A stretch of 64,000 nucleotides of DNA from Thermoanaerobaculia bacterium (GCA_963809425.1 CAWEJK010000009.1:150526-214525), one strand, 5' to 3'; shown: positions 1 through 64,000, numbered from the stretch's first letter. The notes: generated by a model from the sequence alone, not told the origin. A program made the numbers and translations.

Positions 1-760
1 GCTGGATCGACTGGGCGGTCTGCCCCGCGACCGGCTCGCCTCTCTTCAACGACTCGGCCTGCTCGAAATTGAGCGAATAGGCCTTCTGGAGCGCGTCCGT
101 GAACTGGTTTCCGCCGAACGTGATGTCGCGCCAGAAGACCGTCTGACCCTGCGCGAGGATGTTCACGTTCATGACGGAGGCCCCCACGTTCACGAGCGCC
201 ACCACCCGGCCCGGGTCGGCCCCGTAGTTCACCTCGTAACAGTTCTGGAGCGCGAACGCGTCCACGTCGACGAGGGACGGCGTGCGTCCGGCCTGGGTGA
301 CGACGTTCTTGAAGTCGTCCACCTTGTCCTTCTTCGCCGCCACGAGGAGGACGCCCATCGTCTCGCCGACGGCACCCGGATCGAGCACGACGTAATCGAG
401 GTAGACGTCGTTGATGTCGAACGGGACGTACTGCTCGGCTTCCCACCGGATGGACTCGGAAAGCTCCTCCTCCGGCATCGTCGGAAGCATGATCTTCTTG
501 ACGATGACGGAGTGGCCCGATACGGACACCGCGACGTTCGGATTCTTCACGCCGGTGGACGCGAGGAGCCTCGAGATCGTCTCGACGACGAGGGAGGAAT
601 CCATGATCGCGCCGTCGACGATCGCCTCGGGAGAAAGGACCTCCATGCCCGCTTTGACGAGCTGGAACGTCCCCTCCTTGCCTTCCTTCAGCTCGACGAG
701 CTTCACAGCCGACGAGCCGATGTCGAGGCCGACCAGGTTTTTCGCCTTTCGGAACAGCAC
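1..760 (-). CDS. pilM: Type IV pilus assembly protein PilM (runs off the window start)
   Basis: Hand translation from GTG at 760: LFRKAKNLVGLDIGSSAVKLVELK...AVSVSGHSVIVKKI...IRWEAEQYVPFDINDVYLDY...LLVAAKK...VDVDAFAL...VNVGASVMN, the actin-like PilM signature. Absent from the ORF track because it is truncated. Confidence 0.93.
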   Translation of the reverse strand, partial: MLFRKAKNLVGLDIGSSAVKLVELKEGKEGTFQLVKAGMEVLSPEAIVDGAIMDSSLVVETISRLLASTGVKNPNVAVSVSGHSVIVKKIMLPTMPEEELSESIRWEAEQYVPFDINDVYLDYVVLDPGAVGETMGVLLVAAKKDKVDDFKNVVTQAGRTPSLVDVDAFALQNCYEVNYGADPGRVVALVNVGASVMNVNILAQGQTVFWRDITFGGNQFTDALQKAYSLNFEQAESLKRGEPVAGQTAQSIQ

Positions 761-826
761 GGTAGGGTTGCCCTCCCTCGGCCCGGTCCCCCGGGGGCTT
801 GACGCGAAAAGGGATTGACTCGTCCT

Positions 827-855
827 ATTTTGTCGCCCCCCTACGGAGGTGTCAA
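827..855 (-). promoter_or_regulatory. Putative sigma70 promoter of pilM
   Basis: Minus strand reads TTGACA-N17-CAAAAT, about 70 bp upstream of the pilM start. Confidence 0.55.
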
Positions 856-1046
856 GTTGTTAGCTCCGCACAATTTCCCTTGCTCCTGTGCAACATCCTT
901 GGTATAAGTGCGCCCCATCGCGGGAGTGAGGATCGAAGGCGTACGGGCCGAGCCGCGTCCACGTCTTCCGGCGCGCCCCGCGGGACCACATCTCTCCCGC
1001 TCCAAAAAACAGCACGGAAAATCGGCAGTCCGGTCCGCCGGGGCCG

Positions 1047-3245
1047 TCAGCCGGCTTCGGCATCCGTGTCGCGCAGCTTGCGCCGCACGTCCGTGACGCC
1101 CGGCAGGGCCCTGAGCCCGACGAGGAGGCGCTCCAGGTGGCGCCGGTCCTGCGTCGTCACGCTGGCCTCGATCAACGCGTTCCCGTCGCGGCTCGTGCGG
1201 GCCTCGATCGACCGGATGTTCGAGTTCGCGGCCGAAAGCACCTGGGTGATGCGCGCGAGCATTCCCTGCCGGTCCTCCGTGCGGATCTCGAGGTCCACGG
1301 TCACCGTCGCGTCCTTCGCGGTCGCCCACTCGACCGGGATCTCGCGGCCCGGGTCGAACAGGAGCGCGCGCACGTTCGGGCACGTCGTGGTGTGCACGGA
1401 GACGCCCCTGCCGCGCGTCACGTAGCCCACGACGTCGTCGCCCGGTACCGGCTGGCAGCACCTCGCGAGCGTCGCGAGGAGATCGTTCTCCCCCTTGACG
1501 CGAATCCCGGTCGCGGCGCCGAAGGGAAGCACGCGCCGGACTGCGCTCGAAAGCGCGGCGACCCGGGACGGCGCCGGCGGCGCGCCCTCGGGAGGGGCGG
1601 CCGTTTCCGGCAGCAGCTTCGCGACGAGCGCGCGCGGCGCGACCTTTCCGTACCCGACGTCGGCGATCAGGTCGTCCACCTTGCCGGCGCCGAAATCGGA
1701 GAGCAGCGGATCGAAGGCTTTCGCCTCGAGGAGCTTCGCGAGGCTCTTCTTCCACTTCTTGAGCTCGCGCTCGAGGAGGCGCCGGCCGATCTCGAGCGAC
1801 TGCTCCTTCTCGGCCGTGTGGATGAACGCCCGGATCTTGTTGCGCGCGCGAGACGTCACCGCGAACGAGAGCCAGTCCCGCGAGGGATGCGCGGACGGCG
1901 CCGTGAGGATCTCGACGATGTCTCCGTTCTCGAGGGCCGACTTCAGCGGCACGAGGCGGCCGTTGACGCGCGCGCCCACGCAGCGGTGCCCGACGTCCGT
2001 GTGGACGCGGTACGCGAAGTCCACGGGCGTGGCTCCCCGCGGAAACGCGTAGACGGCGCCCTTCGGACTGAACGTGTAGACGTCGTCCGGGTACAGGGCG
2101 ATCCGGAGCGACGACAGGAATTCGCGCGGGTCGGACACGTCCCGCGTCGAATCGAGGATCTGCCGGAGGACGCCGACGTGCTCCTCGTGCCGCGCGTCCG
2201 TCCGCACGAGCTTCCCTTCCTTGTACTTCCAGTGGGCCGCGATTCCGTTCTCGGCGACGAGGTCCATGTCGCGCGTGCGGATCTGCACCTCGAACGGCGG
2301 CGCGCCCTCGGGCACGAGGGTCGTGTGCAGCGACTGGTAGAAGTTGCGCTTCGGCATCGCGATGTAGTCCTTGATGCGGCCGGGCACGGGCCGCCAGGAC
2401 TGATGGACGATCCCGAGCACCGTGTAGCAGTCGGGGATCGAGTCCACGAGCACCCGGAACGCGAGCACGTCGTAGAGCTGCTCGAGCGGAATGGCCTGCC
2501 GGATGAGCTTCTGCCGGATCGACCAGTAGCGCTTCACGCGTCCGGTGATCTCCGCCTCGATTCCCATCGCCTTCGTCTTCGCGACGAGGTCGAGGCGGAT
2601 CTTCTCGACATTCGCCGCCGACGCCGCCATTCGCTCGTCCACGGCCGCACGCAGGGCCGCGAACTCCTCCGGATGGAGGAAGCGGAATGAAAGGTCCTCG
2701 AGGTCGCCCTTCATCTTGCCCATGCCCAGCCGGTTCGCGAGCGGCGCGTAGATCTCGAGCGTCTCGGCCGCCGTCGCCCGCTGCTTTGCCTCCGGCAGGT
2801 GCTCGAGGGTCTGCATGTTGTGGAGTCGGTCCGCGAGCTTGACGAGGATGACGCGGAGGTCGCCCGTCATCGCGAGGAGCATCTTGCGGAACGTCTCGGC
2901 CTGCTGCGCCTCTTTCGACGTAAAGGCGTACCTGCCGATCTTCGTGACACCGTCGACGAGGTGCCCGACGTCGGCGCCGAACAGCTCGACGATGCGTTCC
3001 TTCGAGACGGAGCCGTCCTCGAGCACGTCGTGGAGAAGGCCGGCGGCGATGGACGAATCGTCGAGCTTCATCTCGGCGAGCGTCATGGCGACCGCGAGCG
3101 GGTGGACGAGGTAGGGCTCGCCGGAGGACCGGAGCTGGTTGCGGTGCTCGTGCGCCGAGACGACGTAGGCGCGGCGCAGCAGGTCCTCGTCCATGGCGGG
3201 GTGGTAGGACTCGACCTTTTCGAGAATGTCCTCGAAGCGCAGCAC
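1047..3245 (-). CDS. rel: Bifunctional (p)ppGpp synthetase/hydrolase, RelA/SpoT homologue
   Basis: HD motif (GLLHDVLED), VKLADRLHNM, synthetase motifs YQSLHT and EVQIRT, TGS domain (TPVDFAYRVHT), CC motif and C-terminal ACT domain. Start placed at GTG 3245; the track ORF starts at 3266. Confidence 0.95.
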   Translation of the reverse strand: MLRFEDILEKVESYHPAMDEDLLRRAYVVSAHEHRNQLRSSGEPYLVHPLAVAMTLAEMKLDDSSIAAGLLHDVLEDGSVSKERIVELFGADVGHLVDGVTKIGRYAFTSKEAQQAETFRKMLLAMTGDLRVILVKLADRLHNMQTLEHLPEAKQRATAAETLEIYAPLANRLGMGKMKGDLEDLSFRFLHPEEFAALRAAVDERMAASAANVEKIRLDLVAKTKAMGIEAEITGRVKRYWSIRQKLIRQAIPLEQLYDVLAFRVLVDSIPDCYTVLGIVHQSWRPVPGRIKDYIAMPKRNFYQSLHTTLVPEGAPPFEVQIRTRDMDLVAENGIAAHWKYKEGKLVRTDARHEEHVGVLRQILDSTRDVSDPREFLSSLRIALYPDDVYTFSPKGAVYAFPRGATPVDFAYRVHTDVGHRCVGARVNGRLVPLKSALENGDIVEILTAPSAHPSRDWLSFAVTSRARNKIRAFIHTAEKEQSLEIGRRLLERELKKWKKSLAKLLEAKAFDPLLSDFGAGKVDDLIADVGYGKVAPRALVAKLLPETAAPPEGAPPAPSRVAALSSAVRRVLPFGAATGIRVKGENDLLATLARCCQPVPGDDVVGYVTRGRGVSVHTTTCPNVRALLFDPGREIPVEWATAKDATVTVDLEIRTEDRQGMLARITQVLSAANSNIRSIEARTSRDGNALIEASVTTQDRRHLERLLVGLRALPGVTDVRRKLRDTDAEAG

Positions 3246-3307
3246 GGGCCCATTATCGCGGCACACGGGCCTTTCCGGTTAATCTGCGCGCCACCGAAGG
3301 AGCCTCG

Positions 3308-3958
3308 ATGGACCTCTTGAAGCAGTTCGTGGACATCTTCCTGCACCTCGACCGGCACCTGGCCGAGGTGACCCGGGAATACGGAACGTTCACGAACGTC
3401 ATCCTCTTCGCCATCGTCTTCTGCGAGACCGGTCTCGTCGTCACGCCCTTCCTGCCGGGCGACTCCCTCCTGTTCACCGCCGGGGCGATTGCGTCCCTCG
3501 GCGGCCTGAACGTCTGGGTCCTCTTCCTTCTCCTCTCGGCCGCGGCGATCCTGGGCGACACCGCGAACTACTGGATCGGGAAGAAGATCGGCCCCCGCGC
3601 GTTCGACGGATCCTTCCGGTTCCTCAAGCAGGAGCACCTCCGGAAGACCGAAGAGTTCTACGAGAGACACGGGAAGAAGACGATCATCCTCGCCCGCTTC
3701 GTGCCGATCGTCCGCACGTTCGCACCCTTCGTCGCGGGTGTCGGCTCGATGTCCTACCGGACGTTCATCGCCTACAACGTCATTGGCGGCGTCGCCTGGG
3801 TCGCGATCTGCGTCTTCGCGGGGTACTTCTTCGGAAACATCCCCGTCGTCAAGCGAAACTTCTCCCTCGTCGTCCTCGCGATCATCGGGATCTCGGTGCT
3901 CCCGCTCCTCCGGGAGTGGTGGAAGTCGCGCCAGGCCGAGCGAGGCGCCCGCGCGTGA
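3308..3958 (+). CDS. dedA: DedA family membrane protein
   Basis: Motifs ETGLVVTPFLPGDSLLF, GDTANYWIG and ARFVPIVRTFAPFVAG. Confidence 0.93.
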   Translation: MDLLKQFVDIFLHLDRHLAEVTREYGTFTNVILFAIVFCETGLVVTPFLPGDSLLFTAGAIASLGGLNVWVLFLLLSAAAILGDTANYWIGKKIGPRAFDGSFRFLKQEHLRKTEEFYERHGKKTIILARFVPIVRTFAPFVAGVGSMSYRTFIAYNVIGGVAWVAICVFAGYFFGNIPVVKRNFSLVVLAIIGISVLPLLREWWKSRQAERGARA

Positions 3959-5202
3959 GCGGCGGCCGCGCGCCGAACCCCTGGATCTCCTCCACGGCGC
4001 TCATCTTCTACGCGCTGTTCCTCGGCGTCGTCCTCGGGCACTTCCTCCCCGCCGAGACATACCCCTGGGCCTACGAGTCGTTCAGGTTTCTGTCGAAAGC
4101 GTTCATCAGTCTCATCAAGATGCTCGTCGTTCCGCTCATTTTCGCGACGATCGTCCTCGGCATCGGGAGGACGGGCGACGTGAAGGCGGTGGGCCGCATG
4201 GGCGTCAAGGCGCTCGTCTACTTCGAGATCGCGACGACGATCGCGCTCCTGATCGGCCTCGCCTTCGCGAATTTCGTGAAGCCGGGGCTCGACCTCGCGC
4301 TCCCGTCCGGCGGCGAGACGGGACTCGCGAAGCCGAAAACGTTCGTCGAGACGATGCTCCATCTCTTCCCGTCCAACGTGTTCGAGGCGATGGCGAAGCA
4401 GGACATCCTTCAGATCGTCATCTTCGCGACGCTTCTCGGAGTCGCCGCCGCGCACGTCGGCGCCGAGAGGGCGAAACCGTTCGTCGACTTCTTCGAGGCG
4501 GCCGTGGCCGTGCTCTTCAAGCTCACCGACTACGTCATGTCGCTGACGCCGCTCGGCGTCTTCGGCGCGATGGCGGGCGCCGTTTCGCATCACGGGATCG
4601 CGGTCCTCGGGAGCTACGCGAAGCTCGTCGGCTCGCTCTACGCGGCTCTCGTCGTCTTCGCCCTGATCGTCCTCGTGCCCGCCCTCAAGCTCGCGGGCGT
4701 TTCCGTCAGACGATTCGTGCGGAAGATCAGGGAGCCGTTTCTCATCGCATTCTCGACGGCTTCGTCGGAAGCCGCTCTCCCCCGCGCGCTCGAGCGCATC
4801 GTGGAGTTCGGCGTCCCGAAGAGCGTGGCGGGGTTCGTCCTGCCCGCGGGGTACAGCTTCAACCTCGACGGATCGACGCTCTACATCGTTCTCGCGACGA
4901 TGACGATCGCGCAGGCGGCCGGGCGCCATCTGTCGATCCTCGAGCAGGTCTACATGTGCCTCGTTTTCATGCTCACGACGAAAGGCGTTGCCGCCGTGCC
5001 GCGCGCCTCGCTCGTCATCATCGCGGCGGGCTGCGTGTCGTTCAATCTCCCCGGTGAAGCGGGCGTCGCGATGATCCTCGCCGTGGACGAGCTCATGGAC
5101 ATGGGCCGCACGTCGATCAACCTCGCCGGAAACTGCGTCGCGGCCGTCGTCGTCGCGAGATGGGAGGGCGTCCTCGGAGAAGAGGCGAACGAAGCGGGCT
5201 AG
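3955..5202 (+). CDS. Dicarboxylate/amino acid:cation symporter (DAACS, GltP/DctA-like)
   Basis: Motifs FISLIKMLVVPLIF, AFSTASSEAALP, GYSFNLDGS and DMGRTSINLAGN. GTGA overlap with the dedA stop. Confidence 0.92.
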   Translation: MSGGRAPNPWISSTALIFYALFLGVVLGHFLPAETYPWAYESFRFLSKAFISLIKMLVVPLIFATIVLGIGRTGDVKAVGRMGVKALVYFEIATTIALLIGLAFANFVKPGLDLALPSGGETGLAKPKTFVETMLHLFPSNVFEAMAKQDILQIVIFATLLGVAAAHVGAERAKPFVDFFEAAVAVLFKLTDYVMSLTPLGVFGAMAGAVSHHGIAVLGSYAKLVGSLYAALVVFALIVLVPALKLAGVSVRRFVRKIREPFLIAFSTASSEAALPRALERIVEFGVPKSVAGFVLPAGYSFNLDGSTLYIVLATMTIAQAAGRHLSILEQVYMCLVFMLTTKGVAAVPRASLVIIAAGCVSFNLPGEAGVAMILAVDELMDMGRTSINLAGNCVAAVVVARWEGVLGEEANEAG

Positions 5203-5237
5203 CCACGGCCCCTCTTCAGGAGATATGTTCGCGTGAA

Positions 5238-6458
5238 ATGAGCGACTTCTTCCAGGCGGGCTCGATCACGACGCTGACGCGGCTCAGAAGCCGGCCGACC
5301 CAGGAGCTGGACGAGGCCATCGCGCGCACGACGCGCCGCGCGCGCGCCGCGCTCCTCATCCCCTGCCTCGTCAGCGAGCTCGAGCGCCCCGCGCTCGCGC
5401 GCATCTGCGACGAGGTGTCCCAGCTCCCGTACCTCGACACGGTCGTGATCTCGCTCGACCGCGCCGACGAAGCGGGATACCGCGGAGCGCTGGAGTACTT
5501 CAAGAGAATGAAGGTGCGCACGGTCGTCCTCTGGAACGACGGGCCGGGCGTGACCGCCCTCATCAAGAAACTGGAGGAAAACGACCTCAGGCTCGGGGAG
5601 CGCGGCAAGGGCAGGGCCTGCTGGATGGCGTTCGGCTACCTGCTGGCGCTCGGCCACATCGAGCACATCGCGCTCCAGGACGCCGACGTCATCGACTACG
5701 ACCGGGCCTCGCTCTCGCGGCTCCTCTACCCGCTCGTCAATCCGATCTACAACTTCGACTTCTGCAAGGGCTACTACGCGCGCTTCACCGACCGCCTCAA
5801 CGGGCGCGTCGTGCGCCTTTTCGTCTGGCCGCTCCTCTCGGCGCTGCGCGCCCTCATGGGAGCGCATCCTTATCTCGAGTTCCTGTCGTCCTTCCGCTAT
5901 CCGCTCGCGGGCGAATTCGCTCTGTCCGCGGATCTCACCCGCCAGATCCGCGTGCCGGCGGACTGGGGGCTCGAGATCGGCGTCCTCTCGGAGGTCTTCC
6001 GGCACAGCTCGCCGCGGCGCGTCTGCCAGATCGACCTCTCCGACCAGTACGACCACAAGCACCAGGCCCTTTCGCCCGACGACCCGAACAGCGGGCTGCA
6101 CCGGATGGCCTGCGACATCGCGAAGCACCTTCTGCGCACGCTCGCCGCCGCGGACGTCGTGCTCTCCGAGGGCGCCCTCAAGTCCCTCCTGGCCTCGTAC
6201 CAGCGCCGCGCCGAGGACGCGCTCAACGACTATTACTCGCTCTCCCGCTTCAACGGGCTCGTCTTCCAGCGCCACGAGGAGGAGTCGGCCGTGGCCACGT
6301 TCGCGAAGGCGCTCAAGGCCGGCGTGGAGCAGTTCCATCTCGACCCGCTCGGTGTTCCGCTCATTCCGAACTGGGCCCGGGTTCTCGCCGCGATCCCGGA
6401 CGCGGGAGATCAGCTCCTGGAAGCGATCGCGACCGAGGGCGGCGTCCTCGCGCCCTGA
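5238..6458 (+). CDS. Glucosyl-3-phosphoglycerate synthase-like glycosyltransferase (GpgS type)
   Basis: MSDFFQAGSITTL start, GKGRACW, DAD motif, FCKGYYAR, YPLAGEF, DWGLEIGVLSE and YDHKHQ; a phosphatase partner lies nearby. Confidence 0.8.
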   Translation: MSDFFQAGSITTLTRLRSRPTQELDEAIARTTRRARAALLIPCLVSELERPALARICDEVSQLPYLDTVVISLDRADEAGYRGALEYFKRMKVRTVVLWNDGPGVTALIKKLEENDLRLGERGKGRACWMAFGYLLALGHIEHIALQDADVIDYDRASLSRLLYPLVNPIYNFDFCKGYYARFTDRLNGRVVRLFVWPLLSALRALMGAHPYLEFLSSFRYPLAGEFALSADLTRQIRVPADWGLEIGVLSEVFRHSSPRRVCQIDLSDQYDHKHQALSPDDPNSGLHRMACDIAKHLLRTLAAADVVLSEGALKSLLASYQRRAEDALNDYYSLSRFNGLVFQRHEEESAVATFAKALKAGVEQFHLDPLGVPLIPNWARVLAAIPDAGDQLLEAIATEGGVLAP

Positions 6459-6485
6459 GGGGATCCCGCTCCGCGGCTCTCGCCC

Positions 6486-7166
6486 TCAGACGTGGTGGAT
6501 GCCGCTGTCCTCCTCCTCCGCGCGCAGGCGCTTCTCGAGATAGGCCTTCGCGAGGTCGCGCGCGCCGAGACCGAACGCGAGCGCGAGCGCGAGGACGAAG
6601 CCGCCCGCGACGATCGAGAACGCCGCCACGAGGATCGATCGGGCCACGCCGAGGTTGTCGAGGGCCATGGACACGAAGAAGACGAGGACCGCGGCGTGGA
6701 CGAGGCGCGAGCCCGCGCGTGCCCAGGGCAGGCCGGCGTTGACGGCCGCCAGGAGAACGCTCCGGCGCGCGAGCGCGGCCAGGCCGAACCCGACGAGGAC
6801 CATGAGCGCCGACATGAGGAGCTGCGGCAGGAACGAGACCATGCTCCCGAGGACGTTTCGGAGCGCTCCGGGCTCGAGAGCGTTCACGCCCACGGCGAGC
6901 GCGACGAGGACGGCCGCCCAGAACGAGATGCCGGCCGCCAGCGAGGAGGGCGCCGCCTTGAATCCCGCGGCACGCAGGAGCGGGCTCGAAGTGCCCTGCC
7001 GCGCCATCCGGAAGAGGAGGTTCAGCGCGAGCCGGATGACGACCCCCACGACGAGCCCGACGAGGAGGGCTCCCGCGAGGACCACGATGGCGGGAATGAC
7101 CGAGAGAAAGGCCTCCCCCAGCCTCAGAAACGCGTCGCCGATCTGCCTCCCGAGTCTCTCGAGCAT
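6486..7166 (-). CDS. Membrane protein with MscS-type/CmpX-like transmembrane helix repeats
   Basis: Starts MLERLGRQIG after a GGAGG RBS; about 5 TM segments; LPQLLMSALMVLVG and ALALAFGLGARD are typical of this family. Confidence 0.7.
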   Translation of the reverse strand: MLERLGRQIGDAFLRLGEAFLSVIPAIVVLAGALLVGLVVGVVIRLALNLLFRMARQGTSSPLLRAAGFKAAPSSLAAGISFWAAVLVALAVGVNALEPGALRNVLGSMVSFLPQLLMSALMVLVGFGLAALARRSVLLAAVNAGLPWARAGSRLVHAAVLVFFVSMALDNLGVARSILVAAFSIVAGGFVLALALAFGLGARDLAKAYLEKRLRAEEEDSGIHHV

Positions 7167-7179
7167 CGCGGACCTCCTT

Positions 7180-8469
7180 TCAGGGGTTCGTCCCGACCTT
7201 CCCGCCGTCCCAGGCCGAGACCAGGGACGTCTTCTCGTTCTCGTAGACGCGCGCCAGCGTCTCGAGTCGCGCTTCGGCCTCCGCGGCCTCCGCCTCCCGA
7301 GTCTCTTCCACGAACGTCGCGACCTTGCCCAGGTACAGGGGCACGAGGGATCGGATGAGCGTATCTCTCGGAAGGCTCCGCCGCGCGTACCCGAGCGCCG
7401 CACCGTAGACGATCCGAACGAAAAGCTCGTCCGAGAGCGCCGTGGGGACGAGAGCCGCGGCCTCCTGGATGCCGCGCAGTACGTCCTCCGGCAGGAAGCT
7501 CTTCCACACGGGCGGGAGGTCGGCCGCGCCCTGCCGGAACAGGGAAACCAGCCGGTCGATCTTGACGGGCACCGGCTCCAGTCCGACCGCGTAGGGCAGG
7601 CCGAAGACCCGGGCGTCCTGCGAGCCTTTGATCCCCTTCCATACGTCCGCGTAGCGTCCCATCAGGTCGAAGAGCGTCGAGACGACCTGAACGAGCATGT
7701 CCTGAAGGTCGGCCCCCGGGTCCTTCGGGTCGTGGAGCTTGGCGCCGAGGAAGGACTGGCACACCTTGTGGCTCTCGGCGAGAGCCGTCGTCGTCATGAA
7801 GATGTCGATGCCGTACCGCGCGACGGGGCCTTCCCATTCTTCGTATTCCAGGAACCGCCGCGCGAGCCTGCCCGAAAAGCCGAAGTCTCCGCCGATCGGT
7901 TGCCTGACGCGGTGCCCGTAGAGCGCGCGCGTGAGCGGGTACACGATCGTGTTCGTGATCGTCCCGTCGTACCGGTGCCGCGCGTACAGAGGCGCGACGA
8001 ACTCGTAGCCGTGGTCGAGAACGGGGCTCAGCAGCAGCTCGACCCACTCCGGCGTGATGCTGCGCAGGTCGCTGTCGACCACGCAGCACGCGGAGGCATC
8101 CAGCTCGGCCGCGATGCGGAAGATCGTGCGCAGAGCGCTCCCTTTGCCCGGCAGCCCGGAGTACGGCGTGACGATGCGCGAGAGGGGCGAGGTCGGGACC
8201 GCGTCCACGAGAATCTCGGTGAGGTCGCCGAGCTCGGTCTTCACGACGACCTCGCGCGTCCCGTCGGTCGAGCCGCCGTCGCTGTTCACGAGGACCGTCT
8301 TCGCCTCCGGAAAATGGCGGGCGATGCCCGCGGCGACGGCGCGCACGACGTGTCCGATCGTCCGGGCATTGTTGAACGAAGGGATCCCGACGAGGAGATC
8401 CACCCGGCCGAGTGTCTTGAGCCGCGTCATCACGCCGGCGTCGAGCTCGGGCGTCACGATCAGAGTCAT
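7180..8469 (-). CDS. GT2 glycosyltransferase, glucosylglycerate/mannosylglycerate synthase-like (Ggs)
   Basis: Motifs VGIPSFNNARTI, NSDGGSTDGT, GKGSA, VDSDLRSI, RHRYDGTITN and RQPIGGDF. Start trimmed to ATG 8469. Confidence 0.8.
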   Translation of the reverse strand: MTLIVTPELDAGVMTRLKTLGRVDLLVGIPSFNNARTIGHVVRAVAAGIARHFPEAKTVLVNSDGGSTDGTREVVVKTELGDLTEILVDAVPTSPLSRIVTPYSGLPGKGSALRTIFRIAAELDASACCVVDSDLRSITPEWVELLLSPVLDHGYEFVAPLYARHRYDGTITNTIVYPLTRALYGHRVRQPIGGDFGFSGRLARRFLEYEEWEGPVARYGIDIFMTTTALAESHKVCQSFLGAKLHDPKDPGADLQDMLVQVVSTLFDLMGRYADVWKGIKGSQDARVFGLPYAVGLEPVPVKIDRLVSLFRQGAADLPPVWKSFLPEDVLRGIQEAAALVPTALSDELFVRIVYGAALGYARRSLPRDTLIRSLVPLYLGKVATFVEETREAEAAEAEARLETLARVYENEKTSLVSAWDGGKVGTNP

Positions 8470-8470
8470 C

Positions 8471-9244
8471 TCACCCGCCGGTCCTTTCGTCGTCCACGAA
8501 AGCCCGCACGGCGACGCTCCACCCCGCCCCCGCGGGGGCCGTCCCGACGGCGGCATTCGGTAGGGCGGCCCGCAGCGTTTTGTCGACGCCCGCCTTCTTT
8601 GGAACGAGGACGGGGTGATCGACGATCCGAAGAAACGCGACATCGTTCGGGGCGTCGCCGAGTCCGATCGTCCGGGACGGACGGAGAATCTCGACGAGCC
8701 GCCGCACGGCGTCTGCCTTGTCATGGAGGCCCGAGAGGTGCCAGAAGCGCCCGCCGCGAACCAGTCGAACCCGCGGCGGAAGCGTCGCGGACGAGAGCGC
8801 GGCGGCGTCGTCGCCTGCGGCGATGAACGGAAGGTCGAACTCCCGCGCGCGCGCCGCGGCAGCCTGATCGAGCGGGAGGCCGGTGAGGCGGACCCACTCG
8901 GCGTCGGGGATTTCTTCGATCGAGAAGAGGGGCCGCCCCGTCTGGCGCTTCAGAGCGTCCAGGGTCGCTCGGAGCTCGCGAAGCGGGACGGCCGTCGGCA
9001 GGAGCTCGGTCCCCTTTCTCAGAATTCCCGCGCCGTTCTCGAAAGCCCCGACGCCGCCGGAATCAAGGATCTCGAGCCAGCGCGCGAGCTCGACGCGGGT
9101 CTTACTCGTCAGCGGGACGACCGGAATGCCGCGCATGCTCAAGGCGGCGATCGTCTCACGCGCCTCGCGCGACAGAGTACCGTCCTCCTCGAGGAGGGTG
9201 CCGTCCAGGTCTGTGAAGACGATCGTTGACGACAACTCCTGCAA
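8471..9244 (-). CDS. HAD-IIB mannosyl/glucosyl-3-phosphoglycerate phosphatase
   Basis: Motifs FTDLDGTLL, TSKT, ENGAG, REFDLPF, GGRFWH and GLGDAPND. Confidence 0.85.
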   Translation of the reverse strand: MQELSSTIVFTDLDGTLLEEDGTLSREARETIAALSMRGIPVVPLTSKTRVELARWLEILDSGGVGAFENGAGILRKGTELLPTAVPLRELRATLDALKRQTGRPLFSIEEIPDAEWVRLTGLPLDQAAAARAREFDLPFIAAGDDAAALSSATLPPRVRLVRGGRFWHLSGLHDKADAVRRLVEILRPSRTIGLGDAPNDVAFLRIVDHPVLVPKKAGVDKTLRAALPNAAVGTAPAGAGWSVAVRAFVDDERTGG

Positions 9245-9269
9245 TCTCCTGGGGAGGCTGCGGGAGCGG

Positions 9270-10508
9270 TCAGCGCGCCTTCGCGGCCGCCTTGCCGGGC
9301 TTGGGCGGGGTGGGAGCGGACGCGGGCTTCGCCTGAGCCTTCAAGGCCGCGCGTTTCTGCTTCCAATCCTCCCACACGACGACGAGCGGAGCCGCGATGA
9401 AGATCGAGGAGTACGTCCCGACGATGATGCCGACGATCATCACGAAGGCGAATCCGCGCAGGACTTCGCCTCCGAGGAAGAACAGGACGACGACCACCAC
9501 GAAGGTGAGCACCGAGGTCAGGACCGTCCGCGAGAGCGTCTGGTTGATCGAGGTGTTGACGAGCTCGGGCAGCGGGGTGCGCTTGGACTTCTCGCGGTTC
9601 TCGCGGATCCGGTCGAAGACGACGACCGTGTCGTTCACGGAATAGCCCACGAGCGTGAGGAACGCGGCCACGACCGTGAGCGAGATCTCGAGGTTCAGGA
9701 TCGAGCAGAGGCCGAGCGTCGTCCACGTGTCGTGAATGAGCGCGACGACGGCGGCCGTTCCGAACGACGCCGAGCGGAAGCGGAACGCGATGTAAAGGAG
9801 CATCGCGGCCCACGAGAAGAGGATCGCCCACATGCCCTTTTCGCGGAGGTCCTTTCCGACCTGCGGGCCGACGTTCTCGGCCGAAAGCAGCGTGAACGGG
9901 CCGGCGACGGTCTTCGCTTTGAGCCACTCGGCGGTCGCGGGTGAGATGCCCGCGGTCTTCGCGGCGTCGTCGAGCGAGTGGAACAGCCCCTGCTCCGACC
10001 GCGCCGCGATGAGCGCCTGGACCTCGCGCCCGTACTCGACCTTGGGGTCGGCGTTCGGCCGCGTCGCGAGCTTCTCGGGGTCGTCGGCGATCAGCTTCGC
10101 GAGAAGCGTGTCCGCGCCGTTCAGGTTCAGGTCGAACGCGGTGGCGTTCGCGCCCTCGGGGAAAAGCGACTTCGTGAGCGCCGCCGTCACTTCCTTCGAG
10201 AGGTCGCGGCCTTCCTTCTTTTCGAGCGGGACGCGCAGGAGAACCTGGTTCTTCTCGGGCTTGTCGAAGCGCTGGACCGAGACGACGTTCACGTTCGCGG
10301 CTTCGACGATCTTGCGGACCTGGTCCTCGTCGGGAGTCTTCGAGAACCCGTAGACGATCTGGGCGCCGCCCGTGAAGTCGATGCCGAGCTTCGGGCCGCC
10401 CTTGGCGATCAGCGAGATCGTGCCGATGACGATCGAAAGGATCGACAGCGAAATCGCGATCCACTTGATCTTGAGAAAATCGATGTTCGTCTTGTGAAAG
10501 AGGCGCAC
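9270..10508 (-). CDS. secF: Protein translocase subunit SecF with an enlarged periplasmic domain
   Basis: Motifs LGIDFTGG, VGPQVGKDL, GYSVNDTVVVFDRIRE and GTYSSIFIA. Confidence 0.95.
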   Translation of the reverse strand: MRLFHKTNIDFLKIKWIAISLSILSIVIGTISLIAKGGPKLGIDFTGGAQIVYGFSKTPDEDQVRKIVEAANVNVVSVQRFDKPEKNQVLLRVPLEKKEGRDLSKEVTAALTKSLFPEGANATAFDLNLNGADTLLAKLIADDPEKLATRPNADPKVEYGREVQALIAARSEQGLFHSLDDAAKTAGISPATAEWLKAKTVAGPFTLLSAENVGPQVGKDLREKGMWAILFSWAAMLLYIAFRFRSASFGTAAVVALIHDTWTTLGLCSILNLEISLTVVAAFLTLVGYSVNDTVVVFDRIRENREKSKRTPLPELVNTSINQTLSRTVLTSVLTFVVVVVLFFLGGEVLRGFAFVMIVGIIVGTYSSIFIAAPLVVVWEDWKQKRAALKAQAKPASAPTPPKPGKAAAKAR

Positions 10509-10527
10509 GTTGGCTCCGCTCTTTGGC

Positions 10528-12159
10528 TCAGATGGAAAGGGTCTCGACGCGCTCCTTCGGACCGTAGATCAGGTCGAAGAGCAGGTGCGACACGAAGACC
10601 GCGGTGAAGACCGAGGCCAGGAGGCCGATGACGAGAGTGACGGCGAAGCCCTTGACGGGCCCGGTGCCGAACTGGAAGAGGAAGAGGGCGGCCATGATCG
10701 TCGTCACGTGCGTGTCGACGATCGTGCCCCACGCGCGCTTGAAGCCGAGGTCGATGGCGGACTTCGGCGCCTTGCCGTTGTCCATCTCCTCGCGGATGCG
10801 CTCGAAGATGAGGACGTTCGAATCGACGGCCATGCCGATCGTCAGGATGAAGCCCGCGATGCCGGGCAGCGTGAGCGTCGCGTTGATGTAGGCCATCGCG
10901 CCGAGCAGGATGAGAGCGTTCAGGACGAGCGCCACGACCGCGTTCACGCCCGAGAGCCGGTAGTAAAAGACGACCGCGATGAAGACACAGATCATCCCGA
11001 CGATCGAGGCGAGGACGCCTTTCTTGATGGAGTCGAGGCCGAGCGACGGCCCGACGGTGCGTTCCTCGAGAATGATCATCTCGGCCGGAAGCGCGCCCGA
11101 ACGGAGGACGAGCGAGAGGGCGTCCGCCTTCTCCGCGGTGAAGTTCCCCTCGATGATGCCGCTCTCCTTGATCTGGCTGTTGATGTTCGGCGCGGACTGG
11201 ACGCGTTTGTCGAGCACGATCGCGAGGCGCTTGTTGATGTTCTCACCGGTCACCTTCGCGAACTTCGTCGCACCGGTGGCGTTCAGGAAGAACATGACGG
11301 CGGGCTGGTTGAACTTGTCGCGGTCGACCCGGGCGTTCTTCATGTCGCGGCCCGTGACGGCGGCGGCGCGCTTGAGCACGTACCAGACCGGCGTGCGCGT
11401 GCGGGCGTCGGAGTCCTCGTTGAAGCCCTCGACGATCTCGAGGTCCTCGGGGACGGTCCCGCCGTAGGCGGCTCGCGCGCCGTCCATCGTCGGATAGGGT
11501 CCCCCGCGGTCGTCCACGAGCTTCAGCTCGAGGAGGCCCGTCGTCCCGATGATCTCCTTGACGCGGCTCGGATCGTCCACGCCGGGAATCTCGACGACGA
11601 TGCGGTCGGTGCCCTGCCTCTGGATGACGGGCTCGGCGACGCCGAGGGCGTCGACGCGATTGCGGATCGTCTCGACGGCCTGGCGCGTCGCCTGGTCCTC
11701 GATCGTGATCCGCTCGGCGTCCTTGAAGGAGATTTTCCATTCGCGCCCGCGCTGGTCGATGGCCCAGGCGTTCGGCGGAAGAACCGCCGTGACGAGGTCC
11801 TTGAGCTTCGCGGCGTCCGTCTTCTCGTCGATCCGGAGCGTGAAGCCCGTGCCGTCCGCGGGGCCGGCGGGCATCACGGACACGCCGCGCTTGCCTCCTT
11901 CGTCCTTGAGCCGTTCGAGCGTGTCCTGGGCCTCGACGCGCAGGGCGTCGGCCGTCTTGACCTGCATGACGAGATGGATGCCGCCGCGGAGGTCCAGCCC
12001 CAGCTTGATGCCGTTCCGGAGGACGTCCGAGATCGCCGGGTTGGGCGGGGCCGTCGGCAACTTCTTCAGCGCCTCGTGGCCGCGCCACCAGTACGCACCG
12101 ACCGAACCGAGAAGGACGGCCAACGTCACGCCGACGCGCCATCCGGTGGGCTTGTTCAC
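10528..12159 (-). CDS. secD: Protein translocase subunit SecD
   Basis: Motifs LGLDLRGG, RNRVDALGVAEP, LRSGALPA, VGPSLG and GMAVDSNVLIFERIREE. Confidence 0.96.
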   Translation of the reverse strand: MNKPTGWRVGVTLAVLLGSVGAYWWRGHEALKKLPTAPPNPAISDVLRNGIKLGLDLRGGIHLVMQVKTADALRVEAQDTLERLKDEGGKRGVSVMPAGPADGTGFTLRIDEKTDAAKLKDLVTAVLPPNAWAIDQRGREWKISFKDAERITIEDQATRQAVETIRNRVDALGVAEPVIQRQGTDRIVVEIPGVDDPSRVKEIIGTTGLLELKLVDDRGGPYPTMDGARAAYGGTVPEDLEIVEGFNEDSDARTRTPVWYVLKRAAAVTGRDMKNARVDRDKFNQPAVMFFLNATGATKFAKVTGENINKRLAIVLDKRVQSAPNINSQIKESGIIEGNFTAEKADALSLVLRSGALPAEMIILEERTVGPSLGLDSIKKGVLASIVGMICVFIAVVFYYRLSGVNAVVALVLNALILLGAMAYINATLTLPGIAGFILTIGMAVDSNVLIFERIREEMDNGKAPKSAIDLGFKRAWGTIVDTHVTTIMAALFLFQFGTGPVKGFAVTLVIGLLASVFTAVFVSHLLFDLIYGPKERVETLSI

Positions 12160-12273
12160 GAACGCAACCTCCGGACGCGGGCCCGTCCGGAAGGCGGCAG
12201 GGAGCCACCCGTTCGTCAGGGAGACCGCGGGATGTGCCCGGGCAGCTCCCGGGCGAACCGGCGGAGTCTAGCA
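12158..12273 (-). promoter_or_regulatory. secD leader: extended -10 element plus structured 5' UTR covering the RBS and start codon
   Basis: TGcTAGACT at 12273-12265; three complementary stems between 12158 and 12216 include GGAG of the RBS and part of the GTG start. Confidence 0.5.
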
Positions 12274-12287
12274 GAACCCCGGCCCCC

Positions 12288-15197
12288 TCAGGGCCCGGCA
12301 AACACGGGAGGGGCCGACCGCGAGGAGTAGGGGGCCAGCGAGACGCGGGTCAGCTTCTGCACGACGTCGGGGGGGAGCGCCGCCAGAAGCCGCTCGTGCC
12401 GCCAGGCGTGACACGACACGACGAGCACCGGGCGCTCGCCGAGGACGTCCGTGGCGAGGAAGCGCATCACGGCCAGGAAGCGCTCGTCGTCCGCGCCGAC
12501 GAGCGGGTCGTCGAGGAGAAGCGGCACGCCCGCCACCCCCGTGCCGAGGTACCGCAGGGCCGCGAGGCGCGCCGTCAGGTGCAGCTGCTCGCGCGCGCCG
12601 GTCGAAAGGCCCGACCGGATCTCGCCCTTCGTCGCGATGCGTCCCCCGCGCATGAGCGCCGAGAGGGAAAGATCGTCGCCGAACTCGAGAGACTCATAAG
12701 GTGTCTGCCAGGTCGCAAGAATCTCCTTCGAGGCCGCCTGAAGGCCGCGGCGGAAGTCGCCGTACACGGAAGAGGCCGCGGACGCCAGCGTGGTGCGGGC
12801 GAGGTCGAGCGCATCCCGAAACAGGATCGCGCGGGCCTGCGATGTCTCGGCGGCCGCGAGGTCCTCCTCGACGGCGCAGGCCATCTCACCCCCCTCGCGC
12901 GCGGCGTCCGCGAGCTCGCGCTCGGCGGCGACGCGCGCGTTCTCGGCGGCCGTCATGGCCGCGCGCGCGACGTCGGCCGCCCGGCGCGCCGCTTCGGGGG
13001 TTTCGGGAAGCGCGAGCGCCTGCGGATCGACTCCGAGGAGCGACGCGCGCCGCGCGCTTTCGTCGTCGAGGCTGGTCAGCCGCGACGCGAGGTCCGCCTC
13101 TTCTCCCTCGTCCCCGCCCTCGCGCCGCGCCGGAAGCTCGTGGTCGAGCAGCCTTCGGAAGCGCGTGGCCTTGCGCCGGCCGACCTCCACGGCAAGCAGC
13201 GCCTCGGCCAGCGGGAGAGAGCCGGGAACGCCGAGCCGGCCGAGCGCATCCCGCATCCTCTCCTCTATTTCGCGGAGCTCCCTTTCCTCGCGGGACAGGC
13301 GCTCCGCCTCGCGGGAGAGGACCTCCTCGCGCATGCGGGCGTCCTGCCGGACCCGCGCGAGGTCCCCCAGGAATGCCAGCGCCTGCTCGGCCTCCGCGGG
13401 AGCCGGAAGGCCTTCGGGCAGCGCGAGCATCGCCCGGTGCGGCCGAAGCGTTTCGTCGAGCGACCGCAGGCGTTCCTTCGCATCGTCGCGGCGCGCCGTC
13501 AGGGCGACGACGAGGCGCCGGGGCTCCTCGGCGCCCCGCGCGCGCCGGTGGGCCTTGAGCATCGACGACGCGTCGCGATAACCCGCCCCTCGCGCGAGCC
13601 GGTCGAGCCGGGCACGCAGATCCGAGAGCCGTTTGCGCAGCTCCACGGCCTTGCGCCGGCTGACCGCTTCGTCTTCCCGCGCGCGCGCCTCGTCTCCAAG
13701 CCGGTAGCGTGCCGCGCGCGCCCACGCGATGCCTCCGAAGAGACCGAGAGACAGGGCGAAGACGGCCAGCGAAGCCGTCATGTAGATCGGCGCGCCCGCC
13801 GGGCGGAAGGCCAGCCAGCCGACGAACGGGACGAAAACGGCCGCGGCGCCGGCGAAAGCGCGGGCGAGCCTCACCCGCTGCCTGCGCTCTCCGACGGCGA
13901 TGGCGGCCGTCGCTCCCGCGTCCGCCACGCGCCGGTCCAGCTTGACGCCCTCGAGCTCGAGCGCCGCGCGTGTCTCCTCGGCGCCCGCGAGAAAGCTCCG
14001 ATCCTCGGGCGCGAGAGCCTCGAGTCGCACGAAGTCCTCGGCGAGACCGTCCCTCCGGAGGGCGTTCCATCGTTCCTCGAGGAGGCGCTCGACCTCGGCG
14101 AGATCCCGCGCCGTCGAGAGCTCGGCCCGGAGCGTCTCCTCCAGGCCCTCGCGTTCGGCCTCCCCGAGCCGGACCGCGGGCCCGAAGCGACGCGCGCTCT
14201 CCTCGACCTCTCGCGCCGCGATCCGCGCGCTTTCGGCCGCCGCGGCCCGCGCCGTGTCGAGTGCCTGCGGCCTGTTCCCGCGCTCCTCGCGGAGACGGTC
14301 CACGGCGGCGAGCGCCGCGTCCGAGAAGAGCTCGGCTTCCGGGGCGAGCTCCCGGGCCTCGTCCTCGGCCGCGCGCCGCTTCCGGAGCGCGGAACCCAGC
14401 GCCTCCAGCCGCTGCGCGAGCGCCCACCGGTGCGCGAGGACCTCGGCGAGGGCGGCGATCTCGGCGGCGCGCTGCGCCTCGTCGCGCGCCTTCACGCATC
14501 CCGAGAGGCGCGCCGAAGCCTGCGCGGCGGCGGCGCGCCGCGCCGCGAGTTCCGCCCGCCGCCGCCTCAGCGCCTCGGCGCGCTTGCCGAGTCTCGCAAT
14601 CTCCGTGTCCACGGAGATCTTGGAGCCCGAGGCGGGTTCCGGCATCTCGGCCCGTACCGCGTCGAGGCTCTTCAGCGCGCGCACGACGGACGCCTCGCCT
14701 CCCCCGGAGTCCGCGATGCGCGCAAGCTCGACGGTGAGACCCGCGTCGAGCGAATCGCGGTCGAGGACGTTCTGCGAGACGTAGGCCGTCGCGCGGAAGA
14801 GCGTTTCCGTGAGGCCCCCCGTCACGGTTTCGCCGAACGCGTCGCGTCCTCCCGCGCGCAGGAACTCCTGCGTGCAGTCGAGGCCGCGATCCCGGTCCAC
14901 GACGCGGACGGTTCCCGCCTCGAGATCGCGGTCCACGGACCACCGGGTCTGGCCCACCGTGACGTCGAGGCCCACGCGCAGAGGCGCGCCGCTCCGCGGC
15001 CTCCGCACTTCCCGCACGCGCCCCGCCAGGCCGCGCGTCGTCGGGAGCCCGTAGAGCGCGGCGACGATGGCCTCGCAGAGCGTCGTCTTGCCCGTCTCGT
15101 TCGGATCGACCGCGAGGAGGACACGTCCCTCCGGCCAGGCGAGATCGAAATCGCGCAGGGCGCCGAATCCGTCGATGCGGATGCGCTCGATCTTCAT
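12288..15197 (-). CDS. SMC/Rad50-like ATPase (YhaN/SbcC-like) with a central two-helix hydrophobic segment
   Basis: Starts MKIERIRIDGFGAL at 15197; Walker A-like DPNETGKTT, Q-loop YVSQ, long coiled coil, signature LSTGAREQ, Walker B LLLDDP and H-loop SCH. Confidence 0.85.
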   Translation of the reverse strand: MKIERIRIDGFGALRDFDLAWPEGRVLLAVDPNETGKTTLCEAIVAALYGLPTTRGLAGRVREVRRPRSGAPLRVGLDVTVGQTRWSVDRDLEAGTVRVVDRDRGLDCTQEFLRAGGRDAFGETVTGGLTETLFRATAYVSQNVLDRDSLDAGLTVELARIADSGGGEASVVRALKSLDAVRAEMPEPASGSKISVDTEIARLGKRAEALRRRRAELAARRAAAAQASARLSGCVKARDEAQRAAEIAALAEVLAHRWALAQRLEALGSALRKRRAAEDEARELAPEAELFSDAALAAVDRLREERGNRPQALDTARAAAAESARIAAREVEESARRFGPAVRLGEAEREGLEETLRAELSTARDLAEVERLLEERWNALRRDGLAEDFVRLEALAPEDRSFLAGAEETRAALELEGVKLDRRVADAGATAAIAVGERRQRVRLARAFAGAAAVFVPFVGWLAFRPAGAPIYMTASLAVFALSLGLFGGIAWARAARYRLGDEARAREDEAVSRRKAVELRKRLSDLRARLDRLARGAGYRDASSMLKAHRRARGAEEPRRLVVALTARRDDAKERLRSLDETLRPHRAMLALPEGLPAPAEAEQALAFLGDLARVRQDARMREEVLSREAERLSREERELREIEERMRDALGRLGVPGSLPLAEALLAVEVGRRKATRFRRLLDHELPARREGGDEGEEADLASRLTSLDDESARRASLLGVDPQALALPETPEAARRAADVARAAMTAAENARVAAERELADAAREGGEMACAVEEDLAAAETSQARAILFRDALDLARTTLASAASSVYGDFRRGLQAASKEILATWQTPYESLEFGDDLSLSALMRGGRIATKGEIRSGLSTGAREQLHLTARLAALRYLGTGVAGVPLLLDDPLVGADDERFLAVMRFLATDVLGERPVLVVSCHAWRHERLLAALPPDVVQKLTRVSLAPYSSRSAPPVFAGP

Positions 15198-16405
15198 CGG
15201 TCCTCGGCTTCCGGCGGCCGGATCGGCCTCCCGAGGAGCGCGTCGCGCCCGAGACGGAGCGCGAGATCGGCGACGCGGCGCTGCGCGTCGTCGGCCGCCG
15301 CCGCGCGCCAGGCGAGGAGGTCGGACGCGAAGCGGCCCTCCGCAGAGCGCGGTCCGGGTTCGGGCGCGGGCGGCTCTGTCTGATCGCGCACCGTGAGATG
15401 CTTCGCGCGCGTCGCGAGCGGCCTCAGGATGTCGGCCGGCCGCGCACCGAAGGCCTGCATCCCGGTCAGAGTCACGCGCACGAGGTCCGGCGCCTCGACT
15501 CCGGCGTCGCGCAGCGCGGCCTCGACCTTCTCGGCGAGCGGGCCCGCTTCGAGATCGCTCACGTCCACGGACAGGTCCCTGATGACGCGCGCGTCGGCCG
15601 GAATTTTGTCGACGACGATCGGCGACCCGTCGACGGGCAGCGTCACCCGGAGAAAGAACCTCGGACCCGCCTCGTCGAGGCCGCGGCCCGTGGGGCACCC
15701 CGCATAAGCCCCGCGCGGGCGGCCCTCGTCGTCGGCCACGACGTAAACGTGATGGTGGTGCCCGAGTGCCGCCCAGGAGAAGCCGGCGTCGGTGAGCTCG
15801 TTCTCGGAGAACGGCGCGGTGCGCTTCGTGCCCCTCGGGGAGTCCGCCCCCGCGTACGACTCGAGGGAGCCATGCAGGAGGAGGAGCGCGTGCGGTGTCG
15901 GCGGACGAGGCGGCGGGGGCGCGAGCGGGCGTTCGACGACGGCGGCGGAGGACAGGAACGCGCGTCCGACCACGGTGACGTCTTCGCGCCCCGGGAACGG
16001 GACGGCCGCCCACTCCGGGCCGCGAAATACGACGACGTTCCCGGGCCAGGGCCGCATCCCGAGCGCGGACAGCAGCGCCGGGTCGTAGTAGCCGCCGGGC
16101 CCCGCGAAGTCGTGGTTCCCGGGCGCCACGAAAACGGGCCGCGGCGCGAATGAAGCGAAGGCTTCGAGGAGGCGATGGATCGTCGCGGGCGGAACGTTCT
16201 CGGCGTCCCACAGATCCCCGGGGACGAGGAGCGCTTCGGCGCCGCACGACGCCGCGGCCGACACCGCGCGCTCCGCGGCGGCGTCCACTTCGTCGCGGCG
16301 CGCCGCGCGCGTCTCGGGCGTGAAATTCAGCCCGCCGCCGGTCAGGGCGGAGCCCAGATGCCAGTCCGAGGACTGCAGGAACGTCAGGGGGCGCCCGGAG
16401 GTCAC
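15194..16405 (-). CDS. Mre11/SbcD-like metallophosphoesterase nuclease (YhaO-like)
   Basis: Motifs SDWHLG, PGDLWD, PGNHD, LHGS and ALGHHH; ATGA overlap with the ATPase gene. Confidence 0.88.
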   Translation of the reverse strand: MTSGRPLTFLQSSDWHLGSALTGGGLNFTPETRAARRDEVDAAAERAVSAAASCGAEALLVPGDLWDAENVPPATIHRLLEAFASFAPRPVFVAPGNHDFAGPGGYYDPALLSALGMRPWPGNVVVFRGPEWAAVPFPGREDVTVVGRAFLSSAAVVERPLAPPPPRPPTPHALLLLHGSLESYAGADSPRGTKRTAPFSENELTDAGFSWAALGHHHHVYVVADDEGRPRGAYAGCPTGRGLDEAGPRFFLRVTLPVDGSPIVVDKIPADARVIRDLSVDVSDLEAGPLAEKVEAALRDAGVEAPDLVRVTLTGMQAFGARPADILRPLATRAKHLTVRDQTEPPAPEPGPRSAEGRFASDLLAWRAAAADDAQRRVADLALRLGRDALLGRPIRPPEAEDR

Positions 16406-16419
16406 TCCCTAGTTTCGCA

Positions 16420-16746
16420 TTACGTGGCCGATTCCTTCGAGTCGGCCTCGCCGGTCGTCCCGGCGATCGCGCTGCGGTTCACCTTGATCTTGACCGTGTC
16501 GGCGATCTTGAGCCAGACGATCTGGTCCTCGACCTGCGCGATCGTTCCGTGAATGCCGCCCGACGTGACGACCCGGTCGCCCTTCTTCAGGGCGGCGAGG
16601 AGCTGCTTCTGCTTCTTCTGCTGCTTGCGCATGGGAGCGAGAAGCACGAAGTAGAAGATCACGAACATGAGGATGTAGGGGACCATCTGCACGAGCGGCG
16701 AGCTCGCGGCCGAGGGCGCCGCCTGCAAGAGGTGGAACGGGTTCAT
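16420..16746 (-). CDS. yajC: Preprotein translocase subunit YajC
   Basis: IFYFVLLAPMRKQQK...LKKGDRVVTSGGIHG. Start ATG 16746 overlaps the tgt stop. Confidence 0.95.
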   Translation of the reverse strand: MNPFHLLQAAPSAASSPLVQMVPYILMFVIFYFVLLAPMRKQQKKQKQLLAALKKGDRVVTSGGIHGTIAQVEDQIVWLKIADTVKIKVNRSAIAGTTGEADSKESAT

Positions 16747-17888
16747 GGAACGTCCTTTCCGACGGAACGCGACCACTTCGGGAGCGTTTCCGCCGCCCAA
16801 TTCGCGTACCGTTTCGCGTCGAGAGCCTCACGGATTCCCCGCATCAAGTCAAGGATCGCGGTCAGGTTGTGGACGGTCATGAGCGTCGCGGCGGTCGGCT
16901 CGCCCGCGACGTGGAGATGTCGCAGGTACGCCCGCGAGTGCCGCCGGCACGTGGGGCACCGGCAGTCCGGATCGGGCGGCGCGTCGTCCTCGCGATAGCG
17001 GGCGTGCTTGATCGCGATCGTGCCGAAGGACGTGTAGAGAAGGCCGTGGCGGGCCGCGCGCGTCGGAAGCACGCAATCGAACATGTCGAAGCCCTGCGCG
17101 ACCGCGTGCAGGAGGTCGTCCGGGCGGCCGACGCCCATGAGATACCGCGGCCTCCCTTCGGGAAGGAGCGGCCCCGTGTGCGCGACCATCGCGCGCATCT
17201 CCTCTTTCGGCTCGCCGACCGAGAGGCCCCCGCAGGCGATTCCGTCGAACGGCAATGCCGCGATCGCCGCCGCGCTCCGTTCCCTGAGGCGCGGAAACAT
17301 GCCGCCCTGCACGATGCCGAAGAGCGCGCCGCGATCTCCCCCGAGCGCGTCGCGGCGGTCGGCGGCCCGCCGCGCCCAGCGATGCGTGAGCTCCATCGAC
17401 GCGAGCGCCGCGCCTTCCGTCGCCGGATACGGCGTGCACTCGTCGAGGGCCATCGCGACGTCGACTCCGAAGTCGTCGAGCTGGAGGTCCACGGCGCGCT
17501 CGGGGCTCAGGGCGTGCGCCGAGCCATCCACGTGGCTCCGGAAGAGCACGCCCTCCTCGGAGAGCGTCCGGCTTCCGGCGAGGGACATGACCTGATAGCC
17601 GCCGGAGTCGGTCAGGATCGGCCGGTCCCACCCGACGAAGCGATGCAACCCGCCGAGGCGCCGGACGACGTCGCCGCCGGGGCGGAGCATGAGATGGTAG
17701 GTATTCGCGAGCACGATTTCGGCGCCCGCAGCCTCGACGTCGCTCCACCGCGCGGCCTTCACGGTTCCCGCCGTGCCGACCGGCATGAACGCGGGTGTCT
17801 CGACGAGCCCGTGGTCGAGCGTCAGCCGTCCGCGCCGCGGGCCCCGCGCGCCGCCGCCGGAGGAGGAAAGGACCTCGAAGCGCAGCAT
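16743..17888 (-). CDS. tgt: tRNA-guanine(34) transglycosylase
   Basis: Motifs TPAFMPVGT, NTYHL, TDSGGYQ, GIVQGG, YLMGVG, FDCVLPTR and the Zn-binding CRCPTC. Confidence 0.97.
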   Translation of the reverse strand: MLRFEVLSSSGGGARGPRRGRLTLDHGLVETPAFMPVGTAGTVKAARWSDVEAAGAEIVLANTYHLMLRPGGDVVRRLGGLHRFVGWDRPILTDSGGYQVMSLAGSRTLSEEGVLFRSHVDGSAHALSPERAVDLQLDDFGVDVAMALDECTPYPATEGAALASMELTHRWARRAADRRDALGGDRGALFGIVQGGMFPRLRERSAAAIAALPFDGIACGGLSVGEPKEEMRAMVAHTGPLLPEGRPRYLMGVGRPDDLLHAVAQGFDMFDCVLPTRAARHGLLYTSFGTIAIKHARYREDDAPPDPDCRCPTCRRHSRAYLRHLHVAGEPTAATLMTVHNLTAILDLMRGIREALDAKRYANWAAETLPKWSRSVGKDVP

Positions 17889-17894
17889 TCCCGT

Positions 17895-19088
17895 CTAGAG
17901 GCCGACGCGGGCCGTGAGGGTGAGGCCGAGCGCGCTCTTGTCGGTCCTGTACGAGCCTCCGAGATCCACCTTCGCGGGACCGATGGCCACGCCGGCTCCC
18001 ACCGCGTAGACCGGGGTCCTGTCCGGCGACTCGAGGTTCACCGAAGCGCCGGCGCGGACGACGACGAGAAGCACCGTCCACTCGACTCCGCCGCCCAGCT
18101 CCCGCACGCGAAGGCCGTCGACGAGCGTCTCGTTCACCGTGAGGTCGTAGTCCGCGGCAAGGAGGAGGCCGACGACCGGGATCTTCACGGACGCGCCGAT
18201 GCGCGCCTGTCGCCCCCAGGTCACGGAGCGGCCGCGATCCGCCGCCGGGCCGTCGTCCGCGAACGGGAACGCGGGCTTGTTGATTCCTCGAAAGACCCCG
18301 CCGACGTGGACCGGACCGAGCGACACGAGGCCGCCGAGGTCGAAGGACCAGTCCGTGTGGGAGCGCGCCGTTCCGGTCAGCGCGCGCTGGGCGAGATTCC
18401 ACGGATCGCCGATGTCGGTCGTGAACGCGGACTCTTCCTTCGTATACGTCGAGCCGAACAGCGCGTGGACGGATGCGCCGACCGTGACCCGGCCGAGGAA
18501 GAACGACATCGATCTCGAGAGCGCAAGGTCCTTGAGCTCGAGGCCGCGAAAGGCGACCCCGGAATTGTTGAAGGCGATCGAGGTGGCGGGGTTGGCGCCG
18601 AGCGCCGTATGGACGAGATCCGCGCGCGCCGAGAGGCCGCTGAAGCCCCAGTCCGAGAACGAGAGCTCCCAGCCTCCGTGCGCGATCGCGAGCCCCGCGA
18701 CGCCGTTTCCCAGGAGCCCGTTTCCGGGATCGGCGAGCGTGCGGAGGGCCCGGACGACGTCCGCATAGCTCTGGGGCTGCGAACCCGACGCGAGCGCGAG
18801 CGGGTTGTTTCCCGGGATGAGGCGGAGCGGGGACAGGAAATCGCCGCTCTCCCGCGTGAGGAGCCCGGCGGAGACCGTGAACGCGAACTTCCGATCCGGG
18901 ACCGCCGCGGGGTTGTCGATCCCGGCTGCGACGTCCGGGCCGAGCCCCACCGACGCGCCCCCGAGCGCGGCGGAGCGCGCGCCGAAAGGAGAGAACGGCA
19001 TCTGGGCAGGGGCGGCGCCGGCCCACAGGAGAGCGGCCGCAACCGACGCGAGGATCTGTTTCCGGTGCGGAGCGGGAGGCGGCGCCAT
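17895..19088 (-). CDS. Probable outer-membrane beta-barrel (TraF_2/FadL/PorV-like)
   Basis: Signal peptide, N-terminal GARSAALGGASVG...NPAA motif and alternating amphipathic beta-strands running to the C-terminus. Confidence 0.65.
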   Translation of the reverse strand: MAPPPAPHRKQILASVAAALLWAGAAPAQMPFSPFGARSAALGGASVGLGPDVAAGIDNPAAVPDRKFAFTVSAGLLTRESGDFLSPLRLIPGNNPLALASGSQPQSYADVVRALRTLADPGNGLLGNGVAGLAIAHGGWELSFSDWGFSGLSARADLVHTALGANPATSIAFNNSGVAFRGLELKDLALSRSMSFFLGRVTVGASVHALFGSTYTKEESAFTTDIGDPWNLAQRALTGTARSHTDWSFDLGGLVSLGPVHVGGVFRGINKPAFPFADDGPAADRGRSVTWGRQARIGASVKIPVVGLLLAADYDLTVNETLVDGLRVRELGGGVEWTVLLVVVRAGASVNLESPDRTPVYAVGAGVAIGPAKVDLGGSYRTDKSALGLTLTARVGL

Positions 19089-19174
19089 ACGGGCTCCCAG
19101 TGTACGTTTCCCCGGCGCGTTGACCCTGAAAAACTAAGGATGCTATGTTCCGGGCCCGTTTTGCAGGAGGCGCA

Positions 19175-19507
19175 TTGCCGGATCTCGGAAACAAACACAA
19201 CTGCTTCAAGTGCGGGACGAAGTTCTACGACCTGAGGAAGACGCCCGTCCTCTGCCCGAAGTGCGGCGCCGACCAGAAGGACGCGCCCCCGCAAGCGACG
19301 TCTCCCGTCGTGCTCCACGCCGCGCGCCGGGCGAAGCGTGACGAGTTCGCGGATCCAGACGTCTTCGACCGCAACCGCGAGGACGAAGACGTCGCGACCG
19401 GCGAGCCGGAGGACCCGGCGGCCAAACGCGTGGATGACGACGAAGAGCTGCCCCTCGGCGAGGCGAAGACGCTGGAAGGCCGGGAGGATCCCGAAGACGA
19501 CTACTGA
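19175..19507 (+). CDS. FYDLN_acid family zinc-ribbon protein
   Basis: LGNKHNCFKCGTKFYDL...CPKCG followed by an acidic tail; AGGAGG RBS before TTG 19175. Confidence 0.85.
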   Translation: MPDLGNKHNCFKCGTKFYDLRKTPVLCPKCGADQKDAPPQATSPVVLHAARRAKRDEFADPDVFDRNREDEDVATGEPEDPAAKRVDDDEELPLGEAKTLEGREDPEDDY

Positions 19508-20084
19508 TCGCACCCGCCGTCCGCGGCCCGTCTTCGTCGCGATAGGGCTTGGCGCGAACCTGGGAGACCGGGAAGAGATTCTTAGAAGGGTAAGAGGGGC
19601 GTTGGCGGAGCATCTGGACGGGCTTCGTTCTTCGTCGCTCTACGAAACGTCCCCAGTCGGCGGCCCTTCTCAGCCCGACTACCTCAATGCGGTCGTCACG
19701 GGTTGGACGAAACTCTCGGCCCGTGCCCTCTTCGCCTTTCTAAGAAAATCCGAATCCGCCGCCGGCAGAAGGAGAGCGCGTGGAGCGCGGAACCTCCCAC
19801 GCCCACTGGACCTCGATCTCCTCCTCTACGGCAACGAGCAAATCCGTTCGCGCGCGCTCACCGTGCCGCACCCGCGGATGACGTCGCGCCTGTTCGTCCT
19901 CGTCCCCCTGGCGGACGTCGCCGCGCGACGCGTCGTGCCCGGAACCGGAAAGACGGTCGCGCGGCTCGTGGCCGAAGCCCGGCTCGACTCGACGGAGCGC
20001 GTCAGACGCGCGAGGCCCGTCAGACGGTCGAAGCGCGGGGAAGGACCCGCGATTCCACCAGGAGCTGGTCGTTCGGCAGCGTGA
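19434..20084 (+). CDS. folK: 2-amino-4-hydroxy-6-hydroxymethyldihydropteridine diphosphokinase
   Basis: Motifs [29 protein letters not shown] and [13 protein letters not shown]. Start uncertain; the nearest in-frame ATG overlaps the upstream gene. Confidence 0.9.
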
Positions 20085-20928
20085 CGCGCGTCCCCGGCGG
20101 CACGGAGGACGTCAGCCAGACGCTGCCGCCGATGACGCAGCCCTTTCCGATGACCGTCTCGCCCCCGAGAATCGTCGCGCCCGCGTAGATGACGACGTCG
20201 TCCTTCACGGTCGGATGGCGCTTCGTCCCGCGGATCAGCTCGCCGCGCTCGTTCTTCGGGAACGAGAGCGCGCCGAGCGTGACTCCCTGGTACAGCTTGA
20301 CGCGGTCGCCGATGTCCGTCGTCTCGCCGATGACCGTTCCGGAGCCGTGGTCGATGAAGAACGACCGGCCGATGCGCGCGCCGGGGTGGATGTCCACGCC
20401 GGTCTCGAGGTGCGCGAACTCGGTCATGATGCGCGGAATCAGCGGCACGCCGAGCACGTGGAGGGCGTGCGCGAGACGGTACGTGAACACGGCCTTCACC
20501 CCCGGATACGCGAGGATGATCTCGTCGAATCCGGTCGCGGCGGGATCGCCGTCGAACGCGGCCCGCACGTCCGCGGCGAGGAGGTCTGCGATCTCGGGCA
20601 GGGTTTCGAAGAAGCGCGTCGTGATTCCCTGGGCATTCGCGCGCGTGCGCCCTCCGTCGGACAGCGCCTTCTCGATCTCGTTCGCGAGGCTCAGGTGAAT
20701 GCGAAAGAGGACGTCCCCGAGGTGGTCGCGCAGGTTCGCGCGATAGAGCACGGTGTGGCCGTAGAAGCCCGGATAGACGACCTCCTGGAGCATGCGCAGG
20801 ATCTCGATGATCTCCTTCTTTTGCGGCTTCGGCGGGGCGTCGATCGCCGAGAGAACAGGCCGGTTCTCCGCCCCCGAAACGATCCGGTCGATGGCGGCGC
20901 GCAGCCTCGTGTCCTCCATGCGACTCAT
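20020..20928 (-). CDS. cysE: Serine O-acetyltransferase
   Basis: Motifs [31 protein letters not shown] and KRHPT. Confidence 0.92.
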
Positions 20929-20932
20929 TCTC

Positions 20933-21808
20933 TCACCGACCGGCCCATCCCCTGAGAAGCTTCCCGGCCTCCTCCTGCGTCTTGCGATTCTCCACGAGAA
21001 AGTCGGGATCGGGCGTCTCGGCGAGGATCTTCTCCAGCATCGCGCGCGCCTCCGCGCGGCGGGAGGACTCGTAGTCCCACATGGCCTCGGCGAGAAACTG
21101 GCGCCCATCCAGATTCCGCGGCCCGGCGCCGACGGCGAGACGGAGGTTCCGGAGCGCCTCCGCGCGCGACGCCCATCCCGTGAAGAACGGAACCGAGGGG
21201 GTCTGGTGGTGGAGGCGCCCGAGCACGCGGTAGCCGCCTCCGCCGTCGTATCCGGGGTCGAGCAGGATCACCGCCTGCGCGTAGTCGCGGATCCTGGCGG
21301 CCGCCCCCTGCCTCACGGCCGCGCTCTTCCCGAAGGCGAGCGCCCACTTTCCCCAGTCCACCGAGGCCCACAGGAACGACGGGACCGCCGCCGGGTTTCC
21401 CTTGACGTAGGGAACGAGCTCCACCGGCGTCGCCTTCCCGAGCTCCCGGCGGCCTTCCCGGCCGGCTTCACGCCGCAGGATGGAGAGGGCCTGCTCGGCG
21501 ACCGTGCGCCCGTCGTCGAAGATCGACCGCTTCGCGACGGAATCGTCCGTCGTGTACTCGCCCTTGAAGTAGAGCGCGCGCATGAGGCGCCAGCGCAGCT
21601 CGAGCGATTCCGGTTCCGCGGCGAGAGCCGCGCGACAGGCGTCGATCGTGAGATCGATCGGGGCGGAAAGAGCGTGCCCGCCGCTCGACCCTTCGGCGCG
21701 GCGAGACCAGAGCCGGTCGATGTCCGCCGGCTTCGACGCGGGCTCGGACGCCGAGAGAAGAGCGGGAGAAAGGGCGAAGAGGAAGGACAGGACGGAGAGG
21801 CGCCGCAT
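20933..21808 (-). CDS. Secreted TPR-like helical protein (TRAP TatT-like)
   Basis: Signal peptide, helical repeats and [18 protein letters not shown]...P motif. Confidence 0.6.
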
Positions 21809-21870
21809 GGCGCCCACTATACTGGCGCGCCCCTTGCGAATAGGCTCACGCTCGAACACGAGGTGCCGCC

Positions 21871-22194
21871 GTGGCCGATCAGGATCCCAAGCCCGACCCC
21901 CAGCCTCCATCCCTCCAGTTTTCGATCGACGATTCGGTCGCGAACGGCGTCTACGTGAATTTCGCGAACATCATCCACAACCCCGCCGAATTCGTTCTCG
22001 ACTTCGGTCGCGTGGTGCCGGGCCGAAACGACGTCCGCGTGCTCTCGCGCGTGCTCACGACGCCCGTCCACGCGAAGCAGCTCCTGAACGCGCTCGCGCA
22101 GAACGTGGCCCTGTACGAGAAGACGTTCGGCGCGATTCGCACCGACTTCGAAGCCCCGCGACCGGGCGGCACCGAGTCCTTTCGACCCAACTGA
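21871..22194 (+). CDS. DUF3467 domain protein
   Basis: VANGVYVNFANIIHNPAEFVLDF...SRVLTTPVHAKQLLNAL..N...YEKTFG. Confidence 0.88.
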   Translation: MADQDPKPDPQPPSLQFSIDDSVANGVYVNFANIIHNPAEFVLDFGRVVPGRNDVRVLSRVLTTPVHAKQLLNALAQNVALYEKTFGAIRTDFEAPRPGGTESFRPN

Positions 22195-22222
22195 CACCTC
22201 GAGACAAGGAAGATCACCACCG

Positions 22223-22765
22223 ATGAACCCGCGAAAGCTCCTCGTTCTCTCCCTCGGACTGTCGCTCGGCCTTTCCGCCGGTTTCTCTGCTGCGGCCGCG
22301 GCCGCTCCGAAGAAATCCGGCGTCCCGGCGCCCACGCCCGCCACGTCCGACTCCGAACGGCGGGCGGCGCCCATCTTCGATTCCGACGCGATCGGGCGGA
22401 GGCAGATCGCCGACTATCAGAAAGTGGCCCAGGACTCCGGGCGCCGGCTTCTCCTCATCTTCGGCACGAACGAATGCGCCCCGTGCCGCGCGTTCAATGG
22501 CGCGATTCACGAAAAGCAGTTCTTCGCGGCGTTCATCAACCAGTTCATCCCGGTTTACGTCGACGTCTCGAGCGGCACGAACGCCTCGCTCCTCGTCGAC
22601 TACAACGTCAACCCGGCCGCCGAACAGCCCGGCATCGTGATGCTGATGCCGGACGCGCGGATCGTGGAGGTCCTCGCGCAGGGCGAGATGGCCGCGCTCA
22701 CCCGGAAGGGCGACGCCGCCGTTCAGGAGTTCTTCCTGGCGCGCTTCCTGAAGACCGAGAAGTAG
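22223..22765 (+). CDS. Secreted thioredoxin-like protein
   Basis: Signal peptide and LLLIFGTNECAPC (CxxC). Confidence 0.7.
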   Translation: MNPRKLLVLSLGLSLGLSAGFSAAAAAAPKKSGVPAPTPATSDSERRAAPIFDSDAIGRRQIADYQKVAQDSGRRLLLIFGTNECAPCRAFNGAIHEKQFFAAFINQFIPVYVDVSSGTNASLLVDYNVNPAAEQPGIVMLMPDARIVEVLAQGEMAALTRKGDAAVQEFFLARFLKTEK

Positions 22766-22812
22766 CGGACCTCGCGGAGCGCGCCCTCCCGCGCTCTGGC
22801 AGAATCGATCCG

Positions 22813-23397
22813 GTGGCATCCCCCAGGAGCGCGGCTCAGCCCGCGCCGGACTCCGGCGACCTGCTGCTCGTGGCCGCCGGGGACAGCGTGGCTCTCACGC
22901 GTCTCGTGACGCGATGGAGTCAGCCTGTCTATGCATTCTTTGAACGAACGCGCGAGCCGTCCGCCGCGACGGAAGCCGCTCTCGAGACGTTCGAGCGGCT
23001 CGTCGCGACCTCGCCCCGCTACGCGCCCGAAGCTTCGTTCTCCTCGTTTCTCTGGGGAATCGCGGCGAATCTCGTCCAGGAGGGCAAGACCGGCGACGTC
23101 CTCGCGATCCCCGCGCCGAAGCTGGCCGAATCCGCGGCGGCCCGGACGGCGCTCGTCCGTTCGGCGATCTCCGCCCTGCCGCCCGCCGAACGCGCGGCCT
23201 TCCTCCTGACTCGCGTCGCGCGTCTGCCCGCGGCCGCGGCCGCCGAGGCTCTCGGCGCCCAGGAAACCGACGTGCGGCGCCGGCTCGTGCGCGCGCTCGA
23301 ATCCCTGCGGACGTCTCTCGTTCCGCTTCTCCAGAGCCCGGCCACGACGATCCCTCCGGGCGCGCCCGACGACGACCCTCCCGGGGCCGCCCCGTGA
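22813..23397 (+). CDS. ECF-type sigma factor (divergent)
   Basis: Region 2-like GDSVALTRLV...FSSFLWGIAAN and region 4-like ALPPAERAAFLL...AEALG...VRRRLVRA; overlaps the anti-sigma start. Confidence 0.7.
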   Translation: MASPRSAAQPAPDSGDLLLVAAGDSVALTRLVTRWSQPVYAFFERTREPSAATEAALETFERLVATSPRYAPEASFSSFLWGIAANLVQEGKTGDVLAIPAPKLAESAAARTALVRSAISALPPAERAAFLLTRVARLPAAAAAEALGAQETDVRRRLVRALESLRTSLVPLLQSPATTIPPGAPDDDPPGAAP

Positions 23398-24365
23398 CGT
23401 GCGCCGAGCTGCGCGAGCGCATCGTCGACTCGGCATCGGCATCGCAGGGCGGCCACGCTCCCGTCGTCGCGCATCTCGACGAGTGCGCGGATTGCCGTGC
23501 CGCGGCGCGCGAGTACGGGGCTCTCGACCGGCTCGTCCGGCCCGCGCTTCCCCCCTCGCCACCAGCCGATTTCGAGGCGCGCCTGCGCGTTCGCCTGTCG
23601 GCCGTATCCCGAAACCCCGTCTCGAGCGCGTGGCTTCTGATTGGCGCGGCGGCCGTGCTCGCCCTCGCGGCCTTCCTCGTGCCGCGCTTCTTTCGGGGAC
23701 GCCCGAAGCCGGGTCCCCCGGCGCCCGCGGAGACCGCCGGCGCTCTCGTCCCTGCCGCGCCGGCCGCCCCGGCGCCGGACGCGCCTCCGCCCGACATCGT
23801 CGCCGTACGCTCGACCCCGATCTCTTTTCAAACGACCCCGCTCAGCGCGGAGGACAAGGCGGAGGCCGCCCTTCTCCACGATTTCAATTTCCTCAATTCC
23901 TTCCGGACGCTCGCGCACCTCGACGCGTTCTTTTCCGAGCCCGTCGGCCCACGCGCGCCGGTGCCGGTTCCAGCGGGTGGCTTTCCGTCCCGTCCGCCCG
24001 ATACGCCCGATGCGATCGCCGGGCGCCTTCTCGACTGGCAGCGGGCCCCGAGGACGGAGCGCGTCCGCCTCTCCGAGCTCGAAAAGTCGTTTCGCGATCG
24101 CCCCGAGGAGGAACGCTCGCTCCTCGAGGATCGCTGGACGCTCGTCCGCGACTTCTCCGACGACCAGCGCGCCGGCCTGCGCCGGCTCGCGAGCCGCCTG
24201 GACGACCTCGACTCGCGCGCGCGCGACCGGCTCGAGTCCGAGATCCGGCTCATCGGGCGCCTCCCGAAGGAGCAGCGCGCGGCGCGCTGGCGCGCTCTCC
24301 CCTTTGCCAGGCCGCTCACCGGCCAGGAGCTCGCGAGCGCCGAGAGGCTCCTTCTCTCGCGCTGA
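23394..24365 (+). CDS. Zinc-finger anti-sigma factor with TM helix and helical periplasmic domain
   Basis: MTCAELRE...HLDECADC (HxxxCxxC), one TM segment, Pro-rich linker and a W/R-rich helical C-terminus. Confidence 0.72.
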   Translation: MTCAELRERIVDSASASQGGHAPVVAHLDECADCRAAAREYGALDRLVRPALPPSPPADFEARLRVRLSAVSRNPVSSAWLLIGAAAVLALAAFLVPRFFRGRPKPGPPAPAETAGALVPAAPAAPAPDAPPPDIVAVRSTPISFQTTPLSAEDKAEAALLHDFNFLNSFRTLAHLDAFFSEPVGPRAPVPVPAGGFPSRPPDTPDAIAGRLLDWQRAPRTERVRLSELEKSFRDRPEEERSLLEDRWTLVRDFSDDQRAGLRRLASRLDDLDSRARDRLESEIRLIGRLPKEQRAARWRALPFARPLTGQELASAERLLLSR

Positions 24366-24387
24366 CGGTCCCGTAGACTCCCGGACG

Positions 24388-26550
<2,163 letters not shown>

Positions 26551-26557
26551 AAGGCGT

Positions 26558-27352
26558 TCAGCGTTCGGCCGCCGCGAGCGGCGAGGCGAGCGCGGCCTGC
26601 GCTTCGAGCTTCGCGATGAGCGCCGCGCGTCGCGCCGCGTCGAGGTTCTCGGACCCGGCCCTCAGAATGTCCGGATTGCCGTCGATCGAGCGGCGAAACA
26701 GGAAATCCTGCACCGCTTTCGCGTCCACCCGCGTCGTCTCACGGAGCAACCTGGCCACCGCCCCGATCATGACGGGGTTCTGCTCGTCGAGGAGCGCTTC
26801 CGCGAGGGTCAGCACGGCCGACGCTTCCCGGTGGCCGTCCGTCACGAGACCGGTCGCCGCGAGCACGGCAAGGTGCCGCTTGCCGACGCTCTTCAGCTTC
26901 GCCCACTTCTTCACGACCGCCATTTTCGCGGGCTCGAGGCCCAGCGCCGGAGCGGCGATGCGCGCGCCGAGCACCTCGGCGACTTCAAGATCGTCGGCCA
27001 CCGCGCTCCACTTCTCGACCTTCGCGAACAGACCAGAAGTGAACTCCTTCTGGTGCCGGTCGAGGAGCTCCAGCGCGACGAGGATCTCCTCGCGCACCTT
27101 GCGGACTACCGCCGCATCCACGAGCGCGAGAGCCACCGCGTAGTCGATCGCGGGTTTCTTCGCGTGGGTGTCACGCGCGATCGATCGCACGAAGGAGGAA
27201 CGGACTCCGAGAGCCTTGAGCGGGCTCTTGGGAGCAGCCCCCTTGGCCTTGTCTCCACGATCTGAGCGTTCTGAGCGTCCGTCCAGACGTGAATCCAGAG
27301 CGACCCGGATGTCCTTGAGTATCAGCGCGGCAGAAGGTGTGGCCTTGACCAT
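26558..27352 (-). CDS. DNA alkylation repair (AlkD-like, HEAT-repeat) protein, divergent
   Basis: LGVRSSFVRSIA, REE..VA and GAVARLLRE follow the AlkD-family pattern; lies downstream of the repair radical SAM gene. Confidence 0.55.
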   Translation of the reverse strand: MVKATPSAALILKDIRVALDSRLDGRSERSDRGDKAKGAAPKSPLKALGVRSSFVRSIARDTHAKKPAIDYAVALALVDAAVVRKVREEILVALELLDRHQKEFTSGLFAKVEKWSAVADDLEVAEVLGARIAAPALGLEPAKMAVVKKWAKLKSVGKRHLAVLAATGLVTDGHREASAVLTLAEALLDEQNPVMIGAVARLLRETTRVDAKAVQDFLFRRSIDGNPDILRAGSENLDAARRAALIAKLEAQAALASPLAAAER

Positions 27353-27413
27353 ACGCAATTGCCGATTCTAGCATACCGACTGATCACTTTCGGTCCCCTC
27401 CACACCCCGAATC

Positions 27414-28424
27414 TCACCGAAACGCCCCCGTGCTTGACCCATAAGCCGTTCCATTGCAAGCGGTTGCAAAGAGAGGCGTCTGGATGGCACGCGTGCCGAT
27501 CGGCCGTCCGCGCAGGGTGACGAATCCGCCCGCCCGGCCGACCTGGACGCCAAGCCGCCTGAGGTCGGTTGCATCGGAAAGAGACCCGCGAGCCCGCGTC
27601 GAGAGAATTCGCTCGACGGCGAGCGGTCCGAACCCGGGGACCCGCTGAAGCTCCTCCCGGCTGGCCGTCGTGAGCTCGACCGGGAACCGTCCCGGATTCG
27701 CGAGCGCCCACGCGAGCTTCGGGTCGTGGTCGAGCGGAAGATGGCCATCCTTGCCATATACGAGCTCGTCGGCGGTGAAACCGTATTCACGCAACAGGTG
27801 ATCCGCCTGGATGAGACGCTTCTTCTCGAGCCCTTCCGCGAACGACAGGGGCGCGGGGGCCAGGCGCGCCGAGACCCGCCGGGCCTCGCGTACGGCCGTG
27901 GCCGCGTTCCGGTCCGGCTCGAGAAGGGCGACTCCCTTTGCCTCGCTCTCTCGCGGGGCGTGCTCGACGAGCGCCCGCTGGCACGGCGCCTCGAGGTTGT
28001 AGGAAACACGATCCACGAGGCGCACGAGGCGTTCGATCTGGCCCGGCTCGGCGCCTGCGAGCGCCTTCGCGTGAAGGTAGCCGCGGTAACCGTGCGTGAA
28101 CCGCAGCGTCTCGACGAGCTCGAGCATGCGCTTCATCGCGACCACGGGGTCTTTGGGAATGCCGCTCGTGACGAAGAGGCCGTCGCACCAGCCGCGGCGA
28201 AAAGCCGTCATGAAGAGGCGCGCGAGGCTCGCGGGCTCGAGCGCGTGCCGTGGAAGGTCGCGCTCCGCCCGCATCGGGCAGTAGTCACAGGAGAACCGGC
28301 AGGCGTCCGCGAGGAGAATGCGGAAGATCCGGCGATTCCCCACGCCCGGCACGATCAGCTCGCGGATGTTGATTCGATCGAGCACGCGTTCGGCGACTTT
28401 TCTGACCGCAGCCATCAGCTTCAC
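27414..28424 (-). CDS. Putative DNA modification/repair radical SAM protein with C-terminal HhH
   Basis: CRFSCDYC cluster motif, GLFVTSG, GYLHAK, QADHLLREYGF, DPKLAWAL..P..FPVEL and ELQRVPGFG. Confidence 0.85.
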   Translation of the reverse strand: MKLMAAVRKVAERVLDRINIRELIVPGVGNRRIFRILLADACRFSCDYCPMRAERDLPRHALEPASLARLFMTAFRRGWCDGLFVTSGIPKDPVVAMKRMLELVETLRFTHGYRGYLHAKALAGAEPGQIERLVRLVDRVSYNLEAPCQRALVEHAPRESEAKGVALLEPDRNAATAVREARRVSARLAPAPLSFAEGLEKKRLIQADHLLREYGFTADELVYGKDGHLPLDHDPKLAWALANPGRFPVELTTASREELQRVPGFGPLAVERILSTRARGSLSDATDLRRLGVQVGRAGGFVTLRGRPIGTRAIQTPLFATACNGTAYGSSTGAFR

Positions 28425-28436
28425 CCCACCCAGCGC

Positions 28437-28465
28437 AAGTTAGGCGTAAGTTTGGCGAAAGTCAA
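28437..28465 (-). promoter_or_regulatory. Sigma70-like promoter with an internal direct repeat
   Basis: TTGACT-N17-TAACTT; the spacer reads TTCGCC-AAACT-TACGCC. Confidence 0.55.
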
Positions 28466-28492
28466 GGGGGGAGGAGAAACCCTGGACGGGCC

Positions 28493-29614
28493 TCAGCCTT
28501 CGGATCGCGCGATGACGCCGCCCCCGAGGACCACCTCCGGGCGGCTCGGGTCGAAGAAGACGGCCGACTGTCCCGGCGCGGCCGCGCGGACGGGCTCCTC
28601 GAACTCCAGGCGGCCGCGGCCGCCGTCCTCGAGCGTGAGCAAGGCCGCCTGCTCGGGGTGGCGCGAACGGATGCGAGCAAGCACCCTCAGCGTCGACGCG
28701 TCGCGGCGAACCATGCGCACACTCACGCTTTCGAGGAGGATTTTCTTGGAAAGAAGAGAGGGTGCCGACCCCACGACCACACGTGAGTCTTCCGGTGAGG
28801 TCGAAATGACGTAGAGGGGCTCCCGCGAGGAGACTCCGAGCCCGCGCCGCTGGCCGACCGTGTAGCCGAACGTTCCCTCGTGCGTTCCGACCCTCTCTCC
28901 CCTTTCATTGGAAATCTCCCCGGGCCGCGCGCCCGCGAGTGCCGGAAGAGGAATGCCGAGACCCGGCGCCTCCCGCCGGATGAATTCGGCGGGCGTCGAG
29001 CCGCTCGGCACGAAGCAGATCTCCTGCGAGTCCGGCTTGTCCCAGTTCGGAAGCCCGGCCTCGCGCGCGATCTCGCGCACCTCGGGCTTCGTCAGCTCGC
29101 CGAGCGGAAACCGGGCGCGGGAAAGCTGCTCTTCCGTGAGATCGTAGAGAAAGTACGACTGATCCCGCGCGCGGTCTCGCGCGCGAAGCAGGCGAGGCGC
29201 CCCGGTGACCTCGTCCGCCTCGATGCGCGCGTAGTGCCCGGTCGCGACCGCCTCGCACTCGAGCGCCGCCGCCCTCCGAAGCAGGCTCTTGAACTTGACC
29301 TCCGTGTTGCACACCGTGCACGGAATCGGCGTCTTCCCCTCGAGGTAGCTCGTGATGAAAGGCTTCACGACCGCCTCCGTGAAGTTCTCCTCGAGGTTCA
29401 GCACGAAATGCGGAACGCCGATCATGGCGGCCGCGCGGCGGGCGACCGAAAGGTCGTCGAGCGTGCAGCAGCGGCCCTCGTTCGCGCCCGTCCCGTCCCG
29501 ATCGTGGTTCCAGAGGTGCATCGACAGGCCGACGACGTCCGCCCCCTCGCGGCGGAGGAGGAGGGCGGCCACGGATGAGTCCACGCCCCCGGACATCGCG
29601 ACGGCGATACGCAT
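28493..29614 (-). CDS. mnmA: tRNA 2-thiouridine(34) synthase
   Basis: Motifs AMSGGVDSS, TPIPC..CN..VKF, ATGHYAR, DQSYFL, KPDSQEICF, YTVGQRRGLG and PGQSAVF. Confidence 0.97.
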   Translation of the reverse strand: MRIAVAMSGGVDSSVAALLLRREGADVVGLSMHLWNHDRDGTGANEGRCCTLDDLSVARRAAAMIGVPHFVLNLEENFTEAVVKPFITSYLEGKTPIPCTVCNTEVKFKSLLRRAAALECEAVATGHYARIEADEVTGAPRLLRARDRARDQSYFLYDLTEEQLSRARFPLGELTKPEVREIAREAGLPNWDKPDSQEICFVPSGSTPAEFIRREAPGLGIPLPALAGARPGEISNERGERVGTHEGTFGYTVGQRRGLGVSSREPLYVISTSPEDSRVVVGSAPSLLSKKILLESVSVRMVRRDASTLRVLARIRSRHPEQAALLTLEDGGRGRLEFEEPVRAAAPGQSAVFFDPSRPEVVLGGGVIARSEG

Positions 29615-29618
29615 CGCG

Positions 29619-30749
29619 TCAGGCCTTCGGCGTCCGCACGGCCAGGGTCTCGTCCGTCTTCCGGATCTCGAGGGCGAGGACGTTCGCCCGGCGCCACGAC
29701 GCGACGAGGTTCGGCATGGCCTCGAGCGGCACGGCGGCCGCGCCGCCTTGCACGAGCGCCGCCTGAAAAGCCTCGGTCAGCCCTTTCGTTTCGGCGTCCT
29801 CGACGGGGCTCTTCGCGGCCGCCTCGGCCGCTGCGCGCCAGGCGTCGAGGTACGCCGCGGACGAGATGCGCTCGCGCCAGAAGCGGCTCAGGAAGGCCGC
29901 GCGGGCCGAGAGCGTTCCCGCCCGCAGCCGTCCCTCCCGCAGCCTCTTCGCCGCCTCGTACTGCACCCACGCCTCGCGCTTCCAGGCCCCGAGCATTCCC
30001 GCGCGCGGGTCGAGCGTCTTGAGGCGCGCGCGCCAGGCCGCCGCATCGACCGGAATCCGCCGCGCGGCCGCGAGCTCCAGGCGCGTCGCGCCGATCGAGA
30101 CGAGCTGGCTCACGATCTCCGGCCGGCCGCGCAGCGAGCCCGTGAGCGCGAAGGCGGCGCGGAGCGATTCCTCCGCGCGCGCGTCCTTCGCGGCGGCCCT
30201 CGCCTCGGCCCGCCCCACGAGCACGCGCGCGAGCTGCATCTGTCCGGAGAGGTTCGGCACGGGCGCCGCGTATAGCTTCGAGACGTCCACCGTCCATTCG
30301 GGCGCGGGCCCCGAGAGAAGTCTTCTTTCGATCGCGTCGAGCACCGGCGCGTGCGCGGCGAAAAACGACGCGACCGGGGCCGGCGGAGGTTCGGGAAGGC
30401 CCTCGGCCTTCGCGGCCTGCGAGTCCGCCCACTTCTCGAGGGGCGCGCGGACCCCGTCCCACTCGGTCTTTTTCGGCCGGCTCATCTCCTCGTCCAGGGG
30501 CTGCTCGCCGCGGGGGCGCATCTCGATCCCGAGCGTCCGCCCCGCGTCCTCGAGGGCGTGCGCCGTCTCGTTCGTGGGATGCGCCGGGAATCGCTCCGTC
30601 AGGAGCTCGAGGCGTCCGAACGACGCCTCCCACGCGGTCTCCGCCGCCCGCTCGCGGCGCGCGGCCCTGAGCGACCCTGCCGCCAGCCAGACGAGCGACG
30701 CCCCCAGGAGGGCGAGAACGAGAAATCCGATTGTCTTACCGATCCGCAT
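29619..30749 (-). CDS. Hypothetical membrane-anchored helical protein
   Basis: N-terminal TM segment after MRIGKTIG, GAGG RBS, ends 4 bp before the mnmA start. Confidence 0.65.
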   Translation of the reverse strand: MRIGKTIGFLVLALLGASLVWLAAGSLRAARRERAAETAWEASFGRLELLTERFPAHPTNETAHALEDAGRTLGIEMRPRGEQPLDEEMSRPKKTEWDGVRAPLEKWADSQAAKAEGLPEPPPAPVASFFAAHAPVLDAIERRLLSGPAPEWTVDVSKLYAAPVPNLSGQMQLARVLVGRAEARAAAKDARAEESLRAAFALTGSLRGRPEIVSQLVSIGATRLELAAARRIPVDAAAWRARLKTLDPRAGMLGAWKREAWVQYEAAKRLREGRLRAGTLSARAAFLSRFWRERISSAAYLDAWRAAAEAAAKSPVEDAETKGLTEAFQAALVQGGAAAVPLEAMPNLVASWRRANVLALEIRKTDETLAVRTPKA

Positions 30750-30801
30750 GCAGGTGCCTCCGACTATTCCGGACGGGGATGATACGGGGCAGAATGCATC
30801 C

Positions 30802-31095
30802 ATGAAACGCCCCGCCAGACTATCCGCGAAGGACGTCGACGCCCGGCTCTCCGCGCTCCCCGGCTGGAATCGCACGAAAGGAAAGCTCCACCGCACCTTC
30901 ACGTTCACCGACTTCTCCGAGGCGTTCGCCTTCATGACGCGCGCCGCGCTCGCCGCCGAGAAGCTCGATCACCACCCCGACTGGTCGAACGTGTGGAACA
31001 AGGTGACGGTGGACCTCAACACGCACGACGCGGGCGGGATCACGGAGCTCGATTTCGAGCTCGCCGTGGAAATGAATCGAATAGCGGGGGATTGA
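30802..31095 (+). CDS. Pterin-4-alpha-carbinolamine dehydratase
   Basis: Motifs F.DFSEAFAFM, AEKLDHHPDWSNVWNKV and THDAGGITELD. Confidence 0.95.
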   Translation: MKRPARLSAKDVDARLSALPGWNRTKGKLHRTFTFTDFSEAFAFMTRAALAAEKLDHHPDWSNVWNKVTVDLNTHDAGGITELDFELAVEMNRIAGD

Positions 31096-31338
31096 AGAAT
31101 TTTGCTGAAGACCCTCGCGCGTCGAGCGGGTGCCGAAGCGAAGGGAGCGGCAGATTTCTTAGAAGGTAAGAAGGGCAAGGCCGGCGCACCGGCTGCCGCT
31201 ACGCTCAATGTGCCGATTTTCCCGCATCACGGGATCTGACCCATGCCGCCGCCGACCTCGTCGCGCGCCGCCCTCGCTCCTGTCTTAATTACTTTCTAAG
31301 CAGATCTTAGGTGCTCTTCGGACGCGGTTCGAAGGGAC

Positions 31339-31354
31339 TGGCACGGTGTGTGAA
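31339..31354 (+). promoter_or_regulatory. Possible sigma54 promoter
   Basis: TGGCACG-GTGT-GTGAA: perfect -24 box but a variant -12 box, 28 bp upstream of ATG 31382. Confidence 0.4.
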
Positions 31355-31381
31355 GAGCGGCGCTCGGGAGACCCGACCGCC

Positions 31382-31666
31382 ATGTCCCAGAAATGCGTGG
31401 AAATGATCTTTGGAAGGCTCGCGACCGACGAAGAGCTGCGCCAGGAATTCCGGCGGGATCCAAAGGGGACCCTCGGCAAACTCGCCGCCTGCGGCGTGGA
31501 GCTGACGACGGCCGAGCGTGACGCTCTTCTCGCAACGAACGGAGCGCTCTTCGAGCGCCTCGCCGAAACCATCGACCCTCGCCTCCAGAAAGCGAGCCTG
31601 CGCCCGGAGGAGGCGCGAAGGCTTGGTTCCGAAAGGAGCCCCGACGCCGAAAGGAGACCTTCGTGA
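31382..31666 (+). CDS. Small NHLP-clan/Os1348-like protein
   Basis: MSQKCVEMIFGRLATDEELRQEFRRDP...GVELTTAERDAL resembles nitrile-hydratase-like leader peptides; GTGA overlap with the TolC gene. Confidence 0.65.
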   Translation: MSQKCVEMIFGRLATDEELRQEFRRDPKGTLGKLAACGVELTTAERDALLATNGALFERLAETIDPRLQKASLRPEEARRLGSERSPDAERRPS

Positions 31667-33276
31667 TCCGAAAGGTCCTCGCACTGACCCTATGGCTTCT
31701 CGCGCTTCCACTCGGGGCGCAGTCCGTGAACGATCCCGCCCTTCCGCCCGGCGTGCCGCTCTCGCTCGCGGACGCGACGGCGCGCGCTCTCGCCCGCAAC
31801 CACGACATCGCGTTCGAGCGCGACGCGTTCCGGATCACGGACGCGACGGTTCTCCGCACCGAGGGCTCGTACGATCCGTCCTTCCACCTCGACGCGCGCT
31901 ACCGCAACCGCACGGATCCCGTGAATTCGCTCCTGTCGGGCGCGCCGGCGGGCGAGATCTCGCCGTCGGCCGAAGGCTTTGCGGCCACGGCGAGCGTCGG
32001 CCAGCTCCTGCCGACCGGGGGCGCGGTGAGCGTGTCGGCGAGCGGATCGCGCGACCTCACGAACAACTTCATCGCGATCCTGTCCCCCGCGTGGAGCACC
32101 TCCGTCGGCATCGACCTGCGCCAGCCGCTCCTCCAGGGGCTCTCGCTGGATCCGGCGCGGCGCGCCCTGCGCATCGCCCGGATCGACCGCGGGCGCGGCT
32201 CCGCGAGCCTGCGCCGCACCGTGACCGAGACCGTGGCCTCCGTCGAGCGCGCGTACTGGACGCTCGTGGCGGCCCGGCGCGACGTGCTCGTGCGCGAGGC
32301 GAGCGTGAAGCTCGCCGGGGACCAGCGCGACGACACGAAGACGAAGATCGAGGTCGGAACGCTCGCCGAGTCGGAGATCGCGCAGCCGATTGCCGAGCTC
32401 GAGCGCCGCAAGGGCGACCTCTACGCGTCGCAGGAATCCGCCCGCCGGGCCGAGCTCCTCCTCAAGCTTCTCCTCCTGGACGACGAGAACGATCCGGTCT
32501 GGAACCAGCGGCTGCTCCCGACCGACGAGCCGGAGACCGACCTTCGCCGCGTCGATCTCGCGGCCGCGCTGAAGGATGCCGACGCGCGCCGGCCCGAGAT
32601 CGCCGAGGCTTCGGCCCGGGTGGAGGAGCGCGACGTGGACCTCGATCTCGCGAGGAGCCGCATCCTTCCGCAAGTCGACCTCGTGGCCTCGTACGCGCGC
32701 CGCGGCCTCGCGGGCGACCTGAACCCGAATGCGCCCACGACCGGCTTCACGGGGCAGCCCGTCGTCGTGCCGGACGCGATGAACGGCGGCCTCGGGCGGT
32801 CGTTCGGCACGATCGGGGAGGGACGATTCCCCGACGCGTCGATCGGCGTCTCCGTGACGGTGCCGATCCTGAACCGCGCCGCTCGCGGCGACGCCGCGAT
32901 CGCGAAGGCGCAGAAGAGCCAGGCCGTGACGACGCTTTCCCAGCAGAAGCAGCGCGTCGCGGTCGAGGTGCGCAATGCCGCGTTGACGCTCGAGACCGCG
33001 GCCGCGCGCATCGAGGCCGCGAAGGCGGGGCGCGCGGCTGCCGAGACGCAGCTCCGCGCCGAGCAGGAGCGTTACGGCGTCGGCCTGTCCACGAATTTCT
33101 TCGTTCTCACCCGCCAGAACGAGCTCGCGCAGGCCTCTCTCACCGAGACCGCGGCGCTCACCGATTACCGCAAGGCACTGACCGACTTCGCGCGTTCCAC
33201 GGGAATTCTCCTCGACGAGCGCCGCATCGAGATCCGGGACGACGCTCCGGCCTTCCAGGCCGCCGGGGGAAAGTGA
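31663..33276 (+). CDS. TolC family outer-membrane efflux protein
   Basis: Signal peptide, LSLADA..RAL..N, QPLLQG, VERAYW, VPILNR and GLSTNFFVL..Q. Confidence 0.92.
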   Translation: MIRKVLALTLWLLALPLGAQSVNDPALPPGVPLSLADATARALARNHDIAFERDAFRITDATVLRTEGSYDPSFHLDARYRNRTDPVNSLLSGAPAGEISPSAEGFAATASVGQLLPTGGAVSVSASGSRDLTNNFIAILSPAWSTSVGIDLRQPLLQGLSLDPARRALRIARIDRGRGSASLRRTVTETVASVERAYWTLVAARRDVLVREASVKLAGDQRDDTKTKIEVGTLAESEIAQPIAELERRKGDLYASQESARRAELLLKLLLLDDENDPVWNQRLLPTDEPETDLRRVDLAAALKDADARRPEIAEASARVEERDVDLDLARSRILPQVDLVASYARRGLAGDLNPNAPTTGFTGQPVVVPDAMNGGLGRSFGTIGEGRFPDASIGVSVTVPILNRAARGDAAIAKAQKSQAVTTLSQQKQRVAVEVRNAALTLETAAARIEAAKAGRAAAETQLRAEQERYGVGLSTNFFVLTRQNELAQASLTETAALTDYRKALTDFARSTGILLDERRIEIRDDAPAFQAAGGK

Positions 33277-33278
33277 AC

Positions 33279-34337
33279 ATGGCCCGATCGAACATCGCAC
33301 CGATTCTCACGGCCTCTCTCGCCGCCCTCGGCGTTCTCGCCGGCGCGGGCTGCTCGCGGAACGCGAACGGGCGCACGACCGGGGCCGCGCCGGCGTCCGC
33401 GCCGATCCCCGTGCGGGCCGCCGCCGTGGAGAGCCGCGTCCTCCCGCGCGTCCTCGAGGTCACGGGCGCCCTCACCGCGGACGAATCGGCGGACGTGGCC
33501 TCCGAGCGCGACGGAAACGTCGCGAGCGTCCGCGTGGAGCGGGGGACCTACGTCGAGAAGGGGGCCGCCCTCGCGACCCTGGACGACCGCGACGCGAAGG
33601 CGCAGCTCGACCAGGCGCGCGCGAGCCTCGCGTGGGCCGAATCCGAATACGCGCGGTACGCCGAGCTCCGGCAGAAACAGGTCGTCGCGAAGTCCGAGAA
33701 CCAGCGCAAGGAGACCGACCGCGACCTCGCCCGCTCCGCGCTCACCCTCGCCGAGAAGGCTTTCGCCGACTGCACGATCCGCGCGCCGTTCGCGGGCGTC
33801 GTCACGGAAAAAAAGGTCTCCGCGGGCGCCTATGTGCGGCGCGGCCAGGCGATCTGCGGCCTCGTGAAGATCGACCCGCTCCGCGCCGAGCTCGCGATCC
33901 CCGAGTCGGCCGTGTCCGCGATCCAGATCGGACAGAAGGGGAAGCTCAGCGTGCAGTCGTTCCCGGATCGGGCGTTCGACGCCGCGGTGCGCTACATCGG
34001 CCCCTCGCTGCGTTCCGAGTCGCGGACGCTCGTCGTCGAGGCGGTCGTGCCGAATCCGCAGCGCCTCCTGAAGCCCGGCCTGTTCGTGACCGCGCGCCTC
34101 GCGCTTCCGAAGTCGGAGAAGACTCTCCTCGTGCCGTCCGCCGCGGTCCTCACGGACTCGGGCGTCTCCCACGTCTTCGTGCTCTCCTCCCAGCGGGTCG
34201 TCGAGCGCATCGTGGCGCTCGGCGACGTCTACGGCGACGCGGTCGAGGTGCGCTCGGGCCTCGGGGAGGGCGATCGTGTGGTCGTCAGCCCCGACCGCCG
34301 CCTCACGGACGGCCTCGAAGTCGTCCGGCGCGACTGA
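33279..34337 (+). CDS. RND efflux periplasmic adaptor (lipoprotein)
   Basis: Lipobox-like GAGC, VERG..V.KG..LA.LD, IRAPFAGVV, LKPGLF and GLGEGDRVV. Confidence 0.92.
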   Translation: MARSNIAPILTASLAALGVLAGAGCSRNANGRTTGAAPASAPIPVRAAAVESRVLPRVLEVTGALTADESADVASERDGNVASVRVERGTYVEKGAALATLDDRDAKAQLDQARASLAWAESEYARYAELRQKQVVAKSENQRKETDRDLARSALTLAEKAFADCTIRAPFAGVVTEKKVSAGAYVRRGQAICGLVKIDPLRAELAIPESAVSAIQIGQKGKLSVQSFPDRAFDAAVRYIGPSLRSESRTLVVEAVVPNPQRLLKPGLFVTARLALPKSEKTLLVPSAAVLTDSGVSHVFVLSSQRVVERIVALGDVYGDAVEVRSGLGEGDRVVVSPDRRLTDGLEVVRRD

Positions 34338-34358
34338 GCGGCGAAAGGAAACCATCCC

Positions 34359-37300
34359 GTGCAGGCTCTCGCCCGTCTCTGCGTCCGCCGGCCCGTCTTC
34401 GCGTCGGTCCTCATCATCGCCCTCGTCGTCGTCGGGGGCGTCGGCTACACCCGCCTCGGCGTCGACCGCTACCCGCGCGTCGACTTCCCCACCGTCGCGG
34501 TCATCACCCGGCTGCCGGGAGCCGCGCCCGAGGAGGTCGAGACCGAGGTCACGGACAAGATCGAGGAGTCGATCAACACGATTGCGGGCATCGACGACCT
34601 TCAGTCGGTCTCCGCCGAGGGCATCTCGCAGGTGTTCGTGACGTTCGTCCTCGAGAAGAACGTCGACGTCGCGGCGCAGGAGGTCCGCGACAAGGTCAAC
34701 CGCGTCCTCGCGGAGCTGCCGCGCGACATCGACCAGCCCATCGTCGAGAAGCTCGACCCGGACGCGACGCCCGTCCTCTCGATCGCGCTCTCGGGGACCC
34801 GCACGCTGCGCGAGACGACCGAGTTCGCGGACAAGGTCTTCCGGCGCCAGATCGAGTCCGTGAACGGCATCGGTCAGGTCACGATTCTCGGCGGCCGGGC
34901 GCGCCGCATCAACGTGCGGCTCGACACGGAGCGCCTCAAGGCTTACGGGCTCTCCGCCGTGGACGTGCGCCGCGCCCTCCAGACGCAGAACGTGAAGATT
35001 CCGGGCGGCACGCTGAAGAGCGGCGCGAACGAGGCGACGGTGCGCGTGTACGGGCGCGTCCGGAACGCGAAGGAGTTCGAGGCCATCTTCATCACGCAGC
35101 GGAACGGGCTGCCCGTGCGGATCGGCGACGTCGCGACGGTCGAGGACAGCGAGGAGGACGCCGAACGCGCGGCCTCGAAGGACGGCGTCCCGACGGTCGT
35201 CCTCTCGGTCCGCAAGCAGTCCGGCACGAACACCGTCGAGGTCATCGACGCGCTCAAGAGGCGCCTCGCCGAGATCGCGCCGCAGCTTCCCGCCGGCTAC
35301 ACGACGGAGATCGTCCGCGACCAGTCGCAGTTCATCAAGGCGGCCGTCGACACGGTGCAGGAGCACCTCGTCCTCGGCGGGTTCCTCGCGGCGCTCGTCG
35401 TCCTCGTCTTCCTCGGAAACCTCCGCTCGACTCTCATCGCCGCGATCGCGATTCCGACGTCCATCGTCTCGACGTACGCGCTCATGTACGCGATGGGATT
35501 CACGCTGAACGTCCTGACGCTCCTCGCCCTGACGCTCGCGGTCGGAATCGTCATCGACGACGCGATCGTCGTCCTCGAGAACATCTTCCGGTTCATCGAG
35601 GAGAAGCACGTCGCGCCGTTCCAGGCGGCGATCGACGCGACGAAGGAGATCGGCCTCGCGGTCCTCGCGACGACTCTCTCGCTCGTGGCCGTGTTCCTCC
35701 CCGTCGCGTTCATGGGCGGCATCGTCGGGCGGTTCATGAACTCGTTCGGCCTCACGATGGCGTTCGCGATCCTCGTCTCGCTTCTGGTCTCGTTTTCACT
35801 GACTCCCATGCTGTCGGCCAGGTTGCTCAGGAGGAAAGAAGAGAAGGAAGATAATTCCAAATCCCGCGGCTTCTACGGCTACATCGACCGCGCGTACATG
35901 GCGATGCTGAAATGGTCGATGGGCCACCGCTGGGTCATCGTCCTCGTCTGCATCCTCGCGCTCCTCACGGTTCCGATCCTCTTCAAGATCGTCCCGAAGA
36001 ACTTCCTCCCCTACGACGACGAGGCCCAGTTCGAGGTGAACTTCCGCGCGCCCGAGGGGACCTCCCTCGAGGCGACCGCCCTCATCGGAAATCGCATCGC
36101 GAAGCAGGTGAAGACGATGCCGGGCGTCGCCTACGCCCTCCTCACCGTCGGCGCGGACGACGCGAAGACACCGAACCTCGGAAGCGTCTACGTGAAGCTC
36201 GTGGACGCGAACAAGCGCAAGGACGCCCAGACGACGGTCATGGACAAGGTCCGCAAGGAGCTGCTCCCGCGTTTCGCGGACGCGAAGCTGCGCACGGACG
36301 TCTCGTACGTCAACGCCTTCTCGAGCGGCCAGAAGAACGCCGAGATCATGTTCGTCGTGAACGGGCCGGACCTCGCGAAGCTCTCCCAGGTCTCCGACGC
36401 GCTCATGAAGAAGCTGTCCGGGGTTCCCGGCATCGTGGACGTGGATTCGTCTCTCATCTTCGGAAAGCCCGAGCTCGGGGTGACGGTCGCCCGCTCGAAG
36501 GCGTCGGATCTCGGCGTCTCCGTCGCGGACGTCGCGGAAACCCTGCGCGTCCTCGTCGGCGGCGAGAAAGTCTCCGCGTTCGACGACGGGGGCGAGCAGT
36601 ACGACGTGTATCTCCGCGCGCGGCCGCTCGACCGGGCCGACGAGGCGAGCCTTCGCCGCTTCAACGTGCCCTCGAACCGCCTCGGCGCCGTTCCCCTCGA
36701 GGACGTGACGTCTTTCCGCAACGGGACCGGCCCCTCGGAGATCAAGCGCCTGAACCGGCGGCGCCAGGTGACGATCCTCGCGAACATGAATCCCGGCTTC
36801 TCGTCGCAGGCCGCGATCGACCTTCTCTCGAAGGAGGCGAAGGCGATGAACCTCGACCCGTCCTACACGTACCGGTTCATCGGCCGGTCGAAGGAGCAGG
36901 GCCGCGCCGCGCAGAACTTCCTGCTCGCGTTCGCGCTGTCGTTCATCTTCATGTACCTCATCCTCGCGGCGCAGTTCGAGAGCTGGCTGCACCCCATCAC
37001 GATTCTCCTCGCGTTGCCGCTCACGGTGCCGTTCGCGCTCGTCTCGATCCTCGTCGCCGGGCAGTCGGTCAACATCTTCACGTCGCTCGGCATCCTCGTG
37101 CTGTTCGGCGTCGTGAAGAAGAACTCGATCCTCCAGGTTGAGTTCTCGAACCAGCTTCGCGAGCGCGGCATGGAGCGCGACGCGGCGGTCATGCTCGCGT
37201 GCCGCGAGCGGCTTCGCCCCATCCTCATGACCACGCTCGCGTTCGTGGCGGGCATGCTGCCGCTCCTCGTCTCTTCCGGACCGGGCGCGGGCACGAACCG

Positions 37301-37493
37301 CGCGATCGGTTCGGTCATCGCGGGAGGGCAGACACTCGCCCTCCTGCTCACGCTCCTCGCGACGCCGGTCGCGTATTCGCTTTTCGACGACCTGCAGACC
37401 GCGGCCGGGCGGATCATCCGGCGGCTGCGCGGCCTCGAGCCGGCGCAGCGCGCGAAATCGCGGCTCGGAGCGCCGGCTCCGGCGGAGCTGTAG
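34359..37493 (+). CDS. RND efflux permease (AcrB/MdtB-like)
   Basis: 1044 aa; motifs RRPVFA, GIVIDDAIVVLENI, SLTPML, GVVKKNSIL and RLRPILMTT. Confidence 0.96.
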   Translation: MQALARLCVRRPVFASVLIIALVVVGGVGYTRLGVDRYPRVDFPTVAVITRLPGAAPEEVETEVTDKIEESINTIAGIDDLQSVSAEGISQVFVTFVLEKNVDVAAQEVRDKVNRVLAELPRDIDQPIVEKLDPDATPVLSIALSGTRTLRETTEFADKVFRRQIESVNGIGQVTILGGRARRINVRLDTERLKAYGLSAVDVRRALQTQNVKIPGGTLKSGANEATVRVYGRVRNAKEFEAIFITQRNGLPVRIGDVATVEDSEEDAERAASKDGVPTVVLSVRKQSGTNTVEVIDALKRRLAEIAPQLPAGYTTEIVRDQSQFIKAAVDTVQEHLVLGGFLAALVVLVFLGNLRSTLIAAIAIPTSIVSTYALMYAMGFTLNVLTLLALTLAVGIVIDDAIVVLENIFRFIEEKHVAPFQAAIDATKEIGLAVLATTLSLVAVFLPVAFMGGIVGRFMNSFGLTMAFAILVSLLVSFSLTPMLSARLLRRKEEKEDNSKSRGFYGYIDRAYMAMLKWSMGHRWVIVLVCILALLTVPILFKIVPKNFLPYDDEAQFEVNFRAPEGTSLEATALIGNRIAKQVKTMPGVAYALLTVGADDAKTPNLGSVYVKLVDANKRKDAQTTVMDKVRKELLPRFADAKLRTDVSYVNAFSSGQKNAEIMFVVNGPDLAKLSQVSDALMKKLSGVPGIVDVDSSLIFGKPELGVTVARSKASDLGVSVADVAETLRVLVGGEKVSAFDDGGEQYDVYLRARPLDRADEASLRRFNVPSNRLGAVPLEDVTSFRNGTGPSEIKRLNRRRQVTILANMNPGFSSQAAIDLLSKEAKAMNLDPSYTYRFIGRSKEQGRAAQNFLLAFALSFIFMYLILAAQFESWLHPITILLALPLTVPFALVSILVAGQSVNIFTSLGILVLFGVVKKNSILQVEFSNQLRERGMERDAAVMLACRERLRPILMTTLAFVAGMLPLLVSSGPGAGTNRAIGSVIAGGQTLALLLTLLATPVAYSLFDDLQTAAGRIIRRLRGLEPAQRAKSRLGAPAPAEL

Positions 37494-37502
37494 AGTCGCG
37501 AC

Positions 37503-38507
37503 ATGCGGATTTCCACGCGACCCGTCGCCGTCACGTTCGCCGCCCTTGCCCTCGCGGCCGGCGGGTGCCGGGCGAAGGACGACGGCTCCGTGCACCTGAA
37601 CGGCCGACTCGAGGCGCCCGTCGTGGACCTCGCGCCGAAGGTCGCCGGACGCGTCGTCGAGGTCAAGGTCCGCGAGGGCGACCGCGTGAAAGCGGGCGAC
37701 CTCATCGCCCGCCTCGACCTCGGCGAGACCGCGCTCGCGCCGGAGCGGGATACGAGAGGGCTCCAGTCGGCGGAAGCCCGTTTGAACGACATGAAGGTCG
37801 GAAGCCGGGCGGCGGAGATCAGAGCCGCTGAAGAAGAGGTCGCGGACCGCCGCGCCGGAGTCGAGCTGGCGAAGCCGGAGCTCGAGCGCCAGCAAATTCT
37901 TCTTTCTAAGAAAGTAGGAACTCTTCGTGACCTGGAGGTTGCGCGCACGAATCTCGAACGCGCGCAGGCCAACCTCAAAATGAGCCAGGAAAAGCTGCAG
38001 CTCGCCCGCGAGGGTTTTCGCCAGTTTCAGACGGAACAGGCGCGCGCGGACGTCTCTCGCGCGCGCGCCGTGCTCAGGCAGTCCGAATCCGTCGCGCGGG
38101 AAGCCGACATCCGCGCGCCCGCGGACGGAGTCATCCTCCACCGGATGGCCGAGCCGGGCCTCCTCCTCGGCCCCGGCCAGCCGGCCGTGACGCTCGCTTT
38201 CGCGGACCGCCTCTACGTCCGAACGTTCATCCCCGAGACGCAGCTCGGCAAGGTCCGCCCCGGCAGCGCCGCCGAAGTGACGGTCGACGCGTTTCCGGGA
38301 AAGGTGTTTCCCGGGAAGGTCACGGAGATCTCGCCCGACGCCGAGTTCACGCCGAAGCCGGTCGACACGCCCCGCGAGCGCGTGAATCTCGTCTATGCCG
38401 CGAAGGTCGACCTCGACGCGGGCTGGAGCGCGCCGCTCGTGCCCGGCCAGCCGGCCGACGTGCGCGTGAAGACCGCGGAGAGCTCCGCGAAAAGCTCCGT
38501 CAAGTGA
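37503..38507 (+). CDS. HlyD family adaptor (YbhG-like)
   Basis: Lipobox-like, VREGDRVKAGDLIARLD, IRAPADG and ISPDAEFTPK.V.T..ER..LVY. Confidence 0.9.
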   Translation: MRISTRPVAVTFAALALAAGGCRAKDDGSVHLNGRLEAPVVDLAPKVAGRVVEVKVREGDRVKAGDLIARLDLGETALAPERDTRGLQSAEARLNDMKVGSRAAEIRAAEEEVADRRAGVELAKPELERQQILLSKKVGTLRDLEVARTNLERAQANLKMSQEKLQLAREGFRQFQTEQARADVSRARAVLRQSESVAREADIRAPADGVILHRMAEPGLLLGPGQPAVTLAFADRLYVRTFIPETQLGKVRPGSAAEVTVDAFPGKVFPGKVTEISPDAEFTPKPVDTPRERVNLVYAAKVDLDAGWSAPLVPGQPADVRVKTAESSAKSSVK

Positions 38508-39415
38508 TCCGCGCCGAGAAGCTCGTCCGGAGCTTCGGCAGCCGGCCGGCGCTGCGCGGAATCGACCTCGCGATCGCGCGCGGCGAGATGTTCGCGCTCA
38601 TCGGGCCCGACGGCGCCGGCAAGACCACGTTCTTCCGGATCGTCGCCGGTCTTCTCGCGCCGACGTCCGGCCGCGTCGCGCGCGAGGACGTGCCGTTCGG
38701 TATGGTGCCGCAGCGCTTCTCGCTCTACGAGGACCTCACCGTGGACGAGAACCTCGACCTCCGGGCGCGGCTCTACTCCGTTCCGCCCGCCGAAGGCCAG
38801 GGGCGCGCGCGCGACCTCCTCTCGCGCGTGGGCCTCGAGCGCTTCGGCGCGCGCCTCGCGGGCGCGCTCTCGGGCGGCATGAAGCAGAAGCTCGCGCTCG
38901 TCGCGGCGCTCCTGACGCGCCCGGCGCTCCTCCTCCTCGACGAGCCGACGACCGGCGTCGATCCCGTCTCGCGCCGCGAGTTCTGGCAGGTCCTGAACGC
39001 CCTTCACCACGAGGGCCTCACGATCGTCGTCTCGACGCCGTACATGGACGAGGCCGAGTACGCCTCGCGAATCGGATTTCTCGACGAGGGACGGCTCGTG
39101 GCCACGGGGACGCGCGACGAGATCCTCGCGGCCTATCCCCGCCCCCTCGTCGAGATCGCGACGGACGCGCGCGGCGAGGCGCGCGCGCGCCTCGCCGCCA
39201 TGCCGGAGCTGGACGACATCTCTTTGTTCGGGACGCTGCTTCATGTCCGGGGAAGAGAAGAGAAAAGAGAGGAAGGAAGAGAAGATTTCTTAGAAGGTAG
39301 AGTGATCGAGGCGCTCAGGGGGGTCGTCCCGGCGGAGAACATCCGCCGCGTGGCGCCTAACCTCGAAGATGCATTCGTCCTGTTCAGCGAGCACGACACA
39401 GAGGCGGCCGCATGA
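38504..39415 (+). CDS. ABC transporter ATP-binding protein
   Basis: Motifs GPDGAGKTT, LSGGMKQK and LLLDEPTTGVDP. Confidence 0.93.
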   Translation: MIRAEKLVRSFGSRPALRGIDLAIARGEMFALIGPDGAGKTTFFRIVAGLLAPTSGRVAREDVPFGMVPQRFSLYEDLTVDENLDLRARLYSVPPAEGQGRARDLLSRVGLERFGARLAGALSGGMKQKLALVAALLTRPALLLLDEPTTGVDPVSRREFWQVLNALHHEGLTIVVSTPYMDEAEYASRIGFLDEGRLVATGTRDEILAAYPRPLVEIATDARGEARARLAAMPELDDISLFGTLLHVRGREEKREEGREDFLEGRVIEALRGVVPAENIRRVAPNLEDAFVLFSEHDTEAAA

Positions 39416-40476
39416 GCGACGAGCCGGCTCGCCCCGCTCCGCCCCCTCCCCCGCCCTCTTCACCTTCCAAGCAATCTCCCTCTTCTTCTTCTCTTTCCCC
39501 CTCTTCACCTTCTAAGAAACCTCCCTCTTCCTCTTCATCCGAAATCCTCCTCCGCTGCGAGAACCTCACGCGCAAGTTCGGCACGTTCACCGCCGTCGAC
39601 CGCGTGTCGTTCGAGATCCCGCGCGGGACGGTCTTCGGCTTCCTGGGACCGAACGGCTCGGGCAAGTCGACGACGATCAGGATGCTCACGGGACTCCTCG
39701 AGCCGACGTCCGGCAGCGCGACCGGCTTCGACGGCCTCGACGTGGCGAAAGACACCGAAGCCTGGAAGAAGCGCCTCGGGTACATGAGCCAGAAGTTCTC
39801 GCTCTACCTCGACCTCACGGTCGAGGAGAACCTGCGGTTCTTCGGGTCCATTTACGGCCTTTCGCGCGCGCGCCTCGCCGAGCGGATACGGGCGCTCTCG
39901 GCGCGCCTGCGCTTCGAGCCGATCCTCGGCGAGCTGACGGAGAACCTCTCGACGGGCCAGCGGCAGCGCGTCGCGCTCGCGGCGGCCCTCCTCCACGAGC
40001 CGGAGCTCCTCTTCCTCGACGAGCCGACCGGCGGCGTCGATCCGAAGGGGCGGCGCCTCTTCTGGGATCTCATCTACGAGCTCGCGGCCGCACGCGGGAT
40101 GACGGTCCTCGTCACGACGCACTACATGGACGAGGCCGAACAGTGCGACCGCCTCGCCTTCATCCTCGACGGGAAACTGATCGCCGCGGGCAGCCCTCCC
40201 GAGCTGAAGGGGGCGCTCTCCGGCAGGCTGCTCGAGGTGCCGCTCGCGTCCGAGCCGTTCGCGGCGCTCGCGTCCGTGCGGGGCGACGCGAGCCTCGAAG
40301 ACGCTTATCTCTTCGGCCGGCGCCTGCGCGCCGTCGCCCGGCCGGGCGCCGGGCCCGACGCGGCGCGCCTTCTCGCGCGGTTCGGCGCGCCCGCGAAAGC
40401 CGAGCCTTCGCTCGAGGACGTCTTCGTTTCTCTCGCGCGGAGCGCCTCGCCTTCCGGCGCCGCGGTGGCGGCCTGA
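39412..40476 (+). CDS. ABC transporter ATP-binding protein with a Ser/Pro-rich N-terminal extension
   Basis: Motifs GPNGSGKST, LSTGQRQR, FLDEPTGGVDP and TTHYMDEA. Confidence 0.93.
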   Translation: MSDEPARPAPPPPPPSSPSKQSPSSSSLSPSSPSKKPPSSSSSEILLRCENLTRKFGTFTAVDRVSFEIPRGTVFGFLGPNGSGKSTTIRMLTGLLEPTSGSATGFDGLDVAKDTEAWKKRLGYMSQKFSLYLDLTVEENLRFFGSIYGLSRARLAERIRALSARLRFEPILGELTENLSTGQRQRVALAAALLHEPELLFLDEPTGGVDPKGRRLFWDLIYELAAARGMTVLVTTHYMDEAEQCDRLAFILDGKLIAAGSPPELKGALSGRLLEVPLASEPFAALASVRGDASLEDAYLFGRRLRAVARPGAGPDAARLLARFGAPAKAEPSLEDVFVSLARSASPSGAAVAA

Positions 40477-40486
40477 CGGAGAGACG

Positions 40487-41602
40487 ATGAAGCGCCTTCT
40501 CGCACTCGTCCGCAAGGAGTTCCTCCAGCTCCGCCGCGACACCATCACGCTCCGGATGATCGTGATGGTGCCGATCCTCCAGACGATGATCTTCGGGTAC
40601 GCGATCAACTACGACGTGAAGCATCTCAAGACGGTCGTCCTCGACGAGGACAAGTCGTACGACAGCCGCGAGCTCGTCGCGAAGATGACGGCGAGCGAGT
40701 ACTTCGACATCGTGAAGCACGTCGGCTCCGAGGCCGAGATGCGCCACGAGATCGACGCGGGCCACGCCTCCGTCGGCCTCGTGATCGACCACGACTACGG
40801 GAAGGACCGCCGTCGCGGCGCCTCCGCGAAGGCTCTCCTCGTCGTGAACGCATCGGACACGACGACCGCGAGCCAGGCGATGGCGATCGCGGGCGGCATC
40901 TCGAGCCAGCTCTCTCTCCGGACGCTCGCCGCGAGAGCCGGCTGGAAGGAGTCCGGCCCGCCCGTCGACCTGCGCGTGAGGCCCTGGTACAACCCCGACC
41001 TCAGGACGGCGACGTTCATCATCCCGGGGCTCATCGCGATCCTGCTCACGTTCACGCTCATCCAGTTCACGGCGATGGCGATCGTGCGCGAGAGGGAGCG
41101 CGGCACGCTCGAGCAGCTCCAGGTCACGCCCGTCACGCGCGTCGAGCTCATCCTCGGGAAGATCGCGCCGTTCGTCGTGATCGGCGTCTTCCAGCTCACG
41201 CTCATCATCGTCCTCATGCGCTTCCTCTTCCAGGTGCCGATCGCGGGAAGCGTCGTCGAGCTGTACGTCGTGGGGCTCATGTTCATCGCTGCCGTACTCG
41301 GGCTCGGCATGCTCCTCTCGACGCTCGCGAAGACGCAGATGCAGGCCATGCAGATGTCGTTCTTCTTCCTGCTGCCGTTCGTCTTCCTGTCGGGCTACGT
41401 GTTCCCGATCGACGGCATGCCGAAGTTCTTCCAGTACGTCACCTACCTCATTCCGGCGAAGTACTTCATCCAGGTCGTCCGCGGGATCGTCCTGCGCGGC
41501 GCGCCTCTGACGGAGCTGTGGGAGCCCGTCGCGTGGCTCACGTTCTACACGCTCGCGATCATCGCCCTCGCCGTGTCGCGCTTCCACAAGACGGCGGCGT
41601 AG
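40487..41602 (+). CDS. ABC-2 type permease (YbhR/YbhS-like)
   Basis: Motifs KEFLQLRRD, WYNP, RERERGTLEQL.VTP and LSGYVFPI..MP. Confidence 0.93.
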   Translation: MKRLLALVRKEFLQLRRDTITLRMIVMVPILQTMIFGYAINYDVKHLKTVVLDEDKSYDSRELVAKMTASEYFDIVKHVGSEAEMRHEIDAGHASVGLVIDHDYGKDRRRGASAKALLVVNASDTTTASQAMAIAGGISSQLSLRTLAARAGWKESGPPVDLRVRPWYNPDLRTATFIIPGLIAILLTFTLIQFTAMAIVRERERGTLEQLQVTPVTRVELILGKIAPFVVIGVFQLTLIIVLMRFLFQVPIAGSVVELYVVGLMFIAAVLGLGMLLSTLAKTQMQAMQMSFFFLLPFVFLSGYVFPIDGMPKFFQYVTYLIPAKYFIQVVRGIVLRGAPLTELWEPVAWLTFYTLAIIALAVSRFHKTAA

Positions 41603-41717
41603 GGGCTGGCTTTCCTCTGTGGAGAGGGCTAGCGTTGCTCCTTCAGGAGGCCCATACGAACGGAGTTGCGTTTCAATACACTGGTTGGAATGTAATTGAC
41701 AGCCAGACCCCCCACCC

Positions 41718-42989
41718 ATGATCGCCTTCGCGACGCTGATCCTCGGTTTGGTGCTCGGCCCCGTGGACGTGACGCTCGACGTGGGCGCGGGCGTCGATCG
41801 CGTGGACGTGCTGCTGGACGGGGCTCGGGTCGCCGAGGCCAGGGCGGCGCCCTGGATGGTCGCGGTCGACTTCGGCGAGGAACTCGCGCCCCACGAGCTC
41901 GAGGCAATCGCCTTCGACACCGCCGGACACGAGGTTGCGCGGGCGCGCCAGCGGATCAACCGTCCCCGCCCGCCCGCGGAGGTGTCGATCGCCGTCGAGG
42001 CCCGCGGCGGCTCGCGGGTGGCGCGGCTCGTCTGGGGGAGCGTCATCGGCGAGCAGCCGACGCTCACCCGCGTGACCGTGGACGGCAAGCCGATCGCGTT
42101 CCGGGACCCCGGCGCGATCCCGCTGCCTCCGGCGAATCCTGAGCGCTTTCAGCTGCTCCATGCGGAACTCGACTTCGTTGACGGTGTCACCACATCGGCC
42201 GACATCGTCTTCGCGGGCGGGCGCGCCGACGAGGCTGCGGCTGAGCTTACGGCGGTGCCGGTGTCACTCGCTCCCAAAGTGAGGCTGCCGAAAGCGGAGA
42301 GCCTCACGGGGTGGTTCGAGCTGAGGGGCAAACCGCTTCGCGTCCTGGCGGTGGAGGACGGCCCGGCCGAGATCGTGGCGGTGCTCGAGACCAGCGCGAA
42401 GCGCCCCCTCCGCCTCCTGGCGAGCCTGAGGGGCTCCTACCCTGCCCGCGAGACCGCGTTGCGCAAGCGCCAGTCGCTACGGATCCTGTGGCCAGTGGCG
42501 CGCCCGAGGCCGCAGTCGGGCCTTCAGTATTCGCTCTTCCCGGTGTCCGAGCACCTCTGGACTCTTTCAGTCCTCGATCACCTCGCGCAGTACCGGCCGG
42601 AGGACCCCGAGCCCTGGGCGCGCCAGCGCCTGGCGGACGCGGTGGCCGCCGCGGCGCTCGATGCGTCCGCGCGTAACCGGCGACGGGCCGTCGTGCTCCT
42701 GATCGGGCCCGACCCACCGACCGCTCGCGCGAGCCGCTTCGGGGAGGCCACGGTCCGCCGCTACCTGAGGACGATCGGCGTGCCTCTCCACGTCTGGTGC
42801 GTGGGTCGCGAGGAGGACGCTGTCTGGGGAGCGTGTACCGACGTCTCCACGAGGAAGCACTTCGCCGACGCCTTCAGGCAGCTCCAGGACGACCTCGAGC
42901 GACAGCGCATCGTCTGGGTGGAGGGCACGCACCTGCCGCAAGCCATCTCGCTGACCGCGAAGGCGGCGGGGATTTGCCGGCTGGAGTGA
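41718..42989 (+). CDS. Hypothetical secreted protein (Ig-like N-terminus, degenerate VWA-like C-terminus)
   Basis: Signal-like N-terminus, V..LLDG....APW...DFG Ig-like stretch, and RLADAVA.A...RRRAVVLL. Confidence 0.6.
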   Translation: MIAFATLILGLVLGPVDVTLDVGAGVDRVDVLLDGARVAEARAAPWMVAVDFGEELAPHELEAIAFDTAGHEVARARQRINRPRPPAEVSIAVEARGGSRVARLVWGSVIGEQPTLTRVTVDGKPIAFRDPGAIPLPPANPERFQLLHAELDFVDGVTTSADIVFAGGRADEAAAELTAVPVSLAPKVRLPKAESLTGWFELRGKPLRVLAVEDGPAEIVAVLETSAKRPLRLLASLRGSYPARETALRKRQSLRILWPVARPRPQSGLQYSLFPVSEHLWTLSVLDHLAQYRPEDPEPWARQRLADAVAAAALDASARNRRRAVVLLIGPDPPTARASRFGEATVRRYLRTIGVPLHVWCVGREEDAVWGACTDVSTRKHFADAFRQLQDDLERQRIVWVEGTHLPQAISLTAKAAGICRLE

Positions 42990-44171
42990 CGGACGTGCCG
43001 CGCGCGCTCGTGGCCCTCCTGCTCGCGGCCGCCGCTGCCCTGATCGGCCAGCAGTCCGAGACCGTGCCGGTGCCCGAGGGCGCCACTCTCCGGCTGCTCC
43101 CGGAGGCCTCGTCTCCGTCGCTCACCCTGATCGACGAGGCCGTCGAGCTGCCGCTGCTGGAGCGACGCGGGGGTTGGGTACGCGTCACCTACGCGGACTG
43201 TAAGGGATGGGTCTTACTTGCCGACGACGGTCAGGCGGGCGGGCGCCCGGCTCCGCTTTCACGGATCGACGCGAACCGGCTGGCGCGTGCCACGGCGAGC
43301 CTCGTGAGCCCCCGCCGGCTCGACGCTCGGTCCCTTCCACGTCGTCACCGACATCCGCGACGAGGCCCTGCTCGCACGGCTCGGCCTCGTGGCGGCGGGC
43401 CTTCCGGCGGTCTACGCGGAGCGCTACGGCCTCGACCCCGGCGTCGCGGCCGAGCAGTACGTGGTCGTCTTCTCCCGGGAGGAGAGCTACGCGGCATTCG
43501 AACTCGAGACCACTGCGCTGCGCGGCTACGCGTCTCCGGCGAATGGCGGCGGCGTGGCCGTGGTCGTCGCCGGAGACCGAACGCCCGAGCGGGTGATCGA
43601 GCTCCTCGTGCACGAGCTCGCGCACCTCCTCAACCGGCGGGCGCTCTCTCCCAACCCCGGCGCGCTGCCGCCGTGGCTCGAGGAGGGAATCGCGGAGGAG
43701 CTTTCGTACTCGCGGGTCAGCGCGGGGGGGCGGCTCGAGCCGGGCACGCTCCGCAACGCCAGGACCGTGCGCCGCGACCTCCGTTACGGCCCCGCGATCA
43801 CCGTTCCCTTGGTGACTCCCGACGACCCGCAGAAGCTCGCCAACAAACTCGCGGACCTGGTCTGGCAGCGGAAGGCGCTGCCGCTCGCCGAGCTGGGGTT
43901 GCTCCCCTGGGCGGAGTTCGTGTGCGCCGACACGCGGAAGACCGCTTATGCCGTGAGCGCGAACCTCGTCCGCTACCTCCTCGCCGGACGTCGCGGCGCC
44001 TACGCCGACCGGTTCCGCGGCTTCCTGAGGGAGGTCGCTGAGGGCCTGCCCGCGGAGATCGAGGTGCTGTGGAGCCGGCTGCAGGTCTCGCCGAAGGCCT
44101 TCGAGCGCGAGTTCCAGGCGTGGCTCGTCGGACAGCGGATCCCCCCGAGGATCCCCCCCCCGAGGCTGTAA
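42986..44171 (+). CDS. SH3-like plus zincin (HExxH) domain protein, frameshifted near 43315
   Basis: First frame: signal peptide and LERRGGWVRV.Y...GWV. Second frame: VHELAHLL...PPWLEEGIAE. The halves join by a single frame change. Confidence 0.6.
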
Positions 44172-44220
44172 CCGCGTCTCGATGGGTCCTGAGAACCAGT
44201 GGGGCATGATTGCATCCGTA

Positions 44221-44881
44221 ATGGGTAAGCCCGAGAGCCAACCTCCCCCCAAGCCCCTCCTCCGGGGCGTCCTCCACGAGGTCGCCGCGTTCATCGCCGC
44301 CGTCGCGGGAGCGATCCTCGGTGTTCCGCGCGTCCGGGGCGCGGGCCCGCGCGGGCGCGCTCGTGTACGCGATCTCCCTCGTCACCCTGCTGTCCGTCAG
44401 CGCGGCGTACCACCGCCGGAACTGGTCGGACAAGGTCCGCGCGGTCTGGCGCCGGCTGGACCACTCCGCGATCTTCCTCCTCATTGCGGGGACGTACACG
44501 CCCCTCAGCTTCCTCCTCGGCAGCCGCCTCGGCTGGATCTTTCTCGGCATCGTCTGGGCGGGAGCCCTCCTCGGAATCGTGATGTCCGTCGCGTGGGTGC
44601 GGGCGCCGAAGGCGCTCGTCGCGGCCGTGTGCGTCCTCCTCGGGTGGGCCGCCCTCCCGCTCCTGCCGGCGCTGAAAGCGGCGCTCGGGACCGGCGCCGT
44701 CGTTCTTCTCGCCGCGGGCGGCGTCGTCTACAGCCTCGGCGCCGCCGTCTACGCTCTCCGCCGTCCGGACCCGTTCCCGAACGTGTTCGGCTACCACGAG
44801 ATCTTCCACGCTCTCGTGATCGCGGCCGCCGTCTGCCACTTCGCGGCCGTGGCCCAGGCGGTCTCGGCGCTCTCGGCCTGA
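44221..44881 (+). CDS. Hemolysin III/PAQR family membrane protein, frameshifted near 44320
   Basis: KPLLRGVLH in one frame; SAAYH, RRLDHSAIFLLIAGTYTP and FGYHEIFH in the next. One apparent extra G in atcctcGgtgttc. Confidence 0.88.
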
Positions 44882-44916
44882 CGCTACCTGGACATTGTCC
44901 TGCCGTGGGGTCCCCG

Positions 44917-45183
44917 TCAGTACTCGGCGGTCGCGTCGTCGACGAAGCAGTAGAGCCACCGCTCGCCGGGCTCCGCCGACGCGACGACCGGATGCCCGGC
45001 CGCGCGGGCGTGCTTGCTCGCGTGCCGGTTCGGGGAGGAATCGCAGCAGCGGGTGCCGCTGCAGGTCTGGCAGGTGCGGAGGTGAACCCAGGCGGCTCCG
45101 ATCTTCACGCACTCCTCGCACTCGCGGCGGCGCGCGTGCTTCACCGAGTCGATCGCGGTGAGGTGCTCGCAGGTTTCAGCCAT
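44917..45183 (-). CDS. UBP-type zinc finger protein
   Basis: CEEC...WVHLRTCQTC....CCDSSPNRHASKHA...EPGERW. Confidence 0.92.
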   Translation of the reverse strand: MAETCEHLTAIDSVKHARRRECEECVKIGAAWVHLRTCQTCSGTRCCDSSPNRHASKHARAAGHPVVASAEPGERWLYCFVDDATAEY

Positions 45184-45208
45184 GGCGAGAACGTATCATG
45201 GCGGTCCC

Positions 45209-46096
45209 ATGGCGAGGGAAGACTGGCCTGCTCTCCCGTACGAGGCGTGGAAGGACACCTACGCCACCCTCCACATGTGGACGCAGGTCGTCGGGAAGGT
45301 CGCGCTCGCGCAGGCTCCGCCGATCAACCATTCCTGGGGGGTCGCGCTCCTCGTCACGTCGCGCGGCCTCTCCACGCACACGTTGCCCCACGCGGGGCGG
45401 TCGTTCACGATCGAGTTCGACTTTCTCGAGCACCGGCTCGTCGTCCGGGCGTCCGACGGCGCGGCCGGGACGCTCCCGCTCGTGCCCCGGACGGTCGCCG
45501 AGTTCTACCGGGCGACGATGGACCTGCTCGACGGAATGGGCCTGCCGGTGAAGATCTGGCCGATGCCGGTCGAGATCCCGGCGCCGATCCGCTTCGACCG
45601 CGACACCGTGCACCGGAGCTACGACCCGGAGTACGTGGGCCGACTCTTCCGCATTCTCGTCCGGCTCGAGCGCGTTCTGAGCGCGTGCCGATGCCAGTTC
45701 GTCGGCAAGTGCAGCCCGACGCACTTCTTCTGGGGCTCCTTCGACCTCGCGGTCACCCGGTTCTCGGGGCGCCGGGCGCCGCCGCGCGAGGGTCCGGCCT
45801 TCATGCGCGACGCGTATTCACACGAGGTGATCAGCCATGGTTTCTGGCCGGGTAACGGGATGCTCCCCGAGCCCGCGCTCTACGCGTATGCCGTCCCGAT
45901 GCCGGCCGGCCTCGACGGAGCGCCTATCGAGCCGGCGGCGGCCTCCTTCAACAGGGAGCTCGGGGAGTTCATTTTGCCGTACGAGGCGGTCCGGACGGCC
46001 TCCGATCCGGAGCGCGCGATCCGCGACTTCGTCGACAGCACCTACGCGCAGGCGGCGACGCGCGCCGCGTGGGACCGCGCTACCCTCGAGCGCTGA
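45209..46096 (+). CDS. DUF5996 family protein
   Basis: WP.L....WKDT..TLHMWTQVVGK, GKCSP.HFFWGSFDLAVTRFSGR and AYSHEVIS.GFWPG. Confidence 0.88.
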   Translation: MAREDWPALPYEAWKDTYATLHMWTQVVGKVALAQAPPINHSWGVALLVTSRGLSTHTLPHAGRSFTIEFDFLEHRLVVRASDGAAGTLPLVPRTVAEFYRATMDLLDGMGLPVKIWPMPVEIPAPIRFDRDTVHRSYDPEYVGRLFRILVRLERVLSACRCQFVGKCSPTHFFWGSFDLAVTRFSGRRAPPREGPAFMRDAYSHEVISHGFWPGNGMLPEPALYAYAVPMPAGLDGAPIEPAAASFNRELGEFILPYEAVRTASDPERAIRDFVDSTYAQAATRAAWDRATLER

Positions 46097-46115
46097 CACT
46101 GTCCCTAGAGGTGGC

Positions 46116-46979
46116 TCATGGCTCGGTCGAGAACACTCGAAGGAACTCGAGCGTGTCACCAATCGTCTCTGCCTCGGTCGGTTCCTCGAGCTCGCCTTGG
46201 TCGATGCAGGCGACGATCGCGGTCAGGTTGTCCGCCCCGCCGCGCTCGTTGGCCAGGCCGATTAGCTTTCGACAGGCGGTGTCCGGATCGTTCCCCGCCA
46301 CGAGGTCCCGAAGTTCATCGTCGGCGAGAGCGTTCGACAGCCCGTCGCAGCAGAGTAGCAAACGATCTCCCAGCCGCAGCTTCAGGCGTCCGATCGCGAC
46401 CTTGACCTCGTCGGTTGTCCCGATTGCCTGGAGGAGGACGTTCTTGCGGCTGGAGGCCCGCGCGGCCTCCTGAGACAGCGTGCCCTGGTCGACGAGGAGC
46501 TGGACGAGGCTCTGGTCCCGCGTCACCTGCTGAAGCCTCTCGCTCCTGAGGACGTAGGCGCGCGAATCGCCGATCTGCGCGATGTATGCCTCATCGCCCC
46601 GAAGGTAGATGGCCGTCAGGGTTGCTCCCATGCCGTGCTTGCCGGAAGTCTGAGCCGTCCGGATCACATCGGCGTTCGCTCGCGCAGCCGCGGCCACGAG
46701 CACGTTCTCGAGGCGTTCGATGCCCGCCTCCGCGAGAAGACAAGCCCGCAGCGAATCGACGACGAGCGCGCTCGCGACCTCTCCGGCGTCGTGGCCGCCC
46801 ATGCCGTCCGAGAGAGCGAGGAGGAACCCGCGAGGTCCGACGGTGACCCTCCACGGTCCCGTCCCGGTCTTGAGACTTTCTCCCGTGTCCAGGTCGCTGA
46901 TCGTGAAGGAGTCCTCGTTGTTCTTCCGGACTCGCCCGACGTCGGAGAGTCCGGCGACGTTCATCGATGGTCCGTGCAC
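46116..46979 (-). CDS. PP2C-family Ser/Thr protein phosphatase
   Basis: Motifs SDVGRVR..NED, DGMGGH..GEVAS, GDSRAY, LLCCDGL and GGADN. Confidence 0.94.
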   Translation of the reverse strand: MHGPSMNVAGLSDVGRVRKNNEDSFTISDLDTGESLKTGTGPWRVTVGPRGFLLALSDGMGGHDAGEVASALVVDSLRACLLAEAGIERLENVLVAAAARANADVIRTAQTSGKHGMGATLTAIYLRGDEAYIAQIGDSRAYVLRSERLQQVTRDQSLVQLLVDQGTLSQEAARASSRKNVLLQAIGTTDEVKVAIGRLKLRLGDRLLLCCDGLSNALADDELRDLVAGNDPDTACRKLIGLANERGGADNLTAIVACIDQGELEEPTEAETIGDTLEFLRVFSTEP

Positions 46980-47055
46980 GGCTCTCCTCCTCGGACGGAC
47001 TGTGTCTCGGCGCCAGGTCGCGTTCGAGCGCGGCCCAGCATACCGGGCCGTCCGT

Positions 47056-47619
47056 TTACCGGAAGGCCTGCCACAGGGTGATGACGCCAGAGGCGAAGAA
47101 GATCAACGACGCGCCGATCTTGATCGCCCGTTCGGGAAGTCTGTTCCCGAGGACGCCGGCAACGACGATGGCAAGGCCGTCCGCCGCGACCATTCCGAGG
47201 GTGCTGCCGATCCAGACACCGACGAACGACTGGTACTGGGTCGCCACGCTGATGGTTGCCAGCATCGTCTTGTCGCCGAGCTCGGCGAGGAAGAACGTGA
47301 TTGCCACCGTCAGGAACGGCCCGAAGCGAACGGTCCTCCTCGTATCCTCGTCGGAGATCTCGTCGCCTCGGAGCGTCCAGAGCCCGAAAGCGATGAACGA
47401 CACGCCAGCGAGTACCTTGATCCAGAAATCGGGGAGGATCGAGCCGGCGGCCTCGCCGAGGAACACCGAGAAGAGGTGGACGAGCAGCGTCGCCACGAAT
47501 ACCGCGCCGAGAACCACCTTCTTTGGGTAGCGCGTTGCGAAGGCCATGGCGACGAGCTGGGTCTTGTCTCCCAGTTCGGCGATGAAGACGATGAAGAGCG
47601 AAACCCAGAAGGCGGTCAA
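47056..47619 (-). CDS. TMEM165/GDT1 (UPF0016) Mn2+/Ca2+ exporter
   Basis: Two ELGDKT motifs and an upstream Mn riboswitch. Confidence 0.93.
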   Translation of the reverse strand: MTAFWVSLFIVFIAELGDKTQLVAMAFATRYPKKVVLGAVFVATLLVHLFSVFLGEAAGSILPDFWIKVLAGVSFIAFGLWTLRGDEISDEDTRRTVRFGPFLTVAITFFLAELGDKTMLATISVATQYQSFVGVWIGSTLGMVAADGLAIVVAGVLGNRLPERAIKIGASLIFFASGVITLWQAFR

Positions 47620-47704
47620 TCGAGGCTCCTCTCCATGCTCTGGGCCTGGCCGAGGTGTCCTCCGCCGGGTTGCGACGGAGACTTCAGCCGGGCTGTTGCC
47701 CGTT

Positions 47705-47810
47705 CCGAAGGTCTCGTTCGCCCCGATCGGGGTGGGGGACCGGATCCGCGAGGACCGGTATGTCGATCTCCCCTTAGCCGCCAGTGGCGGCCGGAACTAC
47801 TCCCCTTGCC
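47705..47810 (-). ncRNA. yybP-ykoY manganese-sensing riboswitch
   Basis: Minus strand has AAGGGGAGTAG...TCGACATAC...GAGACCTT, the conserved elements of this class, directly upstream of a UPF0016 gene. Boundaries are approximate. Confidence 0.85.
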
Positions 47811-47894
47811 AGCCGGCGAGTCTAGCACCGGCAGCGCCGGGCGTGCTCCCCTGCGACGGTTCGCAGCGCGGACGAAGAGCTTGCTGAGCTCCCG

Positions 47895-49583
47895 CTAGCG
47901 CGACCCCGTCCCGGCGCCTTTCGCGGGCGCCGCCGAAGCGGTCATCGCGATCTTGCCGTGCAGGATCTCGCCGGCCTTGAACTGCGCCTGGCGGGACATG
48001 TCGATCGACTCGCCGAGGATGCGGGCCGTTTCCTGCGGAGCGTGGAAGCCCATCGAGTTCTCGGCGGCCACCATGTCGAGGCGCCATTGCGCGGCGCGCT
48101 GCAGTTCGCCCAGCTCCTTGATGGCCGCGTCCTTCTCCACGACCGCACGCCACATGGCCAGGAGGTTCGCCTTCGTCTCGGCGGCCAGCTTCTTGTCCTG
48201 GTCTTCTTTCGCGAGCTTCTGGAAGTCGGCGTTCTTCTCCAGCGTTTCCCTGGCCTTGGCCGCGGCGGCCGGGCGATTCCGATCGTCGTAGGGCGTCCTC
48301 ACGGCAACGATGGCGTCGATCATGGCGACCGCCGCCTGGCCGGCGCGTGTCATGAGGGCGAAGTGGCGGTCCTGAATTGCCTCGACCCGGCTCTTGAGCT
48401 CCTCGTCGCTGTAGGGGTGGCAGGTGGCGCAGGAGCGATTCGCCGAAAGCAGCGGGCTGCGGACCCAGTGCTCCGAGATCTTCTGGGCGCCGTCGCGGCG
48501 GTAGGACATGTGGCAGTCGGCGCAGGCCACGCCGCTCCGGGCGTGAATCCCCTGGCTCCACATCTCGAACTCGGGGTGCTGGGCCTTGAGGATCTCCATG
48601 CCGGTTTCGGCGTGGGTCCAGTCCTTGAAGCGCTGCCCCTTCACCTGCATGCCGTCGTAGAGGTGCTCCATTTCCTCGACCTTCAACCCCTCGGCCCACG
48701 GGAAGAAGATCGTCGTGCCCTTGCCGCAGAAGTACTCCACGTGGCACTGGGCGCAGACGTAGGAGCGCTTCTCCTGCCGGGTGGCGTCCACGTTCGGATC
48801 GTAGGCACGGGCACGGCCGCTCTTGCGCCAGCGTTCGACGCTCGGGAGGTGCGCCGCGTCGCCGGTGGAAGCGGCGAACTTCTGGATCCCGGTGATGAAG
48901 GCCGGCCGCGTGATGCGCAGCTCCATCGACTTCGGATCGTGGCAGTCGACGCAGGAGACCGGGTGGGCCTTGCCGCCGCCGAGCTGCTCGAGCTGCTTGT
49001 GCGTGTCCCAGTAGCTGAGGTCGCCGACCGCCGCCAGGCCCTTCTGGATCTGCTCGGCATCGCTGGCCTGCGGGGCCGCCTCCTTTCCGAGCTTCCTGTA
49101 GAGCGGCATGATCGAGGCGTGGCAGTGCAGGCAGTTGCCCGACTGCTTGTTCTCGGCGGGAACGTTGCGCTTCGTGTTCTCCTGGTCGAAGAGCATGAAG
49201 CTGTGGCCGCGGCGGTCGCGGAAGTCGACCGCGAACAGGTACCCGGCGAAGATCCGCGTCAGCCACGGGTCACGCGCCGCCTTCTGGGGCGGCACCACGC
49301 CCTCGGCCCCGCCCCAGCCGCCGCCGTACTTCGTGTGGGTCGGCTCGGAGGTGCGCTTGTAGCCGTCGAACTCGCGCGGCCAGTTCGTGCCCCACTTCGC
49401 CGGGTCCACGTCGTTCTCCGTCACCTCGACGAGCTTGACGTAGGAGTTCTTGGCCTCCTGCTTCCGCTCGGCGATGTTGACGAGCAGGGCGGCGGCGCCG
49501 ATGGCCCCGAGGGCGAAAGCGCCCGCGACGAGCCCGATGACGAGCCCGCGCTTTTTCTGGGGGGCCTGGCTCTCTGCGGTCAT
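47895..49583 (-). CDS. nrfA: Ammonia-forming cytochrome c nitrite reductase, catalytic subunit (CxxCH first heme)
   Basis: Five heme motifs CLHCH, CVDCH, CAQCH, CADCH and CATCH; also RRGH, CHVEY, KAQHPEFE and AENSMGFHAP. Confidence 0.95.
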   Translation of the reverse strand: MTAESQAPQKKRGLVIGLVAGAFALGAIGAAALLVNIAERKQEAKNSYVKLVEVTENDVDPAKWGTNWPREFDGYKRTSEPTHTKYGGGWGGAEGVVPPQKAARDPWLTRIFAGYLFAVDFRDRRGHSFMLFDQENTKRNVPAENKQSGNCLHCHASIMPLYRKLGKEAAPQASDAEQIQKGLAAVGDLSYWDTHKQLEQLGGGKAHPVSCVDCHDPKSMELRITRPAFITGIQKFAASTGDAAHLPSVERWRKSGRARAYDPNVDATRQEKRSYVCAQCHVEYFCGKGTTIFFPWAEGLKVEEMEHLYDGMQVKGQRFKDWTHAETGMEILKAQHPEFEMWSQGIHARSGVACADCHMSYRRDGAQKISEHWVRSPLLSANRSCATCHPYSDEELKSRVEAIQDRHFALMTRAGQAAVAMIDAIVAVRTPYDDRNRPAAAAKARETLEKNADFQKLAKEDQDKKLAAETKANLLAMWRAVVEKDAAIKELGELQRAAQWRLDMVAAENSMGFHAPQETARILGESIDMSRQAQFKAGEILHGKIAMTASAAPAKGAGTGSR

Positions 49584-49625
49584 GAGGTGCTCCTTCCTGG
49601 GCGGAGTGACGGTTGAAGTCGGTGG

Positions 49626-50084
49626 TCAGCGCTGGTGGCCGACTGAAGCGTGGCAACGGATGCAAGAAACCTCGCCGCCGTGGGCCATCGAGTCGACGAG
49701 GTCGGCGTGGCAGCGGCGGCAGTTGGACTCGACGACCGCCGAACTTTCCGGTCGGGCCCGGATGACGTCCGGGAAGCCGCCCAGAGTGAAGGCCAGGGAG
49801 TGGTGCCAGCCGTTGAGCGCCTTCACCGCGTACCTGGAGACCGGCCCGGCCGGCGTGTGACAGTCGTTGCAGGTGGCGACCCCGTGATGCGGAGCGGCCT
49901 GCCAGCCTGCGTAGTGCCCGGCCATCACGTGGCAGTTTGCACAGGTGGCCGGGTCGTTCCCCATGTAGGACGAGCCCTTGGCGTAGTGGAAGGCGTAGGC
50001 GCCGATCCCGAGCGCCACTCCTGCCACGGCGGCGGCAAGGGTCAAGGGGATCGGAAAGAGGGAGAAGCCGCGGCTCGTCTTCAT
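49626..50084 (-). CDS. nrfH: Cytochrome c nitrite reductase small subunit
   Basis: N-terminal TM segment; hemes CANCH, CNDCH, CRRCH and CIRCH; directly upstream of nrfA. Confidence 0.94.
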   Translation of the reverse strand: MKTSRGFSLFPIPLTLAAAVAGVALGIGAYAFHYAKGSSYMGNDPATCANCHVMAGHYAGWQAAPHHGVATCNDCHTPAGPVSRYAVKALNGWHHSLAFTLGGFPDVIRARPESSAVVESNCRRCHADLVDSMAHGGEVSCIRCHASVGHQR

Positions 50085-50201
50085 CAACGCGCTGGGACGT
50101 TTAGCCTTCCGGTGATTCCGCGTCGATGAACCAGGTGAATCAAGCAGCTTTCATTGCCGTGGACTACTTCGTCTCGACGGGACGGAGACGTCGGCCTCCG
50201 C

Positions 50202-51353
50202 TCAGATCTGCGTTCCCTCGTTGAGCAGCTCCAGGAAGGCCGTGTATGCGAAGACACGGCCTCGCTTCTTCTTCGTCGTCTCCCTGACGATCCTTAGCGT
50301 CTCCATCCCCTGCAGCGCCTTCGTGACGGTCGGCGTCGTCAGGCGCGTCCGGGCGCAGAGTCGCGGGATGGTGCCGAGCGGGCGTATCTGAAGCTCGTGG
50401 TGCACGCGCAGCGCGGAGCTCGCCCCGCGCCCCAACGTCCGGATCCGTTCCCGGTCTTTCTGGAACAGCCTCGCGAGCGCGCGAGCCGTCTCGACAGCAC
50501 CCTCCGCCGTCGCCGACACGCCGTCCGCGAAGAACGCGAGCCATGCCTCCCAGTCGCCTCCTGTCCGAACCGTCTGGAGCAGCTCGTAGTACCGGGCGCG
50601 ACGCTGTTTCAGATACAGGCTGAGGTAGAGAAGGGGCTCCCGGAGAACCCCCTCCTTCCAGAGAAGGAGGGTGACGAGCAGCCGCCCCACCCGCCCATTG
50701 CCGTCGAGAAACGGATGGATCGTCTCGAACTGAACGTGAGAGAGCGCCGCCTTGACGAGAGTCGGCACGGATTCGTCGTGGAGGAAGCGTTCGAGCTCTG
50801 CCATGCACTCCTCGACGCGATCCGGAGGCGGAGGAACGAAGCGCGCGTTTCCCGGGCGCGTTCCGCCGATCCAGTTCTGACTCCGCCGGAACTCGCCGGG
50901 CGTCTTGTCGGCGCCGCGCCCCTTCGCCACGAGGATTCCATGGATCTCACGGAGCAGGCGGTTCGAAAGAGGGAACCCGGCTCGCAGCCGCGCGAGGCCG
51001 TGCTCGATCGCCGCGACGTACCGCGACACTTCCGTGACGTCGCCGAGGGGAACCCCCGGAAGCTCTTCGAGCTCGAAGAGGAGAAGGTCGGAAAGGGAGG
51101 ACTGCGTCCCTTCGATCTGGGACGAGAGGACCGCTTCCTTTCGAACGTACGTGTAGAGGAAGAGCCGGGTATCGGGCAGAAGCGCGGAGACGGCGTCGAG
51201 GCGCCCGAGCGCGAGGAGCGCACGGTCGAGCTTCTCCCGGACGGCCTCGAACGCGATTCCCGGCACGGGAGGGAGCGGGTGCGGGACGAATGCGCGCACC
51301 GTCTCCCCACCAACGCTCAGGCTCGAGAACTCTCCTGTCGGTCCACGATTCAT
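50202..51353 (-). CDS. Fic family protein with C-terminal wHTH-like region
   Basis: KEAVLSSQIEGTQ N-terminal motif and the catalytic HPFLDGNGRVGR. Confidence 0.94.
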   Translation of the reverse strand: MNRGPTGEFSSLSVGGETVRAFVPHPLPPVPGIAFEAVREKLDRALLALGRLDAVSALLPDTRLFLYTYVRKEAVLSSQIEGTQSSLSDLLLFELEELPGVPLGDVTEVSRYVAAIEHGLARLRAGFPLSNRLLREIHGILVAKGRGADKTPGEFRRSQNWIGGTRPGNARFVPPPPDRVEECMAELERFLHDESVPTLVKAALSHVQFETIHPFLDGNGRVGRLLVTLLLWKEGVLREPLLYLSLYLKQRRARYYELLQTVRTGGDWEAWLAFFADGVSATAEGAVETARALARLFQKDRERIRTLGRGASSALRVHHELQIRPLGTIPRLCARTRLTTPTVTKALQGMETLRIVRETTKKKRGRVFAYTAFLELLNEGTQI

Positions 51354-51373
51354 GGATGCCTTCCCGGGAACGG

Positions 51374-51427
51374 ACCTTTAATAGCGACCGACGCTATTAA
51401 AGCATAATGCCTTAACCTTTAATAGCG
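51374..51427. repeat. Triple operator-like repeat upstream of the Fic gene
   Basis: CTTTAATAGCG-ACCGA-CGCTATTAAAG (perfect 11-bp inverted repeat, 51376-51402) and ACCTTTAATAGCG direct repeat at 51374 and 51415. Confidence 0.85.
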
Positions 51428-51464
51428 TAGAGGTCCGCCCATAGCCCGCCTTCCCGGATAGCGA

Positions 51465-53998
51465 TCAGCGACGCTTCGCGGCCTCGCGCCCGATCCGTCC
51501 GTCGAGGTCCCGCCAGGCGTCGTCTTTCTTCACCGCGCCCTGGGCAAGGTAGGCCCAGTGGCCGGCGAAGGCGCCGCGCGCCGGGAGAGCTTTCTCGGCC
51601 TTTTTCACGTCGCCCTCGCCGGGCGCCGGAGACGCCTGGGGCCCGAGCGCGGCGAACGCGGCGTCGAAGAGCCGAGTCCCTTCCGCCTCGTTCCTCTTCT
51701 GCCGGGACGCGAGGTAGCCGAGGAAATACAGGGCCTGGAATGAATGGGGATTCGTCACGAGAACCTTTCGGAACGTCCGCTCGGCGCCCGCGGCGTCTCC
51801 CGTGGCGAGGGCGACTTCGCCGGAGCGCACGACCCAGCCCGTCTCCTCCGTGTAGATGCCGCCCGCGCTCTCGTAGTTCTTCCGCGCCGCCGCGAGGTCC
51901 CGCAGCGGACCGGAGGCGGGATCCGCGAGGAGGTCGCCGAGCGCGCCGTGGGCCCTCTGGCTGCGCGGCTGGATCTTCAGGAGCGCCTCGAACTCCGCCT
52001 TCGCAGCCGCGCGGTCGCCCTGCTCGAGAAGCAGGTTTCCGAGCGCGTACCGGCAGTCCTCGTGCCGCGGGTCGATCTCGAGCGCCTTGCGGTACGCCGC
52101 GATCGACGCCGCGAAGTCACGCTTCGCGAACGCGGACCGCGCCGCGTTGTACGCGTCCCAGAACGCGAGCGTCCGCGCGCGGTTGTCCGGGAGGGCGCGC
52201 GGCGCCGCTTCCCCCTCGACGAGGAGGTACGCGCGGTCGCCCGCGAGGTCGCGGAACGCGGCCGTCGCGCCCGAGGGCCAGCGGACGGTCAGGACGTCGG
52301 CCTTCGCCGCGGTCCCGAGGCCGAAGATCGCCTCGGGCGCGCTCTGCGACAGGTACGACGAGCCCGCGCCGATCTCGCGGATCTGGCGCTTGCCGCCCGC
52401 CTCGAGGACGAGCTTCGTCCCGAACGCCGAGCGGTTCGATTTCCGGCCCTCGCAGCGGATCGCGATCCGGTGGTTCGGCGGGCCTCCCTCGGCCTTGAGG
52501 AGGACGAGCTTCCCGCCGTTCACGACGACCGCGATCTCCTCTCGCAGGTCTCCGTCCACGTCGGCGATCGCGAGCCCCCGCCCGACGCGGGGCACGGTCA
52601 GGTCCGCGCCGGAGAGCGGCGCCACGTCGACGAAGCCCTTCTCTCCGAGGTTCCGGAAGAGGCGCATCGGCATCGGAACGAGCTTCCGCGTGTCTGCGGG
52701 CTCCTCGAACGTGGAGCCGTTCGCGACGACGATGTCGGGCAGCCCGTCGCCGTCCACGTCGAGGAACGCCGTCCCCCACGCGATGTCGTCCGTGGAGACC
52801 TGTCCGAGACCGGTGCGCTCGGCGGCGTCCTCGAAGTCGAGCGTCCGGCTCTTGCCTGCCCCCAGCTTGTTCAGGTAGAGCGCGTTCGCCTCCGCGATCC
52901 AGTGCGTGACGAAGAGATCGAGCGCACCGTCGCCGTTCGCGTCGCCGACCGCGATCCCCATCGCGCCGCGGTAGTCGGCCACGTGCGCCTCGTGTCCGCG
53001 GTCGGAGAAGAGGCCGTTGCCTTCGTTCACGAACAGCGCGCCCTCGGAAACGTCGTTCGCCACGTAGAGGTCGGGCCTCCCGTCGTCGTTCAGGTCCGCG
53101 AACGTGGCCGACAGGCTTCGCCCCTCGGCGTTCGCGATCCCGGCCTCGACGGCCATCTCCCGGAAGCGGCCCTTCCCCTCGTTGTGGAAGTAGAGGTTCG
53201 CGATCGGCGGGTACGAGGAGGGGTTGATCGTGAACGGGCTCGTCGCATGGCCGAACTTCGAGGCCTTCCCGGCGTCCTTCGGGTCGAACCGGTACCCGAC
53301 GTAGCCGCAGATGTAGAGGTCGAGGAGGCCGTCGCCGTCGGCGTCGCCCCAGACCGCGCCCGTGAAGAAGCCCTTCGGAACCCGCCGAGGCCCGAGGACT
53401 TCGTGACGTCCTCGAACGTGCCGTCGCCCCGGTTGTGGAAGAGGCGGATCCCGCCGTACGACGTGACGAGGAGGTCCGGGTAGCCGTCGTTGTCGAAGTC
53501 GCCCCAGGCGGCTCCCATGTACGTTCCCTTCAGGTCCGAGAGCCCGGCCTCGACCGTCACGTCGGTGAACGTGCCGCCGTCGTTCCGATAAAGGCGGCAG
53601 CCTCCTTTCGCGGCGCGCGCTTCGTCGGGCGTCAGTGTCAACGGTCCGATCGTGTCGACGACGAAGAGGTCCCAGTCGCCGTCGCCGTCGTAGTCGGCGA
53701 ACGCGCAGCCCGAGCCCATGTCCTCGGGAAGCTGCGTCGAGCGCGGCCCCGCGGAGAAGTGAGCAAAGTCGATCCCGCGACTCGATGCCACGTCCCGGAA
53801 GACGACGCCCCAGCCCGCGCCCGAGACTTCCTTCTTGAGGACGTCCGTCACTCCCTCGACCGCCGCGCCCGGCGTGTAGGGCGCGTCGTCCCCCTTCCGC
53901 GTGAACCAGAGCACCGCGCACGCGCCGAGGCCCGCCAGAGAGAGGGCCATCAGGACGCGCCAGTGCGTCCAGCGCTCCAGGAAGGGCCGCCGGGCCAC
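51465..53998 (-). CDS. FG-GAP/CRTAC1-like (ASPIC/UnbV) protein with C-terminal TPRs, frameshifted near 53382
   Basis: DYDGDGDWDL, DFDNDGYPDL, DADGDGLLDL and DLNDDGRPDL repeats; SYLSQS....FGLG...VRWPSG; TPR tail. Two overlapping ORFs join at SGLGG|PKGFFTG. Confidence 0.85.
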
Positions 53999-53999
53999 G

Positions 54000-56051
54000 T
54001 CAGTCGACGATCTCGACCGTCGTGCGCGCCTGCGCGAGGTCGGTGATCGGCGCCGAGAGACCCTTGCCCGGGAAGAGGAAGTCGACGAGGTACTGGTCCA
54101 GCTTCCGGTAGTGGAGCGTCGCGAGGATGTCGAGCTTCCCGCGCGGCGGCGCGGGGATCGTCAGGTCGCGCGGGGGCTTGTGGCCCTCGAGCGTGCCGGG
54201 GCAGCCGAACGCGTACTCGGCGGCGTCGGAGTAGCCCGGGAAGAGGCTCCGGCGGTACCGCACCCCGACCATCTCCCAGAGGTTGTGCCGGTCGATGAGG
54301 TTCCCGTACTGGTCCACGGGCTCGGCCTTGAAGAGGAAGGTGCCGGGCGGGATCATTTTCTTCTCGTCCGGCTTCCCCGACGCGAAGACGATCTTGCCGG
54401 TCTCGTCCTTCACCTCGACCTCGACCCACGACTGGATCAGGTCGAGCGGTCCCGTCGGGTAGTCGTGCCCCACCTTGTTCGACGTGATCACGACGCGCAG
54501 CTTCAGCGGCTCGCCCCGGCGGGCCGTCGCCGGCGCGTCGAGGTCGAGCTGCACGACGGCGCCCGTTGCCCACTTGCCCGCGATCTCCGGGATCTCGACC
54601 TCTCCCTTGAGCCACTTCTTCACGAGCGCGACCTGCTCCTCGCCTCCCGGGAGCTTCAGGAGCGCGGGCATGTACTGGTTCGCGCCGAGGAAACGATGGC
54701 TCCGGTGCTTGCCGTCGGCCGCGGTCCGGTTGTAGTCGGCCGTGTCGCCCGAAGCGGGCTCGCGGCCGTCGAGGAGCGGCATGTGGCACTCGCGGCACTC
54801 GACCGTCTTCTTCGCGTCCTTCGGATGGTTCCACTTGCTCTTCCGCCAGTTGTCGTACTGGTTCTGGAGCTGGACCCAGCCGAAGTTGTTGACCTCCTGG
54901 TCGACGAACTGCTTGTGGCAGGCGGCGCAGTACTCCGGGGTCTTGAACATTCGCTTCTCGAGCGAGTCCACGTGGTGCCCCGGATAGCTCCGGATCAGGA
55001 AGTACGAGGCGAGCTTCAGGGGCGCGCTCTTCGCGGTCTCGAAGAGGTACCGCTTCGGAGGCCTGATGACGTAGTTCGCGTTGCCCTGCACGTCCGTCTT
55101 CGTGACGGCGTGGCAGGACAGGCACGAGACGCCTTCCTGGAAGCCGAGGTCCTCCGTCAGCTTCTCCTTGAAGACGACCTTCGCGCCGGAGAAGAGGGAG
55201 ATCGGATCGTGGCAGCCGCCGCAATAGCGCGTCGACTCCGGGCCGTTCTGCTTTCCCATCTCCTCCTGGACCCTCTGGAACGCGGGGTCGAGCGCGGACC
55301 AGCGGTGCGCCGAGACCGACCACTCCGCGTAGATCGCCGAGTGGCAGCCCGAGTCGCCGCAGGACGCCGAGCCCGCGAGCGCTTCGGGGGCGAGCGCGCC
55401 GTTCGACTCGGTCCGCGCGAGGCTCGGCGCGAACGGGCGGTCCTTTCCGTATGGCGTCCGGTAGTCGGTCGGGAAACGCCCGACCGTCTTCGGGCCGTCG
55501 TAGAGGAGGCTCGCCGGGAAGGCGAGAAGGAGCAGGATCGCGGGCACGCCGACGAGCGCTCCGACGTATCCGCGTCGCGCCGCGGAGAAGGCTCCGGCCG
55601 ACACGCCTTCGGCCGGGCTCCTCCGGCGGAGCGGCCAGAGATGCGCGAAGAGGAGAACCACGAGCGCGATCGACGGGACGAGGTGGAGCGTCCGGGCGAG
55701 AGGCGGCACGCGGTCCGAGAAGAGAGCGAGGTACGTCACCCAGAGGCCGGTCCCCTCCGCGAGGACGACCGCGCCGAGCCCGCAGTAGCCGAGCACCTTC
55801 GACGGCGTCAGGGCGTCGGCCCGGTATTCCAGGAAATGCCGCCAGAGATAGAGCCCGACCGGGACGAGCGACAGGAAGCCCGCCACGGTGTGGAGAAGGA
55901 CGGTCCACTCGAGAACCGGCGAGAAGCGGATGAAACGCAGCGGCAGGCCGCTCACCACGAGGTAGACGAGAAGCCCGGCGGCAATCCGGGAGAGAAGCCC
56001 GGCCCAGCCGGCGGTACGGGTGGCACGGGATCCCGGCGCGGAACTGCTCAT
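54000..56051 (-). CDS. Membrane-anchored multiheme cytochrome c
   Basis: About 5 N-terminal TM helices, then CGDSGCH, CGGCH, CLSCH, CAACH and CRECH; GHDYPTG; GAGGTG RBS before ATG 56051. Confidence 0.85.
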   Translation of the reverse strand: MSSSAPGSRATRTAGWAGLLSRIAAGLLVYLVVSGLPLRFIRFSPVLEWTVLLHTVAGFLSLVPVGLYLWRHFLEYRADALTPSKVLGYCGLGAVVLAEGTGLWVTYLALFSDRVPPLARTLHLVPSIALVVLLFAHLWPLRRRSPAEGVSAGAFSAARRGYVGALVGVPAILLLLAFPASLLYDGPKTVGRFPTDYRTPYGKDRPFAPSLARTESNGALAPEALAGSASCGDSGCHSAIYAEWSVSAHRWSALDPAFQRVQEEMGKQNGPESTRYCGGCHDPISLFSGAKVVFKEKLTEDLGFQEGVSCLSCHAVTKTDVQGNANYVIRPPKRYLFETAKSAPLKLASYFLIRSYPGHHVDSLEKRMFKTPEYCAACHKQFVDQEVNNFGWVQLQNQYDNWRKSKWNHPKDAKKTVECRECHMPLLDGREPASGDTADYNRTAADGKHRSHRFLGANQYMPALLKLPGGEEQVALVKKWLKGEVEIPEIAGKWATGAVVQLDLDAPATARRGEPLKLRVVITSNKVGHDYPTGPLDLIQSWVEVEVKDETGKIVFASGKPDEKKMIPPGTFLFKAEPVDQYGNLIDRHNLWEMVGVRYRRSLFPGYSDAAEYAFGCPGTLEGHKPPRDLTIPAPPRGKLDILATLHYRKLDQYLVDFLFPGKGLSAPITDLAQARTTVEIVD

Positions 56052-56099
56052 GAACTTCACCTCAAAGGATGACGTGTCGAGGACGACTCTTGCGGATGG

Positions 56100-56363
56100 T
56101 CAGTGGCCCGAGCAGCCGGGAACGGATCCGAGGAAGACGTCGTCGCCACGACGCTCGAGCTTGCCCTTCGACGCGAGAAACGCGAGCACCTCGTCGAACG
56201 AAAACCTGTCGCCGTGGCAGTTCGCGTACACGGCATCCGCGCCGAACGCGCCCGCCGCCGCGTTGCGGAGCGCGTCTACGCTCGCCTTCCCTGCCATCCC
56301 CTGGAGGAGCGAGAGCAGGTCGTGGCCGAAAACGGGAGCGCGCTCCTCGACGAGAGGTTCCAT
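56100..56363 (-). CDS. YecH/DUF2492-like metal-binding protein
   Basis: GHDLLSLL...FGADAVYANC.....FDEVLAFLASKGK...CSGH; start overlaps the FmdB stop. Confidence 0.75.
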   Translation of the reverse strand: MEPLVEERAPVFGHDLLSLLQGMAGKASVDALRNAAAGAFGADAVYANCHGDRFSFDEVLAFLASKGKLERRGDDVFLGSVPGCSGH

Positions 56364-56608
56364 CAAGAGGCCGGCGTGGCGCGCCCGCAGAACTCCGGGT
56401 TGCCGCAGGGGCCGCCGCCGCATGCCGTCGCGGCGTCGAAACCGCCGCTCGAGGGAAGGGTCGTCTGGGCGGCGAACGTCGACAGAAGGCGTTCGACCTT
56501 CTTCGAGCCGCACGAGGAGCAAACCGGCCGCCGCGCCGCGTCGCCCGCGAGCACGAGGTCCTCGGTCTTCTTTCCGCAATCCGAGCAGCGATATTCCAGG
56601 AGAGGCAT
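56363..56608 (-). CDS. FmdB family zinc-ribbon protein
   Basis: MPLLEYRCSDCG...CSSCGS..VERLLS.F plus a C-terminal Cys cluster. Confidence 0.9.
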   Translation of the reverse strand: MPLLEYRCSDCGKKTEDLVLAGDAARRPVCSSCGSKKVERLLSTFAAQTTLPSSGGFDAATACGGGPCGNPEFCGRATPAS

Positions 56609-56737
56609 TTGGCAGGCTCCTGGCCGATTCTACGACGCCGCCGCGGAACGCCCTGATTCAGATGCTCCATGCGGACGCCGTCCCCGCGGACCCACGTTCG
56701 AACTGGAAGCTGGAAACGGCTTCCTTGAGGAGGTTTC

Positions 56738-57196
56738 ATGCGCGTTCAGGACGTGATGACCCGCCGTGTGGAGACGATCGACGATCAGGCGAGCGCGGAG
56801 CTTGCGTACGATTCCATGAGAGTGAAGGGCATCCGGCATCTCGTCGTGAAGAACGGGACCGAGCTCGTGGGGGTGCTCTCCCAGCGAGACCTCGGCGTGG
56901 CCGCGCAGCACGACTTCAGGGAGAAACACGTCGTGGCCGACCTGATGAACACGCACGTCGTCACGGTGGGCCCCGAAGCGTCCGTGAAGCACGCCGCGAA
57001 CCTGATGCGCGGCCGGACGATCGGCTGCCTGCCCGTCGTGAAGGACGGGCCTCGCAACCAGCTCGTCGGCATCGTCACGGTGTCCGACCTTCTCGAGCTG
57101 CTCGGCCGCGGAATCGACCGCCCCGCTCCCGGCAAGCGGGTGAACCTCAGGACGCGGGGGCCTCGCGTGGATCCGATGGTGAAACGGAGGCGGTAG
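56738..57196 (+). CDS. CBS domain pair protein
   Basis: MRVQDVMT, IRHLVV...LVGVLSQRD and LPVV...LVGIVTVSD; GGAGG RBS. Confidence 0.92.
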   Translation: MRVQDVMTRRVETIDDQASAELAYDSMRVKGIRHLVVKNGTELVGVLSQRDLGVAAQHDFREKHVVADLMNTHVVTVGPEASVKHAANLMRGRTIGCLPVVKDGPRNQLVGIVTVSDLLELLGRGIDRPAPGKRVNLRTRGPRVDPMVKRRR

Positions 57197-57248
57197 TCCG
57201 CGGTCCGCGAGGCCCAGGGCCCTCAGTAGGGCCGGCTCGCTCGCGTCG

Positions 57249-57827
57249 CTACGACCGCTTCGGCTCGACCTTGTCGTAGATTCCCGCCAGATCCAGCCGA
57301 CACTCGATTGACGGAAGCTGCACCGTCGCGTCGGGATCGCTCGTTTCGGTCAGGTTCCAGCTCCCGTCCGGCTGCCTGACGAAGTGCTCGACGTGCGGCT
57401 CGTCCTGGGCCACGAGAAGGTATTCCGTGAGCGAAGCGATGCGCCGGTACTGCGCGAACTTGCCGCCGCGGTCGTAGTCTTTCGTCGAATCCGACAGCAC
57501 CTCGACGATCACCCGCGGGTTCGTGACCGTGTCGGAGCTCGCGTCTATGAACTTCGGCTCACCGCACACGACGAAAACGTCGGGATAGGTGTAGAGGCCC
57601 TTCCGGCCGACCGCGACACGGAGATCCGTCGCGTGGACCGAACATGTCCGCCCTTTTAGCTGGAGGCCGATCGCGACCACGAGATTCGTCACGATACGGG
57701 AATGAGCGAAGCTCACACCCGCAAGGGCGAAGACCTCACCGTCGAGGTATTCGCTGCGGTGATCGGCGGCGCGCTCCCGCTCCAGGTACTCTTCGGGGCT
57801 GATGCGGGTCGTGGCGTGCGTGGACAT
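57249..57827 (-). CDS. Uma2 family endonuclease
   Basis: Motifs EYLDGEV..AG...H, YPDVFVVC, VEVLS.ST..YDRG.KF..Y and EYLLVAQ. Confidence 0.92.
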   Translation of the reverse strand: MSTHATTRISPEEYLERERAADHRSEYLDGEVFALAGVSFAHSRIVTNLVVAIGLQLKGRTCSVHATDLRVAVGRKGLYTYPDVFVVCGEPKFIDASSDTVTNPRVIVEVLSDSTKDYDRGGKFAQYRRIASLTEYLLVAQDEPHVEHFVRQPDGSWNLTETSDPDATVQLPSIECRLDLAGIYDKVEPKRS

Positions 57828-57870
57828 CCGGAGCCGATTCTAAGCCGTCCCGTACGGTTCGCGCGCGCCC

Positions 57871-59403
57871 TCACCCCAGGAACAGCCGATACGCCGGGTT
57901 CCGGCTCTCGTCCCAGTGCCGGTAGCCCAGCTCCGCGAGGAACCGGCCGAACTTCCGGTCGTCCTTGCGGGGGACCTGGATCCCCGCGAGGACCCGCCCG
58001 TAGTCGGCCCCGTGGTTCCGGTAGTGGAACAGGCTGATGTTCCAGCCGCCCCGCATGCGGTCCAGGAACTTCAGCAGGGCGCCGGGGCGCTCGGGGAACT
58101 CGAACCGGAAGAGCCGCTCGTCGCGCGCGAGAGGAGCGCGCCCCCCGACGAGGTGCCGGACGTGGAGCTTCGCCATCTCGTTGTCGGAAAGGTCGAGCGC
58201 GGGAAGGCCGTGGCGCCTCAGCGCCGCGAGAAGCGCGCGCGTCTGGTCCTGGTTCTCGACCTGGACGCCCACGAAGACGTGCGCGCGCGCCGGGTCCGCG
58301 TACCGGTAGTTGAACTCGGTGATGTTGCGAGGCCCCACGACGGCGCAGAACTCCCGGAAGCTGCCCGGCCGCTCCGGGATCGTGACGGCCAGAATCGCCT
58401 CGCGCCGCTCGCCCAGCTCGGCCCGCTCGGCCACGTGGCGAAGCCCGTCGAAGTTCATGTTCGCGCCCGACGCGATCGCGACGAGAGTCCGGCCCTTCGC
58501 GCGGCGGCGCTCCGCCCAGGCCTTCAGCCCCGCGACGGAGAGCGCTCCGGCCGGCTCCAGGATCGACCGCGTGTCCTCGAACACGTCCTTGATGGCCGCG
58601 CAGATCGCGTCGGTGTCCACGACGATGACCTCGTCCACGAGGTCGCGGCAGAGCCGGAACGTCTCGCGGCCCACCCGGCGAACGGCCACGCCGTCCGCGA
58701 AGAGGCCGACGGTCTCGAGCCGGACCCGGCGCCCGGCCTCGAGCGAGCGGCGCATCGCGTCCGCGTCCACGGGCTCGACGCCGATCACGCGCGTCGCCGG
58801 GCTGAGCCGCTTCACCCAGGCCGCAACACCCGCGATGAGCCCGCCGCCGCCCACGGGCACGAAGACGGCGTCGATCCCGGCGGGCCGCTGCCTCAGGATC
58901 TCCATCCCGACCGTCCCCTGCCCGGCGATGACGTCGGGATCGTCGTAGGGGTGGACGAACGTCCTCCGCCCCTTGCGCGCGAGGCGCCGCGCCTCCGCGT
59001 AAGCCTCGTCGTACGAGTCGCCCGTCAGGATCACGCGCGCGCCCCGCGCGGCCACGGCGTCCACCTTGATGCGGGGTGTCGTGACCGGCATGACGATCGT
59101 GGCCGAGCACCCCAGCTTCGCCGCCGCGAGCGCCACGCCCTGCGCGTGGTTGCCCGCCGACGCCGCGATCACGCCGCGCGCGAGCGCCGCTGGCGGCAGG
59201 CGGCACATCCTGTTGTAGGCGCCGCGCAGCTTGAAGGAGAAGACGGGCTGCAGGTCCTCGCGCTTGAGCAGCACCGTCTGGCCCGTCCTCCGCGACAGGA
59301 GAGGAGCGACCTCGAGCGGCGTCTCCATCGCGACGTCGTAGACGCGCGCCGCGAGGATCTTCTCGAGATACTCCTCGCCCGTCCTCCGGGAGGACCGTCG
59401 CAC
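57871..59403 (-). CDS. ilvA: Threonine ammonia-lyase, biosynthetic
   Basis: Motifs KREDLQPVFSFKLRGA, SAGNHAQG, VGGGGL, SGANMNF, EFPERPGAL and FHYRNHGAD. Start uncertain. Confidence 0.95.
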   Translation of the reverse strand: MRRSSRRTGEEYLEKILAARVYDVAMETPLEVAPLLSRRTGQTVLLKREDLQPVFSFKLRGAYNRMCRLPPAALARGVIAASAGNHAQGVALAAAKLGCSATIVMPVTTPRIKVDAVAARGARVILTGDSYDEAYAEARRLARKGRRTFVHPYDDPDVIAGQGTVGMEILRQRPAGIDAVFVPVGGGGLIAGVAAWVKRLSPATRVIGVEPVDADAMRRSLEAGRRVRLETVGLFADGVAVRRVGRETFRLCRDLVDEVIVVDTDAICAAIKDVFEDTRSILEPAGALSVAGLKAWAERRRAKGRTLVAIASGANMNFDGLRHVAERAELGERREAILAVTIPERPGSFREFCAVVGPRNITEFNYRYADPARAHVFVGVQVENQDQTRALLAALRRHGLPALDLSDNEMAKLHVRHLVGGRAPLARDERLFRFEFPERPGALLKFLDRMRGGWNISLFHYRNHGADYGRVLAGIQVPRKDDRKFGRFLAELGYRHWDESRNPAYRLFLG

Positions 59404-59420
59404 CGGCGCTGCCGCCGGGC

Positions 59421-60434
59421 TCAGCCGCGCCGTCCGCTGGCGAACCGGGCGGGAGGCGGCAGCGCCGCCGCCTCGCGGACCCACGTGCACCATTCGTTCG
59501 AGCGCGGATGCTCGCCCCGCACGGCGGCGTGGAAGACCTTCTGGAGCTTGCGCGTGACGGGTCCCGCCGTGCCCCGGCCGATTTTGCGGAAGTCGATCTC
59601 GCGGAGCGCGATGCACTCGGCCGCCGTGCCGCTCACGAAGACCTCGTCCGCGACGTAGAGCTGGTCGCGCGAGACGGGCCGCTCGACGACGGGGAATCCG
59701 AGCTCCCCCGCGAGCGTGATGAGCGCGTCGCGCGTGATGCCCTCCAGGATCGGCGCCGAAGGCGAGGTGACGATCGTGCCGTTCTTCACGAGGAAGAGGT
59801 TCTCCCCCGTGCACTCGGCCACGTAGCCCTGCGGGTCGAGCATGATCGCCTCGTCGAAACCGAGCCGCACCGACTCGGTCTTCGCGAGGAAGCTGTTCGC
59901 GTAGCTGCCGCTGATCTTCGCCTTCGTCATCGTGACGTTCGGGTGGTGGCGCGTGAAGGACGACACGTTCGCGCGCACGCCTTTCTCGAGAGCCTCGGCC
60001 CCGAGGTAGTTCTTCCACTGCCACGCGGCGATGCCGATGGCCGGCGCGCCGCCGTCGAGGTTGAGGTTCCAGCCGCCGCCGGAGCCGCCGCTCGCGAGAT
60101 AGAGGAGCGGCCGGATGTAGCAGTCGTCGAAGCCGTTGCGGGAGACGAGCTCCGTGCAGGCCTCGGCGATCTGCTCCTCGGCGAACGGAAGCTCCTTGAA
60201 GCCGAGACAATAGGCGGAGTGGAAGAAGCGCGCGATGTGCTCCTTCAGTCGGAAGATCGCCGGCCCGCGCGCCGTCCCGTAGCAGCGGATTCCTTCGAAC
60301 ACGCCGATCCCGTAGTGCAGGCCCGGCGTCATGAAATGCAGCGTCGCCTTCTCGTAGTCGACGAACTCCCCGTTCAGCCAGATCGTTTTCGATTCCATTC
60401 CCGTCTTCGCTTCCATCGCCGCCTTCGCTTCCAC
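59421..60434 (-). CDS. ilvE: Branched-chain amino acid aminotransferase
   Basis: Motifs LHYG..VFEGIR, YIRP, KAKISG.Y.NS, ECTGENLF, ILEGITR and GTAAE. Confidence 0.95.
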   Translation of the reverse strand: MEAKAAMEAKTGMESKTIWLNGEFVDYEKATLHFMTPGLHYGIGVFEGIRCYGTARGPAIFRLKEHIARFFHSAYCLGFKELPFAEEQIAEACTELVSRNGFDDCYIRPLLYLASGGSGGGWNLNLDGGAPAIGIAAWQWKNYLGAEALEKGVRANVSSFTRHHPNVTMTKAKISGSYANSFLAKTESVRLGFDEAIMLDPQGYVAECTGENLFLVKNGTIVTSPSAPILEGITRDALITLAGELGFPVVERPVSRDQLYVADEVFVSGTAAECIALREIDFRKIGRGTAGPVTRKLQKVFHAAVRGEHPRSNEWCTWVREAAALPPPARFASGRRG

Positions 60435-60449
60435 TTCCGCCTCCTCCGT

Positions 60450-61545
<1,096 letters not shown>

Positions 61546-61546
61546 G

Positions 61547-62809
61547 TCAGACCCCGTGGCCGTAGCCCGCTTCGTCGGCGGCCGGCGCCTCGTCGCGGAA
61601 CGTGAAAGCCGCGGGCAACTGCGCGCGCGACGCGGCGCGCTTCATGGCGCCCCAGAGGTCGAGGAGGTCGTGGTCGTGGACGGTCTTCTTGCGGTCCGCG
61701 AGCGCGATCATCCGCTTGTAGAGCTCGTCGAGCTCGAGGCGCGTGGGCTCGATCCGGATGGCGGCGCAGCGATTCTTCAGCGCGTGACGCCCGGAGTGCT
61801 TGCCGAGGACGAGCGTCGTCTCCGGGACGCCGACGTCCTCCGGCCGCATGATCTCGTAGGTCCTTCGGTCCTTGAGGATGCCGTCCTGGTGGATGCCGGC
61901 CTCGTGCGCGAAGGCGTTCCGGCCGACGACGGCCTTGTTCGACTGGACGGCCTCGCCCGTGATCTCCGCGAGCAGCTGGCTCGACGAGAAGAGCTCCGGC
62001 GTCACGATGCCGGTCGTGAACGGCAGCTTGTCGGGCCGCACGCGGAGCGCCATGACGATCTCCTCGAGCGACGCGTTCCCGGCGCGCTCGCCGATGCCGT
62101 TCACCGTGCACTCGAGCTGGCGGCATCCGCCCTCCAGCGCCGCGAGGCTGTTCGCGACGGCGAGGCCGAGGTCGTTGTGGCAGTGCGCCGAGAAGACGAC
62201 ACGGTCCGATCCCCGGACGCGCGCCCGCACGGTCCGGAAGAACCGGACGACCTCGTCGGGCGTCGCGTACCCGACGGTGTCCGGGAGGTTCACGGTCGTC
62301 GCGCCGGCCCCGACGACCGCCTCCACGACGGCGACGAGGAAGTCGAGATCGCTGCGCGTCGCGTCCTCGGCCGAGAACTCCACGTCGTTCACGTAGCGGC
62401 GGGCGCGCCGCACGGCCGCGGTCGCGTGCTCGAGGCATTCGGCGCGCGACATCCGGAGCTTGTGCTCGAGGTGGAGGTCGGACGTCGCGATGAACGTGTG
62501 GATCCGCGGCTTCGCCGCGCCCTCGAGAGCCGCCGCCGCGCGGTCGATGTCGGCGTCCACGGAACGCGCGAGCGCCGCGATGACCGGGCGCCGCACCTCG
62601 CGCGCGACGGCCCGGACGGAGTTGAAGTCGTCCTCGGAAGCGATCGGGAAGCCCGCCTCCATCACGTCCACGCCGAGGGCGTCGAGCTTCCGCGCGAGGC
62701 GCACCTTCTCGGCCTCGCGCATCGAGAAGCCCGGCGCCTGCTCGCCGTCGCGGAGCGTCGTGTCGAAGATCGTGATGCGGGCCGGAACGGGAGGCTCCTG
62801 GTCGCTCAT
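61547..62809 (-). CDS. leuA: 2-isopropylmalate synthase, short form
   Basis: Motifs [34 protein letters not shown] and LGKHSGR; ends without the C-terminal regulatory domain. Confidence 0.93.
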
Positions 62810-62810
62810 G

Positions 62811-63824
62811 TCAGGCCACCTTGTCCACGACGACCGGGTTCAGGAACGGCATCTTCGCGCGCAGCTCCACCCCGACTTTCTCGATGAGCTGGCCCCTCTC
62901 CCTCTCGCGGGTCGCCTCGAACTCGGGGCGCCCGTTCCGGTTCTCCTCGATCCACTTCTCGGCGTAGACACCGTCCTGGATCTCCTGGAGGATCTTCTTC
63001 ATCTCGCCGCGGGTCGCCTCGGTCACGATGCGCGGGCCGGCCGTGTAGTCGCCGTGCTCGGCCGTGTCGCTGATCGAGTAGCGCATGTAGTTCAGGCCGC
63101 CGCGGTACATGAGGTCCACGATGAGCTTCAGCTCGTGCAGGCATTCGAAGTACGCGATCTCCGGCTGGTAGCCCGCGTCGACGAGCGTCTGGAAGCCGGC
63201 CTTCACGAGCGCGGACGTGCCGCCGCAGAGGACCGCCTGCTCGCCGAAGAGATCCGTCTCGGTCTCCTCGGCGAAGGTCGTCTCCAGGACTCCCGCGCGC
63301 GTCGCGCCGAGCGCCTTCGCGTACGCGAGCGCGTCCTCGCGCGCGTGGCCGCTCGCGTTCTGCTCGACCGCGAGGAGCGCGGGCGTGCCCTCGCCTTCCA
63401 CGAACAGCTCGCGCACGCGGTGGCCCGGCGCCTTCGGGGCGACCATCGAGACGTCCACGTCGGCGGACGGCACGATCTGTCCGAAGCGGATGTTGAAGCC
63501 GTGCGCGAACATGAGCGTCTTTCCGGCTTTCATGTGCGGCGCGACGGACGAGTCGTAGAGCTTCTTCTGGCCCGTGTCCGGCGTCAGGATCATGACGACG
63601 TCGGCGCGCTTCGCGGCCTCGTCCACGCTCAGCACGGTCAGCCCGTCCGCCCTCGCCTTCGCGGCGGACTTCGACGTCGCGTGGAGCCCGACGACCACGG
63701 ACACGCCGCTGTCCCTGAGGTTCAGCGCGTGCGCGTGACCCTGGCTGCCGTACCCGATGATCGCGACCGTCCGCCCCTTGAGGCGGGAAATGTCGGCGTC
63801 CTTGTCGTACCAGATCGTGGCCAT
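62811..63824 (-). CDS. ilvC: Ketol-acid reductoisomerase
   Basis: Motifs [29 protein letters not shown] and SISDTAEHG. Confidence 0.97.
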
Positions 63825-63878
63825 CTCAAACTCCCTTTGCGTATCGCCTGTCGTTTCCTGCTGCGTTCTCGCGCGCCG

Positions 63879-64000
63879 TCAGGCCCTTTTTTCCTTGAAA
63901 GTGAAGAGGGATTCGGGCGAAGCGAACGCGCGGGCCTCGCCGAAATCGCGAACGCCGTGCACGTCGACGAGTCGCATCAATTGCTTTCTCAGAAGATCCG
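63879..64000 (-). CDS. ilvN: C-terminus of a probable acetolactate synthase small subunit (partial)
   Basis: Hand translation DLLRKQLMRLVDVHGVRD...KRA* resembles the KQL.KL.DV end of the ACT domain; lies just upstream of ilvC. Confidence 0.6.
   Translation of the reverse strand, partial: DLLRKQLMRLVDVHGVRDFGEARAFASPESLFTFKEKRA

Follow-up and report, generated by a model that had tools for sequence, protein, structure and literature searches.

A lineage-specific AT-rich word in inward-facing pairs, written into genes and spacers of a Thermoanaerobaculia genome, looks like a signal kept by selection

The window analysed here is a 64,000-nucleotide stretch from an uncultured soil member of the Thermoanaerobaculia (Acidobacteriota), whose genome is 69% GC, 3.52 Mb long and 88.5% complete. 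Copies of an AT-rich word lie in folK, mnmA, an RND-transporter gene, two ABC ATPase genes and other predicted genes, in an intergenic spacer and just beyond a gene end on the ilvN side. Each copy, or arm, was scored with a position weight matrix (PWM) refined on the whole genome, and the genome-wide counts of sites and pairs were taken at a score of at least 18. Purine arms (R-arms) are on the plus strand and pyrimidine arms (Y-arms) on the minus strand of the window, as follows.

8912..8920, plus strand: weak R-arm core, left member of pair 1; PWM 12.0; GGGGATTTCTTCGATCGAGAAGAGGGG
9016..9024, minus strand: weak Y-arm core, right member of pair 1; PWM 12.4; TTCTCAGAA, exact match
19579..19587, plus strand: folK R-arm core; PWM 30.7; encodes E-I-L-R-R-V-R-G
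19738..19746, minus strand: folK Y-arm core, 159 bp from 19579; PWM 28.2; encodes F-A-F-L-R-K-S
28743..28751, plus strand: mnmA arm; PWM 25.7; the minus-strand gene encodes S-L-L-S-K-K-I-L-L-E
28904..28912, minus strand: decayed partner arm in mnmA; PWM 8.8; encodes G-E-I-S-N-E-R-G-E-R
31156..31164, plus strand: intergenic R-arm; PWM 40.8
31294..31302, minus strand: intergenic Y-arm, 138 bp from 31156; PWM 32.4
35824..35832, plus strand: collapsed unit remnant in the cytoplasmic loop of an RND transporter; PWM 8.4; RRKEEKEDNSKSRGFY
37904..37912, minus strand: lone site in gene 37503-38507; PWM 16.4; L-L-S-K-K-V-G-T
39253..39307, plus strand: purine run and R-arm, core 39287-39295; PWM 45.2; GREEKRKERKEEKDFLEGR
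39465..39473, minus strand: first tandem Y-arm, in the Ser/Pro-rich N-terminal extension of the second ABC ATPase; PWM 42.9
39510..39518, minus strand: second tandem Y-arm, then a pyrimidine run; PWM 47.9
63891..63899, plus strand: weak R-arm just beyond the ilvN-side gene end; PWM 16.2
63986..63994, minus strand: weak Y-arm, partner of 63891, 95 bp away; PWM 13.9

An earlier note on the window had listed eight copies of an interrupted palindrome, TTCTNAGAA, and had grouped these and near-matches into six plus-then-minus pairs. All eight coordinates (9016, 19579, 19738, 31156, 37904, 39287, 39510 and 63986) were exact, and the refined PWM recovered all six pairs. The low scores of 8912/9016, 28904 and 63891/63986 indicated that three pairs have weak arms in this genome. 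The 8912 arm lies in a predicted minus-strand gene (8471-9244) and its orthologous position scores 20.9 in relative G019; that of the 9016 arm scores 22.6 in G007. The position of the decayed 28904 arm is occupied by strong sites in five syntenic relatives (scores 26.9-36.8), and its encoded counterpart is I-F-L-E-G-G-E-R in five of the seven closest loci, IVLEGGKS in L005 and IFLEGGGR in L008. For the 28743 arm, the motif was found at the same codon positions in the seven closest orthologues.

The folK Y-arm at 19738 was called a site both in the window and in five of five syntenic relatives, and the R-arm at 19579 also in G019 and G044. At the intergenic pair, the 31156 arm was scored in three of six genomes (the window, G019 and G044), with other sequence in G017, G007 and G003, and the 31294 arm was recognisable as TAAAT(T/C)ACCTTCTAAGAAAT in all six, imperfectly in G003. 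Where the window has a collapsed remnant at 35824, there is an in-frame insertion of ~82-85 bp with an R-arm in G019, G017 and G044, and one of ~183 bp in G007, at which the reading frame shifts. The lone site at 37904 belongs to a block, CTTTC(T/C)AAGAA(A/G)GT(A/G)GGA(A/T)C, kept in five of five relatives. The 39287 arm, in the C-terminal part of the first ABC ATPase gene, was scored in the window and four of five syntenic relatives (G044 has no colinear alignment there), as was the arm at 39465.

The eight exact copies in the window compare with 0.28 expected from 100 dinucleotide shuffles (largest shuffle value 2), and oriented matches to TTCTNAGAARG numbered nine against 0.05 expected. The signal is stronger across the genome than within the window. 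A codon-aware null, which the earlier note had suggested as a check, was built from 60 synonymous-codon shuffles over the 3119 genes of our own gene caller, and it confirmed the enrichment: predicted genes contained 131 copies of TTCTNAGAA against 4.80 ± 1.87 (largest 9), and 200 of TTCTTNGAARG against 13.7 ± 3.2. Genome-wide, 601 sites reached a PWM score of at least 18, about one per 6 kb over 3.52 Mb.

The full motif is asymmetric: on the purine-rich strand, a purine run precedes W-TTTCTT-N-GAA-RG-KRAA, with about 17 conserved positions. The description of the word as an interrupted palindrome was therefore not borne out genome-wide; the palindrome is a subset of the asymmetric motif, in which position 5 of TTCTTNGAA is degenerate (A 0.52, C 0.26, T 0.14, G 0.07). 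The information profile is uneven (TTTCTT, GAA, G, AA) with a free central position, and this patchiness resembles contacts between protein and DNA more than a match to a guide RNA. Within this asymmetric site the core is nonetheless a palindrome, both in this genus and in the other dialect, that of a sister genus described below. Purine run and core together make each end of a unit (two arms and the sequence they enclose) a long and imperfect inverted repeat. The central TTA/TAA is inverted and not direct, and no target-site duplication was evident.

Neighbouring sites 20-300 bp apart (PWM at least 18) formed 179 convergent pairs ('+-') and 8 divergent ones ('-+'), and the non-random orientation and spacing first noticed in the window thus held across the genome. 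The arms of a pair lie 36-290 bp apart with their purine strands facing each other. Among 154 apparent singles (78 '+' and 76 '-'), a weak partner (score at least 6) lay inward of 59 and outward of 2, and some units had a two-armed end ('+--' in 13, '++-' in 11). Identity between true partners equalled that between shuffled partners (131 pairs; z of -0.3 in the outer flank, -0.3 in the core and -0.7 in the inner flank). The arms therefore match the consensus independently, as separate protein recognition of each arm predicts and a selected stem does not. The pair interiors were mutually unrelated, with 6 marginal matches among 125 and no conserved interior column in 20 aligned canonical units; they consist of unique local sequence that often encodes conserved protein segments.

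Pair spacing had no 10-11 bp periodicity (n*R^2 = 1.3 at 10.5 bp), which argues against rigid short-range looping, and the units were randomly scattered along contigs (CV 1.2). Intergenic pairs had a median core-to-core distance of 83 bp (interquartile range 76-122), with 64% within 60-100 bp. The impression that most copies lie inside genes was not sustained genome-wide, where the enrichment is intergenic: 193 of 465 sites (41.5%) were intergenic against 11.3% of random positions, and within the remaining 58% that were genic, 201 of the 465 lay deep in predicted genes. Single genes enclosed 88 of the 179 pairs. R-arms were concentrated from -25 to +75 nt around stop codons. Singles within genes had no transcript-strand preference (28 purine-sense, 18 pyrimidine-sense), and singles overall had no replichore bias (81 of 154 agreed with local GC skew); this lack of strand and replichore bias points to a DNA-level, strand-symmetric function.

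Genic arms used all three reading frames, and the frame that would expose the TAG of the motif carried TTCTTTGAA or TTCTTCGAA instead, which indicated selection on the DNA word under coding constraint. Units were found inside the genes for CysRS, AspRS, PheT, DnaX, RNase R and aconitase. The first four of these have essential functions, which makes it implausible that cutting, excision or inversion occurs routinely at the arms. In mnmA, both arms replace GC-rich ancestral codons without a change in length, around an interior that is conserved enzyme core; AT-rich codons (TTA, GAA, GGT, GGA, AGA) are kept at the same positions in the seven closest orthologues, and seven more distant orthologues have unrelated GC-rich codons there. 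In dapB, the R-arm lies within an insertion and the Y-arm, ~100 bp away across conserved sequence, is a length-neutral substitution of GC-rich codons. The different origins of the dapB arms indicated that arms arise singly and not as one inserted element. Other genic arms occupy small in-frame insertions or the linkers of fused genes, and in RNase R the extra length falls inside the RNB domain match.

Comparison of orthologous sites, also suggested in the earlier note, found them retained at matching positions: site blocks were 84.3% identical (516/612) across five relatives, against 74.7% (5138/6875) for flanks 46-150 bp away. The 13-mer TCTTNGAARGKRA was present in 169 copies in the host genome, in 106-269 copies in all 11 other genomes of the genus and in 12-71 copies in all 8 genomes of one sister genus, against 0-7 copies in 21 genomes of 8 other genera and 0-4 for controls. 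The commonest form in the sister genus, among the matches listed, was TCTTCGAA, which differs in its centre base. Copy number varied 2.5-fold within the genus and 6-fold within the sister genus, variation for which drive or an expanding element would account at least as well as a stable regulon would. Whole units present as in-frame insertions also varied by species (RND loop, ABC junction), and the ABC junction of L095 has a collapsed 'solo' form that looks as though the sequence between the cores had dropped out.

Based on the codon-aware null, the 179 convergent against 8 divergent pairs, the orthologous retention and the mnmA and dapB substitutions, the earlier proposal of a selected, chromosome-wide, convergent signal written into coding sequence stands, without its palindromic and mostly genic parts. 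Either function suggested in that note, DNA uptake or pairing of sites by a nucleoid or looping protein, may apply. The motif looks like a lineage-specific signal kept by selection. Tentatively, and at somewhat short of even odds, we favour paired, inward-facing sites for a candidate lineage-specific DNA-binding protein that does not cut. The functional unit would be two arms with facing purine strands around any 40-280 bp of local sequence, and a sequence-specific protein would bind each arm without cutting it. Both arms may be read together by an assembly with two-fold symmetry, such as a flexible dimer that bridges or caps the enclosed segment. Purifying selection would maintain the arms, and new ones would appear singly, either through point substitutions that the encoded protein can tolerate or through small insertions, rich in purines, within loops, linkers and spacers and at gene ends. 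The restriction to one lineage, with dialects, fits co-evolution with a candidate reader; no such reader protein was found. Several observations count against paired binding. A rigid protein-mediated loop of less than 150 bp should, by expectation, produce helical phasing, which is absent, and neither regular spacing nor clustering near the origin, as known for some chromosome-organising sites, was seen. In addition, the narrow size of intergenic pairs might just as well be what a single ancestral insertion left behind.

A doubtful alternative is self-recognition during DNA uptake, whereby a competence surface receptor would prefer arm-bearing DNA, and uptake with homologous recombination (molecular drive) would spread the word, genes included. 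The different centre bases preferred by the two genera would suit it, since uptake sequences of the DUS type reportedly have dialects. A pilM gene, which we take from the earlier note to lie in the window, and ComEC would also suit it; ComEC was found in 37 of 41 family genomes and in all 10 genera, with or without the motif, and so does not discriminate. We know of nothing about uptake that requires two inward-facing copies, and this counts against it. The arms that substitution has placed in genes, at coding positions that are permissive and poorly conserved and in several frames, recall the USS and DUS, for which Findlay and Redfield, in an excerpt of their study, describe the same placement (PMC2817400). 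The intergenic enrichment and the accumulation of R-arms just past stop codons agree with the comparable placement of DUS remarked on in part of another study (PMC2397512), and the equal frequency of both orientations and the random placement along contigs are also as expected. However, the members of known DUS pairs lie no more than 21 nt from each other and are themselves terminator stems, and single copies work, according to the same part of that study (PMC2397512); the present arms are 36-290 bp apart, convergent only and without co-variation, and do not match that pattern. Their density of about one per 6 kb is also several-fold below that of the uptake sequences, of which the excerpt from Findlay and Redfield counts 1471, 765 and 1892 in three genomes with 1657-2065 ORFs (PMC2817400).

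It is unlikely, in our estimation, that the arms are relics of an ancient MITE-like element of ~130 bp that spread in the ancestor of the two genera, its ends exapted and conserved and its interiors drifted. The narrow intergenic unit size, the long inverted repeats at the ends, the species-variable whole-unit insertions with the solo form in L095, and the copy-number differences among species would all be accounted for. So would the doubled arms at some ends, as some transposon ends carry multiple transposase-binding sites. Against this, related interiors were not found, both mnmA arms are substitutions around conserved enzyme core, and the two dapB arms arose separately, the Y-arm by substitution and the R-arm within an insertion; insertions are also seen in the RND loop and at the ABC junction. 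Nor was a target-site duplication evident at the unit ends. No transposase lay between kb-spaced arms, which counts against such relics, and the ends of the one multicopy DDE insertion sequence observed in the genus bear no relation to the arms. An element that is still active is disfavoured.

A methylation-linked word resembling HIP1, the target of an orphan methyltransferase or of a methyl-reader with a chromosome-wide epigenetic or repair-related role, is improbable. HIP1 is reportedly linked to methyltransferases, and the core here is palindromic in both dialects, the sister-genus form containing the perfect palindrome CTTCGAAG. The present word also has over-representation and orthologous conservation, within and between ORFs, similar to those of HIP1, for which part of one study gives 15-300-fold over-representation and conservation within and between ORFs (PMC5861425). 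The conserved site is asymmetric and far longer than a typical methyltransferase target, however, and its obligate convergent pairing has no HIP1 counterpart. PF01555, the one methyltransferase family examined, did not track the motif: it was not found in the host genome but was found in 7 of 11 other same-genus genomes and in 0 of 8 of the sister genus.

There is very little probability that the arms act in RNA, pairing in transcripts as a long stem that serves as an RNase III site, a stabiliser or a bidirectional terminator flank. The unit being convergent, transcripts from either strand would carry the purine arm first and the pyrimidine arm second; minimum-free-energy folds paired both arms in 72 of 88 units of at most 130 bp, and the clustering of R-arms from -25 to +75 nt around stop codons would also be consistent with such a role. 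Such a hairpin is disfavoured by the finding of no excess complementarity, and no compensatory pairing, between true partners (z -0.3 to -0.7), by interiors that are not unusually structured (mean z -0.24; intergenic -0.04), by the location of roughly half of the pairs within genes, where conserved coding interiors reach 280 nt, and by the lack of sense/antisense bias among singles. No Rfam families were found in the window.

Recombination sites, at which an invertase, resolvase or transposase would flip or excise the segment between arms, are hardly credible and are disfavoured despite the invertible-element geometry of inverted arms around a short segment and the L095 junction that looks as if its interior were lost between the cores, because 88 of 179 pairs lie within single genes, among them some with essential functions whose products would be lost on inversion or excision, the interiors were colinear in every orthologue compared (the public-run material being short, low-depth assembled contigs), and no recombinase associated with the arms was found.

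Among known systems, Rickettsia palindromic elements, PARCELs and Correia-like MITEs are whole inserted copies with related interiors. They share with the present units the form of inverted-repeat units of ~100-150 bp and the occupation of in-frame, low-complexity loops (RND loop, ABC linker, RNase R), but the interiors here are unique and many arms arose by substitution around pre-existing conserved coding sequence. REPs are extragenic, each is a GC-rich hairpin, and they are accompanied by a RAYT gene. As with REPINs, the present arms form dispersed inverted doublets with a spacer of tens of bases, in hundreds of lineage-specific copies; in contrast, about half of the pairs (88/179) are intragenic, the arms are AT-rich non-hairpins, and the Y1/RAYT family PF01797 had no match in the host genome, which is 88.5% complete. 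Integron attC sites lie in one orientation in cassette arrays beside an integrase and depend on pairing of their ends; conserved inverted ends, a variable centre and a similar total length are shared, whereas the units here are dispersed and intragenic and their partners do not co-vary.

Like HIP1 (GCGATCGC, cyanobacteria), the word is hyper-abundant, lineage-specific, genic and intergenic, and conserved at orthologous positions. For HIP1, selection was inferred while its function long stayed unknown, according to part of one study (PMC5861425), and a 10-90 kb periodicity has been reported. HIP1 is a symmetric, GC-rich octamer with no pairing rules, whereas the present site is asymmetric, AT-rich and obligately paired, and its units, unlike the periodic HIP1, are randomly spaced (CV 1.2). 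With the DUS and USS it shares the character of a short, lineage-restricted word in hundreds of copies, genic and intergenic and in both orientations, with intergenic and post-stop enrichment and use of permissive coding positions. It differs from them in that the unit is an inward-facing pair around unrelated sequence, and in belonging to the phylum Acidobacteriota.

Eight copies of TTCTNAGAA had been noted by eye in the window, whose G+C content ranges from 67 to 74%. All eight lay at the positions reported, compared with a dinucleotide-shuffle expectation of 0.28, and the genome around the window (3.52 Mb in 13 contigs, 88.5% complete) contained 252 copies. The center base of these copies was T in 109, A in 104, C in 23 and G in 16, and the choice tracked the orientation of the flanks. 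A weight matrix was built and then refined on the whole genome, which resulted in a site of approximately 20 purine-rich bases followed by W-T, TTCTT, a free base (frequencies A 0.52, C 0.26, T 0.14, G 0.07), GAA, R, G, K, R, A, A, after which comes a brief stretch rich in G; C was nearly excluded from the purine strand. The interrupted palindrome of the earlier note is therefore a real word, but only a subset of this longer, oriented and asymmetric site, of which the refined matrix identified about 600 genome-wide at a score of at least 18.

As a codon-aware null, synonymous codons were shuffled within each of 3119 genes, called with our own simple gene caller and covering 88.9% of the genome. 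There were 131 genic copies of TTCTNAGAA, compared with 4.8 ± 1.9 in the shuffles (largest value 9 in 60 shuffles), and 200 genic copies of TTCTTNGAARG, compared with 13.7 ± 3.2. The enrichment over a codon-aware null on which the earlier note made its reading depend was thus present.

Analyses of neighboring sites (hereafter arms) no more than 300 bp apart showed that they are paired with their purine strands facing inward ('+-'). With the first matrix (465 sites) there were 131 '+-' neighbors, 3 '-+', 15 '++' and 18 '--'; with the refined matrix the corresponding counts were 179, 8, 33 and 36. Among 154 apparent singles, a weak partner (score of at least 6) was located inward of 59 and outward of 2. 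The spacing of these pairs, which we refer to as units, lay between 36 and 289 bp and was most often near 75. Intergenic pairs were tightly spaced (median 83 bp, 64% within 60–100 bp) and pairs inside genes broadly so (median 132 bp). Taken over all pairs, the distance between arms had neither a 10.5-bp helical periodicity nor a codon phase. Among intragenic pairs, distances of 1 mod 3 were depleted (35, 16 and 37 pairs with 0, 1 and 2 mod 3, respectively), probably because not every combination of frames stays open through both arms.

Intergenic positions held 193 of the 465 sites (41.5%), compared with 11.3% of random positions, and 201 sites were deep in predicted genes, these genic shares being approximate because the gene calls were crude and some of the "genes" look like wrong-frame ORFs. 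Of the 179 refined pairs, 88 were inside one gene, 53 were intergenic and 38 straddled a gene end. Arms in the purine-strand orientation (R-arms) accumulated from -25 to +75 nt around stop codons, and 11 genes terminated in the motif's own TAG. The units were randomly scattered along the contigs (CV 1.2), and the gene orientations flanking intergenic pairs were like the background. Single arms had no preference with respect to GC skew (81 of 154 agreed) or the sense strand (28 versus 18).

The interiors, that is, the DNA between the two arms of a unit, were unrelated to one another (6 marginal matches among 125), and no conserved interior columns were identified in 20 aligned intergenic units. 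Partner arms were no more similar than arms from different pairs (z of -0.3 to -0.7), and therefore pairing between the arms is not what is conserved. The interiors of intergenic pairs had a G+C content of 71.8%, compared with 66.9% for the intergenic background and 65% for the outer flanks; this excess, of some 5–7 points over the DNA immediately outside the units, is compatible with GC-biased conversion or some structural demand.

Pfam identified 20 host genes of units, including those for a TrmA-like methyltransferase, MnmE, DapB, PheT, DnaX, RNase R, AspRS, a Ser/Thr kinase, RecG, aconitase and an M1 peptidase. Many hosts or neighbors of units in this genome were tRNA- or translation-related (mnmA, mnmE, miaB, trmA-like, rsmE, prmA, pheT, aspS, cysS, valS, AlaX-like and RNase R), by raw tally. 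All three reading frames were used by intragenic arms, whose peptides read D-F-L-E-G-E, F/L-L-R-R or, in the third frame, I-S-L-K-G, with TTCTTTGAA or TTCTTCGAA replacing the TAG form; the opposite (Y) arms read S-S-P-S-K-K, L-P-F-K-E or H-L-L-R-N. As intragenic copies avoid the stop, a three-frame-stop function cannot be general.

Comparisons of orthologs revealed how arms had come to be in these genes. In mnmA, both arms were at identical codons in the seven closest orthologs, and in the seven more distant orthologs these positions held unrelated codons rich in GC, neither arm containing a gap. In dapB, the Y-arm (L-L-S-K-K-I-P) was a substitution found in all six genomes of the genus. The R-arm of the same pair lay within an insertion of 7–26 residues that was absent from seven other genera in the alignment; it was present in four of the six genomes of the genus and had a recognizable form in the sister genus. 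Hence, a pair can acquire its two arms independently, on either side of conserved sequence that was already there. At other loci, entire units were in-frame insertions of variable length. A loop insertion in an RND pump was approximately 82–85 bp in three relatives, and the window retained a collapsed remnant of it. In genome G007 the insertion was approximately 183 bp and the reading frame shifted there, which could be a real disruption or a long-read assembly indel error; this insertion (L120–L121, near window 35800–35900) also contained a GC-rich palindrome. Overall, the word altered residues in MnmA, DapB and FolK and added Glu/Lys-rich and Ser/Pro-rich loops to CysRS, whose DALR domain was flanked by a tandem of two arms and a single partner, and to the RND pump. 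The domain matches of RNase R and aconitase were longer where the pair lies.

At the junction between two ABC ATPase genes, whose length varied from 37 to 381 bp among 29 loci in 28 genomes, the unit in genome G002 formed the linker of a single fused protein of 611 residues (...EEKEEEKVKDFLEGEK...SPLLLSKKILSSSSSS...; L101 646–2481). The two neighboring genes were unfused in the window's genome (38504–40476). By eye, the fusion with a motif linker was also present in several other species (L099, L100, L102), in which the first ATPase was without the C-terminal segment YPRPLVEI...LHVRG. Several long ORFs in the window's genome (contigs C12 and C13) joined domains normally found in separate proteins:

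Long ORFs of the window's genome that join domains normally found in separate proteins
C12:166939-170106 (L144), ABC_tran and PMT glycosyltransferase
C13:436278-438005 (L150), NamZ and MobB
C13:367929-369488 (L149), DHquinase_I and shikimate dehydrogenase
C13:366298-367932 (L158 299-1933), HisZ-like and HisG

In the ORFs of L144, L150 and L149 a motif pair was at or close to the domain junction, or else inside the second part. It may be that the units promote or mark fusion between genes.

The sites were conserved between species. In 64 kb of synteny with five species, whose coding DNA was 69–87% identical, site blocks were 84.3% identical (516/612) and their flanks 74.7% (5138/6875). Site 19738 was scored in all six genomes compared, sites 28743, 28904, 39287, 39465 and 39510 were each scored in five, and a few sites were species-specific. 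The right arm of the intergenic pair 31156/31294 was recognizable in all six genomes and its left arm in three. Two other blocks in this region (window 31190–31350) were common to all six species, one in the interior of the pair, CTCAA(T/G)GTG(T/G)CGATT, and one just downstream of it, TGGCACGG(C/T)(G/A)(T/C)GTGAA(A/G)AGCG, the start of which resembles the -24 element of a sigma-54 promoter.

The genomes searched were samples of their groups, and absence is to be read as not found among them. When one mismatch was allowed, the 15-mer TTCTTAGAAGGTGAA had 102 copies in the window's genome, 54–250 copies in all 24 other genomes of the genus and 0–1 copies in 16 genomes of two other families, a tally that takes in the unpublished genome G025 (one match). 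The exact 15-mer had 15–73 copies in 10 of 10 genomes of the genus and was missing from 139 of 140 other genomes of the class, with one copy in the remaining genome. A degenerate 13-mer had 12 (genome G086) to 71 (G180) copies in all eight genomes of one sister genus, compared with 0–7 copies in 21 genomes of eight other genera and 0–4 in controls. Among the matches listed for the sister genus, TCTTCGAA was the commonest form and several made convergent pairs. A scan of viral contigs with a 19-mer produced a single chance match, in a contig of 42% GC.

Based on these observations, we tentatively propose that the word is a DNA-level signal, in which each arm would be bound, uncut, by a putative sequence-specific protein, and two inward-facing arms would cooperate as one unit maintained by purifying selection. 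New arms would appear one at a time, either through substitution or through short insertions rich in purines, at places where the proteins and spacers can accommodate them. What the data show are the statistics, the independence of the arms, the conservation and the way in which arms originated in mnmA and dapB; the reader, its binding without cleavage and the cooperation of the arms are inferred. Of the genes compared with the motif's distribution, ComEC does not discriminate, being found in all 10 genera of the family; the N6/N4 methyltransferase PF01555 had a presence that did not track the motif; and a Type IB topoisomerase, prompted by CCCTT in the arms, was set aside as PF01028 was found in 0 of 41 family genomes.

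The main rival is a signal of the uptake type that molecular drive has spread. Such a signal accounts for why codons were overwritten, why arms sit at permissive positions and why there are two dialects, as such signals are described in PMC2817400 and PMC2397512, but it leaves the pairing geometry unexplained, and we consider it unlikely. Somewhat less likely again is an ancient MITE that was exapted, which accounts for the narrow size range of intergenic units and for the polymorphic insertions, but not for the separate origin of the arms. An active MITE family was rejected: the interiors were unique, the arms were of the substitution type, no transposase was between them, RAYT (PF01797) was not found in the 88.5% complete genome, and the one multicopy insertion sequence seen in the genus has other ends. 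A likeness of GAAGGTG to IS5 ends prompted the idea of an IS5-like origin, which was dismissed as the DDE_Tnp_1 element of genome G010 (1340 bp, nine copies of equal score) has the unrelated ends CTAGCAGGCTGCTGAA. Three copies of this element (L131, L134, L135) were 99.9% identical; one related match was present in genome G019, and a fragment lay at a contig end of the window's genome (C3:130935-131060). Nor do the arms bound an autonomous element, as the 14 '+...-' neighbors 300–6000 bp apart enclosed ordinary genes and no transposase; five of these stretches were translated, and three were read by eye as MiaB, a hydrolase and LexA.

A methylation-linked word resembling HIP1 (PMC5861425) is improbable. 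An RNA element is very improbable. A known RNA family was ruled out, as Rfam gave no match to the window at its gathering thresholds. A selected hairpin is probably excluded, given that partner arms showed no excess similarity, that interior folding was not unusual (mean z of -0.24 for 88 units of up to 130 bp) and that single arms did not follow the sense strand. The idea of a terminator was set aside because the intergenic interiors were likewise not unusually structured (mean z of -0.04). Recombination sites are the least credible reading, and routine cutting or recombination is probably excluded because units lie inside genes of essential function and all orthologous interiors compared were colinear. 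Contigs from public runs over window 19550–39549 (X1–X4) were short and of low depth, with no usable signal of inversion, excision or expression; the joints listed in them had sides of less than 30 bases or linked unrelated places, several through the motif itself.

It is conceivable, though we put it forward with some hesitation, that the units represent an undescribed class of genome-wide "punctuation": an obligately paired, dyad-symmetric signal with a dedicated, lineage-specific reader, whose benefit or drive would be sufficient for it to overwrite codons and add loops in essential enzymes throughout a genus. We call the word undescribed on the basis of a full-text literature search for it and its complement, in which nothing on bacterial repeats was among the matches listed, to judge by title and abstract. 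Such punctuation might prove to be an uptake-type signal for self-recognition, the first one outside Proteobacteria, or else a new nucleoid-organizing system capping short DNA segments, with ready-made linkers fusing adjacent genes as a side effect. The word, found in an uncultured soil lineage of Acidobacteriota, measurably shapes proteins, including the linker of the fused ABC ATPases, and is a natural experiment in the co-evolution of a DNA-level signal and a proteome. The contrast between a high-copy genus, a low-copy sister genus with another center base and empty neighboring genera provides a handle on the putative reader through phylogenetic profiling.

Genome-wide words kept by selection or drive, such as Chi, KOPS, DUS/USS and HIP1, are few, and each has been informative on DNA transactions. 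A lineage-specific genome-wide DNA word is of a known kind, and this one stands out in that its site is asymmetric, that it is obligately paired in convergent orientation whatever the sequence enclosed, and that it leaves a visible imprint on essential proteins. Its grammar, two inward-facing asymmetric arms with arbitrary sequence between them, fits none of the known words compared.

Follow-up and report, generated by a model that had tools for sequence, protein, structure and literature searches.

Between yajC and secD, a Thermoanaerobaculia bacterium carries genes for an Mre11-like nuclease and an SMC-like ATPase, and the arrangement raises the question of what this pair does and whether its address tells us anything about its function. 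We examined a 64,000-nucleotide stretch of the genome (GCA_963809425.1 CAWEJK010000009.1:150526-214525), called the window here, in which all genes described below lie on the minus strand. A tightly packed block opens with a barrel-like gene (17895..19088; TraF_2/PorV-like, outer membrane; Pfam TraF_2 E 1.1e-8, NCBIfam PorV_fam 22 bits and below its cut-off), which ends 6 nt from tgt (queuine tRNA-ribosyltransferase, 16743..17888; full-length Pfam TGT match, E 1.4e-141). The tgt stop and the ATG of yajC (16420..16746; Pfam YajC E 1.9e-28, TIGR00739 91.5 bits) share an overlapping ATGA; YajC has a single hydrophobic helix by hydropathy, and ORF and family profile searches found no extra domain in it. 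A spacer of 14 nt (16406..16419, measured from the end of the yajC stop codon), too short for a promoter, leads to the GTG start of the nuclease gene (15194..16405; 403 residues, SbcF/YhaO type, Metallophos E 3.3e-9). Its stop codon shares an ATGA at 15194-15197 with the ATG start of the ATPase gene (12288..15197; 969 residues, Rad50/SMC-like ABC type resembling SbcE/YhaN, AAA_27 E 2.6e-8). Reading frames, overlap and family matches thus bear out the coupled pair that the earlier note had placed just after yajC, although the distance is 14 nt and not the 15 bp given there. A second spacer of 128 nt (12160..12287) precedes secD (10528..12159; Pfam SecDF_P1_head, SecD_1st and SecD_SecF_C) and secF (9270..10508; TIGR00966 302.8 bits), the product of which has a periplasmic insert at about residues 125-195 resembling a helix-hairpin-helix. 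The profile scores of YajC, TGT, SecD and SecF are all far above their cut-offs. Mobile-element hallmarks were not detected, as had been claimed: the repeats flanking the pair are low-identity GC-rich matches only, and ORF and family profile searches found no integrase or transposase ORF in the block.

The nuclease has a complete set of metal-binding motifs (DWH, GD, GNHD, H178 and GHHH in alignment A3) in addition to a capping domain; its C-terminal helix-loop-helix is of a type that binds the coiled coil of Rad50. By sequence it matches the Mre11/SbcD protein of T. maritima (E 9.7e-9), and the top Foldseek matches of its AF2 model (pLDDT 88) are all Mre11/SbcD, the best with an E value of 1e-16. 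Hydropathy analysis detected no hydrophobic segment in this protein.

The ATPase carries a Walker A motif at residues 30-38 (VDPNETGKT; 15084..15110), for which alignments A1 and A4 show N33, E34, G36 and K37 as invariant or almost invariant. The same holds for the motif columns of the C-terminal head (12408..12605), which comprise the signature LSTGAREQ (S865-G867), a Walker B of the DD rather than the DE form (LLLDDP; D896 and D897) and the H-loop (H930); the Q-loop glutamine Q142 is conserved along with K37 and these head residues. Profile matches to Rad50 heads reach an E value of 9e-4. In the AF2 model (pLDDT 83), long antiparallel helices link the N-terminal and C-terminal heads in the manner of a split, Rad50-like ABC protein, and Foldseek returned Smc5/6, Rad50, MukB, JetC and LmuB, with SMC/Rad50 folds matching best.

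At the apex of the coiled coil, where Rad50 has its zinc hook, residues 444-495 (13713..13868) are predicted to form a membrane hairpin. It consists of two uncharged helices joined by a short loop (R465-P-A-G-A-P) and flanked on both outer sides by Arg clusters; no charged residue occurs within 447-464 or 466-493. The model likewise places a helix at 397-463, a loop, and a helix at 471-496. CxxC is found nowhere in the ATPase of the window, nor is a central CxxC present in any of 31 aligned relatives, and the hairpin feature recurs in 16 of the 18 relatives checked, distant YhaN-like proteins among them. The apex helices are predicted to insert as a hairpin into the cytoplasmic membrane; the hydropathy of the two windows is modest (1.66 and 1.85), and a hydrophobic dimerisation tip may be an alternative. 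The membrane site of action proposed in the earlier note is plausible, for a reason that it did not give, namely the predicted hairpin itself.

To which family does the pair belong? An hhalign comparison of the ATPase alignment A1 with the YhaN-like alignment A2 ran end to end over 949 columns (probability 100%, E 6e-82); the A2 set consists of metagenome proteins, one of them labelled 'YhaN' by its source, and B. subtilis SbcE/SbcF is likened to the pair by description. Identity to the YhaN-like set is only about 20-25%, and in a quick tree the ATPases of the bacterial family f1, described below, form one separate clade (SH-aLRT 100) on a long stem of 1.66. The AAA_27 match, while above its cut-off, recurs in 12 of 14 control genomes and the model is therefore not specific. 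Alignment and tree both group the pair with YhaO/YhaN-type proteins, an outcome that the earlier note had listed as counting against its own idea, and sequence comparison identifies it as a member of the little-studied SbcF/SbcE (YhaO/YhaN) repair family. We rejected identity with canonical SbcCD or Mre11-Rad50 because there is no CxxC and the curated cut-offs are not reached. In the window's own genome, the SbcC model TIGR00618 has no match at the locus and no SbcC elsewhere exceeds the cut-off, and RecN is present. None of 41 genomes of the order has a TIGR00619 (SbcD) match above the cut-off; among the 24 genomes of the genus with any match to this model, the window-type nuclease is the sole one in 22, and the other two (G008 and G013) have extra weak matches elsewhere in the genome. 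Apart from the pair, these profile searches turned up no Mre11/Rad50-type machine in these genomes.

The location of the pair is stable within its family and is not a product of chance. The same arrangement occurs at all 12 same-genus loci. In a survey of 51 public-genome loci, every one of the 45 with the nuclease has yajC directly upstream, and secD follows within 400 nt at 43 of the 44 that extend far enough downstream. So fixed a place after yajC means that the pair does not sit at unrelated loci in close relatives, the other finding that would have spoken against the earlier note. All 16 genomes of family f1 (Thermoanaerobaculia, soil Acidobacteria) have the pair, and it was found in 1 of 134 genomes from other families of the class, where it lies at another locus; in sister families (G033, G027 and G163) yajC adjoins secD. 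Within the family, inheritance of the pair is strictly vertical.

Such synteny could indicate that the address is functional, with the complex working together with YajC and SecDF, for instance through docking of the hairpin on YajC-SecDF, and with the coupling being one of space or of expression. The start 14 nt past yajC, the constant yajC and nearly constant secD neighbours, and the prediction that YajC and the ATPase are both membrane proteins are consistent with this. RNA-library contigs also span the yajC-nuclease junction (X18 record 14, 16167-16542; X20 record 31, 16205-16463) and likewise the nuclease-ATPase junction, but these contigs come from relatives, may include DNA carry-over, and a contig covering two genes does not amount to a single transcript. 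Against a functional address, inserts within a strongly conserved gene string are hard to move, so that fixed synteny is expected even without function, and YajC has no extra domain. Furthermore, one lineage (L054) keeps yajC, nuclease and ATPase and has another gene in the place of secD, and at all 11 homologous loci in other lineages of Acidobacteriota (a count that omits one locus from an unpublished genome) the nuclease lies directly upstream of the ATPase, and neither yajC nor secD occurs within 1.5 kb.

The spacer before secD bears on the same point. An alignment of 18 family loci and three sister-family loci revealed a conserved -10-like TAGACT (12265-12270) preceded by TG and a conserved GC hairpin (12236-12254), ahead of the secD Shine-Dalgarno sequence GGAGG (12168-12172). 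RNAalifold on 15 loci gave an invariant hairpin stem and flanking pairs with changes on both sides, and Rfam produced no match in the spacer. TAGACT occurs three times in the 64-kb window, in each case either shortly before the start of a gene or within a spacer. Its conservation suggests a promoter-like element, although its ACTCC may instead base-pair with the Shine-Dalgarno sequence of secD. As the element is conserved, and is present in sister families too, including f2, which has no pair, the pair looks appended to tgt-yajC rather than placed inside the secDF transcript. As regards secDF, the co-expression with translocon accessory genes inferred in the earlier note is not supported by this element or by the lineage that retains the pair beside yajC without secD. 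Nor do the two other genes of the block that it had enlisted lend support to a joint function: the SecF insert, which taken alone matches HHH_3 below the cut-off (E 0.015), is found in families f2, f3 and f14, all lacking the pair, and the barrel gene lies upstream of tgt in the pairless sister-family genome G033 (35% identity). Overall, we consider a functional address highly improbable. Marginally less probable still, in our view, is its strictest form, in which the SbcEF-like complex would be a dedicated partner of YajC-SecDF, the apex hairpin docking there and the 14-nt placement being selected; if true, DNA ends would be handled at translocon sites or along a DNA entry route.

Might the complex instead act on incoming DNA, processing transforming DNA at the site of uptake or degrading phage and plasmid DNA, as had been proposed? 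A membrane-anchored ATPase, as predicted here, would suit such a task, and according to one study SbcE and SbcF of B. subtilis form foci at the pole of competent cells, the mutant transforming slightly less well (PMC2811018). The genome also encodes a ComEC homologue, but so do 10 of 14 control genomes, and its presence therefore says little. In PADLOC, the head of the ATPase shows weak similarity to GajA and LmuB, and JetC and LmuB are among the fold matches. The PADLOC matches, however, cover only the N-terminal P-loop (residues 1-59, best E 1.1e-6), with none for the nuclease. GajA (Gabija), LmuB (Lamassu) and JetC (Wadjet) share an ABC/SMC-type ATPase head with the protein of the window, whereas the matches span only about 58 residues and the pair lies among tgt, yajC, secD and secF; with no full-length ATPase match and no partner genes of these systems in the block, we rejected membership in any of the three. 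Elsewhere in the phylum, homologous pairs sit in housekeeping contexts: mutS lies 13 nt downstream of the pair at one locus (L099) and is the next gene at another (L100), and a beta-CASP nuclease gene is just upstream at a third (L102) and nearby at a fourth (L103). Among 46 neighbour proteins at six homologous loci there was no recognised defence gene, only one PIN-domain ORF. Strictly vertical inheritance and purifying selection resembling that on the housekeeping neighbours also argue against a role on incoming DNA. With weak PADLOC matches and housekeeping contexts, we found nothing that favours either uptake or defence, and we regard this role as unlikely.

Both genes are under purifying selection. 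Across 11 loci (dS 0.27-0.79), the nuclease has a dN/dS of 0.11-0.16 and the ATPase one of 0.13-0.22, similar to the values of the neighbours tgt (0.13-0.21) and secF (0.11-0.21). The motifs DxH, GD, GNH[DE] and GHxH are intact in the nuclease at all 45 public-genome loci that hold it. One exception stands out in alignment A3, a genome of genus g12 (G123) from the same family and with the pair at the same site: its nuclease has lost DxH, GD, GNHD and GHxH, yet the reading frame remains open and still encodes the conserved C-terminal helices, and its ATPase retains every motif. The chemistry of the nuclease is thus dispensable in at least one lineage, and this opens the way to a mainly structural role, in which an SMC-like ATPase anchored in the membrane would tether or organise DNA there, with the nuclease acting mostly as a scaffold. 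Intact motifs in all other aligned relatives, and a nuclease dN/dS as low as that of the ATPase, speak against it; the G123 subclade is the most divergent within the family clade and may just be a lineage in decay. We judge a mainly structural role very unlikely.

We consider it reasonably probable that the pair is a membrane-tethered Mre11/Rad50-type DNA-end processor of the SbcF/SbcE (YhaO/YhaN) family, and that its address records one old insertion with no required link to SecDF. The ATPase hairpin would sit in the cytoplasmic membrane, with heads and nuclease on the cytoplasmic side; ATP-driven engagement of the heads would clamp DNA ends or hairpins and pass them to the nuclease, by analogy with SbcCD and Mre11-Rad50, and the task would be a housekeeping one, the repair of breaks and hairpins close to the membrane. 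On this reading, the ancestor of a single Thermoanaerobaculia family acquired the pair in one insertion, just past the stop codon of yajC and ahead of the promoter-like element of secD; this would have made the pair the tail of the barrel-tgt-yajC unit, where it has presumably been trapped since. The location between yajC and secD is then probably incidental, at an operon boundary; against this, strict family-wide retention beside yajC could also reflect selection for co-expression.

Among known systems, SbcCD of E. coli and Mre11-Rad50 of archaea and Thermotoga share with the pair the nuclease fold, the metal-site motifs, the ABC head and the translational coupling of the two genes. In contrast to them, the ATPase of the window has a predicted membrane hairpin at its apex in place of a zinc hook, and the curated models score low (TIGR00619 31.2 bits against a cut-off of 77.65; Rad50 20.3 bits against 700). 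SbcE (YhaN) and SbcF (YhaO) of B. subtilis and other Firmicutes come closer. In the literature that we found, SbcEF is described as a system of Firmicutes, whereas the host here is a Gram-negative acidobacterium, and the pair of the window has no yhaM-like neighbour and is appended to tgt-yajC, ahead of secDF. Both systems encode an SbcD-related nuclease of about 400 residues and, immediately downstream of it, an SMC-like ATPase of about 960 residues that has long coiled coils and a hydrophobic central domain in place of a CxxC hook. For B. subtilis, Krishnamurthy et al. (Nucleic Acids Res 2010, PMC2811018) further report that the central domain is insoluble, that SbcE is linked to YhaO in a two-hybrid assay, and that there are roles in transformation and in the repair of double-strand breaks.

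The nuclease-ATPase pair lies in a tightly packed block of minus-strand genes, which opens with a barrel-like gene (17895-19088), followed after 6 nt by tgt (16743-17888) and then by yajC (16420-16746), where the tgt stop and the yajC start share an ATGA. The nuclease ORF (403 aa, 15194-16405) begins 14 nt past yajC and the ATPase ORF (969 aa, 12288-15197) has its own ATG overlapping the nuclease stop, also as ATGA; secD (10528-12159) follows 128 nt past the ATPase, with secF (9270-10508) downstream of it. This confirmed the placement of the pair between yajC and secD proposed in an earlier note, whose coordinates were exact, and its description as free of mobile-element hallmarks, as the block contains neither an integrase nor a transposase ORF and no repeat flanking the pair was convincing. 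Direct and inverted repeats around the pair amounted to low-identity GC-rich matches only, and Rfam gave zero matches for positions 9000-20000 of the window at E values up to 1. A reading of tgt as a DNA-modifying DpdA-type enzyme was ruled out by its full-length match to the tRNA TGT model (E = 1.4e-141) and is also countered by tgt adjoining yajC in sister families. On the 3' side of secF, the minus strand (7180-9244) carries ORFs for an HAD-family phosphatase (8471-9244) and a family-2 glycosyltransferase (7180-8724); because the ORFs as listed overlap by ~250 nt, the true start of the glycosyltransferase is probably internal. The same two genes also follow secF in 11 of 51 related loci, which were obtained by scanning a single genome for each species.

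A survey of synteny around yajC and secD showed that the place of the pair is kept across the window's family, with yajC directly upstream in 45/45 loci holding the nuclease and secD no more than 400 nt downstream in 43 of the 44 loci reaching past the ATPase. The sole exception (L054) keeps tgt-yajC-nuclease-ATPase and has another ORF of 437 aa (L054:8905-10218) 16 nt after the ATPase. The order barrel-tgt-yajC-nuclease-ATPase-secD-secF recurs in all 12 loci of other species of the same genus, with ATPase identity down to 63% and the barrel gene itself detected in 10 of them. A survey of the class (151 genomes) found the nuclease in 16/16 genomes of the window's family, spanning five genera; outside it, 134 genomes from 16 families gave one match, 33% identical and ~600 kb from secD. 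The yajC-secD gap is empty and 84-160 nt long in G163 and in G033 and G027, the latter two being sister-family genomes. In a quick IQ-TREE run, the ATPases of the family formed one clade (SH-aLRT 100) on a stem of 1.66 changes per site. One insertion in the ancestor of the window's family is the simplest account of this address, and our verdict is that it reflects a single, old, family-wide insertion at the end of the tgt-yajC unit. As a phylogenetic marker for the family, the position between yajC and secD is clean, and the pair offers a natural example of a conserved operon to which genes were appended.

The ratio dN/dS, calculated from 11 loci at dS values of 0.27-0.79, was 0.11-0.16 for the nuclease and 0.13-0.22 for the ATPase, alongside 0.13-0.21 for tgt, 0.11-0.21 for secF and 0.06-0.13 for secD. 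Purifying selection on the two genes of the pair is of the ordinary kind, and nothing points to an arms race. The pair is covered by contigs of four metatranscriptome libraries, derived from relatives ~90-95% identical; two contigs bridge the yajC-nuclease junction (library X18 record 14, 16167-16542; X20 record 31, 16205-16463) and two the nuclease-ATPase junction (X17 record 5, 15087-15775; X18 record 13, 15060-15371). These contigs fit co-transcription of the pair with yajC, although DNA carry-over is possible and a two-gene contig is not the same as a single transcript. Contig depth differs between secD and the pair, but such depths cannot rank genes, and the fact that the ATPase-secD spacer is unbridged among the RNA contigs listed carries no weight.

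The spacer itself was aligned across 18 loci of the family. The hexamer TAGACT at 12265-12270 is conserved and is preceded by TG in the window's genus; in other genera, TTGACG stands 18 nt upstream. Downstream of the hexamer follow a GC hairpin (12236-12254) that is invariant and has co-varying pairs on its flanks, and the Shine-Dalgarno sequence of secD. In two genomes of the pair-less sister family f2, the yajC-secD spacers contain CTGACA, then ~18 nt, then TAGACT or TACACT. Each of the three TAGACT hexamers of the 64-kb window points the same way as the next gene and sits either just 5' of a gene start or within a spacer. The other two copies are at 24374-24379 on the plus strand, with an ATG 9 nt downstream, a hint of a transcript that has no leader or a very short one, and at 47819-47824 on the minus strand, preceded by TGC like that of secD. 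A scan for consensus promoters and terminators over 8000-20000 found on the minus strand of the block only one weak terminator-like site, inside secD, and the promoter-like element was detected by alignment only. We infer that secDF would have its own promoter, older than the insertion, and that the pair would have landed between the yajC stop and this promoter. Alternatively, a conserved ACTCC may base-pair with the ribosome-binding site of secD; under either reading the spacer element predates the pair. The 12160-12287 spacer could hold both a secDF promoter and a leader element.

The nuclease matches Pfam Metallophos (E = 3.3e-9) and, in sequence, Thermotoga Mre11/SbcD (E = 9.7e-9). Its AlphaFold2 model, built on an alignment of 16 relatives, has a mean pLDDT of 88, and the top structural matches are all Mre11/SbcD chains (best E = 1e-16, TM 0.57/0.68). 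By alignment, the metal-binding motifs are complete (D14-W-H16, G63-D64, G96-N-H-D99, H178, G215-H-H-H218). The model ends in two C-terminal helices (355-368 and 373-390), which appear to occupy the position of the Rad50-binding helix-loop-helix of Mre11. Within the same family, a genome of another genus, g12 (G123), carries at the yajC/secD site a nuclease (L076:8138-9250, minus strand) that has lost the active-site motifs: in the alignment, DWH has become DWF, GD has become GN, GNHD has become GDAE, the H178 segment is deleted and GHHH has become GGNP. Its frame is still open and its C-terminal helices are retained, while the adjoining ATPase (L076:5253-8120), 41% identical to that of the window, keeps every ATPase motif; this subclade is the earliest branch inside the family clade in the quick tree. 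Such a case would suit a mainly structural role of the pair, which, with the catalytic motifs of the window's nuclease complete, we regard as very unlikely.

The N terminus of the ATPase matches AAA_27 (E = 2.6e-8), and its profile matches to Rad50 heads are weak (E = 9e-4). Walker A (K37), the Q-loop (Q142), the signature (S865-T-G867), Walker B (D896-D897) and the H-loop (H930) are conserved. In the model (pLDDT 83), N- and C-terminal heads are linked through long helices, and by fold it comes closest to Smc5/6, Rad50, MukB, JetC and LmuB. No CxxC motif was found in the ATPase, nor centrally among 31 aligned relatives. Instead of a hook, the model apex consists of a helix (397-463), a short loop and a second helix (471-496); residues 447-464 and 466-493 are free of charge, with Arg clusters on both outer flanks. 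A central hydrophobic helix pair was present in 16 of 18 relatives checked, including proteins ~20-25% identical. We predict that the apex forms a membrane hairpin of two helices, the arms on either side lying in the cytoplasm.

The earlier note had enlisted two further features of the unit, the barrel gene and an insert in SecF, for its idea that the pair acts at the membrane on incoming DNA. The periplasmic insert of SecF (~70 residues, about 125-195) is helix-hairpin-helix-like, with a sub-threshold HHH_3 match (E = 0.015). Conservation of this insert extends to four or more families of the class, with or without the pair, and it aligns well in the pair-less families f2, f3 and f14; the barrel gene also lies upstream of tgt in G033, a member of f2. 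Neither feature is tied to the pair, and neither can be kept as support for joint function. Elsewhere in the phylum (251 genomes), full-length YhaN-like matches are patchy, occurring in 13 genomes outside the window's family, one of which (unpublished) was left out of the locus counts. A YhaO-like nuclease gene was directly upstream in 11/11 usable loci, and yajC or secD lay within 1.5 kb in none of these 11. We consider a working link with SecDF/YajC very unlikely, and the evidence here does not make the pair a new secretion-linked system.

The neighbourhoods of these other pairs were annotated more widely for six loci (46 proteins). In two loci from two other Acidobacteriota families, the next gene downstream on the same strand is a canonical mutS with domains I-V (L099:10963-13596, 13 nt away; L100:4524-7235), and L101 resembles them in ORF layout. 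In another family, the pair is closely preceded (L102:11125-12558), or accompanied nearby (L103:3692-5116), by a gene for a beta-CASP/RMMBL metallo-nuclease; to us, this arrangement recalls yhaM, the exoribonuclease gene next to yhaN in the B. subtilis gene order given in PMC2811018. L104 and L105 have as neighbours a YHS-domain gene and a carboxylase. The 46 proteins included no recognised defence gene other than one PIN-domain ORF. PADLOC matches to the ATPase were limited to its first ~58 residues and the nuclease had no PADLOC match; judged from these searches, the ATPase is not a recognised defence ATPase. The window's own genome (88.5% complete) encodes a ComEC homologue and RecN, with no SbcC over the cut-off. 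Action of the pair on incoming DNA, as the earlier note had proposed, seems to us unlikely.

SbcD over the cut-off was absent from all 41 genomes of the order, and of the 24 genomes of the genus with any SbcD-model match, 22 had this nuclease as the only one; further matches occur in G008 (two) and G013 (one), and one of those in G008 adjoins a second YhaN-like ATPase. Besides the pair at yajC/secD, G008 carries another, distinct YhaO/YhaN-like pair on a different contig (G008:C87:2007-5823). The pair is the only Mre11/Rad50-type system found in the window's family. Altogether, the pair is a divergent SbcEF (YhaO/YhaN) member and, in the most likely reading, held with moderate confidence, acts as a membrane-tethered Mre11/Rad50-type DNA-end processor for housekeeping repair.

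The assignment to SbcEF rests on the agreement of profile match and architecture with the SbcE/SbcF plan of B. subtilis. The profile of the window's clade aligned with a distant YhaN-like profile over 949 columns (hhalign probability 100%, E = 6e-82), and 232 proteins were recovered at E up to 1e-30 among 1.84 billion representative proteins, most of them collinear and 930-1000 aa long. The pair scores far under the SbcD and Rad50 cut-offs and is, by these scores, not a canonical SbcCD. We found no paper describing SbcEF as a membrane-tethered Rad50-type machine. Few bacterial SMC-like repair systems are as poorly understood as SbcEF, and here a divergent clade of it is fixed across a whole family of Gram-negative Acidobacteria; if the apex is truly membrane-embedded, the SbcEF family would be such a machine, with a bearing on how DNA ends are handled near the envelope. 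As described in the one experimental paper (PMC2811018), B. subtilis SbcE (YhaN) is SbcC-like, lacks CxxC and has a hydrophobic, insoluble central domain; the gene for the SbcD-like nuclease SbcF (YhaO) adjoins that of SbcE, the two proteins are linked by two-hybrid, the defects in double-strand break repair and transformation are mild, and both are reported to form polar foci in competent cells. By that description, SbcEF of B. subtilis follows the same plan as the pair of the window, including the hookless hydrophobic centre. In the literature that we found, SbcEF is treated as a Firmicutes system, whereas the host of the present pair is a Gram-negative acidobacterium.
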